In this document: in pieces, positions 1 through 64,000 of the stretch
Position numbering within the stretch: position 1 is the first letter of the stretch
Layout of the letters: the number at the start of each line of letters is the position of its first letter
From: Rhizaria sp. SCN 62-66
Taxonomy: Eukaryota
DNA length: 64,000 nucleotides
Reading direction: 5' to 3'
Assembly (NCBI GenBank): GCA_001724265.1
Contig: MEDY01000181.1
Coordinates: forward strand, 1 to 64,000
Notes under the pieces: generated by a model
Told to the model about the DNA's origin: nothing
Databases searched by the model: none
Seen by the model: only the letters and a program-made list of their open reading frames with translations
Translations under genes and position numbers: made by a program

Positions 1-2274
1 CTCGGAGGCCACGACCTTGCGACCGAACGCGGCCCGCACGCCCAGCGTGGCAGTCATCTGCGGCGCTGACGGGGCAGCGGCGGTGGTGTGCGCCGTGAGC
101 AACTGTGCCTGAGCCTGCGGCTGCGACGCGGTCGCGCTGAGTGCGCGCAGCGGGGCCAGCACCGCGGGCTCCAGCGCGCTCTCAACTGCGCGCGCGAGGG
201 CGCGCATGGTCGTGTAGACGGGCGCCTGCGCGGCCTCGGGCAGCGCGTGCAGCGGTAGCCGGAAGCCGTCGAGCGCGCGCAGCAGCAGGGCGATCTGCTG
301 CGTCACTTCCTCTGCGTACGTCTCGGCCGCGGCCGCGCCCGCGAGCTGCGCCGTCGCGTCCTCGTACGCCGCGCGCGCGCGCTGCGCCGCGTGGCTCAAC
401 CCGAAGGCGCGCGCCACCAGCGACTCGGCCGCCATCGTCGCCGCCGCCGCAGACGCGTCCGCATCCGCGCGCTGGGCCGCTGCGGAGGCGCTGGCGGCGG
501 CCGTGACGACCGAGGCCGCGTCTGCGGCGGCAACGGCCTCGCTCGTCGCGGTCGCCGCAGCCGCAGTGGCCGCCGCAGCCACGACGGCGGCTTCGCGCGC
601 CGCCGCGGTCATCGCCGCGGTCGCGGCGGGCGCGCGCGCAAACAGCGCCCGGTACGCGCGCAGAGCCGTCAGCGGCGTCGCAGACAGCGCAACTAAAGCG
701 GATAAACGGGCCGTTGACGGAGCTGCAAACGCTGCCGCTGCCGATAACGCCGCGGCCGATGCCGCTGATCGTGGCGCTTCGTTTGCGCCATTGTTGTCAT
801 TTCCATCAGAGTCAGTCATGCGTTGACAGCCAGAAAAGTCTGCGTTACCGCTGCGGTTGCTGCTGCTGTCGCCACTACTGTTGACTACCATGCTGTGGAA
901 GGCGTCCTCCGCGGCGAGCGCGGCAGCCGCGGCGCCGTGTCCCTGCGGCGGGCGCGCGTGGGCCCAGTCGACGCGCGGCGCGCCCACGCGCCACTGCGCG
1001 GTGACTGTGGCCACGGCGGTCGCGATGCGGTCCACGGCGCGCGCCGCCTCGGCCGGGTCGCGGAGCCCGAGGCGGGCGCGCGCATCCTGGAAGATGTCCC
1101 ACAGCCACTGCACGGCAGGGTCCGTGAAGACCTCCGGGGGCAGCCGCAGCGAGGCGCCGCCGTCCCAGTCCGCGGCGCCGTCCAGCGTGGGCGCCGTCAC
1201 GGCTGCTGCTTCTGTCGCCGCCGCAGTCAGAGAAGCTGGCGCAGTTGGCAAAATCGTTGCGACTGGGGAGACAGCAGCTACGTATACAGCGGAAGCAAGA
1301 GCATCAGCATGAGTCGATGTGTTGGCAGGGGGCGTGGTCGGAGCGGAGGCAAAGGAGTCAGAGGCAGCGGATGTGTCAAAGGCAGCGACAACATGCGCAG
1401 GTACAGCGGCTACGGACGGGGCAGCGGAGGCGGCAGCGCTTTGGTATGGGGGCGCGTCCGCGTCTGCAGCCGCCGGCGAGGCAGGACGGCTGTTCTCAAG
1501 AGGCCCGTAAGGTAGCTCTGTGGGCTGTGGCAGATGTGGCAGCTGTGAGTGCTCGTCTTTGCGCTGGCTTTCGCGCGGAGGCTTTTGGGCAGGCAACTGC
1601 TGCCGGTTCGAGGGCTGGTCCGGGAAGGGGAGCGAGTTCAACGAGAGCAGCAGGGACGCCAAGGCGGACAAAGGTGCATGCGCGGACGTCTCGGGGGCGA
1701 CCATCACTGTGTTACTTGGCGATGGCTACGACAACAACAACGACGACGACGATGATGGCGGCGGCGGCCGCCGCTAGTGCTGCGGGGAGTAAGGCAGAGA
1801 CTGGACCAACGAGGGGTCGCCGGAGGCCACGGGGCTGGCCGCGGGAAACATGCGCGCGGGCGGGCCGTTCAAGGCAGGCGTGGCGCCGACCGGGGAGGGT
1901 TGTTTCGTAGAGCGTAACGCGGCAGTGGACAGCTAAGCTGAAGTGCGCAACACACCTATGCGAGATTAGATGAGGTCTATAATATGTGCGAGAAGAATAT
2001 AGTAGAAATGAGTCAAATCGATTGCGTATGGCAGTACATTTGGTGTCGCAAGTCCTTCTTGTGTGCTGTAGCGCGACAATGAATGCGTGTGCTGACGCGA
2101 CGGCAATCTGGCCTTCAGTGTGAAATCAGCAGGCACTGGGAAACATGATTAACAAAGGTTTAGCAAGGCTTTAAATTGTCATCGTTAATTATATACCATG
2201 TAAGTGCAGATATCTTGCTGATAGCCTTATTGACGATTCATATAACGTATGTGACCTAAAATTCTAAGCGCCAT
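1..2274 (-). CDS. Hypothetical Ala/Ser/Pro-rich protein, 3' end runs off the window; two in-frame TAG codons near the N-terminus
   Basis: The minus frame is open from 1932 to the window start apart from TAG at 1776-1774 (SPQH*RRPP) and 1728-1726 (SLLS*PSPS). Phase-consistent tentative exons are 2274-2256, 2135-2038 and 1932-<1 (intron 2037-1933 is GTACTG...TTAG). The start is uncertain; an ATG near 1704, downstream of both TAGs, is an alternative. Confidence 0.55.
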
Positions 2275-2601
2275 CGGGCGTTAAGCGGACACCTTCGCCG
2301 ACAGAGGCTGAGTAGAGTAGTTAAGTTTTTCGATCATTAGCGCGTGAGAGTATTAGATTCAGGGTAATTCGTATGCGTAATCAGCTTGAGGATATTTGTT
2401 AATTACTTTAGCGTTTCTTCTTCGGTTCATTCTGAATGTTGTTTAGGTCTATTTCTCTATTTTGTGATGCACACGCGTGAAGGAGATTCATCGGAATGAA
2501 CCGTTCTCATATTGGCTCTTTTCTGTTGTTTTCTGTTTGTAATCAGAGTCGGCACACCTTTTGTTATAGAATACGCACACAACGTACTTGTTGACGTTAT
2601 C

Positions 2602-5136
2602 ATGAGTACGGTCAGCGAGCTTCTGTCGGGGGAAATCCGCCAGAAATTGACAACGACGAGTTCGTTCTCCCACCTCTTCGGCGTCTCCGACTTCTCAGAC
2701 GTCATTGTTGTTGCAGGCGAGGGCATTGATGGGTGCACTCCTCTCCGCATGCCGGCGCACATGTCCGTGTTGACCTCCATGTCCGGGCTTTTCCGCCGCG
2801 CGCTCGACGGCGGCTCCACGACCTCGACTGGCGAGGGCACCGAGCTGCTGCCCCCGGCGGCCGAGTCTGTCATCGCGCGGCTCTACGCCACTGTGCAGGC
2901 GCACGCGCAGACGCACCTCCACGACGACGAGCACGGCTACAGTGCTGTCTCCGCTCCCGCCGCCGCCGCCGCCGCTAAGGCTGCTTCTGCTGGCGCCAAG
3001 GCCGTCGCCACAGGCGCCTCGGGCGCCGACGCCGCTGCCGCTGCCGCTGCCGCCGCCGCCGCCGTCGCTGCCGCAACTGCCGCCGCGGCGACTGCGCGCG
3101 CGAACGCAGACATGCTGACCAAGTCCGCGCGGCTGGAGCTGCTGTTCGAGACGGGCGTGCCGGTGGATGCCTCGCAGGCGGGGCTCTGGGACCTGGACCT
3201 GCTGCTCGACGCCGGTCACGCGCGCGCCGCTGCGGAAGCTGCCGCGGCCGCCGAGAGCGCGGCTGCCGAGCTCCTCGACCGCGGCGCCTTTATCTCCGCT
3301 GCCGTTGCCGCCGCCAATGCCAAGGCCGCCGCTGACGCCGCGCAAAGCCAGGGCCAGACCCAGGGCAGTTTGGCGACGCCGTCCATCCACGCGTACGAGA
3401 CGTCACCGGGACTGTCCGAGGCGGACCTGGAGGCCGCGCGTGCCGCCGTCGCCGCCGCAGGCTCGCGCGCGTACAAGCGTGCCGCGGGCGCCGCTGTGCT
3501 GGCCGCCGTCGCGGCGCTCTCGCCCGCGGCCGTGCTCGCGGTCACCGCGGAGCCCCGGCGCGCCCACGGTCACCCCGCCGCGCCGTGGGCCAAGACGCAC
3601 GCGACGATGCGGCTGCCGCAGCTGCCACCGGCCGTGTTGCCGCTGCTGCTGGCGTGCTTTTACTGCAGCCCGCTGTCGACGTACGGGCCCGACGGCGCGG
3701 CGGCCGCCGCCTCGGGCCGCGCGGCTGCCGCGCTCGAGGAGGCCACACTGACAGCCGCGCTGCTGCTGCCGCTGCTGCGCACGCTCGACGCGCCGCTCAT
3801 CACCGTCGCCGCGCGCGGCCCGCTGCTCTCGGCGCTGTCGCTGCAGACGCTGCCGCTGTACCTCGCGGCGGCCCCGTTCCTGCCCGCGCTGACGGCGCCC
3901 GTGCTGGCATTCGCGCGCGCGCACGCCGAGGCGCTGCTGGGCTCGGCCGCCGTGGAGCGTCTCCCGCCGCGCCTGCTGCGCGCGCTGCTCGAGGATGACC
4001 ATCTCGCGGCTCCCGAGCTCGCCTGCCTCAAGGCGCTGCTGCGCTGGGCCGGCGCGCAGCAGGTCCGCGCCACCATCGCGGCTACTGAGCAGTCGCCGCA
4101 GCAGAACAGCGCGGTGGTCTCTGTGGCGGGGCGGCTGCGCGTGGACGTGTCGCCCGCGGGGCTGGCGCCGCACTTGGCCGCGCTGCTGCCGCTGGTGCGC
4201 TTTGCCGCGCTGGCGCCCGCGGACGTGGCGCAGACGCGGCTGGGCGGTGTCCTCAGCCCCGCCGCGCTCGCTCTCCTCTTCCAGCACCTCGCCTGCGGAG
4301 CCAGTCTTACCAGCGCCAACGCCAGCACCGGCAGCAACACCAGTAGCGTCATCAGCAGCAGCAACAGCAGCAGTGGTGCGAACGGCAGCAGCAGCAGCAG
4401 CGCTGGGAACAGAGCCGGGCGGGGCGGCGCACGGTCTGCACCCGAGCCCTCGCTGGCGGACCGCATGACCGCGGCGGACCACCCGGCCGTGGCGCGCGCC
4501 GTGGCGGCCGCGCTGGCCGCGGACCCGCTGTTCGCGCAGCCCGCCGTGGCCCGCGCGGAGCCCGTCTCTGCACTCGCGCGCGCGCGCCACTTCGCCGCCG
4601 CGGACCCGGGGCTCGCGGTCGCCGCGGCCGCGGGGCCCGCGCTGCCGGTGTCCGCCGCCGCTACCACCGTCGAGACCGGGGCTGCGCACGACCACTCGTC
4701 GTCGTTGTTGTCGTCATTGTCATCCTCGTCGCTGTCGCCGCTGTCGTCGCAGCGCCAAATGCAGTCTTCTGCCTCTGTCGTGGCCGCGCAGTGCGTGGTG
4801 ACACCGGTGCCGATGCCGGCGTCGGCGCTGGCGTCGCTCCTCTACGGCCATCCGCGGCTGCCGCGCGCGCCGCCGGCGCTGAGCGCGGCGCCCGCTGCGG
4901 CCGCGCTGCGCGGGCTCGACGGCTGGGTGCTCGAGACGCGCGCGCGCCTCGTCGCCGCGCTGCCGCCCGCCGCCGCTGCCCAGAGCGCGTTTGCGCCCGC
5001 GCGCGACGCGTTTGCAGACGCCTGGACCGCATTCTCCTCGCAGCAGCAGGAGCAACAACAGGAACACGCACAAGCCCAACCACAGCTGCAGCAGCAGTAC
5101 CAGCAGCATTAGCAGCAGCAGCAGCAAGCGCAGCAT

Positions 5137-5173
<37 letters not shown>

Positions 5174-8100
5174 CCAGCAGCGGCTGGCGCTCTGCCGCAG
5201 GCGCGCGCGGGCGGCTGAGCGCGCCGGGTTGGGGCTGGGACCGCGCGCGCACATCGCACAACGTGCGGCTGGGCGCGGGCGGGCGTGAGGCGTTGGTGTG
5301 GCCCGTGATCCGCGAGAACCAGGCGCAGCACCTGCTGCTGCACCACACGCTGCCGCGGCTCGCGCTCGACTGGTACCCCTACCTCGCGCTGTGCGACTCG
5401 CCCGTGGCGGCCGAAGTCCGCGCCGCCGTGGGGCCCGTCGCGCCGCGCGACGCCGCCGAGATCTCGGCCTACGGCATCCAGTCCACGGCGCCCGCGCGGG
5501 CGGCAACCGCGCGCGCGTCGCCGGGCGAGTGGCTGCAGTGGGAGCAGAGCATTGTGCCCTACGAGCAGCGCATGCTGTGCGGGGTCGAGAAGGCGCGCCC
5601 GCCTCTGGCCGTCACGGCGCACCTCTTCGCCATGGCCTCGCTCGCGCATCTCGTCGGCACGCTGCCCACGGGGACTGCGGCCGAGACCGGGCTGCGGTGC
5701 TGGCGCGTGACGCGGCGCGCGCGCGAGGCGCTGCAGCCGCTGTCACAGTGGTGCGCGCACGTGGGCGTGGCCAACGCGTCCTGGGCGCCGCTGCGCCTCG
5801 GCGCGTGGCGCTTCGCGGGCATGATGAAAGCGCACCTGGACGCGCCCCACAGCGTGCGCGCGCGCATCAACGCCGCCGTGCTCAACCTCGCCGTCGAGGA
5901 CATCCCCGCGCTGCGGGCCGCTATTGCGTAGCGCCGCGCCGCCGACGCCGAGGCCGACGCCGCGATGACTGCGGCGGGGCTCCACGCCTTCCAGCGGCCG
6001 CAGCGCCCGCGGCTCGTGTGGGGCGCGATCGCGACGCAGGCGGCCGAGCTGGGCCACGGGTCCACGCACGTTCTCGCCGAGGCCAAGATGGACTACCTCG
6101 TCGAGGCGCTGGAGCGCGCGTGCGACCACTTGGAGCAGAAGGGCGCATACTCGCGGATTTTCACGCTGTCGGCGCGCTCGCTCACGCGCGCGGAGTAGTC
6201 CGAGATGCTGGGCGTGGCCGAGACCGAGGCCGTGCCGCCGATCGAGGCGCGCACGGCCCTCTTCGGGTTCGCCGGTAACCTCCTCGCCAACGCCGGCGAA
6301 GCCGACGCCGCCGCGGGCGTAGAGGCGATCGCCGCCGCCGCGGGCGCCGCGCACGCCGCGCTGGTCGCGCAGGCCGATCAGGACGCGCGCAACAACGACA
6401 ACGGGGGCGACTCGCAGGACGAGGACGCGGGGGCGGACGCCGAGGCCGAGGCCGAGGCCGAGGCGGCGGCGGGCGCGGCGGGCGTGAACCTGGAGCCAGC
6501 GGGCGCGGCCAGCGCGGCGGTGCGCGCCACGGCGCGGCTGCTGCATCTGACGGCGCAGCAGGCCGTGTCCGTGCACGCCGCGCTCAGCCGCGCCGCCATG
6601 GCCGCCGCTAACAGCAATAACAATAACAATAATAACAATAACAACAACAACAATGCTAACGCGAGGAATCCCGGCCGCCCGCCGCTGACGCCAGCGCAGC
6701 GCGAGGAGCGCCGGGCGCGGCGCCGCGCCGCGCGCCAGAGCAGGATGCGCCCGGACCGGCAGAGCAATCGGCAGTCGCGACTCGAACAGCAGAGCCAGGA
6801 GTACAGCACATCCAGCTCCAGCGGCAGCGAAGTTGACGACGACGACGACAGCGAAGACGAAGCGGAGGCCGCCATTTGCGCCACAACGGCGGTGATGGCC
6901 GCGCGCGCGGCGGACGACAGGAGGCCCGTGGCCACCGCGCTGGCCGCCACCACCGAGGGCTCACTGGCCCGCGCGCGCGCGCTGGCCGCGCTGCAGTGCG
7001 TGCTGCTGCAGTGCCTTGAGCTCGACGTGCACGCCGCGCGCTTCAACGCGGCCCTGGTCGACGAGCTGTTCCGCTGCGTGGCCGCGCTGGAGCGCTGCGG
7101 CGTGCCCGCGGCGCCGCTGTTCGCGCCGCCCGAGGCGCTTCGCGCGCCGCCCGCGGCGGCCGTGACGCTGCTGCACGACCCGCGGCGCGGCGAGCTGCAC
7201 GCCGCCGTGGCCGCGCCCGTGCTGCCGCTATTCGCGCTGCCGCTGATGCGCGTGCTGCAGACCGCGTACCCGCGCCTCGCGTCCTACTCGGCCTCGGCGG
7301 GCGCCGCGCTCGCGCTTATGGACTCGCTCTTTGCATTCGAGGCGCTGCCCGCCGACGCGCTGCCGCGCGCGCAGCACGACGAGGCGCGCCGCCGCGGGCT
7401 GCTGCTCCGCGCACGCGCGCTGCGCACCGCGGCGGGTAAGGCCAACCGCGCGGCCTTCGGCACCTCGCTTGCGCCCTACGCAGGCTTGGGGCTCGCGCTC
7501 GACCCCGCGTTCAGCGCGGTCGCGGCCGCCGAGGCCGGGCTGACGCTACCGCTGGCGCCCGAGGTCGCGGCCGCGCTGCCCGCCGCAGTGCTGCAAGCCG
7601 TCGTGGCGCTGCCCTGCACCGGCACCAGCACCGCCGGCACCGGCGACTCCGGCGGCGCGCCCGCGACGCTGGCCGCGCGCGCGGGGCAGATCGCCGACGC
7701 GCTGCGGTTTGTTTGGGTGCGCGTGCGGCGCGGTGCGGCGCTGGCAACGCTGCGGCTGCCCGAGCGCGCGCTGCCGCTCAAGGCGCTGGACCGCGTGCTG
7801 GGCGCGGCCGCGGACCGCGCCAAGGCCGCCGTGTGGTTCCGCGCACTCGAGGACGCGTACGTCGACGCGATCGTGCACGGTTACGCGTGGCGCGCGCACC
7901 GCGTGTGGGCGCTTGTGCCGCCCGGCGTGCGGCGCGCGGTCGAGCTGGTGACGGCGGCCTACGAGCGCCATGGCGCGCCGCGCGACCGCTTCGTTCCGTT
8001 CGTCGCACACACCGTCAACGAGCGCGACGACGATATCGATGTCGAGACCAGCTACAGCATCGCAGACGTGCCTGTCACCGCGTTCGACGGGTGGGACTGC

Positions 8101-8196
8101 CTCGGGCTCGGCGTCGGCTTTGCATCGGCGGACGCGGCGGCCAATGTGGCTAATTACGCGGCAGCTGATGCGTTTGAGAGCAAGTCGCAGCGCTGA
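2602..8196 (+). CDS. BTB/POZ + BACK domain protein, about 1864 aa when three internal TAG codons are read as sense
   Basis: BTB-like motifs (FSDVIVVAG...PAHMSVLTSMSGLFRRAL; LPQLPPAVLPLLLACFYC) and BACK-like motifs (LPPRLLRALLEDDHLAAPELACLKALLRWA...LLPLVRFAAL). ORFs 2512-5112, 5263-5931, 5965-6198 and 6205-8196 share one frame and are separated only by TAG at 5110, 5929 and 6196. Ends in TGA followed by an AT-rich 3' region. Confidence 0.75.
5041..5172 (+). repeat. Coding (CAG)n poly-glutamine tract containing one TAG codon
   Basis: Reads CAG CAG CAT TAG CAG CAG CAG CAG CAA GCG CAG CAT CAC CAG CAG... at 5101-5172. Confidence 0.9.
6616..6654 (+). repeat. Coding (AAC/AAT)n poly-asparagine tract
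   Basis: Run of AAT/AAC codons inside the BTB/BACK gene. Confidence 0.85.
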
Positions 8197-8491
8197 TGGG
8201 GATGTTTTTTTTTGTTTTTGTGACGGAGTAGTACTTAGTTTTTAGTGTTCACGATCAGCGTTATTTTTTATTTTGTGCATACACCAGTGATCATTTTTAA
8301 ACAAAACATTTTTTGCAATTATACCAATATCTAGCGGAGATACCTGTGACTTTCTGAGTTCTAGTCTTATTGTGGTGACAGCTTGTCTTGAGAGACGTCG
8401 GCGGCTTAAATTTGCCCAACGGACCGACCGGTGCTGAGCGAGAGAGCGAGTTGAGCAGAAGTTTGCAACCGTTTGTTGGCCTCTCCCCGAC

Positions 8492-9641
8492 ATGAAGTTC
8501 GTTGCCCTCCTTGTTGCCGTCGTTGCCGCGCTCGTTCTGAGCGTCACTGCGCTTAAGGCTGACCGCACCATGGTCCTTTCCATCCAGCGTGTACGTCCAA
8601 AGTCCCTCGTCCACGCTCTGTTTTCCTCCTTGCCCGCGCGCTCCCGCTGTCTTTGAAATGCACACCGAAACGCGTCGCCTAACATGCAGCCACACTTGTT
8701 TTGCTTTGTTCAACTGCTTTAGTGCGATGCCACCTCGCCCTTTTCCCTCCACGGCCTCTGGCCTCAGTGGGGCATGGTACGTTCCTTTCCTCTCCTCTCC
8801 TCTTCGGCCCTTTTGAGCTCCGACACGGTCGCTCCTCCGCACTTGCCAGCGCCTTCCTGTGAACGACAACTGCTCACGTACCAAGTTACGGATATCACGC
8901 CGACTTTGAGGACAGATGTGATGCGCATGTACGCGCTTCTGTGGCGCGCTTGTGCTCCCAGGCCCAGTCCCGATGGTGTCACCAAAACATCATCGTCGAG
9001 ATGCTGTCGCTGTGGGAGCAAGTCCAACGCTGCTCTGATGAACTTGTCGATACCCTGTCGATCGCTGACTACATTGACCACCTTGCGTACGCTCGCGATT
9101 ACGTTGCTGGACACGTTTCTGCGCCTGTATATGTACCCTCCGCGCGTGCGCGTGTCGCCGGTGGTGTCGTCATTGCTCCCGCGAGCCAGTAAAGTGCTTT
9201 TGTGAACCTGGACGGCGTATTAGACTCGACCAATGATTTAGTTTCTTTTTTCAGTACTCGCACTCATCCTATTATCCTTCCCTTTCTTGTCGTCCCCCCA
9301 TTTGCTTGTCTTTCTGTGCTACGACACAGGACTGCCCCGGCGAGAGGTTCGACATCAAGAAGCTTGCCTCGATCCGCGGCACGCTCGACGTTGATTGGCT
9401 CTCGTGCCCGCAGCACGGCTCCACGAACGAGAAGTTCTGGGAGCACGAGTGGTCCAAGCACGGCACCTGCACTGGCTTGTCGCAGCTCGACTACTTCAAC
9501 GTCACGCTCGGCCTGCTGCATAAGCACAGCCACCTGTGCTCGTCCACCGTCCAGGTCCCGCTCCCGCCCTTCGGCTTCGTCGACGTCCCCAACAAGGAGT
9601 GCCGTCTCTGCATCAACGACAAGTACGAGCTCTGCAACTAA
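8492..9641 (+). CDS. Secreted ribonuclease T2 family protein, 3 exons (8492-8590, 8723-8776, 9330-9641)
   Basis: Signal peptide MKFVALLVAVVAALVLSVTA; active-site motifs FSLHGLWP (CAS I) and FWEHEWSKHGTC (CAS II); two phase-0 GTACGT...AG introns; stop TAA. Confidence 0.9.
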
Positions 9642-10357
9642 GTCGACAAGTCGGACTAATCGACCGCGTGATCACCCTATGTACACAAACGAGACAAACT
9701 GACGACTGCTAGCGTTGGCTGTGCCTGTGACTGGTGATGCGTCACAGCGCATGTGGCTGCGATGTCTTTGCAGCTTACACGTGCACCCGTCCGAGTTTTC
9801 TTTATCTTACAATGCGCAATGCCGGCCGCAGTTGGCCTCGTCCTTTTCCCCCTTGTTTCCCCCGCATCTTTCTCCCGTCCTCACTTCTGTGTCCCGTGCC
9901 ATGCCTCGTACGCGCGGGCATTCACACAACATTGAACTACACTTATCTATTACACAGTAACCACACAGCCAGCCCTTAGGCTGACTCATTTTGTCGTCGG
10001 AGCGACAGCGTGCGCACGTGTGCGCGCGCGTAGCTTCTTCAGAATACACTTGCCTCTTGAGTCTACTTTCATCGTCATGTTTGATACCTGTGTGCATGAC
10101 ACGTAGTCCACGCTGAGATGGTCCTATCAACGAGGAACCACGTCTTTTAATTTCATTTAGCCTTCACCATATGGTTACTACTGCGTATCAATCGAGATGA
10201 TTCGCTGCGTTCATCAGTAGTAACGACACTGGTTCTCGGCACAGAATCCGTCAAGAGAGAAATCAAGTTTGTTCCAGTGAGCTACTGGTGATTTTATTAA
10301 TTAATTTAATTTTTATAGTGCCACGTCGCGTACCTGTGCACCTGCTCTCTGTACAAG

Positions 10358-12451
10358 ATGGAGCTTGTGCTCAACGCCTTCCGCTTTAAGTCGACAGGTC
10401 CGTTCTTCCCCCAAACTCCGCTCTCTGGTATTGCTTTGCCTTGTCAGCACTTTTTCACGTTGTATCATTTATTGCTATACACACCAACTTGCTGAAATTG
10501 CTCGCACGCACAGACTACCAGCGTACAATCGACTTCTATCAGGGTGTCCTGAAGATGCCGATTGTACGCCAGCTCGACTCCTCCGCCAAGGTCCGCCTCA
10601 CCTTCCAGTTTCCCCATGACACCGTCGGGCTGCGCTTCTAGTTTGAACGCACTGCCGCAGCTGCCGCAGCTACGAGCGCAGGCTCGGACGCGGGGTTTGA
10701 GACGCTGCCGTCGCTGCCGACCGCGCCGCGCGACTCAGTGTCGCTTCTGCTCTATGTGGCCGCGATGGACCCCGTCGTGGCCCGCGCGCGCGCGATGGGC
10801 TTCGTCGTCTACGTCCCACCAGCGAAGCTCAACCATCTTGTTACATCGTACGTTTTTGCACGCGCTCACGTTGCCTCGCTCTATATACTTCGATGACTTC
10901 TTGCCACACTGATTGAACCGCTCTACCTTGTCAGTCACACTGTTTTAGCTCCCGTTCATCTTACGCGCGCATTACCCCCTCTCTCTTGAACTTGTTTCCC
11001 GATATCTTTAGCGCTGTGGTGCTCGACCCGAACGGACTGCGCGTGCGCCTCATGCAGGTCGATAACCAGCCCATTCTCCCGCCCATCACAACCGCGAGCG
11101 CGACCGCAGGCGGCGCTGATGCCGACTCCCCCAACCCCGGTCACGGGCACAGCCATAGCCGCAGCAGCGGCAGCGCGGTCGCTGGCGATGGCGGCGACGG
11201 CGATGGCGGCTCGCGCGCGCGGGGCCCCACGGCGCGGCTGGGCTACGTGTCGGTGCCCGTGGCGAGCGCGCGGCGCTTCGGCCAGGTCGCGGCCTTCTAC
11301 GACGCACTCGCCCTGCCCGCGCACGCGCGCCCCTCGGCCTCGGCCGCGGCGGCGGCGGCCGGGGGCGCGGGCGCGGCGCTGCCCTTCTCCGCGCTGCCGC
11401 TCACGACGGCCGGCGGCGCGGGCTCCGCTGCGGGCGCGACCTCCAGCATGAGTGCCGGTTCGAGTGCCGGCAGCAGCAGCAGCAGCGTTGGCCGCGCGTC
11501 GCGGCACCTGCGCGAAGTCGATGCGGAGCACGTTGCGGACGCGCTGACCGCCTTCTTGTGGCTTGGCAACGGGCCCCGCGCGCGCCGCCCCGCGCTCTGC
11601 CTCGTCCACAAGGCCACACGATCGGGCACCGGCGCCGCCACCACAGCGCTCTCGTCCGCGGCGGCGGCGTCGACGCCCGCAGCAGCAGCTTTGGGCGACG
11701 GCGAGTCCGGCGCGGGCGCGGGCGCGGGCGGCGAAGACAGCGAGTCTAGCGCGGTGACGGTGGCCGCCGTGTCGCACCCAGTTTTCCTGGGCGTGTCGTG
11801 CCTCGTGCACTCTATCACGGCCGCCGCCGCGCAGCTGCGTACAGTCGAGGGGCTTGCCGGTGCGCGGCTCGAGCCCGCCGCCGCCGCGCACGGGCTGCCG
11901 CGCTGTGTCTCCTTTATTGACCCCGTACGTGACGCCGCTTGCGCTGCTTGTCTTGCTACACTACGATCATTGCCTGACTTGTTTGTTGGTGTTGATTGTG
12001 ATATGTTATCCCGTTTATTGAATGTGTGTTTTATGTAATGCAACTGGCTGTGATATTATTTGTGTATTTCCTGTGTTGTTTTTAAATATCATGTTTGCCT
12101 TTTTATGTCATACTTGTTTTCTTACCCTTATTGTACTTCCTTTAATTACCCACTAAGGCTTCCGTTGCGGTCGAAGTCACCGATGGCGTGCCGTACACGC
12201 CAGCTGCATCAGCGTCCTCTGCCACCGCGGTTGCAGTCGGCGCCGGCTCTTCCTCCGACACAGCGGCTCTGCTTGCCTCTGTTTACGGCCAGAGCATTCA
12301 CGGTCAGAGTCACGGCCACGGTCACGGGACTCCGCGGGGCAGCGCGCCGTCACAGGCGCAGCCACAGCAGCAGCCACAGCAGGCACAGTCGCTTTCATCG
12401 CTGGTGCGATTCGGTCCGACGCCGGAGCCATGGCAGGGCCGCCACGGGTGA
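10358..12451 (+). CDS. Glyoxalase/bleomycin-resistance (VOC) superfamily protein with two VOC-like domains; exons 10358-10397, 10514-10847, 11012-11924, 12158-12451; one internal TAG
   Basis: Spliced translation gives TDYQRTIDFYQGVLKMP...VGLRF*FER...SLLLYVAAMDPVVARARAMGF...AVVLDPNGLRVRL, then a second unit RLGYVSVPV...VAAFY...SFIDP|ASVAVEV. TAG at 10639-10641; stop TGA. Confidence 0.75.
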
Positions 12452-13199
12452 GAGCTGTAAGTGAACGCAGTCGTTCCTGTTCAGATATCCATTGAGACTG
12501 CGATGTGGAGTTGCATTGCGCTGTCGTTTCGGCTGTAACCGGCGACGAATATTAACGCCAAGGGTTGCCGCGGCTCTTGCACGCCGTCACTATCGTGGGA
12601 TGAGTTGTCTCTTCTCTCATAATCGTATAAATTTGTACTTACTGATATTTTGAGAACCCCAACGGAAGGGACGGGGCAGGTGGTGTCGGACAGTGCGCAA
12701 CTACAACCATTTGCGCACAAACACGACGGCGATTTTGTGTGATGATTGTGTTTTTTTATGGATTAAATATGATGTATAATGAAGATATCGAAAATTATTA
12801 TGACGACGAGGTTAAATGTAGTGAACATTCGGATTTGATAGAACGAAGTGGCAGTGGACAACATGTGGACTAACTGACCTTCTTTAAATGTGCATTTACA
12901 CAATTCTACGACTTGCTCTTCATGCAGAAACCTCGGACTTGCCCACAGGGGTTAAGTTTGTAGAGAATATAAGGAGATATATGACGTTTATATGTAAGGA
13001 TACCAAGGAATATGCTCAATAATGCTGTATATCGAAGACTGTATTGAGGGGAAATAAAAATTAAGTCTGTACTTTCCAAGACTTACATTACACCTGTACT
13101 AGTAAACTTCTAACGCTGTACGCCCCTCCATGCGTCTTTCACATACACAAGAGACATGACCTTATCTTGACACGCAGCCGTTGTGATATCTTAAATAAT

Positions 13200-13700
13200 C
13201 AAAACACAACACACACACTGCGAGCTTTTCCCCGATGGCCTGAAGCACGGCTGGGTGCGTGGCGGCGAGCTCGCACATCGTTTTGCCAGCTGCGTCAGTG
13301 GCTCGTGCGCGCACGGCATCATCACGATTGTAGTGGGCAGCGAGCGCAAGCGGCGGCCGCCCGGCTGCGTTTGTGGCCTCGGGTACAGCCGATGCGGGCA
13401 CGCCCATGGCGGCGCAGTGCGCCACAACGGCTTCAATGACGCCCGCGTTGTTGTCAAACGTGGCATCATGCATCGTGGCCCAGCCCTGGTGGTCGCGTAG
13501 CACCGGGTTGGCGGTTGGCGCCCGCGCGCAGCAGCGCCTGCACAACGGCCGTAAAACCGTTGGTGGCCATGCGCAATAACGGGATCTTGCACAACGTGTT
13601 GAGCAAGTTGACGCTCGCGCCCGCGGCCGCCACGGCGCCCGCAGCGCCCAGGCGCGACGCGTGCACTAGCGCGGGCACGCCGCTAGGGCCCGGCATCGGT
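13200..13700 (-). pseudogene. Frameshifted ankyrin-repeat gene fragment (copy 1)
   Basis: Ankyrin-like segments (LVHASRLG...AGASVN, KIPLLRMATNGFTAVVQALLRAGAN, RDHQGWATMHDA, GRPPLALAAHYNRDDAVRA) are split across two frames by a 7-bp tandem duplication at 13507-13520. Boundaries are approximate. Confidence 0.65.
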
Positions 13701-14718
13701 GAGTAATACAGTTTATTGAATTGACTCAAAGAGGCATTTTTTTTGTAGTACAGTTGTAGTTACATCGACATTGTCGTGACGCAACTGCCTGATGTGAAGA
13801 TGCGGGCGCAAAGGCGCATGCAAGTGATGTCATCCTAGCTATGGCATGGGCTACGGCGCAATTCCCCATTTCCAATCGACTTCAAGTCAGTAGCGCTCTT
13901 ACTTACAACTTTAGATGTGGGTTTATTCATCGACATGTGCTGAGTTGGTGATAACAAGCTTGGCACTTGAAGGGCACTAGCAGCAGATACAGGGTAAACT
14001 GCAGTGGTGGCGAGAGCAGCCGGGTTATCTCCGTGGTGGTGGTGTACGCCCAACGTCTTGATGTTGGACCAGTTCTTAACAGCAGTCATGCCAGCATTCT
14101 CACCCCATTTGGCAGTCAATGTAGCGACGTCCGCTGCGATGATTGACTCATTTGAATAAGCTAGAGATTTTAATAGATCTGTGGCCATCGCGAGGGACTT
14201 GTGCCGCTCATTGACTTCCGCGATCGCGTTTATTCCGGCGCGATTCCACGAGTGTTGATCCAAGCTTGGGGATGAGATCGGGCATATCAAAGCGGATAAA
14301 TAACCCACTAAATCTATACTACCCGACTTAATACGGTTTGCGGACGATTCATTTGCTCGGTGCGGACGTTTGTTTCCTGAGCAGGTTAAAAACAGAATTC
14401 TTCTTCTCTCCCAAATGTGTTTCGTACGTATTCTGAATTGAAATTCGAGTGTATTTTGCTGATTAGCTCCTCGTAAACTCGTATTAATAGTGTGTACTGC
14501 CTCGCTGGCTTGCTGGGCAATACGCCACGAACAGATGTTTGTTGATTATAAAATTGTTAAATTGTAAGACTAGAGTTAAGTAGAGCTCGGCACGACACGC
14601 AGACTCGCTTTGCGCGTGTGTTGCGTGCTTTGGCTCGCGCCACCACTTGCCATATGCGCAACATCGTTTTAACACACGAGATTAGTAGTATGTGTGTCGT
14701 ACTCGTGCGTTTCTCAGT

Positions 14719-15418
14719 TTAGCCGCGCCACCACTTGCCCATGCGCGTGAGGAGCTTGTCCGAGAGCTTCTGCTCGGCGATGACCTCCTTCTGGTTCGCG
14801 TTAACGCGGCGCATCGTCTCCTCCTGCTGGTTGAGACGTTCGAGCGTGTCGCGCGCGACGTCCTCCGACTGGAGCAGCTGTGCACGCGCGGCGTGCAGGC
14901 GCTCCATGTTGGCTGCGTGGCGCTCGTCCTCGTCCACAGGCCCGTCGGCGGGGCCGCCCGCGGCGCCGGCGCGGGGCGCGCGCGCGAGCAGCTGGCGCCG
15001 CTTGAGGTCCTCGACCTTGGCCGTGTACGTCTTGGTCTGCGCCAGCGCGGCGGCCTTGGCCGTGGGGTTGGCGAGCGCGTGGACGTGGATCTTGAGCTGG
15101 TCCAGAAGCTGCTCGGCCTCCTCGATCGTGTCCGTGATGTCGTCGGGCAGCGGGCCCGAGGTGGGGATCGGAGCCAGGAGCTCCTCCAGGTCGGACAGGT
15201 AGCTGTGCGCGGCAGAGGAGCGCGCGGCAGAGGGAAAGTTGGAAAGCAGAAGCGGGGTCAAGAGGTGGAGAGAGAGAGAGAGAGAGAGAGAGAATAAGTG
15301 AGTTGTCAGGCGCAATAAAGACTCAAAGCTCGTGAATACGCATAGAATATACGTTCGTCAGACATTGGATTGGAGCATGAAAGAGAGCAGAGGGGACGTA
15401 CTTGTTGACAGTGGACAT
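14719..15418 (-). CDS. Vti1-like Qb-SNARE (N-terminal helical bundle + SNARE coil) lacking a C-terminal transmembrane helix; exons 15418-15402 and 15202-14719
   Basis: MSTVNNYLSDLEELL...IEEAEQLLDQLKIHVHAL...QSEDVARDTLERLNQQEETMRRV...LSDKLLTRMGKWWRG; intron GTACGT...CACAG; stop TAA. Confidence 0.7.
15268..15293 (+). repeat. (GA)13 microsatellite in the SNARE gene intron
   Basis: Direct reading of the sequence. Confidence 0.9.
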
Positions 15419-16218
15419 GAACGTGTGCTGTGTTGAGCTGACTGGGAGAGCTGTTTTGAATGCGGCGCTGCGCTGAGAGAGCGAGGGGCGCGCAAGGGCG
15501 GAACAAAAGTGAGGGACTAAGGCGCGGGGGGGAAAAGCAAAGACGCGAACGGTCTGTGTGAAGTCAGAGAGATGAGGCAGAAGCGATGCCGGCAGCGAAT
15601 GAGCAAGAGTGGTCAAGTGGGAAAAGGGGAGGGGGAAGCGCGCGGGCGCCGAGGATAGGGCGTTTCAAGGAGCAGCGTGTGAGAATCCAGCATAGGAGAT
15701 ATTCGGAGCAAAGATTACGAACGGCTTGTGCGGCCTGGACGGGAAAAAAAAGTGCTAAGGAGGCCTTTCATAACGTCTCGTCGAGCGACGCGTCAACGGC
15801 CATCCATTGACGTTAAAGGCGTCTAGCGCACGTCATCAAGCCGAAGAGCATGTACTATAAAAGGAAAAAGTATAACTCAAGCGTAGCTCAGTCTGAATGA
15901 CCGCTTGTGTACGATTAACGGTCGTTTCCCCCTTTTGCTGTGAGTTTAACTGACTTTTCTGAGTCATCAGACTGGGTGAACGATAGTGATCTTGTGGCTG
16001 TGTTGAAAACACGTTATTAACCGTGCATATCGTCACTTCGGCGCGCGTATGCGATGCTATTTGATATAGATTCTAATCCAAATATATTGTTTTCTTATTC
16101 CACACCAGGCTTCACTTGATATTGTGTCGAACAGGTCTTTTTTGCGCCACTCGGCAGTCTTGCTCCTTCTCGACCCAAACACCGTACCGTCCGGCCCCCG
16201 CGCGGGGAGCTCTGTCCG

Positions 16219-19200
16219 ATGCTCCGTGCCGGCGCGCTGACCGCAGCCGCGCGCATTAGGACCCTTGCCGCCCCTCTGTTTCTGCCACGCCTTGCAACCG
16301 TGCTCTCATGCCCGCCCCGGCGCACGCTTTCCGTCTCTGCCGCCACGCACGGTGTCTCAACCGCGACTGCGGCTGCGGACTCGGGCGCGGTGGCCGCGGC
16401 CCGCGCGCGGCTGCCGCTGCTTTTCAACTCGTGGGACGACCCTTTTGTGGTGGTGTACAAGCCCGCTGGGCTGGCCATGCAGCTGCGCGGCGACCTGCCC
16501 GCCGGCCAGCCCTCGGCCGCAGTCAACGCCGACGCTAACGCTTGTGACGCCAACGCTAACGCTTGTGACGCCGATGCTCACGCTTGCGACGCCGACGTCG
16601 ACGCTGACGACGCTGACGCTGAGGTGGGCGTGGAAGCCGCGGGCCGCGGCGTCCAACCGTCAGTGATGTCTCTCGCGCGGTTACTCGCGGGATCCGCGCG
16701 GCCTGTGTACCTTGTGCACCGGCTGGACAAACACACCGCGGGGGCGCTCGTGCTCGCGCTGCACCGCGCGGCGGCCTCGGAGCTGCAGGGCTCGGTGCAG
16801 CGGTCCGCCACGCTGAATACAGCACAGGATGAGTTAAATATAGCACAGGATGAGCTCTGCGCCGCAGAGGAAGCCGCTGCAGAGCAAGCTGTTAGTGCAC
16901 AAGAGGATGCCATTTCAGATGCAAAGACAGACGCTGCAGCGGCGGAAATGGGGCCGTCAGCGGTGCTGCGGGCGCAAAAGAGCGCGGCGCGGCGCGCGCT
17001 GCGCTCTGTGCTCGACCGCGGCGCGCCCTGGGTCAAACGGTACGCGGCTCGCTTCGAACAGTACAAAGCGATATATATTATACCGGTGAGCCCAATATAA
17101 TGTATTTTAGCTGTTGTGCTTTCCGGAGGTCTTCTAACATTGTAACTTTTGTTTTAACTCGATTGCGCTCAATTTCTATAGGTACCGCATCGTGGTCGAC
17201 TTGCCGCCCTGTGTGCAAGCAGGGTTACAGCCACAGAACCACCACAGCAGTCGCAACCGCTGGCCACACCCGTTGTCTGCGCTTGTTTCGCCCCACCTGG
17301 GCGGTACCGGCCTCTTCGCCGTCCAGTCACTGCGCGACAGCGATAGGGCCGCCGTCGCCCCCGGTCAGAGCCAGAGCGGCGCCGCTGTGGAGCGCGTGCT
17401 GCTGCGGTAGGGCGCGCTGGCGACGTGGACGCTGCGGCGGCCGCTGTTTCCGCCCGCGCTGCTCGCGCACATCCCCGTCGTGCCCACTGGAGCCAGCGCT
17501 AGCGCGGGAACGGGATCAGAGACCGGCGCTGCGGACCCGCCTGCAGACACGGTGCTGACGGCGGCGCAGGGCTGGCGTGTCACACTGCCAACCAGCGGTG
17601 CTATCAACCCAGTGACATCGACAGCGCCAGTGACAACAGTTGCGGCGCCTGCCTCGATGGCCGAGTCTTCTGCCGCCGCGCTGTTCTCCGGCGACACCGT
17701 GCCTCCAGGTGCGTGGGCAGAAAAATCGCTCGCGCTAGGACCCGCCGTGCGCGCGCGCGCTCAAGCCGCGGCGCGTCGCCGGCTGCCCTGGGCATGGGCT
17801 AACGCCCGCCTTGGCTCCGATGACGTCAACGCTGTAGATACTGCGCAGACAGTTGATACACCAGAGCAAAATGGGAGCAGCTCACTCGTGCTCGATGTGC
17901 CGGGCGCTGCAACGCTCTGTGCGCCTGTGCCGGTCGCCGCGCAACCGGGCGCTTCGTTGGCCGTTGCGAACGACTTTGCCGTGCTTGCCGGTGCGCTGCC
18001 GCTGTCCGCTGCAGTGACCCCGGTTGACAGCGTCGCACTGGCAGAACGTGTTTCAAGCGCGCTGCGGGCGCGCTAGCGGCTTGCAGTGGGCGACGAAGCG
18101 TCTGCGGTCACGCCCCCACCACAGCAAGGACCAGGCGTCGCAGGTGCGCAAGAGAGCGGAACCGGCGTGGTTGCGCTGCGCTCGCCATGGGGCGCACACC
18201 GGCTGTTGCTGCAGCCCGACGCTGAGGCTGAGGCCGCGGACGGCCGCCGGTGGCGCGCGGGCCGCTTTCTGCGCTATGCCGCGCTGCCCTGCGGCTGCGC
18301 GCTGCCCCACCGCGCCGCCGCTGCGGGCGTACATGCGCGCGACTTCCGCCCCGACGACTCGCCGCGCTCTCTATCTTTCCACAAGGAGAGCAAGATCCTC
18401 GACACGCTTGGTGTCGAGGACGCGAGTGCGAGCGCGAGCGCGAGTGCGCAGTACAGCGCCGAGGCGCTGGCGCCGCGGTTTGCGCTGCACCCGTTCGTGC
18501 CGGAGCACATCCTGTTCGAGTCCGCGCCGGCGGGCAGCGCGACGCACGAGCTCAAGCCGCTGGCACCGGACCGCGCTGGCGGCGCGGCGGGGCGGCCGCC
18601 GGCGGTGTTCACGGCCGTGCGCGCCCGCGCCCGGCGCGCGCTGACGACGTTCCGCCTCGAAGGGCTCGCTCGCGGCGGTACGGCGGCGGTGTACACGGCG
18701 CAACTGGGCACGGGCCGTACCCACCAGCTGCGCGTGCACTTCGCAGACGCGGGGCTGCCAATCCGCGGCGACCCATACTACAACCGCCCGCTCGTCGCCG
18801 CATGGGCTGAAGCGGTGCTATCCGCCGCCGCCGCCGCTGATGATGATGATAAGGGGGCTGAGGGCGCCGACAAAGCTGTGTCGCCGTCACCGCAACCGCA
18901 GTTGCTGCTGGAATCGGAACTGCATTTGCAGGCGTACTTCTTGCAGTTTCCGCTCCCGCGCCGTGCGCTCGCCGACGCCTTGGAAAACGAGGCCGACAGC
19001 GCCGACGCCAACGCCAACGCTCACGGTGACGGTTCGATGCAACGCGGAGACCTTGGCCGCAGCGCGGTACCGAACGGCAGCGACCCGCTGGTGCGACTCA
19101 TTCCCGTTGCCAACACCGACAGCAGCAGGCACAGTGCCACAATTGCGGCCCGGTGGACAGAGGCGCCTCTACCGGGCCCGCCCGCGCTCGCGCCGGGCCG

Positions 19201-19939
19201 TCTGGGCGCGGGCTCACGCGGGCGGCGTGTGGCTGAGCACGGCGCGCTGCTGGCCACCCTTGCGCGCGTCGCAAATGCAGCCGCCTTTACCGCCCCTGAT
19301 CACCACGCAGCCTCTCCGCAGCAGACCGCGGCCGTCACAGGGCTGCCGGTGTGGCTGCGCGCGCGTGAGCCCTGGACTGCGGTGGCGCACGAGACTGTCG
19401 GGTCCGACGCCGCTGCGCTGTTGGCGCGCGTGTTGCGCGAAAAACCGCTGGTCGCGCCGGTGCGCACGGTCGGCGACGCCTCCGCGCTGCTGGCGCGGTG
19501 CATCGCCGCGGACAAGCCGGCGATCAAGGCGCTGACGGGCGCGTTCTTCCGCGCGCTGCACCGCCACTCTGCCGCCGCCGCAACCGCCGCCACCGGTGCG
19601 GCAGGCGCAGGCGCGGGCGCGGGCGCGGGCGCAGAGGCGCCGCGTGCGCGCGTGCGGTTGTGGTGGAACGAGCCCGACTCCGGCGGCGACGACCTGGGAC
19701 GCTACGAGACTGACTCTGCGGACGCGAGTGCGAACGCTTCCGGCGAGCCTCCGGAGCAGCACCCGCTGGGATTCACGAAGGTGCGGCGCGTGGATGGCGC
19801 CGGTGCGGCCGCTGTGGGCGCGAAGGTGTGGCGCTTTGAGAGCGACGCGGGCGTGGAGCTCGTGCGCATTGTGCTGCCGCCGCCAGAGCGCTGGGGCGTC
19901 GCCGTCGAGCAAGCCTCGCAAGCGGCGCAAGTGGTGTGA
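16219..19939 (+). CDS. RluA-family RNA pseudouridine synthase, probably organelle-targeted; exons 16219-17039 and 17182-19939; two internal TAG codons
   Basis: Motif I VVYKPAGL, catalytic motif II YLVHRLDKHTAGALVLA, KRYRIVV across the splice junction, motif III LGTGRTHQLRVHFADAGLPIRGDPYY, and LHLQAYFLQFP. Exon 2 is one frame broken only by TAG at 17408 and 18074. The N-terminus is Arg/Ala/Leu-rich like a transit peptide. Stop TGA. Confidence 0.85.
16531..16614 (+). repeat. Coding 21-bp tandem repeat, about 4 degenerate copies (DANACDA/NANACDA/DAHACDA/DVDADDA)
   Basis: gacgctaacgcttgtgacgcc aacgctaacgcttgtgacgcc gatgctcacgcttgcgacgcc gacgtcgacgctgacgacgct. Confidence 0.8.
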
Positions 19940-20121
19940 TTAATTTTAAAACGAACTTACTTAAGAGCGTGTTCATGAGAGTGAAACAGAATTATACAAA
20001 GCTATTTATTATTTATGCACGACCAGCATATGAAAGATACTGCAAGACGGTAGAAGTGCTTGACGAAAGTCCGACTTATGAAACTCACAAAAACTGGAGT
20101 TGAAAGCAGGTTGATTTGAGA

Positions 20122-23100
20122 TCAACCAAGCATCATGCCTGAGCGGCTCGGCGAGCGCACGTGGCTGTTGCGCCGGCTGTTGTTCCCGCTGCCGTTACCG
20201 CTGCCGCCCCCGCCCCCGCCCCCGCCCGTGGTGTTGGGGCTTCGGAACGGCGAGCGCGCGCGCAGCACACTGCCACCGCCCGCCGCGGCCGTGGGCGCAG
20301 TGAGCGCGTCCAGCCCGCCCACCGTGGACGACGAGCGGCGAGCGTGGCCGCGGGCGCTGGGGCTGACAAGGCCGCCCGCGCCCGCGCCTGCCCCCGCACC
20401 GCCGACCGCGGGCGACGGCATCGGCGAGTGCCCGCGGCGGCCGCGGTAGCCCCCCGCGCCGGCGCCGTCGCCGCGGCCGGTGCCGTTGGCGAGCGCGAGC
20501 AGCTGCTGCTGCGCCTCCATCTGCTGCCCCTCGACCTCCTGTGCGTGCAGAATGAGCTCCTGCACAATCGCCGCGGAGAGTACGGCCGGCACGTGCGGCC
20601 GCACGGGCTGCTGGTGGTCGCCCGCCGAGCCCGCCACGGCACTGGGGCCGCTCGCGCCGAGACCGCCCAGCCCGCCGCTGCCGGGGCGCGTCGGCATCAG
20701 CAGCCGCACCGCGGTCTGGCGCCGGATCTCGGCGTCGTAGGCCTCGCGCGCGATGGCATACCCGTTGAAGCGCTGCACCGCGCTCTTGAGCTCTTTCTGT
20801 TGAAGTGCGTAGAAAAAGCAAAAAAGTGATCGTTCGTGAGCATAAATGGATATGCAATTAAAGAATGGAATTGAATGAAATGGAAGTCTCGTTTCAGGAG
20901 TCAAAAGTGCAGCTCGCATTGTTTGCAGGACGTACGGAGAAATGTTTGTCGAGAATGGCGGCGCGCGTCTGTGGCGACACGGGGGGCCAGCCTTTGTGCT
21001 TCTCCATGCGCTGCCACTGCAGCGTCCAGGCCTCGACCTTGGCGGCCTTGACCGATAGCCGCGAGCGCCAGTACGTCTGCACCAGCAGCACGCGCTGGCG
21101 GTAATGCCTGATGGCGCGCGTAATCGAGTCCGAGCCGACGTGGCCCTGGCGCTGCGCCAGAACCGAGCGGATCACGTCCGCCGCGCGGTCCTTGTACACC
21201 ACGGACCGGCACAGCGCTAGGAAACCCACCACGGAGCGGATTTTCTGGATGCGTTCGCGCGCGCGCAGGTGGCGCCGCTTCATCAGCACGTAGCGCAGGA
21301 AACGCATGATCTTCTGCGCGGCCGTGAGCAGCGCACGCTCCTGCGCCTGCATCGCGGGCACAGCCGCAAACGTCGCCTTGAGCGCCTGCAGCGACGCGGC
21401 GGCTGTGATAATGGGCAGCCACGTCGCCTGGACCGACTCGGTGGCCTGCCGCGACGCCGCCTCGCGCTGTTGCGCCGCGGCCGCGTCGTGCATCGCCGCG
21501 CGGGCCTCCAGCGCGCGCCGGCGCTCCTCGCGCATCGTGGCCTGCGATTGATAAGATGAAACACACAAAAAAAGCATATAGTACATTTTGGTAAGCTAGG
21601 AATCGAGAAAAAAGAAAATATTAACAGATGCTTACATATATGTGTGTGTTTGTGTGTGTATAAACACACTAAATCTATCACTGACTCGTACCTCGTGAAG
21701 AATGTGGCGCTGCGTAACGCGCGCGGCGTACTCGTTCTCCGCTTGAGCGCGCGCGGCGGCAGCGACTGCACCCGGTGGCAGCTGCGCGGGCACGCCCGTC
21801 GCTGAGTGCATCTTCGTGCCCGCTGCAATACTGCTGCCGCTGCTGCCGCTGCTGCTGGCGCCATCAGGGCCCACGCCGACGCCGCCGCCCGCGGCCGCGG
21901 GGTCAAAGCGCGTGGGGTCGAACCGGGTCGGGCCCGTGGCCGAGGCGGCGTAGCGCTGCGCCACCGCCGCGAGCGAGGGTCCGAAGGCCGTGGTCGTCGC
22001 AGCCGCGGCCAGAGTCACCAGCGCCTCCGCCGCGGGCTGTTGCCCGGGGCCCAGTGGCTGCGTCTGCGCCTGCTGGTGGTAGTCCCCAGAAGCGGCGTTG
22101 TTGCTGATGTTGCTGTTGTTATTGTTGTGCAGCGAGAGCGCGCGCGCGTCCTCCTTGCGCCGCGCCTCGGCCTTGGACAGCCGCAAGCTCTGGTGGAACG
22201 CGCGCAGCAGCGCCTCGTCGCGCCGCAGCGCCTGCAGCTTGTGCGCAACAACCGACCGCGCGGACACGCCGCCCAGCCCGCCCGCGCCGGGGGCCACGCT
22301 ACCGCCGCCGCCCGCGCCCGCGCCCGCGCCCGCGCCGGAGAGGTGCGTCTGCGCCTGCGCGTGCAGCGTGGCCGAGTGCAGCGTCGCGCCCATCGACCAC
22401 GGCTTCAGCTGCTGCGCGTGCGCCGCGGCGGACGCGGCGGCAGCGGCAGACGCGGCGGCCGCCGCCGCAGCAGCGGCGGAGGTCGCCGATACTGAGGCTG
22501 TGGGCCGCGTGCTCGCGCTCGCGCCGGTCGACGTGCCTGCGCCGGAGCCCGCGCCTGCGCCGGAGCCCGCGGCGGCGGACACCCGCACGCGCACGCGCGC
22601 GTCGCCGGCTCCCAGCGCGGCGAGCGAAAGGCAGTACGTGCCGGGGGGCACGCGGTGCGCGACGCCGCTGCGCCCGGGCAGCGAGAGGTAGTAAATCAAG
22701 CAGTCGCTGCCGCCAGCGCCGCCGCCGCTCGCGCCGCCCGTGTTGCTACCGCCGCCGCCACCGCCGCTGCTGCCGCCGCCGGGCATGCCGAAGCCGCCCG
22801 CGCCCGGTGCCGAGGCCGAAAACGACTCAAACCCGCCCGCAAAGCCGCCGGCTCCGGCTCCGAGACCGAAACCAGCCCCCGCGCCCCCCGCAGAGGGGAA
22901 GCCGAAGTCGCCCCCCGCCCCGTTGAGCCCTAGCATGCCCATTCCCATGCCCATGCCCATGCCAGCGCCCATGCCTGCGCCGGAGGCCGCGCCGCCCAAA
23001 TCGCTGCCGCCGCCGCTGCTGCTGGTGTTGCCGCTGCTCTGCGAAAGCGCGACGGGCGTGTACGCGAAGTCGCGCGTGAGCGCAACTTCGACGCGGCCGG

Positions 23101-23950
23101 TGTCCGCGACGGCCTCGAGCCGCACCGTGTGCAGCCCGCCGCCCGCGCCCGTGCCGGAGCCGCCGCCGGCCGATGCCGCAGAGCCACTGCCCGCGCTGCC
23201 GCCCGCGCCGGAGCCCGCGCCGGAGTTCGCACCCGCGCCTGACCCGCCGCCCGCGCCGCCGCTGCCGCTGCCGCCGCTGCCGCCGCCGACGACGACGCGG
23301 AAGCGCAGCTGGCCCTGGCGCGGAACCTCAACGTGCGTCAGCACGCCGTCGGGCAGCAGCGGGCCGCCCGCGGCTGCGGCCAGTGCGGCGCCGCCGCCGC
23401 CGTCGTCGAGCGAGCGGCCCAGGCGTGCGGCTGTGGCGCGGAATGCGCGGGCCTTCTCACCGCGGCGCGCGTCCCAGGCCGTGAGGACGTTGCGGATGCG
23501 CGTCTCGGGCGCGGCCTCGGACGCCGCGGTGAGCTTAGCTTGGTAGCGCGAGAGCAGGGTGGACATGGCCGCGTTGGTCGCCGCCGTGATGGTCGAGGAC
23601 GACGACGCGGACGCTGCGGCGGCGGCTGCTGACGCAGAGGCGGAGACAGCGGGGGGCCCGCTCGTGTGCAGCGCGGAGAGCGCGGGGGCCGGCGCGGGGC
23701 CTGACGCGGCCGCGGCGCGGGGCGTGGTGCCCGCGCGGGGACGCGCGCGGGCGGAAGAGGTCGCCGTGTTATTGTTTGCGGAGGAAGACGATGATTGCAC
23801 GATGGGCGGGAGAGTCAGTGTGTCGGGGGCAGCGGGGCGAGGCGACGCCGCAAGCCCTGAGCTGTCGGACCCGTGGCCAAAGGAAGACATGCGGCGCGGG
23901 GAGCGTCCGGTGGCAACCGGTGAGGTGGGAAACGCGAGGAGTGTCTGCAA
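20122..23950 (-). CDS. Gly/Ala-rich protein with degenerate IQ (calmodulin-binding-like) motifs; exons ~23944-21692, 21541-20936, 20796-20122; 5' exon(s) not resolved
   Basis: IQ-like helices AAQKIMRFLRYVLMKRR and RVLLVQTYWRSRL; two phase-0 introns with GTACG donors (21691, 20935) and CAG acceptors; stop TGA. Confidence 0.6.
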
Positions 23951-24696
23951 CTGCTGGTCAGCTCAGGCAACGATCAAGGAAGGACACGGAAACCTACAGA
24001 CAGGTGTCAAGAAGATATTAGGAGTAGACAAGAGAAGCGACATCAGGATTTGCGTGAAATAATGCCGAGTGTTAGTTTTGGCATTGCTAACAGTCAAATG
24101 CACTCGATCTATAGACTGCTGGTGCACGAAATACGCCAATGCAACACGACGTGGCGAAACTGATTGGCGAATTACGAGGAGCAGCGTGGAGCGGGAAGAT
24201 AAGAAGCAGTGGATATATTAAAAGAGGAACCCTGGTGTTCACATGTTAGCTACTCGTTAGTATCGTCAAACTCGAGTTTGACGTTGAAATTATCGCTTTT
24301 GAGCCTGAAAAAGTTGCCTCGTTCGAAACCAAACTTGGCTCCAGGCTCGAGGCCAGTTTGTGGTGATCGACAATGGACTCGAAGTGAAACAGGAGACCAG
24401 AAGGTGGGGATCCGTTGTATAGACGATTCTGTGTTGTTCTGTGAAATAAACGATCATTTCCACTCCGCATTTTCGATAATATCCTGGTTCTCGTTCATTT
24501 AGCCTCACATCAGTGAACTCATTTTCTCCCTCTTCTCACATCATCAATCACCTCGTTCTTGTTTAGTTTCGTCGCTCTACCGCTCGTCAATCGCGCGGTG
24601 CGATACTAGGTACCGAGATCCAGGTGAGCACAATTGTTATATACCGATTTTGACCCTTGCAGAACTTAGACGTCTCGCTCTTCCTCGCAAGCAGCG

Positions 24697-26085
24697 ATGA
24701 GTGCGCCCGGCGCTGGCTATTCTATGGCAGGGGGCCACTACGGGCCTCCGCCCGCATCGCATGCCGTCACAACGACGCACACCTCCACAGGCGACGCATC
24801 AGCACACAGCTCATCGTTGCACTTGCGCTCCAAACGCCCGCGCAGCCGCAGCCGCGACCGCAGCCGCAGCCACAGCCCCGGGCGCGGTCCCAGCCGTGAT
24901 TGGGAGCGCGACCGTGACCGTGGCCGTGACCGTGACCGCGACCGGGAGCATCGCGAGCGCGAGCGCGACTATGACCGCGACCGTGGCCGCAGCACCCGCG
25001 ACCGTGACCGTGACCGTGACCGCGACCATCGCAGGGGTGGAGACCGAGACCGCGACCGGGACCGTGACCGTAATGATCGTGGGCGGGGCTACGACAACAG
25101 GGGCTACGACAGCAGCGGCCGTGAGCGTGAGCGTGACCGTGAGCACGGCCGCAGTGGTCGCGACAGCAGCGTCCGCCACGGCGGCCACCGGGAGCGTTCG
25201 CGCTCACGGTCGCCGCGCTCACAGTCACGCACAAGGTCGCACTCGCGGTCACACTCACGGTCGCGCTCGCGCTCACGGTCACCTCGCCATCACAATACCC
25301 GTGACCGTGAGTACGACCGTGACCGTGAGCGCAGCGGCCGTCGCGGCGGCTACGACAGCGGCAAATACGACAGCAGCCGTGGCGGTCACGACCGTGAGCG
25401 TGACCGCGAGCGTAGGGTTGACCGTGAGCGTGACCGTGAGCGTGAAGGTGGATTCTCCCGTCCCACGGGCCACAATCACAATCAAGGTATCAGTCGCACG
25501 CACAGTCTCAGCCGCAATCATAGCCAGAGTCATACTCATGGTGCTCCAGCTCATGGCACTGTCGCTGCAACCGCACCAGCGTCAACGTCAACAACCGCGT
25601 TTGCGCCCGCTGCGCCTGAGAATGCACCGCAGCTTCTCTCGACGCTGTCACCGTTGCTCTACGCTACACTTGCGCCCCCCGCACTGCCCGCCTCCGCTGC
25701 GGCTCGCACGCACGCGCCCACTGCGTCGACCGCTGCAACTGCACTTGCAGCCGATAGTGCTGCTGCAGCTGCAGCTGCGTCGGCGGAGCGTGTGTGGGCG
25801 GCCGTGGTGGTCGCCGCCGCGCCCGAGCGCGTGGTGGCCGCGCGCGACGCCCTGCTGCGCGCGCTGTCGCAGCACCCGCGCACAGCGCCCTGGCTGCGCG
25901 CCGCCGCCCCCGCCGCCGCAGACGCGCTCGCCACGGCCGCCGCGGCCTCCGCGCCGCTGCCGCCGCCCGCGCCCGTGCTGCTGCTGCTCGCGCACCAGCT
26001 TGTCGTCTACTTCGCGCCCCGCGCCGCCGCCGTCAGCGCCAGCGCCACTGGCGCGCCCGGCGCGCAAGCAACCGCGGCGGCGGCA

Positions 26086-26125
<40 letters not shown>

Positions 26126-29100
26126 GCAGCGAGGCCGCGGCCGCGGACTCCGCGGCGGTGGCGCTGGTGCTGCTGGCTTGCCAGGCCGCCGTCGGCTGCG
26201 GCGTTGCGGCGACGGTCCCCGCCACGCCGGCCGACGCCGTCGCACTTGCGCGCGCGCTGCTGCCGCCCGTGGCGACTGCGACAATTGCGGCAAGCCACGC
26301 TGTCGCTGACGGCGATGATGCGGCTGCTGTGACTAAGGCGCACGCCTCTGTGTACGCTGCTGAGGCCGGCGCGTGCTCAGGGTTTCAGCAGCAGGCGCGC
26401 ATGGAGACGCTCCGCTCCACGTCATCCGCAGCTGTCACCAAGTCTAGCGGCGGCGTTGCCCTGACAGCAGTTGCCTCTGCGGAGACTGCGCTGTGCGCAC
26501 AGGCTGCCGTCGCCGCGGGTGCGCGCGCTCTCGAGCGCGGCCGCCACGGCGCGCTGCCTTTTTTTACCACCATCTCTGTTCCCCACAGCAGCAGTCACAG
26601 CAAGGCTTCTATGAGCGCTGCGCAGAGCGCGAGCTCCGGCGTCGTCAGCGCCTGCGCGGGCACGCGCGGTGCTAGCAGTGGCAGTGTGTGGGTGTGCGGC
26701 GGCGTGGACAGGGACCGCGACTGCGACCGCGAGCGCGGCGGCGAAGCTGAGGCCAACGCCGCCGCGGCCGCCGCTGCAGCCACGGCGGCCGCGGCGGCAG
26801 ACGGCGGCGGCAGCGGCTGCGACCATGACGGCGCCGATAGCAATAGCAACACTAACACGAGCGCGAACGCGAACGGCGCCAGCGCGAGCGACGGCGTCCC
26901 CGCTGCTGACGCGGCTGCTGCGGCAGCGACGACCACGGCGACAGCGACTGGGGGGGCGGCTGTAACTGCGGGTGCGAACACGCGCACCGCGAGTGGTGGC
27001 GCCGCCGGTGGCGGTGACGGCGCGATCGGACAGGGCGCATACGGCCGCGTGTTCAAATCCTCACTGCCCGCCGCATTCGACACTGCAACTGCTGCTGCTG
27101 CCGCCCCCAGTGTCAGTGACAGCAACAGCAATTGCAGCAGCGCGAGCGGTGCGGACCGCGTGACCGTGGCTGTGAAGCTGGTGCCGCAGATGCCCGACGG
27201 CGCGTCGCTGCTGCTCATTCGCGAAGCCCGCCTGCTACGCTTGTTGTCCCGCTACCAGCACCGCCGCACCGCCGCTGCCGCCGCACCGGTCCACGGCATT
27301 GCTTCGACTGCAACTGCGGCCGTGAGCGGTGACAGCGGGGAGCCCGGCGCGACGGTGGCGCTGCTGCAGTGCGGCGTGGATACGAGCACCGCGGCCGCGG
27401 CGGCCGCCGCGCTGCGCACGGCCGCGCGTGCCGCGAGTGCTGGTCTCGATCCCGCCGTCCCGACCACTAATAAGACCGCGGACGCCGCCAGTGGTGCTCG
27501 AACCGCTGCTGCGAGTGCGGCGGCGAGCGCGACGCGGAGTGCGAGTGAGATTGCGACACTGGCCGACCGCGCTGTCGCCGACGCGCTGCGCCCGCTGCGG
27601 CCGCCCTCGAAGCGATCACGCCACGCCAGCGCCAGCCCCAGCGCAAGTGACAGCGTGAGCGCGTGGGTGTGTCCGCCGACGGGGCTACTGCTGGCTCAGG
27701 CGCAGCGTGGCGGCGAGGATGTCGCGAGCCTGGCCAGCGCGGAGGCCGTGGCCGCCGCGGTGGCCACCGCCGCCTGCGCCTCGCTGCTCGAGCCAGCGTG
27801 CCCGCTCGCCGCGCACTGGGCGGCGCACTGCAGCAGCAGCATTAGCAGCGACAAGAGCCAGTGTGATGACGATAGCAAGGGTGCCGATGCTGCTGCAGCG
27901 AACGCTATTGCGACCGCGAATGCAGCGCCTCAGTTTTCGTCGCTGACGCTGTCGTCTGCGCTGCCCGCGCGCGCCCCGCTGGCATTGTCGTTCCGCTTTG
28001 CGCACTACGACCTGGCGGGTCTGCTGCACGCGCCGGCGCCTGCGGGCCCGTTCCTGCCGTTCGCGCTGACCAAGTACCTGTGCTGGGCGCTGCTGCGCGC
28101 GCTGGCGGGCTGCCACGCGCGCGGCGTCTGGCACCGCGACGTTAAGGCCGCCAACGTGCTCGTCTCGCGCGCAGGCGCCGTCGCGCTCGCCGATCTGGGG
28201 CTGTCGCGCGCCGTGCCCTCGTGCGCAGAGGCCTCCGCGGCCGTCGCGCGCGCGGGGCTGACGAACCGCGTCGTCACACTGTGGTACCGCGCGCCGGAGC
28301 TACTGCTCGGCGCGGCCCGGTATGACGGCGCCGCGGTCGACGTGTGGGCCGCGGCGTGCGTGCTGATGGAGCTGCTTAACGGAGGGAACGTCTTCCGCGG
28401 CGGCGGCGGCGCGGGTGCCGAGGTCGAGCAGTTGGGCAAAGTCTTTGCGCTCTGCGGGTCACCGACTGCCGAGTCCTGGCCAGAGCTCGCCACTGTCTGG
28501 GTACGTAACAATCCATGCTTTATTCCTTCATATGTACAGTATCTGAATAATGTCGTGTTGAATTGTGTTTTTAAATCGTTGTTCCCTCAAAATTCTAATC
28601 TTTCGTGTATCTTTCATTGTTTTGTGTTGCTTCTCATCTCTTCAATGTACGCTACCACAGGACCCTGCGAGCCTGCGTGTGGGTATGCACTGCTCACGGC
28701 AACTGCACAACCTCTTCCGCATCGTCCCCGCCGCCGCGATGCGCGCGCAGCCCTTTGCCTCCGCCCCCGGAGGCGTCTTCTACCCCACCTCGGCCCCGCG
28801 CCCCCTCGAGCTGCCTTCCGTCTCGGCTACAGCCTCACACTCAGCCTCCGCCTCTGCGGTGCCCGTGCTGCCCCCGCACATCACGCTCCCGCCCCCCGGC
28901 CCCGCCAGCGGCCACGGCGCAGCGGACGCGGCCGGCTCCGGTGGACTGTGCGCGGCGGGCATTGCGGACCCGCGCGCCATGGCGACCCCGCAGGCGTTGG
29001 CGCTGCTCGAGGCCTGTCTCACACTGCGGCCCAAGGCGCGGCCCTCGGCGGCGGCACTGCTGGGGCACGCGTTCTTCACGCAGGAGGAGCCGGTGCTGCC

Positions 29101-29209
29101 GACGCAGAGGCAGGCGGCCGAGATGCTGCGCGCCGCGTTCGGGGACTGCGGGGAGCTGCACGAGCTGGCGGCCAAGACCGCCGCCAGGGCCAAGGGAGTG
29201 CGCAAGTGA
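24697..29209 (+). CDS. Cyclin-dependent kinase of the CDK9/12/13 (CDKC-like) group with N-terminal RS/RD-rich domain; exons 24697-28500 and 28661-29209
   Basis: IGQGAYGRVFK, VAVKLV, LIREARLL, YDLAGLL, HRDVKAANVLV, ADLGLSR, LTNRVVTLWYRAPELLLGAARY, DVWAAACVLMELL; after the intron, LALLEACLTLRPKARPSAAALLGHAFF; stop TGA. Confidence 0.85.
24840..25446 (+). repeat. Coding low-complexity (CGT GAC)n / RS-RD-RE dipeptide repeats
   Basis: Repeated gaccgtgaccgc and cgtgagcgtgac units encoding the RD/RE/RS domain of the kinase. Confidence 0.85.
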
Positions 29210-29379
29210 GCTGCGACAGAAAACGAACGAATCTGTGACAAAAGTTTAAAGATTAACTTATTTCCGTGATTTACAAGTGTTTTGTCATCAATACGCACTT
29301 GTCATACAATTTACTGTTTATATGAAGGTACTTGTATATTTTTATTAACGAGTATTTGTTTTTCTTGTTGTTTACAAAG

Positions 29380-29680
29380 TTTTAACATCAATAACAGAGC
29401 ATGCATCATTACGCCAGTTACGTTGCGCGAGCGCAATAGTGGACTCGTGCACGACCTCCGCGGGCACGGCCGCGATGCTGCAGTGCGCCACGTTGGCCTC
29501 GATGGCGCCCGCGCGATCTCGTAAGGCCGCGTCGTGCAGCGCCGTCCAGCCCTGGTGGTTGCGCAGCAGCGGGTTGGCGGTTGGCGCCCGCGCGCAGCAG
29601 CGCCTACGCCACGACCGTGAAGCCGTCGGCGGCCACGTGCGACAGTGGCGTTTTGCACAGCGCCTTGCGCACGTTGATTT
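29380..29680 (-). pseudogene. Frameshifted ankyrin-repeat gene fragment (copy 2, paralogous to 13200-13700)
   Basis: LCKTPLSHVAADGFTVVA*ALLRAGAN followed, after the same 7-bp duplication (29573-29586), by PLLRNHQGWTALHDAA...AIEANVAHC. Clear nucleotide similarity to copy 1. Boundaries are approximate. Confidence 0.65.
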
Positions 29681-31282
29681 TTAGATCTATTGCCACAGAC
29701 AACTTGGCAGACTGTTTAGCGATACCTGTGATTGTGTGAGCACACTCGCCGCTGGGGGTGGTTTCACGAGGAGCACCGACCGTAGCAGCTTTTTCGACTG
29801 CCTCAATTGTACCGAAGGCCACCTCGGAGCCGTCATTGCGGACATGAAACGAAACTTCGGCGTCAGTAGATCTGGTGGAACCCTTCACAGAGCGTGGGAT
29901 GCGTGTCATCACGTCAACTCTTGATATGTTAAGCACCGAAGCGAGTGGGCTGTTTTCCTATGAGCTTGTCGACTCACTCTTTTGATGGGGCGCGCTCTAC
30001 ACTATTTCTCAGGCCTACGAGCCGGCTTGCTTGAGTGTCAGGAGCATTGGCGGCAAGTACCACGATAAGACTTTGGGCGTGCGCCCCGGTGCGTTTGTGC
30101 TCCTCCAGCCAATACCCACGTGCATCGACGGTCAGAGTCTTAGATTAATGTGCAAGCGCGTGACTTAACTATAGTACATGTTGTTGCTGTGATTAACTTG
30201 AGGATAGATGTTTAGGAGTAGTTCAAAGACGCCATGTTGTCATGTCTTTTTTTATCTTGATAGTTGCATAGTACGTACGTATGGTACAATGAAGAACACT
30301 TCAAGTCAGACTACAAATCATAAACACTCGGATAATTTACGTGTAATCTTATTTCAAGCATCTGTACATCATCTATGCGTTCTATTTGTGCATGACATGC
30401 CGAAACTGGGCTGGCGTGATCGTGATTTTGGTGTTTTGTGCGTACACTGGCAAGCACTTACGTTTAACGCAAGTGGTACGCATGAGATGAGGCATTGTGT
30501 GTGTGTTGTTGATAAAAGAGTGATTTTATACTGTATTTGCGTCATTTCGTGTTTTCCGAATTTTGATGTGTGCATCCACAAATGTTTAGGTTTGCTCTGT
30601 TTCACGAGATACCGAAATGATGACAACAAGGAAAAATCATTTAAGCATGCAGAGGGAAGAATATATGCACGTACCAGACGAAGTGTTATTGGATTCAAAT
30701 GAGAAAAATGATTTTAACTACGATTTTAAATTACTTTTTCCGTGCGCGGACATATCATGATGCAGTGCTCCGAATGTTTGTGGGTTACACGAGGAGAAGT
30801 TGTTGATCGATTGATTAAAAGTCTTGTTGTATTGAGATACATGTATAGATAAAGCTAGTTATAGCGGCGGCGCGCAAGCCCCAATGTTTAGTCGTCATCG
30901 AGACGTGATCACGGGTTACGTGAGTTTGGGGGCGGGCGCGGGGGAAGCGAGAGGGTGATGATTTGTTGGTTCAAGAGACCTGCACATGCGACGGAGAACA
31001 CGTGGGTTTCGGCACGTAGCTGCAGTGTAGCGTGTGTGCGCGCGGCGAGAGGGACGGGCGCCAAACGGGCGTCCCTGTCCCTACAAGAGTCCGCGGGCGG
31101 CGACGAGAGCGAGACATAAGTGAAAAATAAAGAAACTATTGACAGGACAAAGCAAGCGAGCATGTGAGCGGGAGCGCACGCACAACTCACAGAGGCGACG
31201 ACAGCACAGCACAAAATAACACACACAATGGGCGTATATACTCGTACACTGCGGAGTGTGTGTGCGTGTCGATGTCGCGCGC

Positions 31283-31765
31283 TTAATCGTGGAAGTACTC
31301 GAAGTCGTTGTCCATGCCGAGCACGACGATGTCCTCGGCGGTGGGGCGCCACTGCGAGCCGGAGGTCATGTAGCCCCAGTACAGGGCCTGGTGCGCCATG
31401 CGCGCGAGCGCGGCCTGATCGTTGGTCCACTCAGGCACGGGGAGGTGGTACGGCTGGTCCCACATGTTATCCTTGTCGACGCCGAGGGGCTCGACCTGGC
31501 CCTGGGGACCAAGCTGCTGCACCTCGCTCTCCTTGGGCGCGCGCACGATCGTGTGGCGCTTGTAGAAGTTGGTGTTAAACTCGAGCTCGGGGTACGAGCG
31601 GATCGTGTTCTCCACCTGGTCGCGGGGACGGCTCGACAGCGGCTTGATCGCCGCGTAGTCCTTGGCGCGGTTGAAGTAGGGCAGGTTGTTAGCCTGAATG
31701 AGCCAGCGCTCCTTGAACGCGTCGGCGGCCTTGGTCACCACACTGGCAGAGCGGCGCTTCGACAT
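31283..31765 (-). CDS. Small conserved-looking protein (~160 aa); weak resemblance to complex I accessory subunit NDUFA7/B14.5a
   Basis: Strong GC3-biased codon usage; ATG follows a pyrimidine-rich acceptor-like ...TCGTAG, with a possible 5-codon first exon at 31901-31887. The segment RAKDY...P...SYPELEFNTNFYKR recalls plant B14.5a from memory only. Stop TAA. Confidence 0.55.
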   Translation of the reverse strand: MSKRRSASVVTKAADAFKERWLIQANNLPYFNRAKDYAAIKPLSSRPRDQVENTIRSYPELEFNTNFYKRHTIVRAPKESEVQQLGPQGQVEPLGVDKDNMWDQPYHLPVPEWTNDQAALARMAHQALYWGYMTSGSQWRPTAEDIVVLGMDNDFEYFHD

Positions 31766-32795
31766 CTACGAGGCACGGTACAAGAGAGAGTGAACAAGAT
31801 TATAAAGACGGTTAGAGGTTGCACAAGGAATGATTAGGCGCGCTGAGGCACTGAATAGAGAAGCTGGCTCAAGAGCGTTCATTGACTGGGAAGGTGGCCA
31901 TCTTCGAGACGTTCGCACACCGGTATTTCGCTCGCAGGAGTGCTTAAAACAAATTTATCAGGTAGTTCACTCAAATAACTATATCATATTGCGACAAAAA
32001 ATTATCCTACAAAGCCTAGCTGCTGCGGCAGACGTTGCAAGATCTTTAGTGAGTTGGGCTGGGCGGGCGCGGAAAGTTAAGCCGCGCGATCGGTCGGCCA
32101 GTCAAGACTGACTTGAGCCACAGTGTGGCAGGCAGGTTGGGACTAGCCAGAGAGGGGTTAGAGGGGTGGTGATAAGAGGCTAAATCTCGCGACGGGTCCG
32201 CCAGGCCGCGGTATATCTGCCCGGAATAGACCCAGTGGACGCGGGATTATCATGTGAGAATGCGGGTATGCTACCGATGGTGCGGGTTTCCTTTCTACGG
32301 GGGTGCCTTAATTCGACCGGGTACCAGAGGGTTTGTTGTGCTGAGTCACTTTGCTCTTTTCACATCTCTGTCCACGTACTTCGCCACCGAGTGATCTGTT
32401 GCAGAGTTTCTGTGATGTGTCATTGCACGACACGCTTAGTGGCAGTGCCTCGTCACTTATAGTGCGGTTTATGCTCTCCAGAGCCCGCGTTGATGGGCTG
32501 CAGCTGGCCGCGTCCACAATCACAACCACATGCTTGAGCAACACACTATATCTTTCCTCCAACACTACTAATCACTCGTGTTGTTCCTCCGCATTACTGC
32601 TTCTGGTGTTTTATTACAATTTATTTTATCTACATTGTGCTGATGCGCGGTTATCGCGCTATATCTTGCTCCGCCTCCGCATGACCTTCTCCTTGTCCAC
32701 AAACTCACTTTCTTTCCATTGCTTCGCCCCATTCCTTGCCCTGTCGTCTCTTCATTTTGCTGCTATCACCTCTGCTACCCCTATGCAGTACTGCT

Positions 32796-33703
32796 ATGGT
32801 ACGCCTAACGCCAGAAACTCTCCCGCGCGCTCTCTCAGTCTTAACTGCTCCCTTTGGTGATCTTCAGCACACTCACAAAACTTCTCTCTTTTTCTTCACT
32901 GTCACTTCTCTTTGCCCTCGACACCCCCGCTTCTGCCTCAACGCCACAGTTCCTCGTTAGTTGGTTCTGGAACACGCTTAACTACCTCGGTCTGTCCAAG
33001 AAGTCCGCCCGCATCCTATTCGTCGGCCTCGACAACGCGGGCAAGACGACGCTGCTGCACATGCTGCGCGACGACAAGCTGCTGCTGCACGAGCCCACCC
33101 GCCACCCGCAGGCCGAGGAGCTGGTCATCGGCAACATCCGCTTCGACGCCTACGACATGGGCGGCCACCAGGCCGCGCGTCGTCTCTGGGCGCAGTACCT
33201 CGCCGGCGCCGACGGGCTCATCTTCCTCGTCGACGCTGTCGATGAGGCTCGGTACGCTACATTATCACACATATACCGCGATGTATTCGTGCATTTGCTC
33301 TCAACAAAGTGAAATTGTTATGATGTGTATTTCTCTCTAAGATTCGTACAAGTTCACTCTCGTTATTTCCTCATCGCGTTTTTTTTTTCTTCTCTTTCCT
33401 TTTTTTTTTTTTTTTCTTCTGACCCACAGCTTCGCCGAGGCCAAGACTGAGCTCGAAAGCCTGATGTCCGAGCCCGCTCTGGGCAACGTCCCGATTGCGC
33501 TGCTGGGCAACAAGATCGACATCAAGGGCGCGTACACTGACGTCCAGCTCACGCAGTCGCTCGGCCTCACTGAGCAGCTCACCGGCAAGGCTGCGAAGCC
33601 TGTGCCCGAGGGCACGCGTCCTATGGAGATGTTTATGTGCTCCATCGTCAAGCGCTCCGGCTACCAGGACGCCTTCAAGTGGCTCGCCAACTACCTCCCG
33701 TAA
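32796..33703 (+). CDS. SAR1: Small GTPase SAR1 (COPII); exons 32796-32798 (ATG only), 32950-33251, 33430-33703
   Basis: MFLVSWFWNTLNYLGL, GLDNAGKTTLLHML, PTRHP, DMGGHQAARRLW, LGNKID, RPMEMFMCSIVKRSGYQDAFKWL; GTACGC donors; stop TAA. Confidence 0.95.
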
Positions 33704-34755
33704 GCGCGACATCGGGCGGCTGCGAGGAGCGAGCGCACGCGTGACCAGTAGTACTCAGCAACTAGCGGGACATGATGCGAGAGGATGATAGATATTTACT
33801 GAGATTTACAAACAGGAACAAACACCAAACACATAGCAATGACAAACAAACAGCAACAACCATAACATCTACAAATATCACAAGCGCGCGCTTCGATGAC
33901 AACATCTTTGCAAGTTACACCGCAGCGGGGGCGCAGTCGCAGTCGGCCGGACTGGTGACTGGCGCACTGGCCGGACTGACTGTGTGCAGACTTGCCAGAC
34001 TGACTGACGGACTAACTGACTGGCTGGCTTTGCGCCAACTGGTTGACTCGCTATAGACGAATAGACGGACGAGTAGCGCGGGCTTAGACTCCACCTCTCG
34101 GTGGCGAGGGGTGGGCGACAATTCTTTAAACCAAATCACTAATATAGAACCATTCACTTTTTTAAAGCATCGTCTAACAATTAAAGTACAATTTTATTGA
34201 CGACGCCCATATTTCACTTTGACATGCAGCATTTATGCATCTTATATTGGCAAATATCGATGGTGTCACGCTGAACGCATTTGTGGTGACTGACCGAGGG
34301 CTAGCACGAGGCAAAAAAAAGAGCATGACATTTTGAAATCAAGCATTCTGAGCTGAAAGTTCCATTTACGCCGATATTGAGATAATATGATATAGGAAAC
34401 TAAAGGAAGTGCTGTTTTCCGCGTTGGTTTTTACTCAGAATACTGTCACATTGTCGAAAGTCATGCTTCGAGTCATGCTCTTGGCTGAGGTCGACGTGCT
34501 ATCAAATTTGCTTCTGGTGTTGCATTTTCGTTGGCATTGGCGCTATCTGTGGAAATCCTTTGCGGCACTGCACAATACTACAGACAGCCGATGTTGTATC
34601 ATGTTACTCAATTCACATTCGGACTTTGTCTCATGCCTCATATCTGCAGTTTCTTTTCTCCTCCAGGCTCCTTCACGTTCCTCGCTCTCGCTCGAGCCTC
34701 ACCCCCGAACCAAAATCCACGCCGGCCTCTTTCCCCGGCCCACCTTGCGCCCGCG

Positions 34756-36072
34756 ATGTCGTACGTGGACGACGCGACGTACGCGCGGCAGCTCCAGAAC
34801 GAGGAGTTCGCCGCCGTCGGGCTCTCCCCGCTGTCCTTCGCCTCCAACAACGACGCCGCCTCCGCCGTGTCCTCCGTCGACAACAACTTCCACAGCCTCG
34901 ACGGCAGTAGCGCTAACAACGCCAACAACAACAGCGGCAACGCGGATTTGCCCTCGCAGTCGCGCCGCTCGCGCAGCGGCCGCGTCCGTGGCGCTCGCGG
35001 CGGCTACCAAAATCTCTCCCCTTCGGACTCTGACGACGACAACGCCCACCCCGCGAGCAACAACCACAGCGGAAGCGGCGGCGCAAACGCAGGCGTCAAC
35101 GACGTGGAGCGCCAGGCGGGTCTCTCCCGCGCCGGCTCCGTCTCCCGCAGCGGCAACGGCGGCGGCGGCGACGACGGCAACGCGTCGCGCGCAGTGCAAA
35201 TGACAGTGGCGGCGAGTCTGACCACAGCGAGCTCCCGCGCGCCGCGTATCGTGTACCTGTACCTGGCGTGGGCCGCGGTCGAGCTCACGGTTACCCTTAC
35301 TGTGCTGATTGCGGAGCGCAACTCATACTGCGCACAGCCGCTGTCGGCGTGGATCGCGGGCCACACGTCGCGACTGCTGCTGCTAGTGCCGATGTACCTG
35401 CGCCGAGTGCGCGGGGTCGCAGAGACCGAGGCCGAGGCGCGCCTGCAGTCCTGGCTTAGGCTCGCCGACTTTATCTGGTTCATTTTCGGCCAGTCGTGGT
35501 TCTTCGAGGCCGAGGCGTGCCGCGCGACGGCGCCGCATCTGTACAACTGGTCGCTCGCGCTCGTGGTGCTGATGTACGCCGAGATGCTGGCGCCGCTGCT
35601 GCTGCTCATCTGCATCTGCTTCTGTCTGCCTTGCGTGCTCATTCTCATGCGCATCTTTGCCACGTCGCCCGGCGCGTCGAACGACCAGATCACCGTGCTG
35701 CCGACGATCAAGTACGACCCCGCGACGTACCAGCGTCTCGGTCGCATCCCACCTCGCACAGCAACAGCGACATCGTCCAACGCCGAGGCACACTCGGCCG
35801 ACGACGACGCAAGCGTGGCCGCGGGCGCGGACGGCGCTGCGACTGCGGCTGCGCCGGCGATTGCGGCGGAGGACGACGGGAACACGCCGTCGTGCGCCAT
35901 CTGCATCGGCGACTTCGCGCCGGGGGACGAGCTGCGCCGGCTCCCCTGTCAGCACGACTTCCACACTGACTGCGTCGATAAGTGGCTCGCCGTCAACGCG
36001 ACGTGCCCGCTATGCCGCGCATCTATCCGCGCGCAGCCCGCGCAGGGCGCGGAGATTGACGCACACTCGTGA
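34756..36072 (+). CDS. Multi-pass membrane RING-H2 E3 ubiquitin ligase with an N-terminal ubiquitin-binding-like (MIU) helix
   Basis: C-terminal CAICIGDF...LRRLPCQHDFHTDCVDKWLAVNATCPLCR; about four hydrophobic segments including WFIFGQSWFF and LLLICICFCLPCVLILM; N-terminal DDATYARQLQNEE; stop TGA. Confidence 0.9.
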   Translation: MSYVDDATYARQLQNEEFAAVGLSPLSFASNNDAASAVSSVDNNFHSLDGSSANNANNNSGNADLPSQSRRSRSGRVRGARGGYQNLSPSDSDDDNAHPASNNHSGSGGANAGVNDVERQAGLSRAGSVSRSGNGGGGDDGNASRAVQMTVAASLTTASSRAPRIVYLYLAWAAVELTVTLTVLIAERNSYCAQPLSAWIAGHTSRLLLLVPMYLRRVRGVAETEAEARLQSWLRLADFIWFIFGQSWFFEAEACRATAPHLYNWSLALVVLMYAEMLAPLLLLICICFCLPCVLILMRIFATSPGASNDQITVLPTIKYDPATYQRLGRIPPRTATATSSNAEAHSADDDASVAAGADGAATAAAPAIAAEDDGNTPSCAICIGDFAPGDELRRLPCQHDFHTDCVDKWLAVNATCPLCRASIRAQPAQGAEIDAHS

Positions 36073-36535
36073 GGGGACAGTCGCACTGTCACTTAATGCA
36101 CTTGACCATGAGTGAACACTGAGTGGGGCCGGGGGATTTCTTTACAATAGTTTTAACATTGACTCCAACTAATATAATACACTAGATTAAAACAGTTTAT
36201 TTTATCTTGCTGTAACATTTTTCATCTTGAAGTGTGAACATTGCGAGTTTATATCCGCGCTACTCTGTCAGACACTGGTCAGATGACAAACAGTGGCCAA
36301 CGACTGCGAAAGTCATCTCGTCTCGGCTTCGCAAATTTGACTTATACTGAATGACTGTGATCGTCAAATCGAAATACAACGACTGAGTGGAAATTAAATG
36401 TGCATTTAACGCTATATAACTTATTTGTTTCTCATATAATTCAGGTGTACATCATATCTCACCGATCTGCGGCGCTCTCGGTCTCCCCAATATTGCCTCT
36501 TCAAACCGCGTACAGGTCGGACGCGCCTCACACCA

Positions 36536-39500
36536 ATGCGCTCCACCCTTCAACGCTTAGCAGGCGTTCCCTCGGCGATACTGCCGACGTCGGCACTGGC
36601 GAACAGCACTTCTGATGTCGGCCCCGCGCTTCCCCAGACGCAACCCGCCCGGAGCTTCGGCGCTACCTCCGCCTCCGCGTCTGCATCTGCATTCGCGTCA
36701 CATAACAATGCGTCCACAGTGACCGCGGGCCCCGCGTTTATCTCGCGTCCCGCCGCGCTTGCAGCTTTGCCAACCACAACATCAGCGGCGTTCACTGCGA
36801 GCTCAACAAGCCTCGCTGGCTCTGTATTATTGGTGCCGCAGCGCGGTGCCGCCTACGGGGCTGGCAAAGACCGCCGCGGCGGCAGCGGCGGGCGCGTCTC
36901 GGACAAGGTTCCGCCCCGTGGCCACACGCAGCCGCTGACGCCGCGCGCCCGCTTTGACGTCAACGCGCACAGCAAGCGGCAGCAACAACAACAGCAAGGC
37001 GAGAAGCAGCCGCAGCCGCAGTCGGGCGCCCGCTCGGTGGACGTGGACGCAGCCGAGGCAGACGCCGCGCAGTTCGACGCCGTCGTTGCCAACGCCGTGC
37101 CTCTTGACGCGCGTCGCACCAACTCGAACATCAAATCTAGAAAGGGCCGGAGCGACGGCAACGACAGCGACGCCGACGTCGACGTTGCCTACATGCAGCC
37201 CGCGGCCGTGCCGCCTCTGGCCGTCGCGTTGGCGACGCTCTTCCGCGCGCTCTCCGCGCCGTCACTGCCGCCGGTCTCGGCGCGCGCCAAGTCGGAGCGC
37301 GACATCTTCGACGCGCTCGAACACGCCCGCGTCGCGCGCAGCCAAGGGCTGCTGGGCAAGGCGCGCTCGCTGGTGATGAACGCGCTCGACGCCGCGACGG
37401 CCGCGCAGACGCGCTTCATCGACGGGCTTGGCCGTGCCGCTGCGAACGAGGAGCACGCTCGCACGCGTGCGCTCCAGAGCTGGCGTGAGAGCTTCGACGC
37501 CGCGCTGGAACAACTCGCGCGCGCCGAGCTGCCCGGTGCGGCCGAGACCGCCTCCGCCTTTCCGCGCGCGCCGCCCATGCCGCCCGCGGCGCCGCAGCGC
37601 GCGGTGACGGCGGCGGCGACGGCGAAGCTGGCGCGCGCGTGGGGCGTGACGCTGCCGACGCCGCAGCTGTGGGCCGCGGCCGACACGTGCATCGCCGACG
37701 GCGCGCCGCAGGACGTCAACGCCGCCGTGCGTTATCTCCGGCTGCAGGCGCGCGCGCACGCGCTGGCGCTCGCCGCCGCGTCGCCGCCCGCGCCCGCGGA
37801 GCTCGAGGAATACGCCGCCGCCGCGAGGGAATACAACGACGCCGTGGCGCGCTACGAGGCGCTACGGCTTGCACGCGGCGCGCCGCACCAGGGCGCGCAC
37901 CCGCCGCGGCTCATGCCCGAGTCCGCGCTGGCGACCAGTAGCGCCAGTATCAGCAGCGCGGACGGCGAGACCCCGCTTGACTCGCCCGAGGCTGTGGCGG
38001 TGCGCGCGAGCGCGGACTTGACCTCGGCCGGACTGGTGTACCTGACGGCCGCGGCGGCGCGGCGCGGCGCGCTGGACGTGGCCGTGACACTGCTGGACGA
38101 GCTGTTCCCACCGCCCGCCGTGCCGCACCGCTCGCTGCTGACGTACGTGGCGCAGCACGCGGCGCGCGCGCTCGACTACGGCGCTGCTGCGGCGCTGCTG
38201 CGCGTGCTCGAAGCGCGCGGCGAGACTGCGCCGCCGCAGTGGCCCGCGGCCGGAATGGCCGACGCGCTGCTGCAGCGCGTGCGCGCGGACGTGCTCGCCG
38301 CGGAGCGCGCGCGCGCCCGGTCTGCGCAGCGCGCGGCCGCCGCCGTCACGCACGCGCAAAGCGCCGCGGCGCGCGCCGAAGAGGAGGCCGACGCACATGC
38401 CAAGAAGGCCGCCGCCAAGGCCGCGCAGGGCGCTGGCTCGGACGACAAGAGCCAGAGCAGTAGTAACGGCAGCGGCAAGAAGTCAAAGAAAGCAGCCGCA
38501 GCTGCCGCTGCTGAGGCCGCGGAGGCCGCCGAGGCTGTGGAGGGTCACGCATGGGGCGTAGTGCTCGCCGAGGCCTCCGCGCCGACCGCACCTGCGCAGT
38601 CGTTCCGCGCGGCCGTGGAGAGCGTGAGCGCGCACTTGGGCCCCGCGGCGCGGCGTGTGGACCCCACGCCCTTCGTCGACGTCGTCGCCGCCGAGGCCGG
38701 GTATCTGTTCCCGGGCGAGCCCGCGCCCGTGGGCGTCGCGCCGGAGGCCGCGGCAGCGGCGGCGGCGGCGGCAGCCGCGCAGCGCGGCGCGTGGGGCCGC
38801 GAGGCCCTGGCGCTGCTTTGCCGCGTCGAGACGCTGTCGCAGGCGTACTGGCCACAGCCGGCGACAGAGGTCACGGCGCCCGCGCTGCTGCGGCCCGGGA
38901 TCTACGCGCCCGCGCCGCTGCCGGCGTCCGCGCGCGCGACCAACGCCGCGGGCCGCGACGCACTGTCGCGCGCGGTGATCTGGGCCACGCCGATGCTGAC
39001 GGAGGCGCTGTACCTGTCGACGCTGCGCACGCTCGTCGAGGCCAACGCGCCGCTGTCGTACGCGTTCGCCGTGCTGCAGCGCCTCGTTGACTCCGCCGCC
39101 GCGTACGCCGCGCTCAACGAGACGGATCCCTCTGGGGCGGATCCCTCGGCGACATCTCACGCGGACGCGGCGGACGAGGCGTCGCCCTCGAGTTCTTCTC
39201 GCGCGCTGGTGGCGGTGCGCGTGCCTGTGGTGCCGACGGCGGAACACTTCGCGGCGGTGATGACGCTGTGCAGGCAGCACGGCGCGTGGGACGCCGCGAT
39301 GGCGCTCTTCGTCGCGATGGACAGCGGCATGCGCCAACTGCTGCCCTCTACGCCGTTGCCACCGACGTCTGTGGAGGACGATGCCGCGAAGAGGTCGGCT
39401 AATCTGCAGCGACAACAACCGCAGATGCCGCCACAGCAGTTGCAGCAGGCGGTGCTCTGGGGCGAGGGCTCCGGCGCGGCGGCACTGTCGCAGGCCCTGA

Positions 39501-42500
39501 TCGAGCGGCACACGTACATCGTGCGCCCCGCGACCTTCGGCAACGCGTTGCTCAACGTCAACTCCGCGGCACGCGCGCTCGCCGCCACGCAGTGCGCCAC
39601 GCACTCCGCAGACTCACGGCCGCAGTTGGCGCCGGCGTCGGCGAGTGCGGTTGCGTTTGTAGCGCAGCCTCAGCTGTATTCGGTCGCTAAGTCGCCCACC
39701 GTGCTGTCGCTGGCGATCGAGGCGTGCCACCACTTGTCGCTGCCGTCGCTATCGTACGCGCTCACCGTCGCGCTTAAGTCCGCCGTCGTGGCCGAGAAAG
39801 CGCTGCTGGCGCGCCGCACGCTCGAGGCCGACTTGGCCGCCGCGGTGCGCGCTGTGGACCGCCGCTTGGTGTCCTCGCACGGCGGTCACCACACGCCCAC
39901 ACGTGGACTCGGCTCACGCAACAACAACAAAAGCCGCGGTTGTCGCACGGATGACGTCGACGCCGATCACGCTGAGGACGACGAAGACGTGGACATGACG
40001 CCGATGCGCGTGGTGCTGGTGACTGACAGGGCGCTCTTGGCGCCGGATGGCGTGGTGCTGCGCCCCGGCACCTCCACGTCAATCTCCCGCGGCACAGCGC
40101 GCTTGCTCGCGCATCTCGACGGGATTTACCGCGCGCGCTTGCTGGTGCCCGTGTGCACGGTCCAGGCACTGCCGCACGTGGTGAGCTCGCAGCCCGCGAT
40201 CCGGAATCACAGCTTCGCCATTCCTGGGTCCGCTTCACGCGCGGTGGCTCCCGCGACTGCGGCGCCTGTGATGGGGTCGACCACATTTGCACTCAACTCG
40301 CCCGTGCGCTTCCTTGTCATCGAGGCCGTGCTGAGCCAGCTGCAGGCCAACTGGCGCCGTCTGCGCTCGCATGCGCGCACTATTGCGCAGCTCACTGGCC
40401 GGCTTGCTGCCGACGTCAACGACGCCGTGACGGCTTCGCAAGCCGTGGCCGCTGGCACGGCGGATCCTGCGACAGTGCGCGCGGCGGCGACACTTGTGTT
40501 GGTTCCGGGCCCCGCGGGCGGACCCGCGCGCGTGGCCGTTGCGGCCGTCAACGCAGACACGCTGCTTGATGCACTGCGCATTGATAACCACATCTTCGAC
40601 AACCGCGGCGTGCGCCCTTCGCTGCGCAGCCCGAACTCGCCCCCCGTGGCGTCGGCCTACGTTGATGCAGAGGACGACAGCTCGCTGCCGAGCATCGGAC
40701 TTAACACCGCCGACGCGGATAACAGCATCAGTGATGACGCCGACACCGACGCCGCGCGCGCCGTCAACGCGTTTGCGGAGCCGCGCGCTGCGGCAGCACG
40801 AATTGCGGCTGCTCGAAGCATCGCGCAGCGCCGCAGTGGCCGCGGAAACGTTCACACTATCGACACTGAGGCAGTGTTGATTGAAGAGGCGAGCGCCGAC
40901 GCTGAGGCCGACCGTGCCGCTGCGACCGCGCATTCTGCCGCCGAGAGCCCCGACGCGAGCGCCAGTGCCGCCGACCCGTTTGCGGGCACGCTGGCCGCTG
41001 AAGGCAGCGCGGACGCGTATGCAGCCGCGGATTCTGCCGCGCGCAGTGGCGACAGCCCGTGCATGCCGTCAATGGCACAGTGGTTGGCGCAGGCCGCGGC
41101 ATCCGAGGCCAGCGCGCGCGCGCAGCAGCGGCCGCCCACGATGGGCGCCGAGGACCTGTCCGCCGCCGTGACCGCCGCGCTGTCCGCAGGCGGGCGCTCT
41201 TCCCGCGCGCCGCAGGCCAACGCGCACCACGGCGGGACGCGGCACGCGGGCTCGGGCACGTGGGTGGACGCGCGGGGCCGCACGCGCCGCGCCCCGCGCG
41301 CGCTGTGGACGCAGCAGTCGATGCTCAACACTCTACTGCGCGACGCCGTGGTGAGCCGCGCACAGCGCGCGCGCGCGCTTGACGAGGACGCCTCGACGGT
41401 CGAGGAGCTCGCGCTCGACGCGCAACTCGCCACGGCGCTGCGCTTTGCCGTCGCCACGTGGGGCGTGCGCCGCGGGCTCGAAGCGAGCGTTGTCACGGCC
41501 TTTGTCATGTTCCGCGCGCTGCTGGCTAACTTTAACGCCGCGTTCGCCGCGACGGCTGGGCTAGCGCCACAGGACACGCTTGCGCAGCGGCTCCCGCTGC
41601 AGCCGCGCGTGTACTACGCCGGCCGCCGCGGCGCGCTGCTGGCGCACGTGGGGCCGCAGTTCGTGCTCTCGGTCGCGCCAGTCACGCTCGCGGCCGTGCG
41701 CGCCGCTGTGTCGCTGAGCGACTTTGCGCTGGTGCATCACGCGCTGACCAAGCTCGACTCGTTCCTCGTCAGCCACCCGGAGTTGAGCAACAACGCGATC
41801 TTCGCGAACCCGCGCGCGGCGGCGGTCCCGCCCTCGGAGCTGGCCGCCGCCGCCGCCACGGCGCGCATTGACCGCAGCTTCATTACTGTTGATGCTGGCG
41901 GCGCACGGTCCGTGCGCGGTGCGCAGAGCACCACGCTCTCGCCGATGCCGCCCGCGGCTGCGCGCTTTAAGGCGCTTTGGATCAGCGCCGCGCCTACCAG
42001 TGCGGTCGCCACTGATGCTAATGTCATTCCATCCGCTAATCCCAGGCTTCCGGCTTATCCCAGTCTATTGTCGGCGGTGGGTTTCGCGCCTTTCCCGTCC
42101 ATGCAGCGCGTGACGCAGATGCCGCAGGCGGTGCCGATGCCGTCCGCTGCCGCTGCAGCAGTGACAGCGTCCACTGCCGCCGCGGCGGGGTCGGCGTTGA
42201 TGCTGCCGTCGCGGCCGTGGCGCGACCTGTCCGTGCCGCTGGCGCCGTGGGAGCGCCCCACGTCGGCGGTGCTGGAGGCGCTGTGGACGCTGCGCCGCGA
42301 GGCGTACGTCGAAGCCATCGCGGGCTGCGCTGGCGAGCGCGTGAACTCGGACGCCGACGCGGGCTCGCTTGCTGTGCTATACTTCACCGAGATGCGCGTC
42401 AACGCGATGCTCTACGCGCAGCGCGTGGACCACACGCACCAGGTCCGCACGTTTAACTTCCTCAACAAGAACACCGTGGACAACCCGCGTTTGCTGACCT

Positions 42501-45500
42501 CCGGCCTCAACATGTACTCGCGCGCCGCCGTCGGCGCCGGCCCCTCTGCCGACGCACAGTCTGGCCTGAGCAACGGCAGCGGCAGTGGCAACAACGCGAG
42601 GCCTGCATTGCTGGGGCTGATGGCAGACCGTTCGCGCGGCGCTGACCAGGCGCTGGAGCGCGTGGCCGAGGGGCGCGCGCGCGAGGAGCGGCGTCTGGGC
42701 ATGGTGCCCGTCGCGGGCGCTGGCATCGCATCCGGCGACAAGTGGCGTGCAGACATTGAGCGCCGGGTGCGCGACGTGCTTGGTCAGACCCCCGCCGTCG
42801 CTGCTGATGCGGGCGCCACGAACGCGGCTGCCGGCTCAGACGCGGGCGCGGGCGCGGGGAGATCAGCACTGACGACCACAGACAGTGGCGGCGCGAGCAA
42901 GGCTAGTAAGTTGAACCGCGCGAACCCGTTCGACACGCCGTCGCACATTGACCTCTCGCACGTCGACGGCATGCGGCCCGACGTCGCCGTTATTACCGCG
43001 CTGCTGCACGCGCTCGCCCGGTCCGCGCCCGTCGGCGTGCTTGCCGCCGTGCCGCTGGGCGACGCGACCGCGCAGGCCGACGTGGCGGCTGCGGCGGCGA
43101 TGCGGCGCGCGTCGATGGCGTCGCTCGCGGCGCGCGTGTGGCGCGATACGCTCGAGCTTGCGCTTACGCCCGCGCACACCGCGTCGGTGCTCACTGGCGC
43201 GGCGCTCACGAGCGACCCGCGCGCGCCTGCGGGCTTCCCCGGTCTCGGCTTGCCCGCGCCGCGCCCCACGGCCAAGCAGCTCGCGGCTGCAATGGCCGTA
43301 GTGACGGCTTCGCTGACACCCTCGCAGTCGGCGCTCGCCGCGTTCATCGACCGCTGCGTCGCCAGCGGACTCGTCACTGATGGCGGCCTGCTCTGCGAGC
43401 AGCCCAGCGCTGCCGCTGCCGCGCCGCGCCTCGTCGGTGAGCAGGAGATGCTGCGCGCCGCCGAAGCCGTTGATGCCGCCGCTGCTGCTGCGAAGAAGCC
43501 CATGGTGTCCGCAAACGACGCCGCAGACAGCAACGCGACGGTGAACTCGATGCCTCTGGTGTTTGCCAACACGTTGACAATCCCGCAACTGTCGCGCGCG
43601 CCCGAAGACGCTGCGCTCGATCCATACTCGTGCCTTGTGCGCTCGCCGCTCTTCACGGCGGTGCCGCGCGAACACGCTACTAATACGTCTGACGAGAGTG
43701 CCGGCACACTCGCGCTGCCGTTCACTTTCCACTTGCAGGACGAGCTTTTCACTGCAGGTGCGCTGCAGCAGTTGGAATTCGCCACTATTCTCACATCGCA
43801 GTACGCCGGCGCAGTCACGCCGGTGCCCGACGCCGCGACCAACGGATATTCGCTGGCTTGGCTCGACGACGGCAGCGCGGCGGCCGGACGCTCCAAGTCG
43901 GTCGGCGACGCCCTGCGCTCGCGCGCTGCCGTCTCGGCTGCGATCACCACTGCGGGCGCGATGATGCTCAACGCCACCCGCGGTTACACGCCCGGCTCAC
44001 ACAGCCAAGACAGCACGCTGGGCGCCATTTCGGCGGTGATGGACGGTCTGGCCACGCGCATGCTCGCAGGCACCTACGCCGCGGGCCTTTGCACGCCGGA
44101 CGCCGATGGCGTCCCTTTGCTTGCAGGCGTGCAGCCGCCACTGCCGGACCTGCGTGCCGTGTCGTCGTGGCATGCGCTGAGCCCGGGCCCGCTGGCGCCG
44201 ATTCCCCCTGGCATGCCGCACCCGCTGCCCGCGGCGCCGGGACTGGATGCGCCTGTTCACCCGCAGGCGCGCTTCTTCGCGGCTTGGCTTTCGGCGCCGC
44301 AGCGGCCAGCGCTGCTGCCACAGGTCGCAACCTTCTCGGCCGCTATCGCGGCGCTTAACAAGGCCAGTCTCACTCTTAACACGCAATCTGACAACGCGAA
44401 CTCAAAGTCGACGCCGATCCCGGCCTCAAGCCAGCCCAAGGGCGGGTCTGCGCTTGCGCGCCAGGCGCTGGCGGCGTTTGTGGGCATGCAGGGCGCGCCG
44501 TTTGGCTATCTGCCGTCGCTGCGCGCTGTCGGCGCGGCCGTGCAGTCAGCCGCGCTGACGGGCGACATGCCTATGGCCTTCCGGCTGTGGCTTACGTACA
44601 TCCATGGCGCGTTTACGTGCTTTCTCTCCGCGCGCCCGCGTGCCGTGCGCAGCCTCAGTGCGGCGACTGACGCGTTCCTGTCGTCAATCGCTGGCCGCAA
44701 CTCCGCTGCCGCTGCCGCTGAGGATGCGCACCAGGGCGGTATGCTGCACGTGCCGTTCCCGTCGGACCTGCAGGTGGCGATGCTGTTCGCAGCGGACCCG
44801 TCGCCTCGCGCAGACAGCACGACTTCGACACGCGCGCCGCCGCTGGCGCCAGAACTGCCTGTGCGCGCGTCTGCCCAGTCAGCGTCCGCGTTGCGGCGCG
44901 ACTTCCCGATGACGGCGCCGCTGCCGATCACGCCGCGCCTGCAACGTCTGACGCTGTCGGACCTGCGTCCGACCCTTGCCTTTGCGCGCGCCGTCGCCCG
45001 TGGGCGCGTGCGGCCGGGCCAGTTCCCCACGGCCGCGGGCCGCGGCGCGTCGCCTACGCGGCTCAGCGTGGGACGCGCGTCGGTCGAGGCCGCGGTGCCG
45101 CCAGCGCGCGTGCCGGACCTGTCGGCCAACAGCATGATGCAGCGCGCGGTCGATGCGCCGATGTCGTTGCCGACTGTGACCAGGAACCTCATGAATGTGT
45201 TCCTAACGCATCAGGATACGGCTTCTGCCGAAGCTCTTGCGCTCTCGCTGCTGCGCCTCGAGACTCTCTTCATTGCGGACGCGTCGCGTCGCGCGAGCTC
45301 GCTGTTGGGTGGACTCTACGACGCACTTTTCGCACTCGGGCGCTGTCAAGAGTTTGCGACACGCCGAGCGCGCATTCAAAGTGCTCTGGGTTTAGCGGGC
45401 ACGCGAGGGATGCATGCACCGCCTCAGAGCAAGAATTCAAGTGATGAGTCCATTTCGCCGCGTGCCGCTTACTCGGCGCTGCTGCCCGAGCTTCACCGTG

Positions 45501-47176
45501 CAGCGCGCGCGCTGGATCGTGCCCCGGGGTTGGTCAATGACGACACGGGCGGCTTTAGCTCTGGCGCCGCGCGGCTGGCCTCGGCCATGCTGCGTGCGCT
45601 GCAGAATGAGGGCATGATTACGAGTACTCACGAGCTTACCTCTAAGTTTATCGGTCAGCGGGATGTTAGCGCAGGCGCGTTGCGCCACTTTGTGCGCGAG
45701 CACAAGGAGGCTGTCATCAAGAGCGCGCTCGAATACGTAATTGCATCGCTGCGGCAGCGCTGCGCTGATCGGTTTGTGGACCGCTCGACACTGCAACGCC
45801 TAGTTGCGCTGCATGAGTCCAAGGCGAGGGGCGCGCTTTGGCGGGCACAGAACGGCAGTGGCGCAGATGCTGCCGGTAAGGGCAAGAGCCCGACGGCTAA
45901 GCCCGCGTCCACCGCTGCCGTCGCTGCGATGACCGCGGATCTGGCGGACTCAGAGAAGCTCAACACACTCGCTGTTGCGCACCGGCTGCGCGCGCGCTCT
46001 CTGCTGCTGATGGGCGTGGAGCGTGGCATGTTCCCGTACTGGACCATGTCCGGCGTTGGTGGCTCCGTCTTTGCCGACCTGCCGTTGGGCTCAGTACTAC
46101 TAGAGCTGCACGGCATGCATCGTGTCACGACCACCATGCTCGTGCGCCACGCGCTCGACGACCTTTACCACACGTTCGTCGCCGGCGCGCGTCGCCACGG
46201 CAAGCAGCCCAACGGCCGCGACGCGCACGACGCGGCGAGCGCGATGGCCGCAGCGGCTGCTACGGCGGGTGGCAGCGCGCTAGACAACACGCTCTTCTCC
46301 ACGCCAGACCTCTCGCTGAGTCTCGCCGTGACCAGCGGTGGCGTGTGCTTCAACGTCGGCAAGGGCCGTGGAGACCGCCCCGGCGTGCTGCGCGTGCTTG
46401 TGCGCCTTATGCTCTGCGAGTACACGTCTCCGCCGCTGGCGTCCGTGGCGCCGCTGGCCACTAACCTCGGTGTGCTGCACATCACCGCGAAGGACATGGG
46501 CGACTGGCTCGCGCAGCGCGCGGCGATGGCGCACGCGGACGGCTCCGGCGGCGTGCCAGCGTCTGTTGCGGCATCATACCTCGCGTGGCTGCGCGGCGAC
46601 ATGCCGGCCCGCGACTCAGCCCGCGGCAAGAGCTTGGCGCACGACGTGGCGGATCCGGTCATCTCTGGCACAGGGCCCAGCGCCGCGATCGAGAAGCTCG
46701 ATGCCATCGACGCGGCCGGGCTGGCTGCGCTCGTGTCGGGCTCCACCGAGGCCGACACGCAGGTGCGCACCGGCGCCGCCTCGTTTGAAAACGACGACGA
46801 TGACAACTCGCTGGACGCCTTCTTCGGCGCAGTTGGCTCCAGCGCCCGCAAGAGCGACGGCGGCGCGGCTGGGTCGCCGTTACTGCGGCACGGCAGGGAC
46901 GGCGCGGCCGAAATGCTGCAGTCGCTGGCGCGCGACAACTTCCCCGTCGGCACTGCGGAGGATGAGGTCGACGAGGGCAGCGACTTTGACGAGGACGACG
47001 GCGAGAGCGACGGGCACGATGGGGATTACAGCAGCAGCAACGCAGCAGCGACTGTGAAGCTCGATGTGCGCGCGCTCGCGAATCGCAGCAACGTTGACGT
47101 GACTGCTGCTGCGCTGTCTTGGGGCTCAGGTGTGGGTGAGGAGGACGAACTGCTCGCGTCGCTCAAGCGCAAGTAA
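36536..47176 (+). CDS. Very large (3546 aa) intronless protein with scattered degenerate PPR-like repeats and a C-terminal Smr-like domain
   Basis: PPR-like units: PTAEHFAAVMTLCRQHGAWDAAMALFVAM, MRPDVAVITALLHALAR, LPQVATFSAAIAALNK, PSLRAVGAAVQSAALTGDMPMAFRLW. Smr-like: LLELHGM...FNVGKGRG...VLRVLVRLML...NLGVLHITAKDMGDWL. Transit-peptide-like start; stop TAA. Confidence 0.65.
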   Translation: MRSTLQRLAGVPSAILPTSALANSTSDVGPALPQTQPARSFGATSASASASAFASHNNASTVTAGPAFISRPAALAALPTTTSAAFTASSTSLAGSVLLVPQRGAAYGAGKDRRGGSGGRVSDKVPPRGHTQPLTPRARFDVNAHSKRQQQQQQGEKQPQPQSGARSVDVDAAEADAAQFDAVVANAVPLDARRTNSNIKSRKGRSDGNDSDADVDVAYMQPAAVPPLAVALATLFRALSAPSLPPVSARAKSERDIFDALEHARVARSQGLLGKARSLVMNALDAATAAQTRFIDGLGRAAANEEHARTRALQSWRESFDAALEQLARAELPGAAETASAFPRAPPMPPAAPQRAVTAAATAKLARAWGVTLPTPQLWAAADTCIADGAPQDVNAAVRYLRLQARAHALALAAASPPAPAELEEYAAAAREYNDAVARYEALRLARGAPHQGAHPPRLMPESALATSSASISSADGETPLDSPEAVAVRASADLTSAGLVYLTAAAARRGALDVAVTLLDELFPPPAVPHRSLLTYVAQHAARALDYGAAAALLRVLEARGETAPPQWPAAGMADALLQRVRADVLAAERARARSAQRAAAAVTHAQSAAARAEEEADAHAKKAAAKAAQGAGSDDKSQSSSNGSGKKSKKAAAAAAAEAAEAAEAVEGHAWGVVLAEASAPTAPAQSFRAAVESVSAHLGPAARRVDPTPFVDVVAAEAGYLFPGEPAPVGVAPEAAAAAAAAAAAQRGAWGREALALLCRVETLSQAYWPQPATEVTAPALLRPGIYAPAPLPASARATNAAGRDALSRAVIWATPMLTEALYLSTLRTLVEANAPLSYAFAVLQRLVDSAAAYAALNETDPSGADPSATSHADAADEASPSSSSRALVAVRVPVVPTAEHFAAVMTLCRQHGAWDAAMALFVAMDSGMRQLLPSTPLPPTSVEDDAAKRSANLQRQQPQMPPQQLQQAVLWGEGSGAAALSQALIERHTYIVRPATFGNALLNVNSAARALAATQCATHSADSRPQLAPASASAVAFVAQPQLYSVAKSPTVLSLAIEACHHLSLPSLSYALTVALKSAVVAEKALLARRTLEADLAAAVRAVDRRLVSSHGGHHTPTRGLGSRNNNKSRGCRTDDVDADHAEDDEDVDMTPMRVVLVTDRALLAPDGVVLRPGTSTSISRGTARLLAHLDGIYRARLLVPVCTVQALPHVVSSQPAIRNHSFAIPGSASRAVAPATAAPVMGSTTFALNSPVRFLVIEAVLSQLQANWRRLRSHARTIAQLTGRLAADVNDAVTASQAVAAGTADPATVRAAATLVLVPGPAGGPARVAVAAVNADTLLDALRIDNHIFDNRGVRPSLRSPNSPPVASAYVDAEDDSSLPSIGLNTADADNSISDDADTDAARAVNAFAEPRAAAARIAAARSIAQRRSGRGNVHTIDTEAVLIEEASADAEADRAAATAHSAAESPDASASAADPFAGTLAAEGSADAYAAADSAARSGDSPCMPSMAQWLAQAAASEASARAQQRPPTMGAEDLSAAVTAALSAGGRSSRAPQANAHHGGTRHAGSGTWVDARGRTRRAPRALWTQQSMLNTLLRDAVVSRAQRARALDEDASTVEELALDAQLATALRFAVATWGVRRGLEASVVTAFVMFRALLANFNAAFAATAGLAPQDTLAQRLPLQPRVYYAGRRGALLAHVGPQFVLSVAPVTLAAVRAAVSLSDFALVHHALTKLDSFLVSHPELSNNAIFANPRAAAVPPSELAAAAATARIDRSFITVDAGGARSVRGAQSTTLSPMPPAAARFKALWISAAPTSAVATDANVIPSANPRLPAYPSLLSAVGFAPFPSMQRVTQMPQAVPMPSAAAAAVTASTAAAAGSALMLPSRPWRDLSVPLAPWERPTSAVLEALWTLRREAYVEAIAGCAGERVNSDADAGSLAVLYFTEMRVNAMLYAQRVDHTHQVRTFNFLNKNTVDNPRLLTSGLNMYSRAAVGAGPSADAQSGLSNGSGSGNNARPALLGLMADRSRGADQALERVAEGRAREERRLGMVPVAGAGIASGDKWRADIERRVRDVLGQTPAVAADAGATNAAAGSDAGAGAGRSALTTTDSGGASKASKLNRANPFDTPSHIDLSHVDGMRPDVAVITALLHALARSAPVGVLAAVPLGDATAQADVAAAAAMRRASMASLAARVWRDTLELALTPAHTASVLTGAALTSDPRAPAGFPGLGLPAPRPTAKQLAAAMAVVTASLTPSQSALAAFIDRCVASGLVTDGGLLCEQPSAAAAAPRLVGEQEMLRAAEAVDAAAAAAKKPMVSANDAADSNATVNSMPLVFANTLTIPQLSRAPEDAALDPYSCLVRSPLFTAVPREHATNTSDESAGTLALPFTFHLQDELFTAGALQQLEFATILTSQYAGAVTPVPDAATNGYSLAWLDDGSAAAGRSKSVGDALRSRAAVSAAITTAGAMMLNATRGYTPGSHSQDSTLGAISAVMDGLATRMLAGTYAAGLCTPDADGVPLLAGVQPPLPDLRAVSSWHALSPGPLAPIPPGMPHPLPAAPGLDAPVHPQARFFAAWLSAPQRPALLPQVATFSAAIAALNKASLTLNTQSDNANSKSTPIPASSQPKGGSALARQALAAFVGMQGAPFGYLPSLRAVGAAVQSAALTGDMPMAFRLWLTYIHGAFTCFLSARPRAVRSLSAATDAFLSSIAGRNSAAAAAEDAHQGGMLHVPFPSDLQVAMLFAADPSPRADSTTSTRAPPLAPELPVRASAQSASALRRDFPMTAPLPITPRLQRLTLSDLRPTLAFARAVARGRVRPGQFPTAAGRGASPTRLSVGRASVEAAVPPARVPDLSANSMMQRAVDAPMSLPTVTRNLMNVFLTHQDTASAEALALSLLRLETLFIADASRRASSLLGGLYDALFALGRCQEFATRRARIQSALGLAGTRGMHAPPQSKNSSDESISPRAAYSALLPELHRAARALDRAPGLVNDDTGGFSSGAARLASAMLRALQNEGMITSTHELTSKFIGQRDVSAGALRHFVREHKEAVIKSALEYVIASLRQRCADRFVDRSTLQRLVALHESKARGALWRAQNGSGADAAGKGKSPTAKPASTAAVAAMTADLADSEKLNTLAVAHRLRARSLLLMGVERGMFPYWTMSGVGGSVFADLPLGSVLLELHGMHRVTTTMLVRHALDDLYHTFVAGARRHGKQPNGRDAHDAASAMAAAAATAGGSALDNTLFSTPDLSLSLAVTSGGVCFNVGKGRGDRPGVLRVLVRLMLCEYTSPPLASVAPLATNLGVLHITAKDMGDWLAQRAAMAHADGSGGVPASVAASYLAWLRGDMPARDSARGKSLAHDVADPVISGTGPSAAIEKLDAIDAAGLAALVSGSTEADTQVRTGAASFENDDDDNSLDAFFGAVGSSARKSDGGAAGSPLLRHGRDGAAEMLQSLARDNFPVGTAEDEVDEGSDFDEDDGESDGHDGDYSSSNAAATVKLDVRALANRSNVDVTAAALSWGSGVGEEDELLASLKRK

Positions 47177-47651
47177 TAATTATTCAACTTTTCATGATTA
47201 TTTATTGACGGCAACAAACATATTAAATACCTGCGCGTTTTGAGATGGGCACCCAAAGACTTATGACTGGCGTTGGATTTTTTTTTAAAGTCATGACACA
47301 TCTTTTCTTATATCTAAGACTGACTGTGATTAGGTCAACTTTGACATAACTTTGAACTGTTTCATCAAAGTTAAAAGAATCGCGGTAAGAAAAAAAGCTT
47401 CCGGTGCCCTTGGGTGCCACTCTCAAAACGCTCAAATACACATTAATTTATTAAGCTCATGAATGTGTCCGTGAGTTATGATTGAGTTGCGATAGTTGTA
47501 AACAATCAATTAGTTTGTATTTGATCACAAAGGGCAATAGTGCACAAGCCCTTGCTTCGACATATCAGGAACAATGACGGGTTTTCACGAGCGACGCTGT
47601 TGATGATGGTGATTGATAGATGTACAATGTGCGTTGAAAAGGCTGTGGCGC

Positions 47652-47942
47652 TTAGAAGTAGGCGATCTCCTCGTCGGCCTTGATCTCCTTCTGGTCCGCG
47701 AGCTCGACGGAGCCGTCGAGCTGGCGGTAAACACGGGCGGCGTAGAACTTGGAGCCGACCTTAATCTTGATGAAGAAGTTCATGCCAGCGACTACCTGGG
47801 ACTTGTAGTTAACGATGTTCTCGGCACTGACATCGGCGGCGTTAGCGCCGATAGCCTCCGCGAACGCGGACGAAATCTTGGCGAAGACACCCTTGACAGT
47901 GTCGTCAGCAGCGTGAGCAGCACCAGTACCACCACAGAGCAT
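47652..47942 (-). CDS. Type-1 cystatin (stefin-like cysteine protease inhibitor), 96 aa
   Basis: N-terminal MLCGG, QVVAG motif (YKSQVVAGMNFFIKIKV), C-terminal EEIAYF, no signal peptide; stop TAA. Confidence 0.92.
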   Translation of the reverse strand: MLCGGTGAAHAADDTVKGVFAKISSAFAEAIGANAADVSAENIVNYKSQVVAGMNFFIKIKVGSKFYAARVYRQLDGSVELADQKEIKADEEIAYF

Positions 47943-48475
47943 GTTTGAAAAGCGAACTAAGCAGTTGTTGTGCGAGAGCAAGTGAGGGAAGAGAAGACCG
48001 AAGAGTTAGGGAAAGTGGTGATGATGAGCGAATGACGGCGTTTAGCGGTGATTTCAAATATGCGGCGGTGATAAGCCTAATAGAGAAAACATACTGTGCT
48101 ATTCTGTCACAGTAAGTCGCATGTGGTGCAGCATCTAGTCGTACATGGCTCTGTCTGCATGCAGATATTTGCCCAACGACGTTGCCATTAAAGGGTTTCG
48201 GAGGCGTTTCATATTCGCACGATCTGCCAGCCAAAAAAGGCAATAGAGAAGACGCCCTAAATGAAGAAAGCACAATACACCAGCTTGACTCGCGTTTCAG
48301 AAAAATCAGGACACAAAACGTGGTTAGATGCGTGCAAATGAGATCTTTGTTCATAGCCACACTTTGCTTTTAGCTTGTGTCGGCAGCAGAAATGATTTCC
48401 GTTTTTTCGGTCTTCCAGTTGACCGAGAGTTGATTCGTGGTCAGACCGTCATTTACACCTTTTATGAACAACTTA

Positions 48476-48531
48476 GTATAGATGTGTTGTTTTAAGAACT
48501 TTAATAAGTTCTTAAAACAACACATCTATAC
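48476..48531. repeat. Perfect 26-bp inverted repeat with a 4-nt loop
   Basis: gtatagatgtgttgttttaagaactt (48476-48501), loop taat, aagttcttaaaacaacacatctatac (48506-48531); the arms are exact reverse complements. Confidence 0.95.
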
Positions 48532-48811
48532 GGCTAGTTTTATGCGAGACAATACTGAACTCGATCGTAGCCATTCAGGTAGGAAGTAGTCGTATGGGTT
48601 GCAGTTTCAATTGGTTTGTTATATTTTATTGTGATTTACTCTTGTTAAAATGTGTTATTGAAAATAAAAACATGTTGCTATAATCACTTTGACACAGGGT
48701 GCATAGCGTTGACCTTCCACAGGTTTCCGTCCGCTCACCTCCGCTTTTCCTCTATCATCACTTTAAGTCACTCGTCGAATTTCAAGTCACTGGATTCCGC
48801 GTATGCCTTAC

Positions 48812-51800
48812 TTACTTGGCGCGCGTGCTGGCCCTCGTGGCACGCGTCGCGCGCGCGGGCTGCTCAACCTCGTGCGAGTCAACAGCGGCCGTCTGCTCAG
48901 TCGCCTTGGCCACGCGTGCGCGCGTCGCACGCCCCGTCGTCGCCGCACTAACGGGCTCAGACTCGGCCGCAGCGGCGTCTAGCTCACCCGACGAGCGCTT
49001 GCGGCGCGAGGTCTTGGCGGCGGGCGTCGGCGCAACGGCGGGAGTGGCGTTCTCGCTCTCGTTCTCGGTGTCGGCGTCAGCCGCGGCAGCAGCGGCGGCG
49101 GCCTTCTTGGTGCCGGCGCGAGCAGGCTTCTTGGGGACTGCAGGCAGCGCGGCGGCGGCGGCCAGCGAGGCGTGCTGACCGACAGCGCCATCGTCCTCGA
49201 TGCCAAACGCGTTGACACCGCCGCGGAGCGCGTCTTGCACGTTTTGCGGCAGCAGCGAGAGTTCGTCGCTGTTATCATGGGCCTGGAGACAGTCCGTCAG
49301 ACGGCGTGGGTTGCGCTGCTTGGCCGTGACGGCGGCCACGGCGCCCTTGGCGGCCGCGGCGTCCTCGAGCGCGCCGCGCAGACGCACCTCAGCGGACATA
49401 GCCTGCTCCTTGGCGCGCTCGAGCTCAATGCGGAGCTGAGATGCCTCAGCATCGAGAATCTCGCAGTCGCGGCGCAGTGCAGCGCCGTGGGCCTCGGAGT
49501 CCTTGAGACGCTTGAGCAGCTGCGCGCGCTCGATCTCGCCGCGGATCCCGCCCAGGGGCCCGTCGTCGTCGCCCGCAATTGCTGCCGCGGCCGCCTGCGC
49601 CTGCGCCTCCTGCAACTGAACCTCGAGCTTCGCGTTGGCCGCGCGCGCTTCGCTCACCTGCTGCTTCAGCTCGATGACCTCCTGTTCCTTGCTCCGCAGA
49701 TCCGAGTTGAACTTGTGCGCTAGGTGCTCCAACTGCGCCGCGTGCGCCGCTGTGGTGCTCACCAGTCGCTCCTCGAGATCTTGCGCGGCGCGCGCACTCG
49801 CAGCACGCGCGTCCTCAGCCTCCTCGCGCGCGGTCTCGGCGGCGGCGACGACGGCCTTGCGCTCGGCCTCAACGCCCGCGAGTCGGACTTCGACCTCCGC
49901 GCGCGCCTGCGCGATGGCGCGGTCCTGCTCGTTGCGCGCGGTCTTAAGCGCGGTCGCCAGCACGGCGTCGGCGGTGTCCTTGGCCGCGCGCACAAGCGCA
50001 GTCGTGGCGTCGTCGTGCGACGCCAGCAGCTTCTCCTGGTGTGCGACGAGGCGGCGCTGCATGCGCGCCTCGGCCTCAAGCAGCTGGGCCTCGAGACGCT
50101 TCTCATGGCGCTCCTTCTGGCGGCGCATCTCGCCGCGCATCTCCTCCCACACTTGCGCGCGCGTGGCCTCCTCGACGCGCACTTCGCGCTCGGCCGCCAA
50201 AACGCGCTCGCGGCGCAAGGTGTACACCTCGCCCAGCAGCGCCTCGCCGCGGCGCTCGGCGGCCGCCAGCAGCGCGTGCACGTTGGACAGGGCCTTGTTA
50301 AGAGCGTCGCGCTCGCCCGCCGCGACGGAGAGCTGTTCTGTCAGCGAGGCAGTCGCGGCGGCGACTTCCTCGGCGACCTCGAAGTCGCCGGCGCCGAGCC
50401 GCGACACGGCGGGCTTGCGCGCGCCAGTGCCAGGACGCTTGGTGTCGACGCGCGACGCAACGCGGATCTCGCGCGCGACGGAGGCGTACTTAAGCGTATG
50501 AAGCGTCTCGTCGTATTCGGTCGGCGACGGGTTGACGTTGCAGATCATGGCCATGGAGCCATGGCCAGTGAGCACGTCACGGAACAGAAACGTGAGCTTC
50601 GAGTCACGGAACGGCACGACGCGCTGCGGCTGCTTCGGGTTGAGCTGGTTAAAGCGCACGGCCTCCAGGCAGCGGCCGAGCTGCATGAGCGAGGCGTTGA
50701 TCTTGTTGGTCTCGTTCTGGCGCATGCCACCGGCGGCGGCGCCTGTCTTGCTCGAACGCTCAGCGCCGGCGAGGTCGCACACGGAGAGTTTGGCCCACGT
50801 CGCGCCCTTGCCGTTGGTGAGCGTGACGGTGAAGACGGAGTGCGAGCGCGAGGACTCAGCATTGAGCTGCGTGTGTGCCATGACACGGTTGGACGAGCCA
50901 CGCTCGATGACTGAGAGCGCATCCTTGAGAGTGGCGACGCGCATCTGCGACAGACCGCGGACGCGGATCTCGTCCGTTGACGTCGCCACAACGGAGATTG
51001 GCTGGCGCTGCTTCGGGTCAGCGCGGCCGTCGAGCAGCAAGTCGAAGAGCTTCTCCTGGTAGATCTCGAGGTAGCTCGCATCTACGGTCAAATCAGCTGC
51101 TGCGCTGGCCCAAGAGTCCTCGCCGGCGCTGGCGCTCGAGGCGGCAAGTGTGCGCGCGCGGTCGATGCGCGCAAAGACCTCCTTGAGCAGGTGGATCACG
51201 ATACCAGGGTTTTCGGGCGTGCCCTGCATGGTGAAGGTCTTGCCGGAGTTGGTGACACCGTAGGCGAAGATGAGGCCGTTGGTGCCGGTGAAGAGCTTGT
51301 TCACGAGCGGAAGCGTGGTCACGCGGAACACTTCCTCCTGCTGCGCGTCGGGGCCAAGGACCTTGGAGAAGGCAAATGTGCCGTGTGCCTCACCGTTCTT
51401 GTACGACTGCGACGTCTCAGGGGCTGCGAGTTCGACGGAGTTGTCGCTGACGGGCTGCACTGTGGGCATTACGTCCTTGAGCTTGCGCACGCGCTCCTCA
51501 TGCGCCGCACGCAGACGCCGGCGGTGGTCTATCTCCTTCTCGTCGAGTCCGTCAACGATCTCAATGTCGCGCGGGGCGATGATCAGCGGGCGCACGCGCA
51601 GGTAGACCTGGACAGTCTCGCCCGACACAGCTGCCGCGCCAGCGGGGCGGGCCTTGGCCGGGTTAGTCTTCTGGGGCGTCACGCAGCCGTCCTCGGCCTT
51701 GGCTTCATCAATCGTGTCGTCAAAGTCGTCATCGTCGTTCTGATCAATGACTTTGGAGTCATACGGGGAGCCGGGCGCGGAGGAGCCCGCGGAGTCAGAC

Positions 51801-51850
51801 GAGTGCCTGCCCGCAAGGGACCCACTCTTCATCATCGGGGGTCTCTTCAT
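48812..51850 (-). CDS. Kinesin-6 family motor (KIF20/KIF23-like), 1012 aa
   Basis: VYLRVRP, P-loop IFAYGVTNSGKTFTMQG, NAESSRSHSVF, DLAGAER, INASLMQLGRCL...NQ...VPFRDSKLTFLF, then a long coiled coil; stop TAA. Confidence 0.9.
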   Translation of the reverse strand: MKRPPMMKSGSLAGRHSSDSAGSSAPGSPYDSKVIDQNDDDDFDDTIDEAKAEDGCVTPQKTNPAKARPAGAAAVSGETVQVYLRVRPLIIAPRDIEIVDGLDEKEIDHRRRLRAAHEERVRKLKDVMPTVQPVSDNSVELAAPETSQSYKNGEAHGTFAFSKVLGPDAQQEEVFRVTTLPLVNKLFTGTNGLIFAYGVTNSGKTFTMQGTPENPGIVIHLLKEVFARIDRARTLAASSASAGEDSWASAAADLTVDASYLEIYQEKLFDLLLDGRADPKQRQPISVVATSTDEIRVRGLSQMRVATLKDALSVIERGSSNRVMAHTQLNAESSRSHSVFTVTLTNGKGATWAKLSVCDLAGAERSSKTGAAAGGMRQNETNKINASLMQLGRCLEAVRFNQLNPKQPQRVVPFRDSKLTFLFRDVLTGHGSMAMICNVNPSPTEYDETLHTLKYASVAREIRVASRVDTKRPGTGARKPAVSRLGAGDFEVAEEVAAATASLTEQLSVAAGERDALNKALSNVHALLAAAERRGEALLGEVYTLRRERVLAAEREVRVEEATRAQVWEEMRGEMRRQKERHEKRLEAQLLEAEARMQRRLVAHQEKLLASHDDATTALVRAAKDTADAVLATALKTARNEQDRAIAQARAEVEVRLAGVEAERKAVVAAAETAREEAEDARAASARAAQDLEERLVSTTAAHAAQLEHLAHKFNSDLRSKEQEVIELKQQVSEARAANAKLEVQLQEAQAQAAAAAIAGDDDGPLGGIRGEIERAQLLKRLKDSEAHGAALRRDCEILDAEASQLRIELERAKEQAMSAEVRLRGALEDAAAAKGAVAAVTAKQRNPRRLTDCLQAHDNSDELSLLPQNVQDALRGGVNAFGIEDDGAVGQHASLAAAAALPAVPKKPARAGTKKAAAAAAAADADTENESENATPAVAPTPAAKTSRRKRSSGELDAAAAESEPVSAATTGRATRARVAKATEQTAAVDSHEVEQPARATRATRASTRAK

Positions 51851-52434
51851 GGTGAAAGAAAGTCACAGGTTATCAGGATGTGAATGATTTGCAAGTATTT
51901 TCAATACAACTTTAAATATATATTCACAAGAAACATTTCAATTTCACGATCATCCACGGCGTTATTCACAGTTTTAATCTGTGCCACTTTTCTAGCCGTT
52001 GGACGGTTGCCCTACCAACGTATCTCGACCGCAGCTACTGGGCGCAACTGTTTTTGTTATCGAATTGAGAGGGACAATCTTTATATTTGAATATTTTAGT
52101 TCGCGAATGATTTAAAGAAAAATGATATGTATACGTATGAACAGAAAAGTGCGAATACACTTTTAACAAAGAAACTATGAAAACAGAGGTTGCATTTTGT
52201 ACAGTTTTGTGTTGAATCTCTTTTTTGTTGTTGGTGTTGTTGGTTAGCAACCACCACGCAGGCACATGCACACGAGCAGCCAGGCAAATGCACTCCGCCA
52301 TCAGTCGTCTGATCGTCGCGCTTTCTCATATTCTTGTTGCTGCTGGGGCCAAGGCACACTATATGTTTTGATGAGTAACCACGGAGGGGAGTTGGCATTA
52401 TAGCGTCTCGTTTCTTTACATGAAGGCTGCAATT

Positions 52435-53241
52435 TTACTTGGCAGCGTCGTCCTTGCCGAGAAGGGCGTCGATGTGCGACTTGAGCACCGACAGGTCCTC
52501 ATCATCAACAAGTTTGAACTCCTGCACGAAATAGATGAAGTGCTTGAAGCACGTGTTGAGGTGCGCCTCGGCGCCCAGCTCGACGATCGAGTTGAAGTGC
52601 GACGAGTACACGTGAGCGTAGATGCGGAACAGGCGCTTGAAGATGGTCTTGACGCGCATGAGGAAGTCCTTGGGGAAGGGCGTGCCGACCTGGAGGGGAA
52701 AGATCTGCTCGTCGTTGAGCTGGGTCTCAACCCACGTCATGAGCAGGTCCACGTACTCGGGCGCGGAAACCTTCTCCGGCTTCTTGTACTTGACGCCATC
52801 CATCCAGTAGTACTCGTAGCCCTCGGCGGACATCACGGGGCACGACTGCGCGGTGCAGAACTCGGTCACGGTGCCGTACAGGAGCGAGATCTCGTTGAAG
52901 AAGTCGACGGCTGTAAAAGTAGCGGAAACAAGTGTCAGAGTATAGCGTGAGTTGTTGCGTGCACATGAGTTGGTGAAGTTCGAGGGAATCAAGACCGTCG
53001 CCACGGTAATCAATGCATCTGGGTGGTATATGAAAGGCGTGTAGTTGTTTGAGCGAGAGACGTACTGTTGACGGCGAGCCACTCGTTGAGATCCTCGTTA
53101 GGGGGCAGGATGACGGCGGCGCGCATGTCGCCGCTGCCGAGCGTGGCGTTGGCGTACTCAGTCTTGGCATACTGAGACAGCTCGGACTTGCGCTTGTCCG
53201 TGTGCGTTTTGGGGGCCTTGAGGGTCTTGTTCCGGTTGCCA
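52435..53241 (-). CDS. MOB1: MOB kinase activator (MOB1-like); exons 53241-53066 and 52910-52435 plus an unresolved short first exon (candidate ATG near 53405)
   Basis: ATLGSGDMRAAVILPPNEDLNEWLAVN|TVDFFNEISLLYGTVTEFCT...CPVMSA...KTIFKRLFRIYAHVYSSHF...EAHLNTCFKHF; intron GTACGT...TACAG; stop TAA. Confidence 0.93.
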
Positions 53242-53838
53242 CTACGCGGGGAGAAACCAGGAGGGACAAGATCGACGGATCGAGCAAGATTGGGATACGG
53301 GAGAGTGAGATTTAAGAGCAAGACGCGTGGAAGCAAGACAATTTGACAGGTTTAAACGACGAAATCACACTGGTGCAGACGAGACACACTGGTACAGAAA
53401 ACATTGCAAGGTGGGTATAGCTGTCAAGACGCAGAAATGCAGTAGTTCAGTGGTTAATTGGTTTGAGCGTGCCACTGGTGGCAGCCTCTCTGGTGCGCGC
53501 GAGAGGTCTCCGTCAGAGACTCGACAAAAATGAATTTAGACGTACAAAAGCTTGCTGAACATGGTCAGATGGGTTCCCTTTTAGTTAGCGATGCGGTCGC
53601 CTTCTGTTGGAGCAACAAACTCCCACCACTGGACGCGTGCTCTGGCTTCTCGCTCATCGTGCGGTGGTGGTCGACCGATGTGTTCGTAAAAAATCGATGG
53701 TCCTTCCGTCCGCGGTCGACCGCGCCACCGAAAGGTCATGTGCAAAGGCTGACTTTGCGGCTTGTGCGACGCTTCAACTAGCCGTGGTTTAGATCCAAGC
53801 ACCCTTGTTGTTTTTGGACGTTGAGTGCACTTTTTAGA

Positions 53839-55892
53839 ATGTTGAATCCCGAGTCATCAGGTACGTCCATCGCCTACCATCTCGCTTTTTTAATATGACC
53901 CTTTCCCCCGTGAGCTTTGCTCTCCCTGCGCAGCCACATTTAGCTCATTGTGCCTTCGTCTTTCATCTTTCCCCGCGCTATACCCTTCCCATCCGCGCGC
54001 TTTGCGTCCGTTCTGCCCGCTCAGTTCCTGAGGCCGAGGCGAGTAAGCCTAAGCAGCAGCGCGCGAAGCCCGACGCGGCGGCGCTCGCGGCTAAGCACGG
54101 CGGTCTGCCCCGCGCCGCCGACCTCAAGATCGGCGGCCCCGGGCCTGACGGCAAGGTCCTCGAGACGCAGAGCGACCTCAAGCGTGCGCGGGCCTGGCTC
54201 GCCGAGGCCAACAAGGCCCACAAGGCCGGCCTTCCCATCCCCGTCTTCGGCAACGCCGCCGCCGCCGCTCCTGCTGCTGCTGCCACTCCCAAGGACGCTG
54301 CTCCACCGACCGGCTCGCTGCAGCCCGTGGCCCCGACCTCCGGCGGCGTGACCGTGCTTGGCCACGGCGGCGTCTCGCTCTTCGCGTCCCCAGCCTCCTC
54401 CGCGCCCTCCCTCGACGCGAGCGTCTCGGCCTCGACCGCAACCTCCACATCCTCGAAATCCTCCACCGCCACGGGTGGCAAGTCGGGCTCGGTGCTGGGC
54501 CTCGCGCAGCTGCCCGCGGCCAAGCAGGTCCCGCTCTTTGCGCACCTGCCACAGCCGGACGAGGACGAGCTGCTGGGCCTCAAGTTCGGGCTCGGCCGCG
54601 AGTCGCTGCACCCCGCCTTCCGTGCACTGGGGCTGCGCTACGCCACCGGCGAGCTCTCGGGCGCCACCGCGCGACTGGGCGGGTTCGTCCGCGCGCTCCA
54701 CGCCTTCCTCGAGGACTTCGCGCCCGAGGCCGCGGCCGGCTCGTTCTCCGGCGCCGTGCTGCGCGCGCTGCGTCCCGTGCTGCGCTTCCTCAAGGAGTGC
54801 CGTCCGCTGTTGCTGCCGCTCGACACGCTGATGCGCTCGCTGCGCGCCTTTGCCGCCAAGCCCGCCGTGGCGGCGCTGCCGGCGGCCGAGGCGCGGCGCC
54901 GGCTGTCGGACTGGGCTGTGCGCTACCTCGAGACGCACATCATGGACCTCACGCAGGACCTGGCCGTCGCCGCGGCCGGGCTCATCAAGGACGGCGACGT
55001 CGTGCTGACGTACGCGCACTCGTCCGCCGTCGAGGCCGCGCTGCTGCACCGGTTCTCCGAGGGCGCACGCTTCAGCGTCATCGTCGTCGACGCACGGCCC
55101 CGGCTCGAAGGGCTCCGCCTCACGCAGCGGCTCGCCGCCGCGGGCGTCGAGTGCGACTACGCCGACGTCACCGCGCTCGCCTACGTCATCCGCGGCGCGA
55201 CCAAGGTGCTGCTGGGCGCGCACGCGATGCTGTGCAACGGCTCGGCACTCGCGCGCACTGGCACCGCGCTCGTGGCGATGCACGCAAAGAGCAACAACGT
55301 GCCCGTCGTCTTCTGCTGCCAGTCTTTCAAGTTCACTGACGCCGTGCAGCTCGACGCCATCTGCAGCAACGACCTGGCGCAGCCCGCCGAGCTGGTCGCG
55401 CCGTCCGTGCTGGGCGCGTCGTTCGTGCCCGCTGGCGACGAGGCCGCGGCCGCGAAAAACGCGGTCGCACAGGATCCTTTCTCGCCCGCGCTCGCGCTTC
55501 TGCCGCTGAGCGCTGCGACGCCGCTCGCAGCCGAGGTTAAGCGCGCCAAGGACGCCGCCGCCGCGCGCGAGAGCGCTATTGCGAGCGCCAACGCGGCCTT
55601 CGCGGCGGCGTCCAGCAGCACGAGTGCGAGTTCGACCGGCCGCGGGGCGGGCCGCGGCGCTGGCGGCAAGGGCGGACGCGAGGCCAAGGACTCGGCGAGC
55701 ATGGTCGCGCTGCAACTGAGCGACTGGCGCGAGCTCGACGGACTGAAACTGCTCAACATGAACTACGACGTTACGCCCGCCGGGCTGATCACAGCGGTGG
55801 TGACGGAGAGCAGGATTCCTGTGCCCACGACGTCGGCGCCGGCGATTCTGCGCGAGTTTCTTACCAACGTTGACCGTGCTATGCCCGAATGA
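53839..55892 (+). CDS. EIF2B4: Translation initiation factor eIF2B subunit delta; exons 53839-53860 and 54025-55892
   Basis: VPLFAHLPQ, LHPAFRALGLRYA, FLKECRPL, IKDGDVVLTYAHSSAV, FSVIVVDARPRLEG, FKFTDAVQLDAICSNDL, LKLLNMNYDVTP; intron GTACGT...CTCAG; stop TGA. Confidence 0.9.
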
Positions 55893-56903
55893 AGCGAATG
55901 TATGGGCGAAACCAACTGGGCAAACGAACGAGCGAATGGGATGTTAGATGTTATGTTCAAAGTGTTTCATCACTGCATGAGGCCAGTTTGCTCTTTGATG
56001 CGAACAAATGCTACGCGAAGACTGGGTATCCGAATGCTGGCTGTTTTTCGCGGGAATTCGATTTCTAACTAAAATGTCAGTTCTTGCGACGCAGTTTTGG
56101 TGCTAGCTGTGGAGTAGTAATGGAATACAATCCTGTTTCCTCCTGGAATCTGATGATACAAAACCGATGTTGTGAACACAGATAATGCGTGAGTTATCGA
56201 ATTATGATATCAATGCCAGAACTCTTTGCTTAGTGGTTCTCAAAAATACACGCACGACAGGCAGGCAGCCCATCGTCGTGTTGCACATGCGCTTTCAGGC
56301 CATTTTTTCTCGCGCTTATTATGTCACCCTGAGTCGTCATTTAGGTTCCGGAATTATTCGGTGATACACTATGGCACTGCTATTATGGAAATCAAATGAG
56401 TACACTTTAGTATCCCTTCTAAACGCCTGCGGCTGGTTGAGGGAAAGTGGTGCTCCTTCGAATCACCTCCTGCTTTCAAGCACCAACCCATTTGGACTTG
56501 TCATGCTGTACTACGACATAGGAAGAATGTTTCTGTGCACGGATTGGCTATATCCAGGGGATTTATTTTGATTCGCATTGGTTGCTTTTCTTCAATCTGC
56601 TTGCATATCCCGTAATATCTTTTTTTCCCCCACGCACATCGAGTAACCACAAATTCAATTCTGCTCCTTTGTTTGCTCCCGTTCCCTTCCTCCATGTCAG
56701 CATTTGGGCTTGGCCGTAGATCCCAAACGTATACCAGCGTTGATTTGCAGCTCACAAACGAGCGACTCGGCGTAACAAGCTTAGCGCATCTTTCCCGTGC
56801 AGTCACACCGCAGAGGGCGTCGACGCTGTGTTTGGCGTTCGGCTCTGCTCGCTTTTGCTTCGGCATCGTCCTCCACTCCCCGTTGCCACGCGTTGGCCCA
56901 CGG

Positions 56904-59900
56904 ATGAGGCATGTGTTCTCACTGCGCACATGGCCCGCGCTTTTGCTGTTGCTGCTCGCTACACTGGCGACTTTGCTGACTCCTGTAACATCAGTGTTCT
57001 CGATAACTTTGAACGCAGGTGCAGCAGCCCGCGCGGGCACTGCAGTCGACGTGGCGTTCAAGCTGGACACCACCCTTGCAGGCGGCGTATACGAGGGCGA
57101 CCTATTTCTTAAGTCGATGAATGACGATCCTATCTTTGTTCAAGGTACTTTACGCCACTGTCGCAGTGAAACTGTAAACGCCAGCGTTGGCATCGCCGCC
57201 ACAGCATACGCCGCCGCTATTAACGCAAACACCTTTTCGTTCAACACCACTAATGCCATGACAAACCTTGTCGTCCGTTGCCGCATTACGCTATCCTTTC
57301 TTTATGCTAACTCCACAAACGTCGCTGTGCTCGCGGAGCGCGTGAACGGCGTAAGCCAGGGCAATTCCACAACAAATTTATTTCTCGTCGGCTCGCCTGC
57401 GATTGTTTTCCCCGACGGCGCCTTCCTGTGGTACAACGACGCGTGGATTAACCAGGGCACACGCTTCAACATGCGTTTTTCTTTCACGGGCTCGCTGCGC
57501 TCTGCGATCACTGAGCTGGGCGCGATGAGGATTAACTTGCAGATTGAGGCCGGTACAACACACACCTTTGCGGCCATTATGTCATGCACGCTCGACATGG
57601 GTGCGACCAACGGTGGCGTCATTCAGCTTGCGGCGCCCACACTCTCCGGGGCGAACACGATTGCCAACTTCGCCATGCCCGCGCTTCAGGAAGACACGCA
57701 CGACGGCCAGGCAATCACGCTCAACTGCCTCGCGCCGTGGCGCTCCGACACAGAAACTAGCGTGGTTGCGTCCTTCATCATCAACCCTTCGCTCTACTTT
57801 GGCGTTTACCAGTTTACTGCATCTTCGCAGCCAACCATGCTCCCTATGTTCGCAAACACAGACTCATTTTCCGCCTTGTTTGCGATTGCCGAGACGGCCC
57901 CCACGTGGAACTCCGTCGACCAGGTACGTTTCCGCTCTAGTGTCCTATCAAAACGTCTTGAATCCAGACACTTCCAGCGTGTCGACGAGTCAACTGTGTT
58001 TATCCAACCCTTACATACGAGCTTTCAATTGCTCGCGTGCCATGACGTGTGCTTACTAATTCTCATATTCATATTTTCCTCATACTTTCATAATTTTTCT
58101 CTTCTGATTCGTACTACGCCAGGGCTTGCGCGGCAGCTCCGGCACCATCAAGCTGGGCCTTAGTCGGAGCTCCGACGGTGCCTTCTACCGCGGTGGCACT
58201 GGTGCGTACTGCACCGTGGGCATCAAGGGCGTGACCCACGAGCTGTATGCTGATGCCTCGGTCGCCGTCGTGCCGCCGCTCCAGCCCTCGGCGCTGCTTA
58301 AGGACGGCTACTGCACGTTCCCCATCAGCTCGCTTATCGTGCATGGCGGCGCGAGCTTTGCGGCCGACGACGCGCAGCTCGTCTTTGGCCTTTACTTTCC
58401 CACGGCGCCGGCCGCGCTAAAGGCCTCGGGATACGTGTCCTCAGACGGCTGGTTACAGCGCGCGTACTCGATCGACCGTCCGTTCACGACGAAACCGCTC
58501 CCCAGGAGCACCAGTCTCGCCGCAGTGACGGCCTTCACGCCCAAGGGCATGTACGTGCCGCAGCGCAGCTTCCTGTTTGACGGCAACACGACTCTGGCCG
58601 CGTACGACTACTTTGCGTTCCCGCGCGAGCTGCCGTCGTTGCCCGACAAAGCGCGTCCGCACCCGCGGCCGGCGCCGCGCCGCCTGCACGCCGTGGCGGC
58701 GTCGCCCGCTAGTTCGCCGCGGTCCACGACGCTCAAGGCGTCCATGAGCGGCCAGCTCTCGTTCTGGTTCGGCGGCATCCGGCAGCTCACGCCCTCGTCA
58801 TCGCCCTCGCACGTCGCGAACCTACTCAACGACCTGTGGGTATTTGACGCGCTGGCCAACACCACCACGCTGCTTGCAGGCGACCCGTCGAGCGTGAATA
58901 TGGGCGCGCGTGTGTACGCGTCCATGACCTACAATCCCTACAACGTCCCAGCGGCGCGGCACTCGGCGGCGTTGGCCTACGACTCTGTACAGCGCATGCT
59001 CTGGCTCTACGGCGGCGCTAAGCACGAGCTCATCAACTCGGCGGCGAGCGTGTACACGCTTTTCGACGACTTGTGGTCGTTCGACCTCTTACGCGGCCAG
59101 TGGGCCTGGCACTCGGGCAATTACGATGGCGTAACACGGCCAGGGTTTGCACAGGCATTCTCGGCTCGACCTCTTCCACTGGCCGGTGTCGCCATGGCTG
59201 CGCACAACGGTTGGCTACTTCTCTACGGTGGCTTAGGCTGCGCGTCGAAGTCGCAAAACGACACCAAGTACAACGCATTAGTCGAGGCAGAGCATCTTTT
59301 CTCCTACGAGACTGGGACGGGCAATTGGACGCGACTGCAGGGTTCGACAAACACATTCGACAACACGCTGCCGACACGCGGCAATTCAGTTCACCCTGCG
59401 GCGCGTGCGTACGGACAGCTGCTATGGCGCAACGACGCCGCAGCTAGCTAGGGCCAGTTGTATTTATATGGCGGCGTGCTGTCTCCGCCGCCGATCGGCG
59501 CCATGACGACGGGCATGATCACCGCGGCCACCACGCGCGCGTCCGCAACGCTCCCTGAAACGGACTCATCCGTGTTGTCAGGGCTATGGTCGCTTACGGT
59601 GACCTTTGCCAACAGCACCGCAACGTGGTCGCGCCTTGATCAGGCGCCCTTGATCGTCACCGCTGGTTCACGCGGAGAGCCGCGTATTGTGGACGCGTCC
59701 GCCGGACTTCAGCTTAACCCTGGTGGCCGTGTGTTTCACGCCATGAACGTTGCGAGCAATGGCGACCTGTTCCTCTACGGCGGCCGCGGCCACGCAGCCG
59801 GATATTGGGTGGATCCCGAATCCGCGTTGGCACCAACCGTCCCTCTGGGCGCTTTGCCACGACCGTCACCCTTCACGATTCCGCTCAGCGGTTTCTACAC

Positions 59901-62900
59901 CAGTCCCGGAGACTCGGCTGCAGTGACGTACCACGCGTTTATCTACACTTACGCCGAGCTCAGCGCCGCCGGCGTGCCCACGAGCCTCAACCTCGCCACA
60001 CTCGAGTTTATGTTTGCGCTCCACCATTCGGCGGACATTTCACTTGCAGGAACCTTTGACGCCTCGTCGTCTTTTAAGGTTCGGATGCTGGCGGTGACCA
60101 CGACGCTTTCGACCTTCGATAGCTCTGACTCGACCGTTTTCAGCAATCTGGCCGCGCGCGTGTCGCAGCAGCCCGCCGTGACGGTGTACCCCAGCACGTG
60201 GCTCCAAGGAACGTTTATGTCGCTCACCGCGCCCTACGCCCGCGCCAGCTCGGGCGCTACGGGGGAGGCGCCGCTGCTGTCGAGCTCTAACATGCTCATT
60301 GTGATGCGGATTGATCACACCATGGTGGGGACCCCGGCGGCCTCTTCAACGCCCTTGTACGGGCTCGCATTACGAGAGGGCACTCTTCTCCGCTCGATGT
60401 CCATCGTAGCTGATGCCGTCACGACCTTAACCAGCCCCTACAACACGTTTGAGAAGTACACAGCGCGGCCTGTGCTCGGCCTACGCTCACCGCTGCCCTC
60501 GCACCCCTTCACCGCCCCACCAGCGTCGCTGTCGCAGGCTGCCAGCCCGCAGCTCGACGACCTGTGGCGCTTCGCGCGCGAGTCCGGCACCTGGCAGTTG
60601 CTGCGTGGCTACATGACGCCCGTGTCGCGCAACAGCGCAGCATAGCAGCGCGTGACGTCGCAGACAACGGCGTCGCACTGGCCCGGCGCGCGCCTGGGCG
60701 CGACGCTGTTGCTGCCGACCACCGACGTCGGCGGCGCTGTCAGCACTGACCGGACTGTGTTTGTGCACGGCGGCTACGCCGTGCACCCGCTGCCGAGTGA
60801 GGACGCGCGTTTGCTGGCGAGCCCCGCGCTGCAGCTGCACGCGGGATTTTACGCTCGTGCGTCGGCGCACGACGACCTGTGGTCCATCGACGTCGCAGCG
60901 AACTGTATCGACTCGGCCGCGCCCGGCGCCAATGAATGCGTGAGCCGCTCGCCGCTGCGTCCGTCTTTGAGCTCGCTGATGCCCGCCGGCGGCGAGGGCG
61001 TGTCACTCGCATACGATGAGGTCACGCTCGTGGCGCTTTCCGAGTCGCGCGGCAACACGTGTCCCGACGACTCGGCCGCGACGTGCGGCGCGGGCGGCGA
61101 GTGCATGCCCGCGGGCGGCTCGTACTACTGTAACTGCCACGCCTTTGCGTTTGGCTCGCGCTGCAACACCTCGCTTGAGGTTGAGCTGCGCACGCGGTTT
61201 GAGGCCAGTTATGGCACCGTGTTCGGCTCCATTATTGCCCCGAACTCATGGCCCTTCACTTCAGTCGCGCTGCGTCCGGGTACGGCCCAGCTGTGGTCGT
61301 ACGGCGGCATGATGAGCACTTCAGGGGCGGCGACTGGCTACGCCATGGCCTCACACGCAGTCCTCGATCTGGCGCTGCGTACGATGAATGCGATGGGTCG
61401 CCCCACGGAGTTGATCGCATCGCACAATTTTTCGCAGGCCTTGGTCCCCAACGCGCCAGCTATCGACGGGAAGACGTACTACAGCGCGTCGTGGCCTCCG
61501 CCGTCGATCGAGTCGCACTCGTGGTTTACGCCTGACGGGCTCTACATGTTCCTGTACGCTGAGAGCTTCACCGCGCCGCCGGGACTATGGCGGTTTAATG
61601 TGACCAACTTTTCATGGACCACGACAGGCTTCGACCACCTCTCGTTCTCCGGCCGATACCCTGCCGGCACAGATAATTACACTTCCTCCGTCCCGATGCC
61701 GGGTGTTGCGGACGTGATGAACCACCCCGGTGCGCGCCAAGGCTTTGCGCGCGCGTCGTACACGCCGGTGGGTGCGACCGAGACAGACACGCGCTTCTGC
61801 ATCTACTCGGGCCACCAGTTTTACTTCACCAGCCGCGGCGACGACTTCAACACGGATCTCTGGTGTCTCTACACCTCTGGCACCACCGACCCCAAGTGGC
61901 GGCAGATGTCGGGCATGGCTGCCCAGACCGCGGCCGACTATTTCCCCGTGATGGGCGACCCGGGCGAGTTTGGTGCCAGCTTCAATCCCGGCTGCCGTGT
62001 TGGCGCCGCGATGACCTTTTCGCGCGACGGCCGCTTCCTATATCTCTTCGGCGGCTCGATGCATGGCCCGTCGGGAACGACGCAGTTTCCGAAGCCGGCG
62101 CTCATGAACGATCTCTGGGTATTTTCGTTTGCAAATAACCAGTGGGCCTACCTCACCGGTTCCCGAACATGGGCCACCGCTGGCTCAGCGTCAGCGCAGA
62201 ACATCATGCTTGTTCCTGGCGCGGCCTCGCGTCTGCAGCGCCCCGGCGCGCGCGTGCATGCGAGTATGACCACCGACGACCAAGGGCTCGTGTACGTGGC
62301 CTACGGGCTGATGGTGTCGGCCAATTCGGGTCCCGGTGACGGCATGGACAGCGCGATTTTTGCTGTGTTTGGTGAGCAGCTGTTTAACTCAAGCTGGGTC
62401 GCGCCCACCGACGCGGCCTTTGCACCCGCGTCGCATACTGTCGGCTACGAGCACGCTCCGTGGATATGGATGAAGAATCCCAACACTGGTGCCGCCGCGC
62501 CAGAGGGGCTCGTTTGGAGCGCGACCCCGGAGACGGGCCGCATCGGCGCGACGCTGTTTTTCGGCCCCAACGCGATGAACACCGATGCGACGGCCAAGAC
62601 CACCCCCACGGGGACGTTGATGCGCACCGCGGGTGGCTACTACCACTCGGGCAAGACACGCACATATGGCGGCACGACAGGCTTCCCCTACTTTGATTTC
62701 TCCCACGTTGGTTCGGCGCACGCGTTGCCTTCCGTTGTCGCCGTCACTTCGCCCTGCGCGCGCAACCCGTGCTTGAACGGCGGCGTGTGCTCCAACTGCG
62801 CGACGGCTACGTGCGCCGCGGAAGACTCCCGTTTGTTCCCCGGCGTAGGCCCGCTGTCGTACCGCTGCCTCTGCCCCGCCGGCTGGTTCGGCCAGCACTG

Positions 62901-64000
62901 CACTGTGCAGCGCGAGCTCTACAAGCCTCTGTCGGCCGCGCCGGCGCTGCCCTGTCCGGCGCCGGCGACGTACGCGTCCTCGCTGAAGGAGCCCTGCACG
63001 TGCCCGTCTGATGGCACCACCGCTGGCACGCTGTGCTCGCCGTTGGTTGTGACCTCGCTCATTGACGACAAGGGCGAGATCCGCGAGGGCGCCGTGCGCT
63101 TCTTTGCGGCGTCGACCTCTGTCCAGGCGCTGCCGTTGCTCACCGCGCGCGCGCTGGGCGTGCCCACCGGCAGCACGGTCACGTTCACCGCGGGCGGTGC
63201 AGTCAAGGAAGATTTCACTGTGTTGACGGGCGCCATCGTTGCGCACGTGCCTGCGCTGCGCGCCAGCGTCCCGATCCAGGACGAACCTGCGACTGGCAAC
63301 GAGGTGCCCGTGCTCAGTGGCACCGCCACGTACACGGGACAGATGATGGGCGCGAGCATGGTCTTCTACGGTGCCGAGAACTGTCTGTTCATTTACGGCG
63401 GCATCGTCTCTGATGGCCTTAATCAGCGCGACTACTTCGAGCGCGTGTGGCGCGTGCCTGTCGCCGCAAACACACTTGGCTTACGGCCCACACTGCTCAC
63501 GCCGGCCGAGCGCTACTTGCTCGTCCGCCCCGCGGCCTTCTTTACTGACCTGTCGCTGGTGTCCGTGACCGGCACTGGCCACGCGTACCGCACGAATCCG
63601 ATCAAATACCCCACAGGCGGGCCTGGCGCGCGCTCACACCACTCCGCAGTGTTGCTGCGCGATGCATTCAACATCGACTGGGTGTACGTCTACGGCGGCC
63701 AGTTGCCGTCGTCCTTAGATGCCACCAAGCTGGCGTTCCGCGCCGACATGTGGCGCCACCCCGCGACGAGCACATCTTCGGGTACAGTCGACTGGCAGTA
63801 CGTCGGTTGCTCAATCGCAAACGACTACCTGTCTGAGCTTGTGGTTCGTAACGCCTCTTTTTCGATGACGAGCTTTTGCCCTCCGGCACGGTCTCGCGCC
63901 TCGCTTGTGAATGCAAACGGCATGCTGGTGCTAAGTGGCGGCGTGGGTGCCAATGGTCCGCTAGACGACGTCTGGCGCTTCGACCCCGCAGCCGAGACGT
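56904..64000 (+). CDS. Large secreted or surface protein with Kelch/galactose-oxidase-type beta-propeller repeats and EGF-like domains; exons 56904-57923 and 58123->64000; two internal TAG codons; 3' end outside the window
   Basis: Signal peptide (WPALLLLLLATLATLLTPVTS); many PAAR/PGAR...LWLYGG...DDLWSFD...W units; EGF-like CGAGGEC...YYCNC...FGSRC (~61060-61165) and CARNPCLNGGVC...YRCLCPAGWFGQHC (~62755-62900). Exon 2 is one frame broken only by TAG at 59449 and 60643. Confidence 0.8.

Follow-up and report, generated by a model that had tools for sequence, protein, structure and literature searches.

Evidence for UAG as a probable sense codon in an uncultured GC-rich eukaryote of wastewater bioreactors

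Genes of the window and their in-frame TAG codons

The window, meaning the whole 64-kb stretch of DNA analysed here, is an intron-poor eukaryotic contig with a GC content of 64%, for which matching sequence comes from bioreactor and wastewater metagenomes. Its host is an uncultured, GC-rich, single-celled eukaryote of wastewater bioreactors, as far as GC content and domain of life are concerned the organism that the original prediction described. Ten in-frame TAG codons had been claimed in five genes, and all ten are present, in long stop-to-stop open reading frames (ORFs), each ended by TAA or TGA (Table 1). The TAG-bearing genes (5 of about 20) are fast-evolving and rich in low-complexity sequence. 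The window's conserved genes (kinesin, Mob1, Sar1, eIF2B, kinase, RING, cystatin) and its 3578-codon ORF are free of in-frame TAGs. A search for tRNAs and other RNA families found none within the 64-kb window, hence no tRNA(CUA) is seen there.

Table 1. Features of the window discussed in the text, with codon-usage scores on the two sides of each in-frame TAG.
Feature	Position	Strand	Description	Score upstream/downstream
Gene A	1..1965	-	alanine-rich, no Pfam family; 3' end beyond the window; TAGs 1776, 1728
TAG	1774..1776	-	coding if the start is ATG 1851, otherwise 5' leader	0.36/-0.05
TAG	1726..1728	-	in a run of TCG/TTG (Ser/Leu) codons; same start-codon doubt as 1776	0.08/0.28
Gene B	2500..8196	+	BTB/BACK-like protein; 1898-codon open frame; likely ATG 2602; closes at TGA 8194; TAGs 5110, 5929, 6196
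TAG	5110..5112	+	within a CAG/CAA polyglutamine tract (..QQYQQH-TAG-QQQQQ..)	0.31/0.24
TAG	5929..5931	+	gene B; weak alignment to Glu of homologue P0122	0.62/0.43
TAG	6196..6198	+	gene B; inside a 5-residue insertion relative to homologues	0.73/0.75
Glyoxalase/VOC-domain gene	10390..12038	+	at least 2 exons; closes at TAA 12036; TAG 10639 in first exon ORF
TAG	10639..10641	+	within the glyoxalase domain (..VGLRF-TAG-FERT..)	0.52/0.42
RluA-type pseudouridine synthase gene	16120..19939	+	intron 17040-17181; closes at TGA 19937; TAGs 17408, 18074
TAG	17408..17410	+	pseudouridine synthase exon 2, 76 codons in	0.35/0.25
TAG	18074..18076	+	pseudouridine synthase gene	0.37/0.09
Kinesin gene	48812..51862	-	conserved, TAG-free, closed by TAA; query for finding relatives
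Large kelch/EGF-like secreted protein gene	56616..64000	+	runs off the window; TAGs 59449, 60643
TAG	59449..59451	+	three residues ahead of a kelch LYLYGG strand	0.30/0.20
TAG	60643..60645	+	kelch gene	0.34/0.36

Several of these codons lie within, or between parts of, recognizable protein domains. In the glyoxalase gene, Pfam family PF00903 matches residues 38-137 of the ORF at 10390-10893 with 23.2 bits (cut-off 20.6), a stretch that includes the TAG as residue 84. PF00849 is split in the pseudouridine synthase gene: its N-terminal half lies in the ORF at 16120-17100 and its C-terminal end at 18620-18745, with both TAGs in the long insertion separating the two halves. An intron with GTACG at 57924 probably connects the signal-peptide exon of the kelch gene (ORF from 56616) with the open frame 58108-64000; kelch families are found before (residues 279-415) and after (residues 1297-1347 and 1927-1961) its two TAGs, which are residues 448 and 846. 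Gene B has a homologue in another organism (P0122, 1048 aa) that is a single protein across TAGs 5929 and 6196: query residues 3-230 align before the former, a motif D-HL-Q-G-WSR is shared between the two, and residues 823-970, past the latter, are 47% identical. The most conserved domain of gene B is C-terminal, downstream of all three of its TAGs. In gene A, both TAGs fall between a first ATG (1851) and a later one (about 1704).

Reading frames, read-on and gene ends

Codon usage was scored after training on four genes of the window that lack TAG. At eight of the ten codons (5110, 5929, 6196, 10639, 17408, 18074, 59449, 60643), the ORF frame has a positive score on both flanks and the other two frames a negative one. 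At TAGs 1776 and 1728, only one flank each scores clearly. The expectation that coding sequence continues in frame past each TAG is thus confirmed for eight sites, while the two on the minus strand may belong either to coding sequence or to the 5' leader. Six more TAGs in these open frames (1935, 24667, 53586, 53790, 53835, 58161) are without coding signal, being leader sequence or belonging to another frame, and had rightly been passed over. The ORF frame scores best in every sliding window of gene B (46/46), the kelch gene (48/48), the pseudouridine synthase gene (21/21) and gene A (15/15). The absence of frameshifts holds over 5,450 codons. Internal TAA and TGA are absent as well, partly by construction, as the frames are delimited by these codons.

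The stretches that follow the TAGs are long. Four standard ORFs in the window that reach 300 codons or more are closed by TAG, and three of them continue to the next TAA or TGA for 1027 (TAG 5110), at least 1516 (59449) and at least 1118 codons (60643). In a control set of 16 GC-rich eukaryotic loci, none of 14 TAG-closed ORFs runs on for more than 277 codons, the maximum observed. Past the TAA and TGA gene ends of the window, several stops of all kinds appear within 80 codons.

Gene ends display the complementary pattern. TAG closes none of 14 well-supported ends (9 TAA, 5 TGA), as originally predicted, and three less certain ends are likewise TAA or TGA. In the GC-rich controls, 14 of 57 long ORFs (25%) end with TAG, a difference from the window with a p of about 0.02. 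That UAA and UGA act as terminators is supported.

Coding scores on both sides, long read-on, homology across the TAGs, the unshifted frame and gene ends together support the central claim of the original prediction, as do the base following the codon, which sets the in-frame TAGs apart from the real stops, and the recurrence of the TAGs in independent sequence (both below): with good probability, UAG is translated as an amino acid in this organism and termination takes place at UAA and UGA only, on an evidence base of 64 kb from one organism. By analogy with other UAG-only codes, such a code would involve a CUA-anticodon tRNA carrying a single amino acid, together with an eRF1 in which efficient recognition of UAG has been lost. 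If true, this would be a rare kind of genetic-code change.

Alternatives to a sense UAG

The data are hard to reconcile with neutral decay of pseudogenes, with assembly error or with introns. An error of assembly or consensus in the source metagenome could be suspected, since the source is one metagenomic contig rich in low-complexity repeats, yet this reading is already largely refuted and its probability is negligible. Contigs from a run of another study (X3) show no differences over TAGs 5929, 6196, 17408 and 18074 (the last two covered by identical contigs at 15672-17503 and 17533-18564, respectively), and X6 contigs show none over 5929 and 6196; at the level of assembled contigs, independent sequence thus returns the same codons. 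In other groups' protein predictions for JGI, ENA and Logan contigs, fragments also terminate exactly at the TAGs: P0121 and P0127 at 5929, P0123 (7 contigs; JGI, Logan, ENA) at 6196, P0126 at 59449, and P0125 (Logan, ENA) and P0128 (JGI) at 60643, P0128 beginning three codons past 59449.

Removal or change of the TAGs before translation, either as the ends of short, in-frame, GC-rich introns or by RNA editing, is highly improbable. The genome does have introns, and 75 nt before TAG 10639 there is a GTACG, so that GTACG...TTCTAG delimits a 78-nt in-frame unit. This unit (10564-10641) is nevertheless the sole candidate that keeps the frame, the others being frame-breaking or too short, and it encodes glyoxalase-domain strands matched by Pfam. 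The verified introns measure 142-178 nt, begin with GTACG, contain T-tracts and have 34-47% GC (for example, the AT-rich 142-nt intron of the pseudouridine synthase gene, GTACG...TAG), whereas the surroundings of the TAGs have 64-77% GC and score as coding. At the RNA level, a contig of the polyA-RNA run X5 (6025-6443) crosses TAG 6196 ungapped and unspliced. It carries one difference whose position is not displayed, although the four T>C differences of this run are all accounted for away from TAG 6196.

It is also very unlikely that the five genes are pseudogenes or nonsense alleles, with TAG dominant since GC3-rich codons mutate mostly to it. Random nonsense substitutions in these genes would yield TAG in about 66% of cases, and hence the exclusive occurrence of TAG (10/10), on which the original prediction leaned, is real but weaker evidence than stated, with a p of only about 0.016 under the mutational null. 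Moreover, the affected genes evolve fast, and TAGs 5110 and 1728 look like one-base mutants of the codons repeated next to them (CAG and TCG/TTG, respectively). Against this, ten neutral nonsense hits would be accompanied by some 400 substitutions and no fewer than 20 indels, and the chance of finding no frameshift is below 1e-5 at an indel:substitution ratio of at least 0.05, the ratio assumed for neutral decay. Decay also sits badly with frames free of TAA and TGA, with the conservation of gene B beyond three TAGs, and with the same TAGs being found in runs of several studies and years. Finally, 5 of about 20 genes are hit, and TAG is also missing from all gene ends.

UAG could instead generally remain a stop that is leaky or context-dependent, with the TAG-bearing genes depending on efficient read-through by a near-cognate or suppressor tRNA; this would amount to an ambiguous stop/sense code in place of a clean reassignment. 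In-frame UAG is very rare (about 0.7 per 1000 codons, or about 8-10 among some 13,900), and it is absent from the conserved genes of the window. In eukaryotic termination, C is the leakiest +4 context, and this base follows 6 of the 10 in-frame TAGs and none of the 14 real stops (Fisher p = 0.0016). However, about a quarter of gene ends would be expected to be TAG were it still a terminator, and three successive read-throughs would be needed to reach the most conserved domain of gene B. Read-through is thus unlikely.

Amino acid identity and comparison with known codes

If UAG is a sense codon, glutamine is its most likely amino acid, with roughly an even chance of being right, and glutamate, serine or leucine are possible. 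None of the in-frame TAGs of the window coincides with a strongly conserved residue, so that the earlier proposal of probable glutamine is not established. Context clues are opposed, with polyglutamine at 5110 and a Ser/Leu run at 1728. The available hints favour a polar residue, on account of the polyglutamine context, the kelch loop position of TAG 59449 (mostly Asn, Asp, Gln or Glu in other blades), the cavity-facing strand position of TAG 10639 in the glyoxalase domain, and the weak glutamate alignment.

Codes in which UAR is read as glutamine occur in many ciliates, hexamitids, oxymonads, some ulvophytes and Amoeboaphelidium. The present case resembles them in a stop-to-sense change that includes UAG, probably to glutamine, but TAA is the stop at 9 of the 14 well-supported ends here, and UAA is, therefore, not reassigned. 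With canonical spliceosomal introns (142-178 nt), a GC content of 64% and long contigs bearing many genes, the present DNA is unlike that of ciliate macronuclei.

The organism probably joins the known class of UAG-only reassignments, whose rarity, asserted by the original prediction, is borne out by the available parts of PMC5304391 and PMC11687900. As described in the available part of PMC5304391, the fornicate Iotanema spirale reads UAG as glutamine and stops at UAA and UGA, with 204 UAG in 126 genes and gene ends of 104 UAA versus 15 UGA. Likewise, the present organism has UAG in frame, never at gene ends, UAA as main terminator, and glutamine as the favoured reading. Nevertheless, UAG is frequent in Iotanema spirale, where the amino acid is proven at conserved positions, and is rare here (8-10 in about 20 genes), where glutamine is the favoured candidate. 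The present organism is also GC-rich, and a single kinesin search gave no sign of fornicate affinity.

In that kinesin search, the best named relative is the cercozoan Mataza sp. (46% identity). The rhizarian exLh (Sainouroidea, Cercozoa), in which UAG encodes leucine and UAA and UGA are stops, has 384 UAG in 71 genes and ends of 56 UAA, 15 UGA and no UAG (PMC5304391, part available). It shares with the present organism this terminator pattern, a scarcity of UAG in highly expressed genes and a possible cercozoan connection. An independent and undescribed reassignment, as first suggested, is thus not established. On the other hand, UAG is abundant in exLh and rare here, and leucine fits poorly at the kelch loop and glyoxalase strand positions. 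A locus of a somewhat closer relative (L006, 42% kinesin identity) is neutral on a clade-wide code, since it has no internal TAG and all four of its genes end with TAA.

Other UAG-only cases given in the available part of PMC11687900 are ciliates (phyllopharyngeans, Protocruzia tuzeti and Oligohymenophorea sp. PL0344) and the green alga Scotinosphaera, in which UAG encodes serine. Suppressor tRNA(CUA) genes are found in several of these, and the present organism would resemble them in that UAG is decoded apart from UAA.

Reading frames across the in-frame TAG codons

The original prediction held that UAG is a sense codon here while UAA and UGA remain stops, and it named ten TAG codons (1776 and 1728 on the minus strand; 5110, 5929, 6196, 10639, 17408, 18074, 59449, and 60643 on the plus strand), all ten of which are indeed in-frame codons of open frames ending in TAA or TGA. 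A codon score, trained on four TAG-free genes of the window, is positive in the ORF frame and negative in the other two, on both flanks, at the eight plus-strand sites. The scores at 1776 and 1728 are less clear, both codons lying between two candidate start codons, and six additional TAGs in these open frames carry no coding signal, which places them in a leader or in another frame. All windows of the four long genes with TAGs keep one reading frame (46/46, 48/48, 21/21, and 15/15), and the frequency of UAG as a sense codon is about 0.7 per 1000.

Under the standard code, four ORFs of at least 300 codons in the window are closed by TAG. Three of them run on for 1027, at least 1516, and at least 1118 codons before a TAA or TGA, and the fourth (56616-58163) is an exon running into another frame, not a gene end. 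In a control set of 16 GC-rich (≥55%) eukaryotic metagenome loci, obtained through a kinesin search, none of the 14 TAG-closed ORFs extends past 277 codons. This ORF-extension control was used instead of one based on GC by codon position, which was dropped as unspecific, as antisense frames score too.

Protein homology also crosses several of the sites. The residues of the BTB/BACK-like gene B (TAGs 5110, 5929, and 6196) downstream of its polyQ tract were used as the query in a full HMMER scan of 1.84 billion representatives, which returned four proteins: two fragments of the window itself and two homologues from other organisms. The homologue P0122, a single protein of 1048 residues, aligns to gene B ahead of TAG 5929, has a short conserved motif in common with it between TAGs 5929 and 6196, and is 47% identical to its last 150 residues, far downstream of TAG 6196. 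TAG 10639 lies inside a Pfam glyoxalase domain match (23.2 bits, above the cut-off). Coding sequence containing UAG is indicated by the score at eight of ten sites, and by continuity of a homologue or Pfam domain at 5929, 6196, and 10639. Kelch repeats flank 59449 and 60643 on both sides, while 17408 and 18074 fall in a long insertion separating the two halves of the catalytic domain of a pseudouridine synthase. The homologue search with the glyoxalase exon gave no match among 356 candidates, that with the kelch region across both TAGs returned the window's own two fragments alone, and none of 12 viral contigs searched with the gene B alignment matched. A PDB sequence search with the glyoxalase exon brought up chance matches to designed repeat proteins and nothing else, and in the ESM Atlas the C-terminus of gene B scored 0.81 at best, with no usable lead.

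Runs of six studies (2015-2025), on bioreactors, wastewater, and activated sludge, contain the window sequence. Contigs from X3, a run of another study, match the window at 5929, 6196, 17408, and 18074, and those of a further run, X6, at 5929 and 6196. Among the matches listed, no contig piece bridges 1728, 1776, 5110, or 10639, and the compared stretch left out 59449 and 60643. Protein fragments that third parties predicted from contigs of JGI, ENA, and Logan stop precisely at TAGs 5929, 6196, 59449, and 60643 (see the table). To the extent that contigs can tell, the TAGs do not stem from assembly error. At the RNA level, a polyA-RNA contig (X5, 6025-6443) spans TAG 6196 ungapped, with one difference at an unlocated position, and the RNA matches listed include no piece over the other TAGs. 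The eight listed pieces of the polyA run all fall within genes; in the DNA-like run from that study, spacers are covered too. Depth figures were set aside, being inflated by low-complexity repeats of other organisms.

Public collections hold these genes only as TAG-ended fragments because the gene callers used the standard code, which has already broken up the organism's genes there; its annotation in metagenome resources is, therefore, systematically broken. Since several studies of wastewater and bioreactors contain the organism in their data sets, DNA, RNA, and possibly metaproteomes already exist for it.

Features located in the window: introns and public protein fragments
Feature	Positions	Strand	Remark
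Intron	17040-17181	+	GTACG 5' site
Intron	33252-33429	+	GTACG 5' site
Intron	52911-53065	-	GTACG 5' site
Intron (start given alone)	28501-	+	GTACG 5' site
P0121, P0123, P0125-P0128	5296-5928, 5965-6195, 58126-59448, 59452-60642		Public fragments stopping at TAGs

Gene ends and the class of genetic code

TAG is absent from the 14 well-supported gene ends (nine TAA, five TGA), and also from the 17 obtained by including three doubtful ends, which are likewise TAA or TGA. In the GC-rich controls, TAG closes 14 of 57 long ORFs, and the window's 0/14 differs from that share with p ~0.02, on a small sample. Several of the other GC-rich eukaryotic kinesin contigs (L033, 9860-12895; L050, L058, and L025), in contrast to the window, end genes ordinarily with TAG. 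The termination role of UAA and UGA is seen in the domains complete at the ends of the Mob1, Sar1, eIF2B, RING, and cystatin genes, and in the non-coding sequence, rich in stops, that follows the TAA and TGA gene ends. The base after the codon separates the two groups as well, being C after none of the 14 real stops versus six of the ten in-frame TAGs (p = 0.0016). TAA is the commonest terminator (9/14), despite a gene GC3 of about 0.8.

UAG very probably has a sense reading in this organism, where UAA and UGA terminate translation; coding signal and homology continue past the TAGs, and none of the well-supported gene ends is TAG. Nuclear codes that separate UAG from UAA are known from no more than a handful of lineages. 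The first two UAG-only codes described are those of Iotanema (Gln) and of the sainouroid rhizarian exLh (Leu), both of which terminate at UAA and UGA only, with UAA dominant, as in the window (PMC5304391). Scotinosphaera (Ser), Protocruzia, an oligohymenophorean, and several phyllopharyngean ciliates have been added since (PMC11687900). The window shows three defining features of this class, namely in-frame coding UAG, absence of UAG from gene ends, and termination at UAA and UGA, and its code probably joins the class as a new case. Compared with these described UAG-only cases, its organism has a rarer UAG and a high GC content. The code differs from those reading both UAA and UAG as Gln (NCBI table 6 type), where UAA is sense, since TAA closes nine genes here and is followed by non-coding sequence. 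It also differs from the Condylostoma/Blastocrithidia type, in which one codon serves both in frame and as terminator, TAG being found at 0/14 (0/17) ends, a sample in which rare use could be missed.

The origin of this UAG-only code may be independent, and any further independent case is a test of whether UAG and UAA are truly constrained to stay coupled; a GC-rich genome from an organism that is not a ciliate makes the present one useful. The rarity of sense UAG here resembles an early phase of reassignment. A tentative proposal, to which rather less than even weight is given, is that of an independent, early-stage UAG capture in a deep-branching, uncultured, GC-rich protist lineage without a sequenced close relative. 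UAG would then be gone as a terminator yet so far seldom used as a sense codon (about 0.7 per 1000), and the preference for TAA over TGA and TAG at a GC3 of about 0.8 would be the reverse of what GC pressure and simple codon capture predict. If true, early capture would offer a natural snapshot of the loss and re-use of a stop codon. A limited literature search, without supplements, found no account of the organism, nor of any GC-rich wastewater protist with a UAG code.

Alternative explanations and the residue at UAG

The main trap for this analysis is neutral pseudogene decay, in which the TAGs would be chance nonsense mutations. As the genes are GC3-rich, 66% of random nonsense substitutions in them would give TAG, so that the exclusive occurrence of TAG has a p of only ~0.016. 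Nevertheless, for ten nonsense hits to arise, the 5,450 codons should have taken about 400 substitutions, for which about 20 indels are expected (at an assumed ratio of one indel per 20 substitutions) and none is seen, and a conserved C-terminus lies downstream of three TAGs; decay is, on this evidence, very improbable. Removal of the TAGs as introns is poorly compatible with their surroundings, which have 64-77% GC and score as coding, versus 34-47% GC in verified introns, and the sole GTACG...TAG interval that would keep the frame (10564-10641) codes for a portion of the glyoxalase domain. A leaky or ambiguous reading of UAG is unlikely; it is opposed by the lack of TAG at 14 (or 17) gene ends, a sample too small to weigh heavily against a rare use.

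For translated UAG, the sequence context offers hints of the possible amino acid. TAG 5110 sits within a CAG/CAA tract and was counted for Gln. Three sites were counted for a polar residue: 59449, at a kelch loop position where the other blades have mostly Asn, Asp, Gln, or Glu; 5929, which aligns weakly to a Glu of P0122; and 10639, which has a Phe on either side in a glyoxalase-fold strand and a side chain that we infer to face the cavity. TAG 1728, within a TCG/TTG run, cautions against over-reading such context, and none of the ten TAGs falls at a conserved alignment column.

An ankyrin-repeat-like element occurs in two copies (13463-13611 and 29529-29677, coding sense minus), 79% identical over 149 nt, one with TAG and the other with CAG at the same position. 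Both carry GCCAACC twice in tandem, a 7-nt duplication that puts the ankyrin frame out of register, and the TAG/CAG pair was discounted as Gln evidence due to this common frame break. The copies may be relics, since the frame-breaking duplication is shared; they could derive from a dispersed gene, or represent something odder, such as a shared programmed frameshift.

Genome composition and relatives

The window has 64% GC, with coding stretches reaching 70-76% and spacers 50-55%. Its long open frames encode eukaryotic-type proteins, including a kinesin, eIF2B, a RING finger protein, a CDK-like kinase, kelch repeats, Mob1, a Sar1/Arf GTPase, a v-SNARE, RNase T2, a cystatin, and a glyoxalase-fold protein. 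Spliceosomal introns are few, AT-rich, and 142-178 nt long, and their signature is uniform, with GTACG at the 5' site, YAG at the 3' site after a T-rich tract, and 34-47% GC, versus 65-77% in exons. A UAG-only code would also have a cognate tRNA with a CUA anticodon and an eRF1 altered in its recognition of stop codons; no tRNA gene and no match to an Rfam family were found in the 64 kb, and the eRF1 gene lies elsewhere in the genome.

The closest named kinesin is that of the cercozoan Mataza (46%), followed by those of Gefionella, Cyanophora, and oomycetes (~41%); taxonomic placement by kinesin failed, as the named relatives are scattered. With a cercozoan as closest named match, a relationship to the rhizarian reading UAG as Leu is possible. 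Scanning with the kinesin alignment gave five distant matches among 106 stretches of genome contigs; in metagenomes it gave 80 loci, the closest of which (L006; 42%, 53% GC) has four genes with no internal TAG and four TAA ends, and is uninformative on the code.

An open frame of 3578 codons (36440-47176, plus strand), with strong coding signal and no TAG, is closed by TAA TAA and matches no Pfam family at E ≤ 0.01. At 21535-21634 (minus strand), no more than about 100 nt separate the TAA of gene 21632-23962 from the next same-strand gene, which starts in the same frame, so very short intergenic spacers are possible. In an AT-rich stretch at ~12700-13050, which has neither an Rfam nor a tRNA match, contigs of the runs X3 and X4 pile up with many differences (depth 130-870, versus ~5 in the flanks), and X4 and X5 share a 32-nt inserted variant at 12962; the stretch resembles an element that is mobile or present in multiple copies, or else sequence common to another abundant organism.

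Follow-up and report, generated by a model that had tools for sequence, protein, structure and literature searches.

The stretch of DNA analysed here, 64,000 nucleotides from Rhizaria sp. SCN 62-66 (the window), carries a long gene with three in-frame TAG codons, the first of which lies in a Gln-rich tract, and it raises the question of whether TAG is a sense codon in this organism and which residue it specifies. The preliminary description of this DNA read the first TAG as Gln. We favour the reading, at a probability of about 0.78, that UAG is a rare Glu codon in the nuclear code, with UAA and UGA as the stops. The features of the gene are the following.

2602..8196, + strand: gene, apparently intronless, of 1864 codons, ending at TGA, with three in-frame TAGs
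5041..5172, + strand: impure Gln-rich tract, from the codon count, absent from the orthologue P0250
5110..5112, + strand: in-frame TAG, read as sense, most likely Glu; seen in the sequence, outside the coverage of the sequencing-run contigs
5929..5931, + strand: second in-frame TAG of the gene, the same in the run X6 contig spanning 5780-6021
6196..6198, + strand: third in-frame TAG of the gene, with no difference listed in the X5 and X6 contigs

When TAG was read as sense, the + strand frame at 2500-8196 remained open over 1898 codons, and under translation table 11 it split into pieces of 870, 272, and 665 codons. The proteins P0249 and P0251 are fragments of the kind that standard gene calling produces by cutting at TAG. 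The translation of 5101-5172 reads QQH-TAG-QQQQQAQHHQQQQQQQQQQQ, with the TAG at 5110-5112, and the sequence and the frame confirm the earlier statement that this TAG lies within a frame with coding sequence beyond it. A search of a profile library yielded two orthologues of the gene. The orthologue P0250, from a relative, is a single stop-free chain that aligned with residues 512-1836, across all three TAGs. Because the TAG positions sit in poorly aligned parts, the two orthologues do not indicate the residue. In addition, a weak BTB/BACK match was seen near the N-terminus (BACK, E 4e-4), and a homologue search with 5173-6390 as the query gave no match.

Upstream, at a 3n distance, are two GT donor-like sites. 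Their surroundings have 69-75% GC and can be aligned with the orthologue, whereas the real introns of this genome are AT-rich. The preliminary description had reasoned that a polyadenylation site just after 5112 would speak against its reading; neither AATAAA nor ATTAAA occurs within 5001-8300. The run contigs come from other studies. Compared at 82% likeness, they revealed no differences between strains at the covered TAG sites and left 5005-5187 uncovered. X5 is a poly-A RNA library, with a contig at 6025-6443; such a library can hold DNA, and the contigs cannot prove transcription.

The tract at 5041-5172 comprises 44 codons: 31 for Gln, one TAG, and 12 for other residues, namely two Glu (GAG and GAA), four His, three Ala, and one each of Pro, Leu, and Tyr. 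The sequence is Gln-rich on both sides of the TAG, as had been described, but the poly-Gln run is impure. The further claim that this context decides for Gln did not hold, because Glu, His, Leu, and Tyr are also accepted in the tract, and because neither residue is favoured by the sequence around the other 35 TAG sites. When the neighbour composition was scored with the site at 5110 included, Gln ranked first and an origin of all sites from Glu codons was rejected; for the other 35 sites, over a narrower span, the result was neutral (Gln -4.8 bits, Glu -7.6 bits). The residue before the in-frame TAG is Ser in 8 of 36 cases, whereas for Gln or Glu codons the share is about 8%, and T stands directly before TAG in 31% of cases (coding sites in the window and in contigs C1, C42, and C4).

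Further in-frame TAGs are found elsewhere in the window.

10639..10641, + strand: TAG in a glyoxalase-like domain, a Pfam-scored site
17408..17410, + strand: TAG in a pseudouridine-synthase-like gene, by domain match
18074..18076, + strand: second TAG, in frame, in the same pseudouridine-synthase-like gene
59449..59451, + strand: TAG in a Kelch-repeat gene, by domain match
60643..60645, + strand: second TAG, in frame, in the same Kelch-repeat gene
1726..1776, - strand: two TAGs (1774 and 1726) in the 5' part of a minus-strand frame, coding uncertain

All nine other TAG contexts that had been quoted are present in the window, including the two at 1774 and 1726 on the minus strand, although the coding status of that stretch is doubtful. 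Two adjacent + strand frames at 16120-19939 each gave a weak match to a pseudouridine synthase family and may be one split or intron-containing gene. The + strand frame of 3578 codons at 36440-47176 has no Pfam match and no TAG; by eye, its C-terminus presumably resembles an Smr domain.

The behaviour of the three stop codons was compared with a codon model trained on, and then applied to, 664 kb of sequence, made up of the window and 600 kb from three further contigs. Among the stops preceded by coding-like sequence, coding resumed past 22 of 33 TAGs, 0 of 74 TAAs, and 1 of 62 TGAs. Of the 49 putative gene ends in these 664 kb of the 34.9-Mb genome, 32 are TAA, 17 are TGA, and none is TAG. 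TAG is the rarest codon, with 36 occurrences among 155,973 coding codons (~0.02%), and the sole eRF1 found, the product of an essential gene, has an in-frame TAG in domain 1. At the rate in this sample, the 34.9-Mb assembly would hold far more than a thousand in-frame TAGs. The reassignment of UAG from stop to sense is almost certainly real, and the earlier view that TAG is not a true stop is upheld by the orthologue that spans the TAGs, by the codon-model counts, and by the gene ends. UAA and UGA still act as stops. A code in which UAA is also sense, as in UAR=Glu codes, is contradicted by the same counts, since no TAA is followed by further coding and TAA ends 32 of the 49 genes.

The source genome is GC-rich, contains spliceosomal introns, and encodes about a dozen dynein heavy chains. 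One contig (G000:C1, L054-L073) holds uninterrupted frames of up to 11,211 codons beside intron-rich housekeeping genes. At phase-0 introns (L168 and L100), CAG stands before the intron, and in the cytoplasmic dynein we take the intron-flanking CAG to give Gln where the homologues have Glu; splice signals may therefore shape residues.

The identity of the residue was examined at protein domain columns. The family searches gave 28 TAG-bearing matches that were fetched, of which 12 were in frame and 16, being intron acceptors or intronic, were dropped; two SNF2 rows with mixed stops were left out of the fetched set. No TAG-bearing match was found in the ABC (0/20), WD40 (0/149), AAA (0/22), or DHC_N2 (0/13) families. 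The 12 scored sites are 11 of the 12 in-frame matches and the glyoxalase site of the window; the site on L104, which lies in an insertion, was left out. TAG was read as each of eight residues and scored against Pfam, and the summed scores over the 12 sites were 859.1 bits for Glu, 852.8 for Gln, 849.9 for Lys, 848.1 for Asp, 846.3 for Ser, 843.7 for Tyr, 838.9 for Leu, and 835.3 for Trp. Arg, Ala, Asn, Val, and His scored below Glu at the eight sites where all were read; Cys, Phe, Gly, Ile, Met, Pro, and Thr were left out of the scoring. Leu lies 20 bits under Glu, and the hydrophobic Leu columns expected if UAG encoded Leu were not seen.

The difference between Glu and Gln at the TAG sites was +0.53 bits per site (SE 0.21, n = 12). 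In control swaps in 11 domains, the same difference was +0.64 for true GAG codons (n = 150) and -0.44 for true CAG codons (n = 90), and the TAG sites are thus 4.7 SE away from the behaviour of true Gln codons. Site by site, Glu exceeded Gln at eight, tied at three, and lost by 0.1 bit at one. These values come from just 12 domain sites, mostly in variable columns, with one site giving 2.4 of the 6.3 bits. That site is the kinase hinge, where the nearest solved kinases have Ser (KSR) and Gln (TNNI3K). At the TAG site on L099, NEK1 has Gln. In the SUV3 column, 120 homologues have Asp in 90, Ala in 8, Ser in 5, Glu in 5, and Gln in 3. The conserved Gln columns expected if UAG encoded Gln were not observed at the 12 sites, with the ubiquitin copy described below, NEK1, and TNNI3K as exceptions. 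The preliminary description had named alignment at conserved positions as a comparison that could overturn Gln; once run, it pointed to Glu.

A tRNA gene with a CUA anticodon lies at L036:1489-1561 on contig G000:C84, and it is the only tRNA among the 18 matches to the search pattern. It scored 58 bits against Rfam and has a short variable loop; the cloverleaf was recovered by the Rfam alignment, and free folding missed the full cloverleaf (z -1.5). The gene is flanked by ordinary nuclear genes and followed by a poly-T terminator. Its first five acceptor pairs are those of the genome's tRNA-Glu(CUC) and tRNA-Glu(UUC), and it lacks the G1-C72/U73 acceptor of the genome's tRNA-Gln. It is identical to the two tRNA-Glu at 47 and 46 of 73 positions and to tRNA-Gln at 38-40 of 73; whole-tRNA identity alone is weak evidence, because tRNA-Met and tRNA-Ile reach 45-46 of 73, barely under tRNA-Glu (64%). 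In a phage collection, all the annotated matches with a tRNA label that cover at least 77% of the gene are tRNA-Glu, and both plasmid matches checked are tRNA-Glu(UUC). Judged by these sequence features, the CUA tRNA has a tRNA-Glu body.

A looser pattern that allows an intron yielded no second CUA tRNA in the assembly, which may be incomplete (one match, against three in the control), and two patterns able to match a Gln-derived CUA tRNA found no such tRNA in the same assembly. The long-arm tRNA-Leu(CUA) that a UAG=Leu code would use was not seen, the variable loop of the one CUA tRNA being short. The CUA tRNA is also 74-80% identical over 70 bases to actinobacterial tRNA-Glu, above its identity to the organism's own tRNA-Glu (64%), and the D arm is bacterial in appearance. 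On this comparison, the gene may be of bacterial or organellar origin.

The eRF1 gene, on L031 (G000:C63), has its in-frame TAG at the position of human Glu107. In this column, 120 homologues have Glu in 109, Asp in 10, Val in 1, and Gln in none. The closest relative (84%) has Val, a sense codon, at the TAG column, and the column can therefore change in this lineage. The protein carries Thr32Ser (Thr in 120/120 homologues), Gly57Ser (Gly in 120/120), and Thr58Lys (Thr in 119/120), and also Leu124Met against a near-invariant column, whereas Leu69 is unchanged; the GTS motif becomes GSS, and TASNIKS becomes KASNIKS. The stop-reading motifs of eRF1 are thus altered, as in UAG-reassigned codes. 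According to an excerpt of PMC5304391, Thr32 makes contact with the G of UAG, and Iotanema has Gly in its place; the standard-code relatives of Iotanema keep Thr32, according to an excerpt of PMC9161772. In the relative behind P0004, Lys58 is present as well, but Thr32 and Gly57 are retained and position 107 is a sense codon; the change may therefore be confined to this branch. The eRF1 TAG is also present in a metagenome contig (L161), which, being 100% identical over 1626 bases and maybe from the same data, was not counted as independent.

The eRF1 gene is strongly codon-biased, and the codon after its TAG is the single AAA among its 32 Lys codons. A gene of 440 codons would contain one or more TAGs by chance with a probability of 0.10, and eRF1 feedback is therefore a possibility and not a result. 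It is unlikely that UAG has been only partly freed from termination and that the UAG in domain 1 acts as a feedback switch, by which more eRF1 would cause more termination on its own message. If true, this would amount to a eukaryotic analogue of the RF2 frameshift of bacteria, and to a code change observed while the codon is very rare. Such feedback would recall the autoregulation of plant eRF1-1, in which the eRF1 level feeds back through stop readthrough and NMD (excerpt of PMC5397192), whereas the candidate signal here is a UAG inside the coding sequence of domain 1.

The best-surviving alternative, which we consider unlikely, is that UAG encodes Gln, as in Iotanema, Hartmannula, and Trochilia, with either a Gln-type tRNA that is absent from the assembly or a glutaminyl-tRNA synthetase that charges the CUA tRNA. 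This reading draws on the sites where TAG faces Gln. In a ubiquitin-like domain on contig C681, TAG stands where the organism's ubiquitin has CAG, and this copy is under purifying selection, with 27 silent and 7 replacement changes relative to that ubiquitin; a tandem duplicate within the same gene also has TAG opposite Gln, and NEK1 and TNNI3K add two further cases. Gln is second in the column test, and it is the commonest outcome of UAG reassignment according to an excerpt of PMC11687900.

TAGs in poly-Gln outnumber those in acidic tracts among the matches listed or fetched. A Gln-tract pattern gave 284 matches, 100 of them listed; all eight that were hand-picked are in the Gln frame, one weakly, and the remaining 92 listed were judged by eye alone. 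An acidic-tract pattern gave 10 matches, of which three were fetched and two of these were in frame. Glu-centred acidic contexts are about half as common as Gln-centred ones. The tract counts were dropped as a test of the residue, because CAG mutation explains the excess under either code: TAG arises from CAG by a transition and from GAG by a transversion, so that former Gln sites would be expected in both cases.

Against Gln stand the distance of the column test from true Gln codons, with none of the 12 sites favouring Gln by more than 0.1 bit, the lack of Gln in the eRF1 column, and the CUA tRNA, which has no tRNA-Gln acceptor and no Gln-derived counterpart by either pattern. The constrained sites and the tRNA would be what discriminates between the residues, and both favour Glu. 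The assignment to Gln made in the preliminary description is accordingly replaced by Glu, given the conserved columns and the tRNA-Glu body of the sole CUA tRNA found; Gln retains some probability because several TAGs face Gln in close copies.

The gene on contig C681 (L172/L176, G000:C681:3-3600) is open over at least 1198 codons. It contains internal duplications in tandem, a ubiquitin domain that has been captured, and two in-frame TAGs; its C-terminal part presumably resembles a peptidase S74 chaperone. Its GC content is lower than that of its neighbours, and another gene close by, also low in GC, contains a single TAG. The C681 gene is possibly a mobile or virus-derived insertion. The ubiquitin of the organism (L170, L171, L173, and L189) is unusually divergent, and Met-Ser precedes the usual first residues, a start that in our view is reminiscent of the insertion in rhizarian polyubiquitin. 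Rhizaria and Cercozoa are marked by one or two additional residues between the repeats of polyubiquitin; the genome search for a polyubiquitin repeat junction gave no match. A very divergent, AT-rich 18S rRNA gene of about 4.4 kb (L052, G000:C706:4459-8903), whose assignment to the host genome is putative, contains several large insertions, which by eye resemble group I introns.

A second alternative, quite unlikely, is that UAG is ambiguous or leaky, being read mostly as Glu with some Gln, or as Glu in competition with residual termination by eRF1, with the eRF1 TAG as a feedback switch. It would fit the rarity of TAG, the rarest codon in the sample (36/155,973), its occupation of both former Glu and former Gln sites, the single tRNA gene, the mild Thr32Ser change, and the presence of TAG in eRF1 despite strong codon bias, next to the only AAA. 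tRNA-Glu-derived amber suppressors are partly mischarged with Gln in E. coli. Conversely, a TAG in a gene of this length would arise by chance at 0.10, the closest relative has a sense codon at the eRF1 position, TAG ends none of the 49 genes, and fully reassigned codons are likewise rare in highly expressed genes (excerpt of PMC12153298). A standard code, with the TAGs as errors of assembly, nonsense mutations in pseudogenes, very small introns, or sites of RNA editing, is very improbable: 16 of the 28 TAG-bearing domain matches fetched were indeed intron acceptors or intronic, and the TAG at 5110 lies outside run-contig coverage, but genes are interrupted by TAG alone and not by TAA or TGA, the sole eRF1 found, which is essential, has a TAG, a cognate tRNA is present while TAG ends no gene of 49, and contigs of other studies, one of them from the poly-A RNA library that may hold DNA, show no change at the TAGs of 5929 and 6196.

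If UAG encodes Glu, the change may have arisen when a copy of tRNA-Glu(CUC) altered one anticodon base to give CUA. This tRNA would be charged by glutamyl-tRNA synthetase and would decode UAG and not UAA, in line with the decoding of UAG but not UAA by CUA tRNAs in an excerpt of PMC11687900. The Thr32 change would weaken the hold of eRF1 on a third-position G, with loss of UAG recognition. New TAGs would arise from GAG, silently, and from CAG, by a Gln-to-Glu change tolerated in tracts such as that at 5041-5172. TAG may stay at 0.02% of codons because a single tRNA gene makes the codon costly.

To our knowledge, UAA and UAG nearly always share one meaning. Nuclear reassignment of UAG with UAA as stop is reported to Leu or Gln, and to Ser in a green alga according to a 2024 discussion (excerpt of PMC11687900), and in the literature searched UAG=Glu occurs only alongside a reassigned UAA (excerpts of PMC10553269, PMC12153298, and PMC12440015). 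Iotanema spirale (UAG=Gln) and the rhizarian exLh (UAG=Leu) combine a sense UAG with a UAA stop, as here; the CUA tRNA was predicted in them, whereas the gene was found here, residue 32 of eRF1 is Gly in Iotanema and Ser here, and Leu69 is Ala in exLh and unchanged here, where the residue is most likely Glu (excerpts of PMC5304391). In phyllopharyngean ciliates (UAG=Leu or Gln, UAA stop; excerpt of PMC11687900), UAG alone is likewise reassigned, with one or two CUA tRNA genes, but UAG is widespread as sense; here the residue is another, UAG makes up 0.02% of codons, the genome is GC-rich, and introns are long.

Oligohymenophorea sp. PL0344 (UAG=Glu, UAA=Lys; excerpt of PMC10553269) has tRNA-Glu-like CUA tRNAs, as here, but UAA is sense, UGA is the sole stop, and there are 10 CUA genes, whereas here UAA is the main stop and the search gave one CUA gene. 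A tRNA-Glu(CUA) also serves UAG in Blastocrithidia (UAR=Glu, UGA=Trp; excerpt of PMC12153298), which uses UAG as Glu and avoids reassigned codons in highly expressed genes, and peritrich ciliates have UAR=Glu (as cited in an excerpt of PMC11687900). In these two groups, as excerpted, UAA and UAG are reassigned jointly, and UAG makes up 1.4-1.7% of codons, roughly 60-fold its share here. The literature searched, which was mostly open-access, gave no organism that combines UAG=Glu with a UAA stop, and a prior report is possible.

Overall, the codon, a Glu-type CUA tRNA, and an Iotanema-like change at Thr32 occur together in one genome, which makes the discrimination between UAG and UAA by eRF1 testable. 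Poly-Gln context can mislead on the residue. Even at 0.02% of codons, and in a GC-rich genome whose genes are split at TAG by standard gene calling, a reassigned codon can be maintained.

Follow-up and report, generated by a model that had tools for sequence, protein, structure and literature searches.

The window considered here, that is, the whole stretch of DNA analysed, comprises 64,000 nt of Rhizaria sp. SCN 62-66 (GCA_001724265.1, contig MEDY01000181.1, positions 1 to 64,000, forward strand). An earlier note had read 15 gene ends in it as eight TAA, seven TGA and no TAG, and all 15 triplets are indeed in place on the expected strand (Table 1). Each of these ends was also recovered by a gene-finding HMM in which TAG was permitted as a stop, a recovery that is not fully independent, as the HMM was seeded on nine window exons. 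GC3 over the last 60 codons before each end is of the coding type (0.72-0.97), and GC after the ends is 0.30-0.61. In addition, three window genes contain seven in-frame TAG triplets, downstream of which GC3 is again of the coding type (0.70-0.97); two of these triplets are covered by run contigs, and the one at 6196..6198 also lies under an X2 contig with one difference, the place of which is unlisted. Among the gene labels proposed earlier, RNase T2, kinase, Arf/SAR1, RING, cystatin, Mob1 and IF-2B are well supported by Pfam, and BACK, v-SNARE and pseudouridine synthase weakly; kinesin is supported separately. Pfam revealed no family in the 'PPR-Smr' ORF, in the 31.3-kb gene, or in the one exon tested from each of the IQ and glyoxalase genes.

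Table 1. Gene ends and in-frame TAG triplets in the window
Feature	Position	Strand	Support or remark
BTB/BACK-like gene, single frame of 1,865 codons, three in-frame TAG	2602..8196	+	TGA end 8194-8196; weak BACK match
In-frame TAG, codon 837, BTB/BACK-like gene, inside poly-Gln tract	5110..5112	+	GC3 of next 60 codons 0.88; 1,027 further codons to TGA
In-frame TAG, codon 1110, BTB/BACK-like gene	5929..5931	+	GC3 0.97; run X1 contig 5780-6021, 0 differences
In-frame TAG, codon 1199, BTB/BACK-like gene	6196..6198	+	GC3 0.93; X1, X3 contigs, 0 differences
TAA, RNase T2 end	9639..9641	+	HMM, Pfam; X3 contig 9443-9981, 0 differences, spliced joints upstream
TGA, end of glyoxalase-labelled gene (putative label)	12449..12451	+	triplet check, HMM
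TAA, SNARE end	14719..14721	-	HMM, Pfam; spliced X1, X3 contigs (joint 15202/15402) across stop, 0 differences
In-frame TAG, RluA-like gene exon 2, upstream of C-terminal pseudouridine-synthase motif	17408..17410	+	
Second in-frame TAG, RluA-like exon 2, likewise upstream of the motif	18074..18076	+	
TGA, RluA-like gene end	19937..19939	+	triplet check, HMM
TGA, end of IQ-labelled gene (putative label)	20122..20124	-	triplet check, HMM
TGA, CDK-like kinase end	29207..29209	+	triplet check, HMM, Pfam
TAA, end of 31.3-kb gene (no family found)	31283..31285	-	triplet check, HMM
TAA, SAR1 end, at Arf profile end	33701..33703	+	triplet check, HMM, Pfam
TGA, RING-H2 gene end	36070..36072	+	triplet check, HMM, Pfam
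TAA, end of 3,547-codon ORF, 0 TAG inside ('PPR-Smr', putative label)	47174..47176	+	triplet check, HMM
TAA, cystatin end	47652..47654	-	triplet check, HMM, Pfam
TAA, kinesin end	48812..48814	-	triplet check, HMM
TAA, MOB1 end	52435..52437	-	triplet check, HMM, Pfam
TGA, eIF2B-delta end	55890..55892	+	triplet check, HMM, Pfam
In-frame TAG, kelch/EGF-like gene, frame open to window end	59449..59451	+	
Second in-frame TAG, kelch/EGF-like gene	60643..60645	+	

On its own, this census of 15 genes proves little about missing TAG terminators. The absence of TAG from 15 ends has a chance probability of 0.21, 0.087 or 0.035 at a TAG share of 10, 15 or 20%, respectively, and the census is insufficient for the claim because the share may be low under the standard code, as in the fornicate Euthynema, where UAG is reported to end just 7 of 170 genes, about 4% (PMC9161772). 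The final HMM did place TAG at the end of two very short window models, of 26 and 70 codons; both look spurious, one being antisense to a frameshifted ankyrin-like relic.

The pattern holds beyond these genes in the output of a self-trained gene finder, which allowed TAG as a stop and forbade in-frame TAA, ends being counted on models of at least 150 codons. The 150 such models end in TAA (82), TGA (67) and, once only, in TAG (P = 2.4e-6 for at most one TAG end at a 10% share), and this single TAG end is doubtful, being followed by 16 open codons and then TGA; with models of at least 100 codons, three end in TAG. TAG is found in frame 41 times in 184,470 codons, less than 1% of the frequency of Glu codons. 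Genes with in-frame TAG include those for eRF1, CFAP21, TOR, SUV3, Ubc6 and kinases; seven dynein models (21,776 codons) contain none. The in-frame TAG nearest to a gene end is 41 codons away, the sites being too few for a depletion test. After true stops, TAG follows in frame in 6 of 54 cases, versus 21% in the UTR background (P 0.04), and is therefore not a back-up stop. These ends and in-frame occurrences make UAG a rare sense codon and leave termination to UAA and UGA.

That UAA is a working terminator, as claimed earlier, is borne out by its majority among the predicted ends and by SAR1 and cystatin, which stop where their families end: the SAR1 match to the Arf profile reaches position 173 of 174, at residue 88 of a 90-residue last exon, and the cystatin match to its profile reaches 84 of 92, at residue 88 of 96. 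MOB1 extends 16 residues beyond the end of its Pfam domain. Ten gene ends could be fixed by C-terminal motifs, and for two of these homologs were retrieved as a check; nine are TAA and one is TGA. The pattern is, as had been proposed, distinct from the UAR=Gln code of NCBI table 6: genes end most often in TAA, TAG is nearly absent from ends and used in frame, and no UUA tRNA was found by pattern. Nor is there a sign of context-dependent use of the Condylostoma or Blastocrithidia type, with the same codon in frame and at ends, since TAG stands at 1 of 150 ends, the doubtful one. As for in-frame TAA, which the gene finder forbade, five of 142 kinase matches contain TAA or TGA; of those opened, one (L102) ran into an intron.

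It is highly improbable that the code is standard, with the TAG stop strongly avoided and the in-frame TAGs representing nonsense alleles, assembly errors, or triplets that are edited or spliced out. A UAG share of about 4% of genes is possible in standard-code protists (PMC9161772), RNA editing is weakly excluded, and several flags of a TAG inside a match turned out to be intron acceptors; yet there are 41 in-frame TAGs together with a cognate CUA tRNA and an altered eRF1, TAG occurs in single-copy eRF1 and in the TOR, SUV3, Ubc6 and CFAP21 genes, and identical TAGs are found in independent assemblies. The TAG in eRF1 is not an assembly error, because an independent metagenome contig is identical (1626/1626), TAG included. 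These points largely refute the standard code here. An identical database entry for CFAP21 starts directly past the TAG; standard-code gene calls truncate such proteins.

A single-copy gene for a tRNA whose anticodon is CUA (G000:C84:76008-76080; 58 bits on RF00005) has a full cloverleaf with a short variable arm and is followed by a T-run; ARAGORN labels any such tRNA 'Pyl'. When it is set against the other 30 different tRNA sequences obtained, tRNA-Glu(CUC) comes closest with 48/72 identical positions, as compared to 39/72 for Glu(UUC), 38/72 for Asp, 32/72 for Gln(CUG) and 23/73 for Gln(UUG), and the acceptor stem with the discriminator matches both tRNA-Glu at 11 of 15 positions and both tRNA-Gln at 2 of 15, so that the body is of the Glu type. 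CUA tRNAs derived from tRNA-Glu have precedent (PMC10553269, PMC12153298). None of 19 pattern matches in the genome was a UUA tRNA (nine were checked with ARAGORN, one is the CUA gene, and nine were attributed by visual inspection to tRNA genes for Thr, Lys, Leu or Pro); a gene whose T loop departs from the consensus, or whose intron is long, could escape this search.

As judged from the sequences, UAG probably encodes glutamate rather than glutamine. The earlier note had left the amino acid unnamed; the poly-Q context at 5110 suggests Gln, and the evidence assembled here points to Glu. The CFAP21 column, obtained with a query carrying Q at the TAG site, has Glu in 89, Asp in 48, Gln in two and Lys in one of 148 sequences, with Glu in the nearest ortholog (71% identical) and in 5/5 PDB alignments listed. 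In eRF1, column 107 holds E114 D6 of 120 and E107 D9 of 116, with Gln in neither set; the nearest relative (84% identical) has Val, and the column is therefore not fixed in the lineage. A kinase hinge column shows E20 D4 Q0 of 27 paralogs, and the nearest PDB kinases carry Ser (KSR) and Gln (TNNI3K). Thus, in a small sample, Glu is the majority residue in three columns, and Asp occupies nearest homologs at three sites (Ubc6, SUV3 and a kinase subfamily), namely in human SUV3 and yeast Ubc6, where human UBE2J2 has Ser; TOR has Ser at its site as well. Pfam bit sums over 10 TAG sites are E 822.6, K 818.7, Q 818.6, S 812.2, Y 803.9, L 800.8 and W 798.3, the gap between E and Q being just 4 bits.

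Glutamine, as in Iotanema, is an unlikely meaning; it would require either that GlnRS charge the Glu-bodied CUA tRNA or that tRNA-Gln(CUG) read UAG by first-position wobble once eRF1 was weakened. In its favor, TAG is enriched in Gln-rich tracts (5/41 sites, including 5110, versus 1/41 in an acid-rich tract), Gln makes up 9.3% of the residues adjoining the 41 TAGs and Glu 3.4%, one ubiquitin-like copy shows TAG at a place where its paralogs carry CAG, and TNNI3K has Gln at the hinge site; a neighbour-likelihood test, unreliable because His ranked first, also placed Gln above Glu. Moreover, GluRS is described as relying strongly on C36 in E. coli, where amber suppressors frequently receive Gln (PMC9976931), and loss of C36 may weaken recognition by GluRS. 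However, the tRNA body and its low identity to tRNA-Gln speak against this meaning, as do the acidic columns of CFAP21 and eRF1, and in the Gln-rich tracts TAG (4) falls below every counted non-synonymous one-step neighbour of CAG (17-71), synonymous CAA reaching 267. Two frameshifted relics in the window differ by CAG/TAG, and a C-to-T mutation therefore explains the Gln context without a Gln meaning. The chance of any other residue (Leu, as in the rhizarian exLh, Lys, Ser, Tyr, Trp or Pyl) appears negligible: Lys comes near Glu in the broad Pfam profiles and the ARAGORN label reads Pyl, but Lys is nearly absent from the CFAP21 column, over the 10 sites the loss is 10-24 bits for Leu, Trp, Tyr and Ser (Leu 21.8 relative to Glu), and the tRNA combines a short variable arm with a Glu-type body.

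The single-copy eRF1 gene, which has its own TAG at codon 111 of 441 and whose terminal TAA falls at the residue where its nearest relative ends too, carries the substitutions T32S, G57S and T58K at otherwise invariant stop-pocket residues (T32 in 79/79 and 116/116 homologs, G57 and T58 in 120/120 and 116/116), with E55, L69, NIKS, S70 and YxCxxxF unchanged. The eRF1 of a close relative shares T58K and keeps T32 and G57, so that the order of eRF1 and code changes is traceable. In human eRF1, T32S alone is reported to leave termination normal at all three stops (PMC3632111). The retained eRF1 motifs, the one tRNA gene, the rarity of UAG and its absence from dynein models, as if it were costly, the three TAG-ending models and the mixed columns could also fit an ambiguous UAG, i.e. 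a Glu/Gln mixture or partial read-through with residual termination at an intermediate stage of reassignment. We consider this quite improbable, because the TAG in single-copy eRF1 would need efficient read-through, and TAG does not serve as a back-up stop. If any UAG termination persists, the eRF1 TAG might serve as a feedback switch on the release-factor level.

Very probably, then, this is a nuclear code with UAG for glutamate and UAA and UGA as stops, which the predicted tRNA(CUA) and the altered eRF1 would sustain. In this scenario, TAG, now nearly gone from gene ends and rare in frame, would have been captured by a tRNA-Glu(CUC) that became CUA by a change at anticodon position 36; the product should pair with UAG and not with UAA, and would be charged by GluRS. 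The single eRF1, with its three substitutions, would compete poorly at UAG. With a single tRNA(CUA) gene, UAG would be kept rare and shunned in conserved proteins, new TAGs arising from GAG, and also from CAG via C-to-T transition, in unconstrained regions.

Known reassignments of UAG alone yield Leu, Gln or Ser. Iotanema spirale, Hartmannula sinica, Trochilia petrani and Protocruzia tuzeti are described as reading UAG as Gln with UAA and UGA as stops (PMC5304391, PMC11687900); they resemble the present case in that UAG alone is reassigned and UAA is the main stop, and differ in that Glu is most likely here and a decoding, tRNA-Glu-derived tRNA has been found. Iotanema also has a changed T32 in eRF1, but to Gly. 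In exLh and three TARA phyllopharyngean MAGs UAG is Leu, and in Scotinosphaera it is Ser (as cited in PMC11687900), with UAA as a stop and a CUA suppressor tRNA in two MAGs; Leu and Ser are rejected here, and exLh eRF1 has L69A. Oligohymenophorea sp. PL0344 likewise reads UAG as Glu via a tRNA-Sup(CUA) most similar to tRNA-Glu, but has UAA=Lys, UGA as the sole stop, 10 CUA genes and heavy use (PMC10553269), as compared to UAA as the commonest stop, one CUA gene and rare use here. In peritrich ciliates, with UAR as Glu, and in Blastocrithidia, where UAR is likewise Glu, UGA is Trp and UAA is dual, tRNA-Glu(CUA) also reads UAG as Glu; both, however, read UAA as Glu too, and Blastocrithidia has a tRNA-Glu(UUA) (PMC12153298), whereas the search found no UUA tRNA here and UGA still terminates. 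In the literature searched, we found no UAG=Glu code with UAA as a pure stop. It is likely that the present genome, of a flagellate that does not look like a ciliate, has such a code, new to print, with UAA and UGA as pure stops; it would be early in its history or little used (one CUA gene, rare UAG), with candidate eRF1 changes splitting UAG from UAA.

As to the host, the SSU rDNA is divergent and the ubiquitin begins with an extra Met-Ser, which are hints only toward Rhizaria: Cercozoa (Sainouroidea/Helkesida); no polyubiquitin junction was recovered, and 120 HSP90 hits included no named organism.

UAA and UAG nearly always share one meaning, and the few codes that split them test how eRF1 distinguishes a third-position A from a G in stop codons. 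This genome offers a stop census, a candidate suppressor tRNA gene and a changed eRF1 together; for Iotanema and exLh, the tRNA is described as a prediction (PMC5304391). A code change in a genome of 64% GC also fits poorly the AT-pressure account given for Blastocrithidia (PMC12153298).

The earlier note had counted 15 gene ends in the window (8 TAA, 7 TGA and no TAG) and concluded that UAA is a working terminator, which sets the pattern apart from the common UAR=Gln code. All 15 triplets are in place, and a gene-finding hidden Markov model (HMM) with introns, in which TAG could be either a sense codon or a stop with a prior equal to those of TAA and TGA, recovered all 15 ends; since this model was seeded on nine window exons, the recovery is a consistency check. 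Of the three genes said to stop where their families normally end, SAR1 and cystatin do so, at the end of the Pfam profile, and MOB1 runs 16 residues beyond; Pfam left four gene labels unconfirmed, namely, PPR-Smr, the IQ protein, the 31.3-kb gene and glyoxalase, for which one exon was tested. By itself, the window census does not exceed chance: 0 of 15 TAG ends has P = 0.21 at a TAG share of 10% and 0.035 at 20%. A low share is also on record for Euthynema, a fornicate with the standard code, in which UAG is reported to end just 7 of 170 genes (PMC9161772).

For these two reasons the sample was widened to 779,469 of the 34,916,453 bases of the assembly (34.9 Mb in 714 contigs, eukaryotic, 64% GC). 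The census rests on these bases, namely, the window (positions 1-64000 of contig C181), 200 kb each of contigs C4 and C9, 20 further stretches of at most 10 kb (ten of them picked for a TAG within a kinase match), 30 kinase loci, and the eRF1 and pelota loci. Among the 185 models of at least 150 codons that were kept from the self-trained HMM, 150 have a predicted stop: 82 TAA, 67 TGA and a single TAG, after which 16 codons stay open until a TGA; TAG also ends two models of 130 and 140 codons, which fall under the size filter. At most one TAG end in 150 has P = 2.4e-6 at a share of 10%; for the share itself, the upper 95% bound is 3.7%. Since TAG accounts for 253 of the 1,186 stop triplets within 150 bases 3' of the predicted ends, the triplet is not absent from the DNA. 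The reading of the window census is supported and extended.

Within reading frames, TAG is found 41 times per 184,470 codons, as compared to 6,340 GAG, 962 GAA, 5,966 CAG and 1,059 CAA in the same models, a count slightly inflated by the choice of TAG-bearing kinase loci. After each of the seven in-frame TAGs of the window (see the table), GC3 is of the coding type (0.70-0.97) and at least 620 codons pass until the next TAA or TGA. Outside the window, TAG is found within the single eRF1 gene, CFAP21, TOR, Ubc6, SUV3 and several kinases. These codons are not assembly errors, since a metagenome contig (L182) agrees with the eRF1 gene, its TAG among them, at all 1626 of 1626 bases, and contigs of the sequencing runs X1 and X3 span the TAGs at 5929 and 6196 with zero differences; a contig of the poly(A) run X2 also spans 6196, with a single difference whose position is not listed. 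One of these matching records may be the source sample itself. The pieces listed from runs X1-X4 do not span the TAGs at 5110, 17408 and 18074, which carries no weight either way, and, the runs being contigs, they give no strand, transcript ends or level. Spliced contigs of neighbouring genes are present in X1 and X3, but the BTB gene itself is intronless, so that the exclusion of RNA editing is weak. We regard it as nearly certain that UAG is a sense codon.

Coordinates of in-frame TAG codons and other features
Feature	Location	Remark
BTB/BACK-like gene, in-frame TAG	window 5110, 5929, 6196	
RluA-like exon 2, in-frame TAG	window 17408, 18074	both upstream of the C-terminal motif
kelch/EGF-like gene, in-frame TAG	window 59449, 60643	
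Intergenic repeat	window 12690-13080	high-copy and variable in X1-X4; in X4 the summed depth reaches about 870
Ankyrin-like relic	window 13200-13700, minus strand	frameshifted; related to the next
Ankyrin-like relic	window 29400-29700, minus strand	frameshifted at the same place; TAG (29604-29606) opposite a Gln codon of the other relic
31.3-kb gene	window 31283-31765, minus strand	160 residues; strong coding bias; protein without a Pfam family or a usable ESM Atlas match
Single-exon ORF	window 36536-47176	3,547 codons; zero TAG; no Pfam match
CUA tRNA gene	contig C84, 76008-76080	
SSU rDNA	L001 (contig C706), 1501-5945	divergent, AT-rich; four group I intron matches

The use of TAG differs from gene to gene. 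In HECT matches on contigs C81, C42 and C111, frames of 9,605-14,166 codons are free of any stop, TAG included. Family searches for conserved TAG sites revealed no TAG within 22 AAA, 20 ABC, 12 TTL and 13 HECT matches, and seven dynein models (21,776 codons) contain none. TAG flags in kinase, helicase, kinesin, DEAD, TBC, PP2C and SNF2 matches proved, among those opened, to be mostly intron acceptors and were dropped; 11 flagged kinase sites included four acceptors, two sites in probable introns and one in an unaligned insertion. The related kinase genes L098, L099 and L100, which are richer in AT, form a small family; two of them have in-frame TAG. The family is partly missed by the gene finder and possibly represents young duplicates or decaying copies. 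Ala-rich insertions swell many proteins of this genome.

The meaning of UAG can be judged from the homologous columns. In CFAP21, where the search query carried Q at the TAG site to avoid favouring E, the column of 148 aligned homologs holds E in 89, D in 48 and Q in 2; E is also the residue of the nearest ortholog, at 71% identity. The eRF1 column holds E in 114 and D in 6 of 120 homologs in one set, E in 107 and D in 9 of 116 in the other, and never Q; one kinase has TAG at its hinge position, where E is found in 20, D in 4 and Q in none of 27 paralogs, with Pfam favouring E by 2.4 bits. The nearest homologs carry D at the TAG sites in SUV3, Ubc6 and one kinase subfamily. The Pfam bit sums over ten sites (E 822.6, K 818.7, Q 818.6, S 812.2, Y 803.9, L 800.8, W 798.3) exclude Leu, Trp, Tyr and Ser and set E apart from Q modestly; over the first nine sites, E (775.1), K (774.4) and Q (773.5) are not separable. 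In TOR and MetRS, the TAG columns are variable, and the neighbour-context test was uninformative, with His ranked first. A TTLL-type protein (L222; no ortholog among PDB entries) has a TAG near its C-terminus at a residue that is presumably Glu in TTLL9 orthologs; this site was not counted.

Several observations speak against Glu: the eRF1 of the nearest relative has Val in the TAG column, and in the closest kinases of known structure the hinge residue is Ser or Gln. The alternative that UAG is read as Gln draws on a ubiquitin-like copy with TAG where its paralogs carry Gln, and on the neighbours of TAG, 9.3% of which are Gln and 3.4% Glu, with Gln-rich tracts holding 5 of the 41 sites. Both patterns would be expected, whichever the meaning of UAG, if CAG codons in regions free of constraint mutate from C to T; moreover, in the Gln tracts TAG (4) stays below every non-synonymous CAG neighbour counted (17-71), and a CAG/TAG difference likewise separates the two frameshifted relics of the window. 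We consider Gln improbable, and a mixed or leaky state of UAG slightly more so.

A pattern search revealed a single-copy tRNA gene with the CUA anticodon, which scores 58 bits on RF00005; its acceptor stem is paired throughout, its T loop fits the consensus and a T run lies downstream. This gene was missed by the Rfam tRNA search, which scored 63 of 506 candidates; among the 19 matches of a wider pattern (CUA or UUA anticodon, short or long arms) there was no additional suppressor gene and no UUA tRNA, and the window yielded no match in Rfam and ARAGORN searches. Compared with 30 other distinct tRNA sequences recovered, the CUA tRNA is identical to Glu(CUC) at 48/72 positions, to Glu(UUC) at 39/72, to Asp at 38/72, to Gln(CUG) at 32/72 and to Gln(UUG) at 23/73. 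Across the 15 positions of the acceptor stem and discriminator, each of the two tRNA-Glu matches the CUA tRNA at 11 and each of the two tRNA-Gln at 2; the anticodon differs from CUC by a single change. In Blastocrithidia, UAG is reported to be read as Glu by a CUA tRNA derived from tRNA-Glu (PMC12153298), and such tRNAs are predicted to decode UAG as Glu in the ciliate PL0344 (PMC10553269). In E. coli, C36 is described as a GluRS determinant, and amber suppressors are often charged with Gln (PMC9976931). On the whole, we consider it likely that UAG encodes Glu in this organism.

A heterolobosean is said to read UAG as Gln. Published accounts (PMC11687900, PMC5304391) list UAG-only reassignments to Leu (the rhizarian exLh and three phyllopharyngean MAGs), to Gln (Iotanema, Hartmannula, Trochilia and Protocruzia) and to Ser (Scotinosphaera). 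UAG read as Glu is known solely with UAA reassigned too, to Lys in PL0344 and to Glu in peritrichs and Blastocrithidia. No report of UAG as Glu with UAA a pure stop was found in the literature searched, largely without subscription papers and bioRxiv supplements, which may already describe such a code. The code proposed here is of the same kind, and works in the same way, as that of Iotanema and exLh; the amino acid differs.

The introns of the organism are GT-AG with the donor consensus GTACGT, and the presence of CFAP21 and of 11 dynein heavy-chain loci indicates a flagellate. Near-identical contigs occur in wastewater and activated-sludge runs of two studies. The first insertion of the SSU rDNA contains a reading frame that, judged by eye, we take to resemble a His-Cys-box homing endonuclease. 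The ubiquitin genes (L154, L155 and L163-L166), among which no polyubiquitin junction was recovered, have an extra Met-Ser at the start and are monomers with a three-residue tail or L40 fusions. A cercozoan (sainouroid-like) placement is our guess, made on the habitat, the divergence of the SSU and this Met-Ser. The best of 120 HSP90 matches is 88% identical, the next 73%; a relative in public metagenomes (proteins P0395, P0122 and P0272), possibly more than one organism, shows 84% identity in eRF1, 71% in CFAP21 and 88% in HSP90.

The release factor eRF1 retains E55, NIKS, L69, S70 and YxCxxxF and carries three substitutions: T32S, at a position that is Thr in 79/79 and 116/116 homologs, and G57S and T58K, at positions invariant in 120/120 and 116/116. 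[quoted passage not shown] Iotanema has T32G, reported as absent from its standard-code relatives (PMC5304391, PMC9161772), where the present eRF1 has T32S; Lys58 is in agreement with the Tetrahymena motif KATNIKD (PMC3632111). Since human eRF1 with T32S alone is reported to terminate normally (PMC3632111), this change is ruled out as the sole cause, and any effect would have to come from the combination of changes. T58K is also present in the eRF1 of the nearest relative (84% identity), which keeps T32 and G57.

Taken together, TAG is lost at gene ends and present in frame, there is one Glu-type CUA tRNA gene, and eRF1 is changed. The proposed mechanism would have the CUA tRNA expressed and glutamylated, and eRF1 would have lost or weakened its recognition of UAG. 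That UAA is still a stop is explained by the inability of a CUA anticodon to read it (PMC5304391), and the rarity of TAG, including its absence from the dynein models, is expected with one tRNA gene. The eRF1 gene itself (contig C63) has an in-frame TAG at codon 111 of 441, in the N domain, and, if termination at UAG is leaky, this codon could possibly act as a feedback site.

Follow-up and report, generated by a model that had tools for sequence, protein, structure and literature searches.

RluA-family pseudouridine synthases (PF00849), such as E. coli RluA, RluC and RluD and human RPUSD4, carry motif I, an HRLD motif with the catalytic Asp, a K-x-Y motif, motif III (G-R-T-H-Q-x-R-x-H) and a final L-x-A-x-x-L strand. 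A related eukaryotic subfamily includes P0016 (394 aa), P0011 (1068 aa), P0012, P0013, P0019 and P0086. Regarding variant genetic codes, the open-access text of Panek et al. 2017 (PMC5304391) describes the reassignment of UAG alone, with UAA still a stop, in Iotanema spirale (UAG=Gln) and the rhizarian exLh (UAG=Leu), and reports that UAG codons are scarce in I. spirale. UAG-only reassignment in several phyllopharyngean ciliates is also described in the available text of PMC11687900. Because such codes are known from a handful of lineages, each independent case informs our understanding of stop-codon capture.

Here, we analysed a 64,000-nucleotide stretch of DNA (the window) containing a gene with two in-frame TAG codons, hereafter TAG1 and TAG2. 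Judged from its sequence, the locus is a single two-exon RluA-family pseudouridine synthase gene with the following features:

16219..17039, + strand: exon 1, starting at ATG 16219, with motifs I and II and the K and part of the R of KRY (17035-17039)
16441-16470, + strand: motif I, PFVVVYKPAG, in exon 1
16717-16743, + strand: motif II, HRLDKHTAG, with the catalytic Asp, aligning to HRLDKET/HRLDRDT of RPUSD4 and RluC
17040..17181, + strand: spliceosomal intron of 142 nt, GTACGC...TATAG (GT-AG), GC 0.39, assigned from homologue junctions and the intron class of the window
17182..19939, + strand: exon 2, carrying two in-frame TAGs; 918 sense codons and a terminal TGA (19937-19939)
17279..17317, + strand: family-conserved block B (ALVSPHLGGTGLF), upstream of TAG1, from the family alignment
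17408..17410, + strand: TAG1, codon 350 of the spliced coding sequence
17411..17443, + strand: family-conserved block C (GALATWTLRRP), a predicted core beta-strand, from the alignment and the homologue model
17444..18283, + strand: lineage-specific insertion rich in Ala, Pro and Val, lying between block C and the C-x-C block and containing TAG2
18074..18076, + strand: TAG2, codon 572 of the spliced coding sequence, in the lineage-specific insertion
18284..18529, + strand: region of family-specific blocks
18284-18310, + strand: family-specific block LPCGCALPH, from BLASTP to P0008 (E 4e-28) and P0011 (E 2e-16)
18488-18529, + strand: family-specific block HPFVPEHILFESAP, from the same BLASTP matches to P0008 (E 4e-28) and P0011 (E 2e-16)
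18638..18958, + strand: C-terminal half of the catalytic core, from Pfam, PDB matches and BLASTP to P0008 and P0011; includes the ALTTFRL strand
18707-18739, + strand: motif III, GTGRTHQLRVH, in the exon 2 frame downstream of both TAGs
18767-18784, + strand: GDPYYN, in the exon 2 frame downstream of both TAGs
18920-18958, + strand: LHLQAYFLQFPLP, within the C-terminal half of the catalytic core
19037..19936, + strand: C-terminal extension domain, ending VWRFE...VRIVLPPPERW, 46% identical to P0007

The gene has every RluA-family motif named above, and a fold match was obtained with the model of a close-family homologue. In contrast to RluA-family enzymes in the PDB, in which the distance from K-x-Y to motif III is several-fold shorter, this interval spans ~510 residues in the window gene. 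The gene also differs from RluA-family enzymes in its additional C-x-C and HPFVPE blocks, in a C-terminal domain of ~300 residues and in needing two UAGs to be read as sense. With the eukaryotic subfamily it shares W-x-K-R-Y-R-x-V-x-x-P-x-C, the VSPH block, G-x-L-x-S-W-L-x-RRPP, C-x-C, HPFVPE-x-x-L-x-ES, motif III with DPYYN, LQAY-x-L-x-FP and a terminal P-x-x-W. Block C and C-x-C are farthest apart in the window copy (~280 residues vs ~25-75 in the subfamily, as read off the sequences). The subfamily was compared as proteins; DNA, and hence TAGs, are visible for the window copy only.

The upstream motifs sit in an ORF at 16219-17100, in a frame different from that of exon 2. A PF00849 match (profile positions 2-69 of 152, E 2.4e-7, 31.5 bits, cut-off 26.8), matches to RPUSD4 and RluC, and colinearity with P0011 define exon 1, whose Arg/Ala-rich N-terminal leader may be an organelle-targeting peptide. 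The AT-rich intron accounts for a frame shift of +1 and joins the frames of the two exons, splitting KRY (K at 17035-17037, R at 17038-17039 plus 17182, Y at 17183-17185). The spliced junction, WVKRY followed by RIVVDLPPCVQAG, agrees with P0016 (WHKTYRLVVDHPPCVAEAG) and other homologues in the family alignment. In its GTACG 5' end, AT-richness and size class, the intron resembles six others in the window, of which that of an Arf gene is confirmed by Pfam continuity; all seven introns recognised start with GTACG, measure 139-199 nt and have a GC content of 0.32-0.48.

The initial annotation had placed motifs I and II and KRY upstream of the two TAGs, within a single interval, 17182..18790. That order is correct, but motifs I and II lie outside the interval, in another frame and beyond the 142-nt intron, and KRY straddles the exon junction (17039/17182); exon 2 begins at the annotated start, 17182. 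The two in-frame TAGs, and motif III with GDPYY downstream in the same frame, were found as described. The exon 2 frame contains neither TAA nor TGA from 17138 up to the TGA at 19937-19939 (934 codons), and the spliced gene comprises 1192 codons without a frameshift, predicting a polypeptide of ~1192 residues.

Homologues carry all of the motifs in one chain, in the order seen across the two halves of the window gene. P0011 has motif I at 67, followed by HRLD (101), KRY (136-142), the HPF block with motif III (326-479) and the last strand (977-994), and P0016 and P0013 are also complete, single-chain proteins. In the window gene, the N-terminal piece is followed by a second PF00849 piece (profile 110-151, E 1e-3, 19.8 bits), which by itself does not reach the gathering cut-off. 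The N part matches RPUSD4 and RluC in the PDB and the C part RluD and RluA, and the subfamily-alignment profile matches RluD with an E value of 1.8e-26. Identity between the C-terminal extension and P0007 covers query residues 619-909 (~290 residues), and its terminal motif is common to P0008. P0007, which comes from a relative, is, like P0014, a GC-rich fragment whose start lies within the gene. Motif II, K-x-Y and motif III are colinear in the spliced frame and would form one polypeptide only if both TAGs are translated. The colinear, single-chain homologues bear out the earlier argument that all motifs belong in one chain, so that both TAGs need decoding. Exon 2 (TAG=Q) gave no matches in a word-indexed homologue search, its 8000 candidates probably being swamped by low-complexity words, and a homologue search with exon-2 residues 1-300 returned only fragments of the gene itself.

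TAG1 is the codon immediately before block C (G-x-L-x-S/T-W...RRP). The family alignment contains 18 proteins with a K-x-Y-R motif, 15 of which align in block C; the other three are P0036 and P0051, which are ordinary RluA-type, and P0011, which is gapped there. The Gly following the TAG1 position is present in 14 of these 15 members, and G151 and S155 are nearly invariant in alignment A1, whereas the TAG1 column itself is variable (Ser in five, Glu in four, Thr and Ala in two each, Ile and Lys in one each). In the AlphaFold model of P0016 (mean pLDDT 72.4, pTM 0.73), the counterpart of block C is strand 150-159 (pLDDT 86), and TAG1 aligns with S150, the first residue of this strand. The model matches the folds of RluD, RluC and RluA (Foldseek E 1.7e-14; TM 0.73-0.78 by target length); the pseudouridine synthase fold is thus that modelled for the homologue P0016, not for the window's protein. 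SATHELKPLAPDR was considered as the G-x-I strand and dropped, since the family alignment gives that role to block C. Because TAG1 adjoins a core beta-strand in the homologue model, introns could not remove it without loss of the strand. Alignment and model together support a stronger case for TAG1 than the initial annotation had, as a predicted conserved strand adjoins it.

For TAG2, coding periodicity and codon usage in the flanks, the absence of TAA and TGA and the absence of an intron signature point indirectly to a sense codon. The inter-TAG stretch (17411-18073) has a G1/C2 codon periodicity (chi2 p = 5.7e-10) like that found elsewhere in the gene. In the gene frame, the codon score of the insertion is +0.10, a value reached by none of 2000 shuffles, vs -0.48 and -0.35 for the two remaining forward frames; the gene frame is the best of all six over the inter-TAG stretch and in nearly all 150-nt windows. 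Between 17183 and 18076, the two TAGs are the only stops in the gene frame, which is more openness than expected by chance because the other five frames contain 2-5 TGA/TAA each (mean 3.6). Several observations qualify this picture. The 222 inter-TAG codons match only the organism's own fragments in the homologue search, and their GC3 is lower (0.67 vs 0.78-0.82); the 40 codons 3' of TAG2 show no frame preference (-0.22 vs -0.17); and, with two TAGs in 298 codons, the TAG density greatly exceeds the average of the window and resembles that of the other frames of this stretch (1-3 TAG). With block C adjoining TAG1 and coding signal flanking TAG2, the locus appears to provide the independent support for recoding that had been claimed for it, in a gene that we infer to be of a housekeeping type.

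The TAG pattern extends beyond this gene. The window holds eight in-frame TAGs in four genes (5110, 5929, 6196, 10639, 17408, 18074, 59449 and 60643) among ~14,715 coding codons, and six of them belong to the reading frames of three other genes. A Glyoxalase-domain match (PF00903) extends across TAG 10639, TAG 5110 falls in a CAG (Gln) run and TAG 59449 within a Kelch-repeat ORF. When stops flanked by coding signal were sought in an unbiased scan, TAG came up eight times, six of them in sense genes, TGA four times, always antisense to stop-free genes, and TAA not once. Fifteen gene ends could be placed in the window, a small sample: nine are TAA, six TGA and none TAG. The restriction of all eight to TAG has by itself a p of only ~0.035-0.04, because ~66% of random nonsense mutations are expected to be TAG with this GC3-rich codon usage. 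Apart from TAG1, none of the TAGs falls in an alignable conserved column: the glyoxalase-like ORF gave no matches in the word-indexed homologue search, and its PDB matches were spurious, consisting only of TPR designs, which left no conserved column for reading the residue at that TAG. Within the window, the Rfam scan gave no match and no eRF1 gene was seen.

We consider it very probable that UAG is read as a sense codon, the explanation that best fits the TAG pattern as it appears in the sequence. The requirement of the complete enzyme for both TAGs to be read as amino acids lends support to this idea.

Alternatively, UAG may still be a stop that is passed by low or moderate near-cognate read-through, leaky and context-dependent, rather than being fully reassigned. 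A stop codon followed by a pyrimidine is a leaky context, and the base after TAG is C or T at six of the eight sites; TAG is also rare in coding sequence, as read-through would have it (8 in 14,715 codons), and no tRNA gene with anticodon CUA was found, though the tRNA scan of the window detected no tRNA gene at all. However, the eight sites share no downstream motif, and TAG ends none of the 15 genes. Moreover, the pseudouridine synthase gene, the 2500-8196 ORF and the Kelch ORF each carry two or three TAGs, which at ordinary read-through rates would leave very little full-length product. We regard read-through as improbable, even though it is the likeliest of the competing explanations.

It is less probable still that the standard code applies and unusual introns excise the TAG-bearing stretches. 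Spliceosomal introns do exist in this organism, and the interval from KRY to motif III, which contains both TAGs, is far longer (510 residues) than in homologues. Both TAGs can formally be read as YAG acceptor ends, formal frame-preserving GT-AG pairs surround TAG2 (e.g. 17919-18086), and the neighbourhood of TAG2 has no homologue. Against this, all listed candidates that remove TAG1 also delete block C, and an acceptor at the TAG itself would require an unrelated, GC-rich 5' end. GTACG does not occur anywhere in 17183-18677; TAG-spanning GT..YAG candidates with a 5' end at most one mismatch from GTACG all have a GC content of 0.67-0.76, outside the range of the seven recognised introns. Two specific candidates were rejected: 17408-18076 because it starts with TA, has a GC content of 0.69 vs 0.32-0.48 and would take out block C, and 17407-18076 because its 670 nt do not preserve the frame. 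Splicing would also have to accommodate the strong in-frame periodicity and the lack of TAA and TGA in the stretch, and would leave the six TAGs in the three other genes, including the one inside the CAG repeat, unexplained.

That the TAGs are true nonsense mutations, in a recently inactivated pseudogene or in a gene for only a truncated product of ~350 residues, is hardly credible: two nonsense-type codons in one fast-evolving region, both of the commonest expected kind, would fit, but the catalytic motifs are all intact, 1192 codons hold neither a frameshift nor a TAA or TGA, coding signal persists to TGA 19937, the C-terminal domain is conserved with P0007, and the pattern recurs in three other genes with intact domains, which would imply four pseudogenes among ~20 genes.

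We therefore return to UAG as a sense codon. Under this explanation, the pseudouridine synthase is one functional gene, a member of a eukaryote-wide subfamily with large loop insertions, in which the ribosome would read both UAGs as an amino acid. Both would be decodable because the organism would use UAG as sense genome-wide, with UAA and UGA terminating. Translation would continue through both TAGs and unite the N-terminal half (motifs I and II and the KxY strand) with the C-terminal half (the block C strand, motif III and the final strand) in one polypeptide. A cognate or efficient suppressor tRNA, together with an altered release factor, could bring this about, and Gln is the leading candidate for the inserted residue.

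Similar to the described UAG-only codes, the window combines in-frame UAG in conserved coding sequence with UAA and UGA terminators and scarce UAG. It differs from them in being GC-rich (coding GC 0.65-0.78) and in its rare, AT-rich GTACG introns; in the open-access literature text that we searched, we did not find a GC-rich eukaryote described as combining UAG-only reassignment with GTACG introns. An RluA-type fold is also found in the pseudouridine-synthase-like mt-LAF3 (6yxx_EC, 7aoi_XP, 7am2_BZ), a trypanosomatid mitoribosome assembly factor that occurs on mitochondrial large-subunit intermediates. It matches the family profile weakly in sequence (E 2e-4 to 6e-4) and the family model clearly in fold (E 1e-11 to 5e-9). 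This similarity is much weaker than that to RluD, RluC and RluA, and nothing points to the window protein as an orthologue.

Taken together, the gene offers a clean test case, with a well-understood single-domain core whose assembly requires two UAGs to be decoded, one of them abutting a conserved strand. Gene callers that assume the standard code shatter such genes; in the public protein set, this locus is present as four fragments with breaks at the TAGs. Annotation of the genome needs a variant code and a GTACG intron model. More tentatively, the organism may be a GC-rich, intron-poor eukaryote outside the described UAG-reassigned lineages, in which UAG was recently captured as a rare sense codon (~0.05% of codons, probably Gln) and UAA and UGA still terminate. 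If so, the pseudouridine synthase would be among the first genes with a demonstrated dependence on the new code, and its TAGs, one beside a core strand and one within a fast-evolving insertion, would provide a snapshot of a freed codon re-entering genes.

The two in-frame TAG codons of the RluA-family pseudouridine synthase gene, TAG1 (17408-17410) and TAG2 (18074-18076), share one frame that is otherwise stop-free from 17138 to a TGA at 19937-19939, confirming the claim of the initial annotation that they split the synthase motifs. Under the standard code, ORF calling yields four separate pieces here (16219-17100, 17192-17410, 17480-18076 and 18086-19939). Motifs I and II do lie 5' of both TAGs, as also claimed, but in a different frame, that of ORF 16219-17100, which ends in an AT-rich tail and is joined to the TAG-bearing ORF by an intron.

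Features of the synthase gene (coordinates, strand, feature)
16441-16470, +, motif I, PFVVVYKPAG, in ORF 16219-17100
16717-16743, +, motif II, HRLDKHTAG, in ORF 16219-17100
17040-17181, +, intron, 142 nt, GTACGC...TATAG, GC 0.39, connecting the frames of both ORFs
17200-17224 and 18284-18310, +, sites of the subfamily Cys/His positions, from family alignment A1
17279-17317, +, block B, ALVSPHLGGTGLF, aligned with a conserved family block
17411-17443, +, block C, GALATWTLRRP, aligned with a conserved family block

After splicing, WVKRY is followed directly by RIVVDLPPCVQAG; the matching stretch of homologue P0016 is WHKTYRLVVDHPPCVAEAG, P0011 and P0013 read WTKRYR..., and the unspliced frame would give KRYAARFEQ. 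The spliced CDS comprises 1192 sense codons, with TAG1 as codon 350 and TAG2 as codon 572. Profile PF00849 matched the N-terminal piece over positions 2-69 of 152 (E 2.4e-7) and the C-terminal piece over 110-151 (E 1e-3; alone, under the cut-off), and PDB searches matched the N-terminal part to RPUSD4 and RluC and the C-terminal part to RluD and RluA.

With TAG coded as Q, exon 2 retrieved 262 proteins at E <= 0.001 in an exhaustive HMMER search. The best four matches, P0003-P0006, are 99-100% identical and represent fragments of the same locus (17192-19936). P0006 stops at TAG1, P0005 stops at TAG2 and P0004 begins just past TAG2; the gene is therefore split in public standard-code predictions, and the standard-code annotation of the organism is thus fragmented. 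Some of the four begin at a GTG taken as Met, and P0003 and P0004 carry short ends without a match to the locus. P0007 shows 46% identity across the C-terminal 290 residues. The remaining matches include a eukaryotic subfamily (P0008-P0016, P0019, P0026, P0028, P0047, P0064, P0086, P0103 and others), whose full-length members hold every motif within a single chain and also bear long variable insertions (~500 residues from motif III to the last strand in P0011). The GC-rich relatives P0007 and P0014 are known only as fragments beginning inside the gene, P0014 ~26 residues ahead of its C-x-C block, perhaps because related organisms carry in-frame TAGs of their own. In A1, the insertion that separates the HPFVPE block from the KxY strand contains conserved Cys/His residues of the subfamily (P-x-C after KRYR, CC-x-VSPH and C-x-C), a sequence pattern that hints at a metal-binding insert. 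The CC pair is absent from the window's copy.

The spliced product was aligned with 18 retrieved proteins containing the K-x-Y-R motif, including two ordinary RluA-type proteins (P0036 and P0051); P0011 is gapped around TAG1, and 15 remain aligned there. TAG1 directly precedes the block C Gly codon, and this Gly is shared by 14 of the 15. Residues vary in the TAG1 column (S in five, E in four, T and A in two each, I and K in one each), so the encoded residue cannot be read from it. An AlphaFold model of P0016, built on A1 (mean pLDDT 72.4, pTM 0.73), matched RluD, RluC and RluA (E 1.7e-14, TM 0.73-0.78 on target length) and places block C in strand 150-159 (pLDDT 86), with TAG1 opposite S150. 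Support for reading TAG1 as sense is strong.

TAG2 lies in a stretch of ~280 residues that runs from block C to the C-x-C block (LPCGCALPH, 18284-18310) and for which the exon-2 search found no homologue outside its own organism, and the evidence is therefore compositional. Positions 17411-18073 show strong 3-periodicity, with G-rich first and C-rich second positions like the remaining gene (chi2 p = 5.7e-10). By codon log-odds the gene frame scores +0.10, the two other forward frames -0.48 and -0.35 and the best reverse frame -0.01; none of 2000 shuffles equalled the gene-frame score. The gene frame of this stretch lacks TAA and TGA, while each of the five other frames of 17183-18076 holds 2-5. 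Weaknesses are a GC3 of 0.67 between the TAGs vs ~0.8 in the rest of the gene, and the absence of frame preference in the 40 codons 3' of TAG2. Support for TAG2 as sense is good but indirect.

The best-supported reading is that UAG serves this organism as a sense codon and that the synthase is translated through both TAGs; decoding as initially proposed is supported, strongly at TAG1 and well but indirectly at TAG2. Leaky read-through of UAG is unlikely, cryptic splicing is rated somewhat lower still and pseudogenisation is very improbable. Seven introns are recognisable in the window, with a GTACG start (then T, C or A), a YAG end, a length of 139-199 nt and a GC of 0.32-0.48.

Introns of GTACG type, by signature (coordinates, strand)
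10848-11011, +
17040-17181, +
28501-28660, +
33252-33429, +
57924-58122, +
21691-21542, -
20935-20797, -

The intron at 33252-33429, in the Arf gene, is confirmed by its flanking exons, which cover positions 3-99 and 96-173 of the Arf profile. No GTACG occurs across 17183-18677. A further weakness at TAG2 is the existence of GT..YAG pairs that keep the frame and begin with GTGCG (for example 17919-18086), although at a GC of ~0.70. Every GT..YAG candidate that excises TAG1 also loses block C, and an intron ending in TAG1 would require a GC-rich body that no window intron resembles.

The recoding was also examined across the window, which is eukaryotic and GC-rich (GC 0.65-0.78 in coding sequence vs 0.4-0.5 in spacers) and encodes a kinesin, an eIF-2B subunit, a protein kinase, Kelch and RING proteins, Arf, Mob1, v-SNARE, cystatin and RNase T2. 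Four genes have a total of eight in-frame TAGs in coding context (5110, 5929, 6196, 10639, 17408, 18074, 59449 and 60643).

Other TAG-bearing genes (coordinates, strand, feature)
2500-8196, +, ORF of 1898 codons, weak BACK-domain match, TAGs 5110, 5929 and 6196
10390-10847, +, glyoxalase/VOC-like domain (PF00903, E 8.5e-5) spanning TAG 10639
58123-64000, past the window end, +, large multi-Kelch protein with EGF-like Cys-rich stretches, TAGs 59449 and 60643

TAG 5110 breaks a CAG (poly-Gln) run in ORF 2500-8196, which also encodes poly-Asn and poly-Ala tracts. TAG 10639 is residue 84 within the PF00903 match (residues 38-137); a homologue search with this ORF retrieved none for the aligned residue. 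TAG 59449 immediately precedes GQLYLYGG in the Kelch-repeat ORF, whose gene likely has a further exon upstream of intron 57924-58122.

An unbiased scan treated the three stops equally, requiring no second stop within 60 codons on each side and the highest coding score in frame on both flanks. It returned eight TAGs (six in sense genes, two antisense), four TGAs (all antisense to stop-free genes) and no TAA, although TGA triplets are, over all, commoner by a factor of 2.5; TAGs 5110 and 18074 fell below the score threshold. The 15 placeable gene ends use TAA (9) or TGA (6), never TAG. A caution is that TAG would make up ~66% of random nonsense mutations at this codon usage, so the TAG-only pattern alone gives p ~0.04. 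ORF 36440-47176 (+; 3578 codons, TAA end, strong coding signal) has no in-frame stop of any type and no Pfam match. Upstream of the eIF-2B standard-code ORF start (53838), 53559-53837 (+), of intermediate GC with in-frame TAGs 53586, 53790 and 53835, may be either 5' UTR or an N-terminal extension through TAG. ORF 1-1965 (-) extends beyond the window start; on its 5' side lie three TAGs in frame (1935, 1776 and 1728), closely upstream of standard-code ORF 1-1725.

Gln is the lead for the UAG residue, suggested by the TAG within a CAG run and by a pairwise alignment with P0011, itself weak, that places Q opposite TAG1; this alignment is partly circular because TAG had been coded as Q in the query. 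The window contains no tRNA or release-factor genes. Passages in PMC5304391 and PMC9161772 describe UAG-only reassignment, with UAA still a stop, in Iotanema spirale (UAG=Gln) and rhizarian exLh (UAG=Leu), and PMC11687900 does so for some phyllopharyngean ciliates. We found no description in the open-access literature of a GC-rich genome combining a UAG-only sense code with GTACG introns. RluA-family synthases and UAG-sense codes are both already known kinds; the host lineage itself is possibly undescribed, and its unusually strict GTACG 5' splice-site signature could help to identify it.
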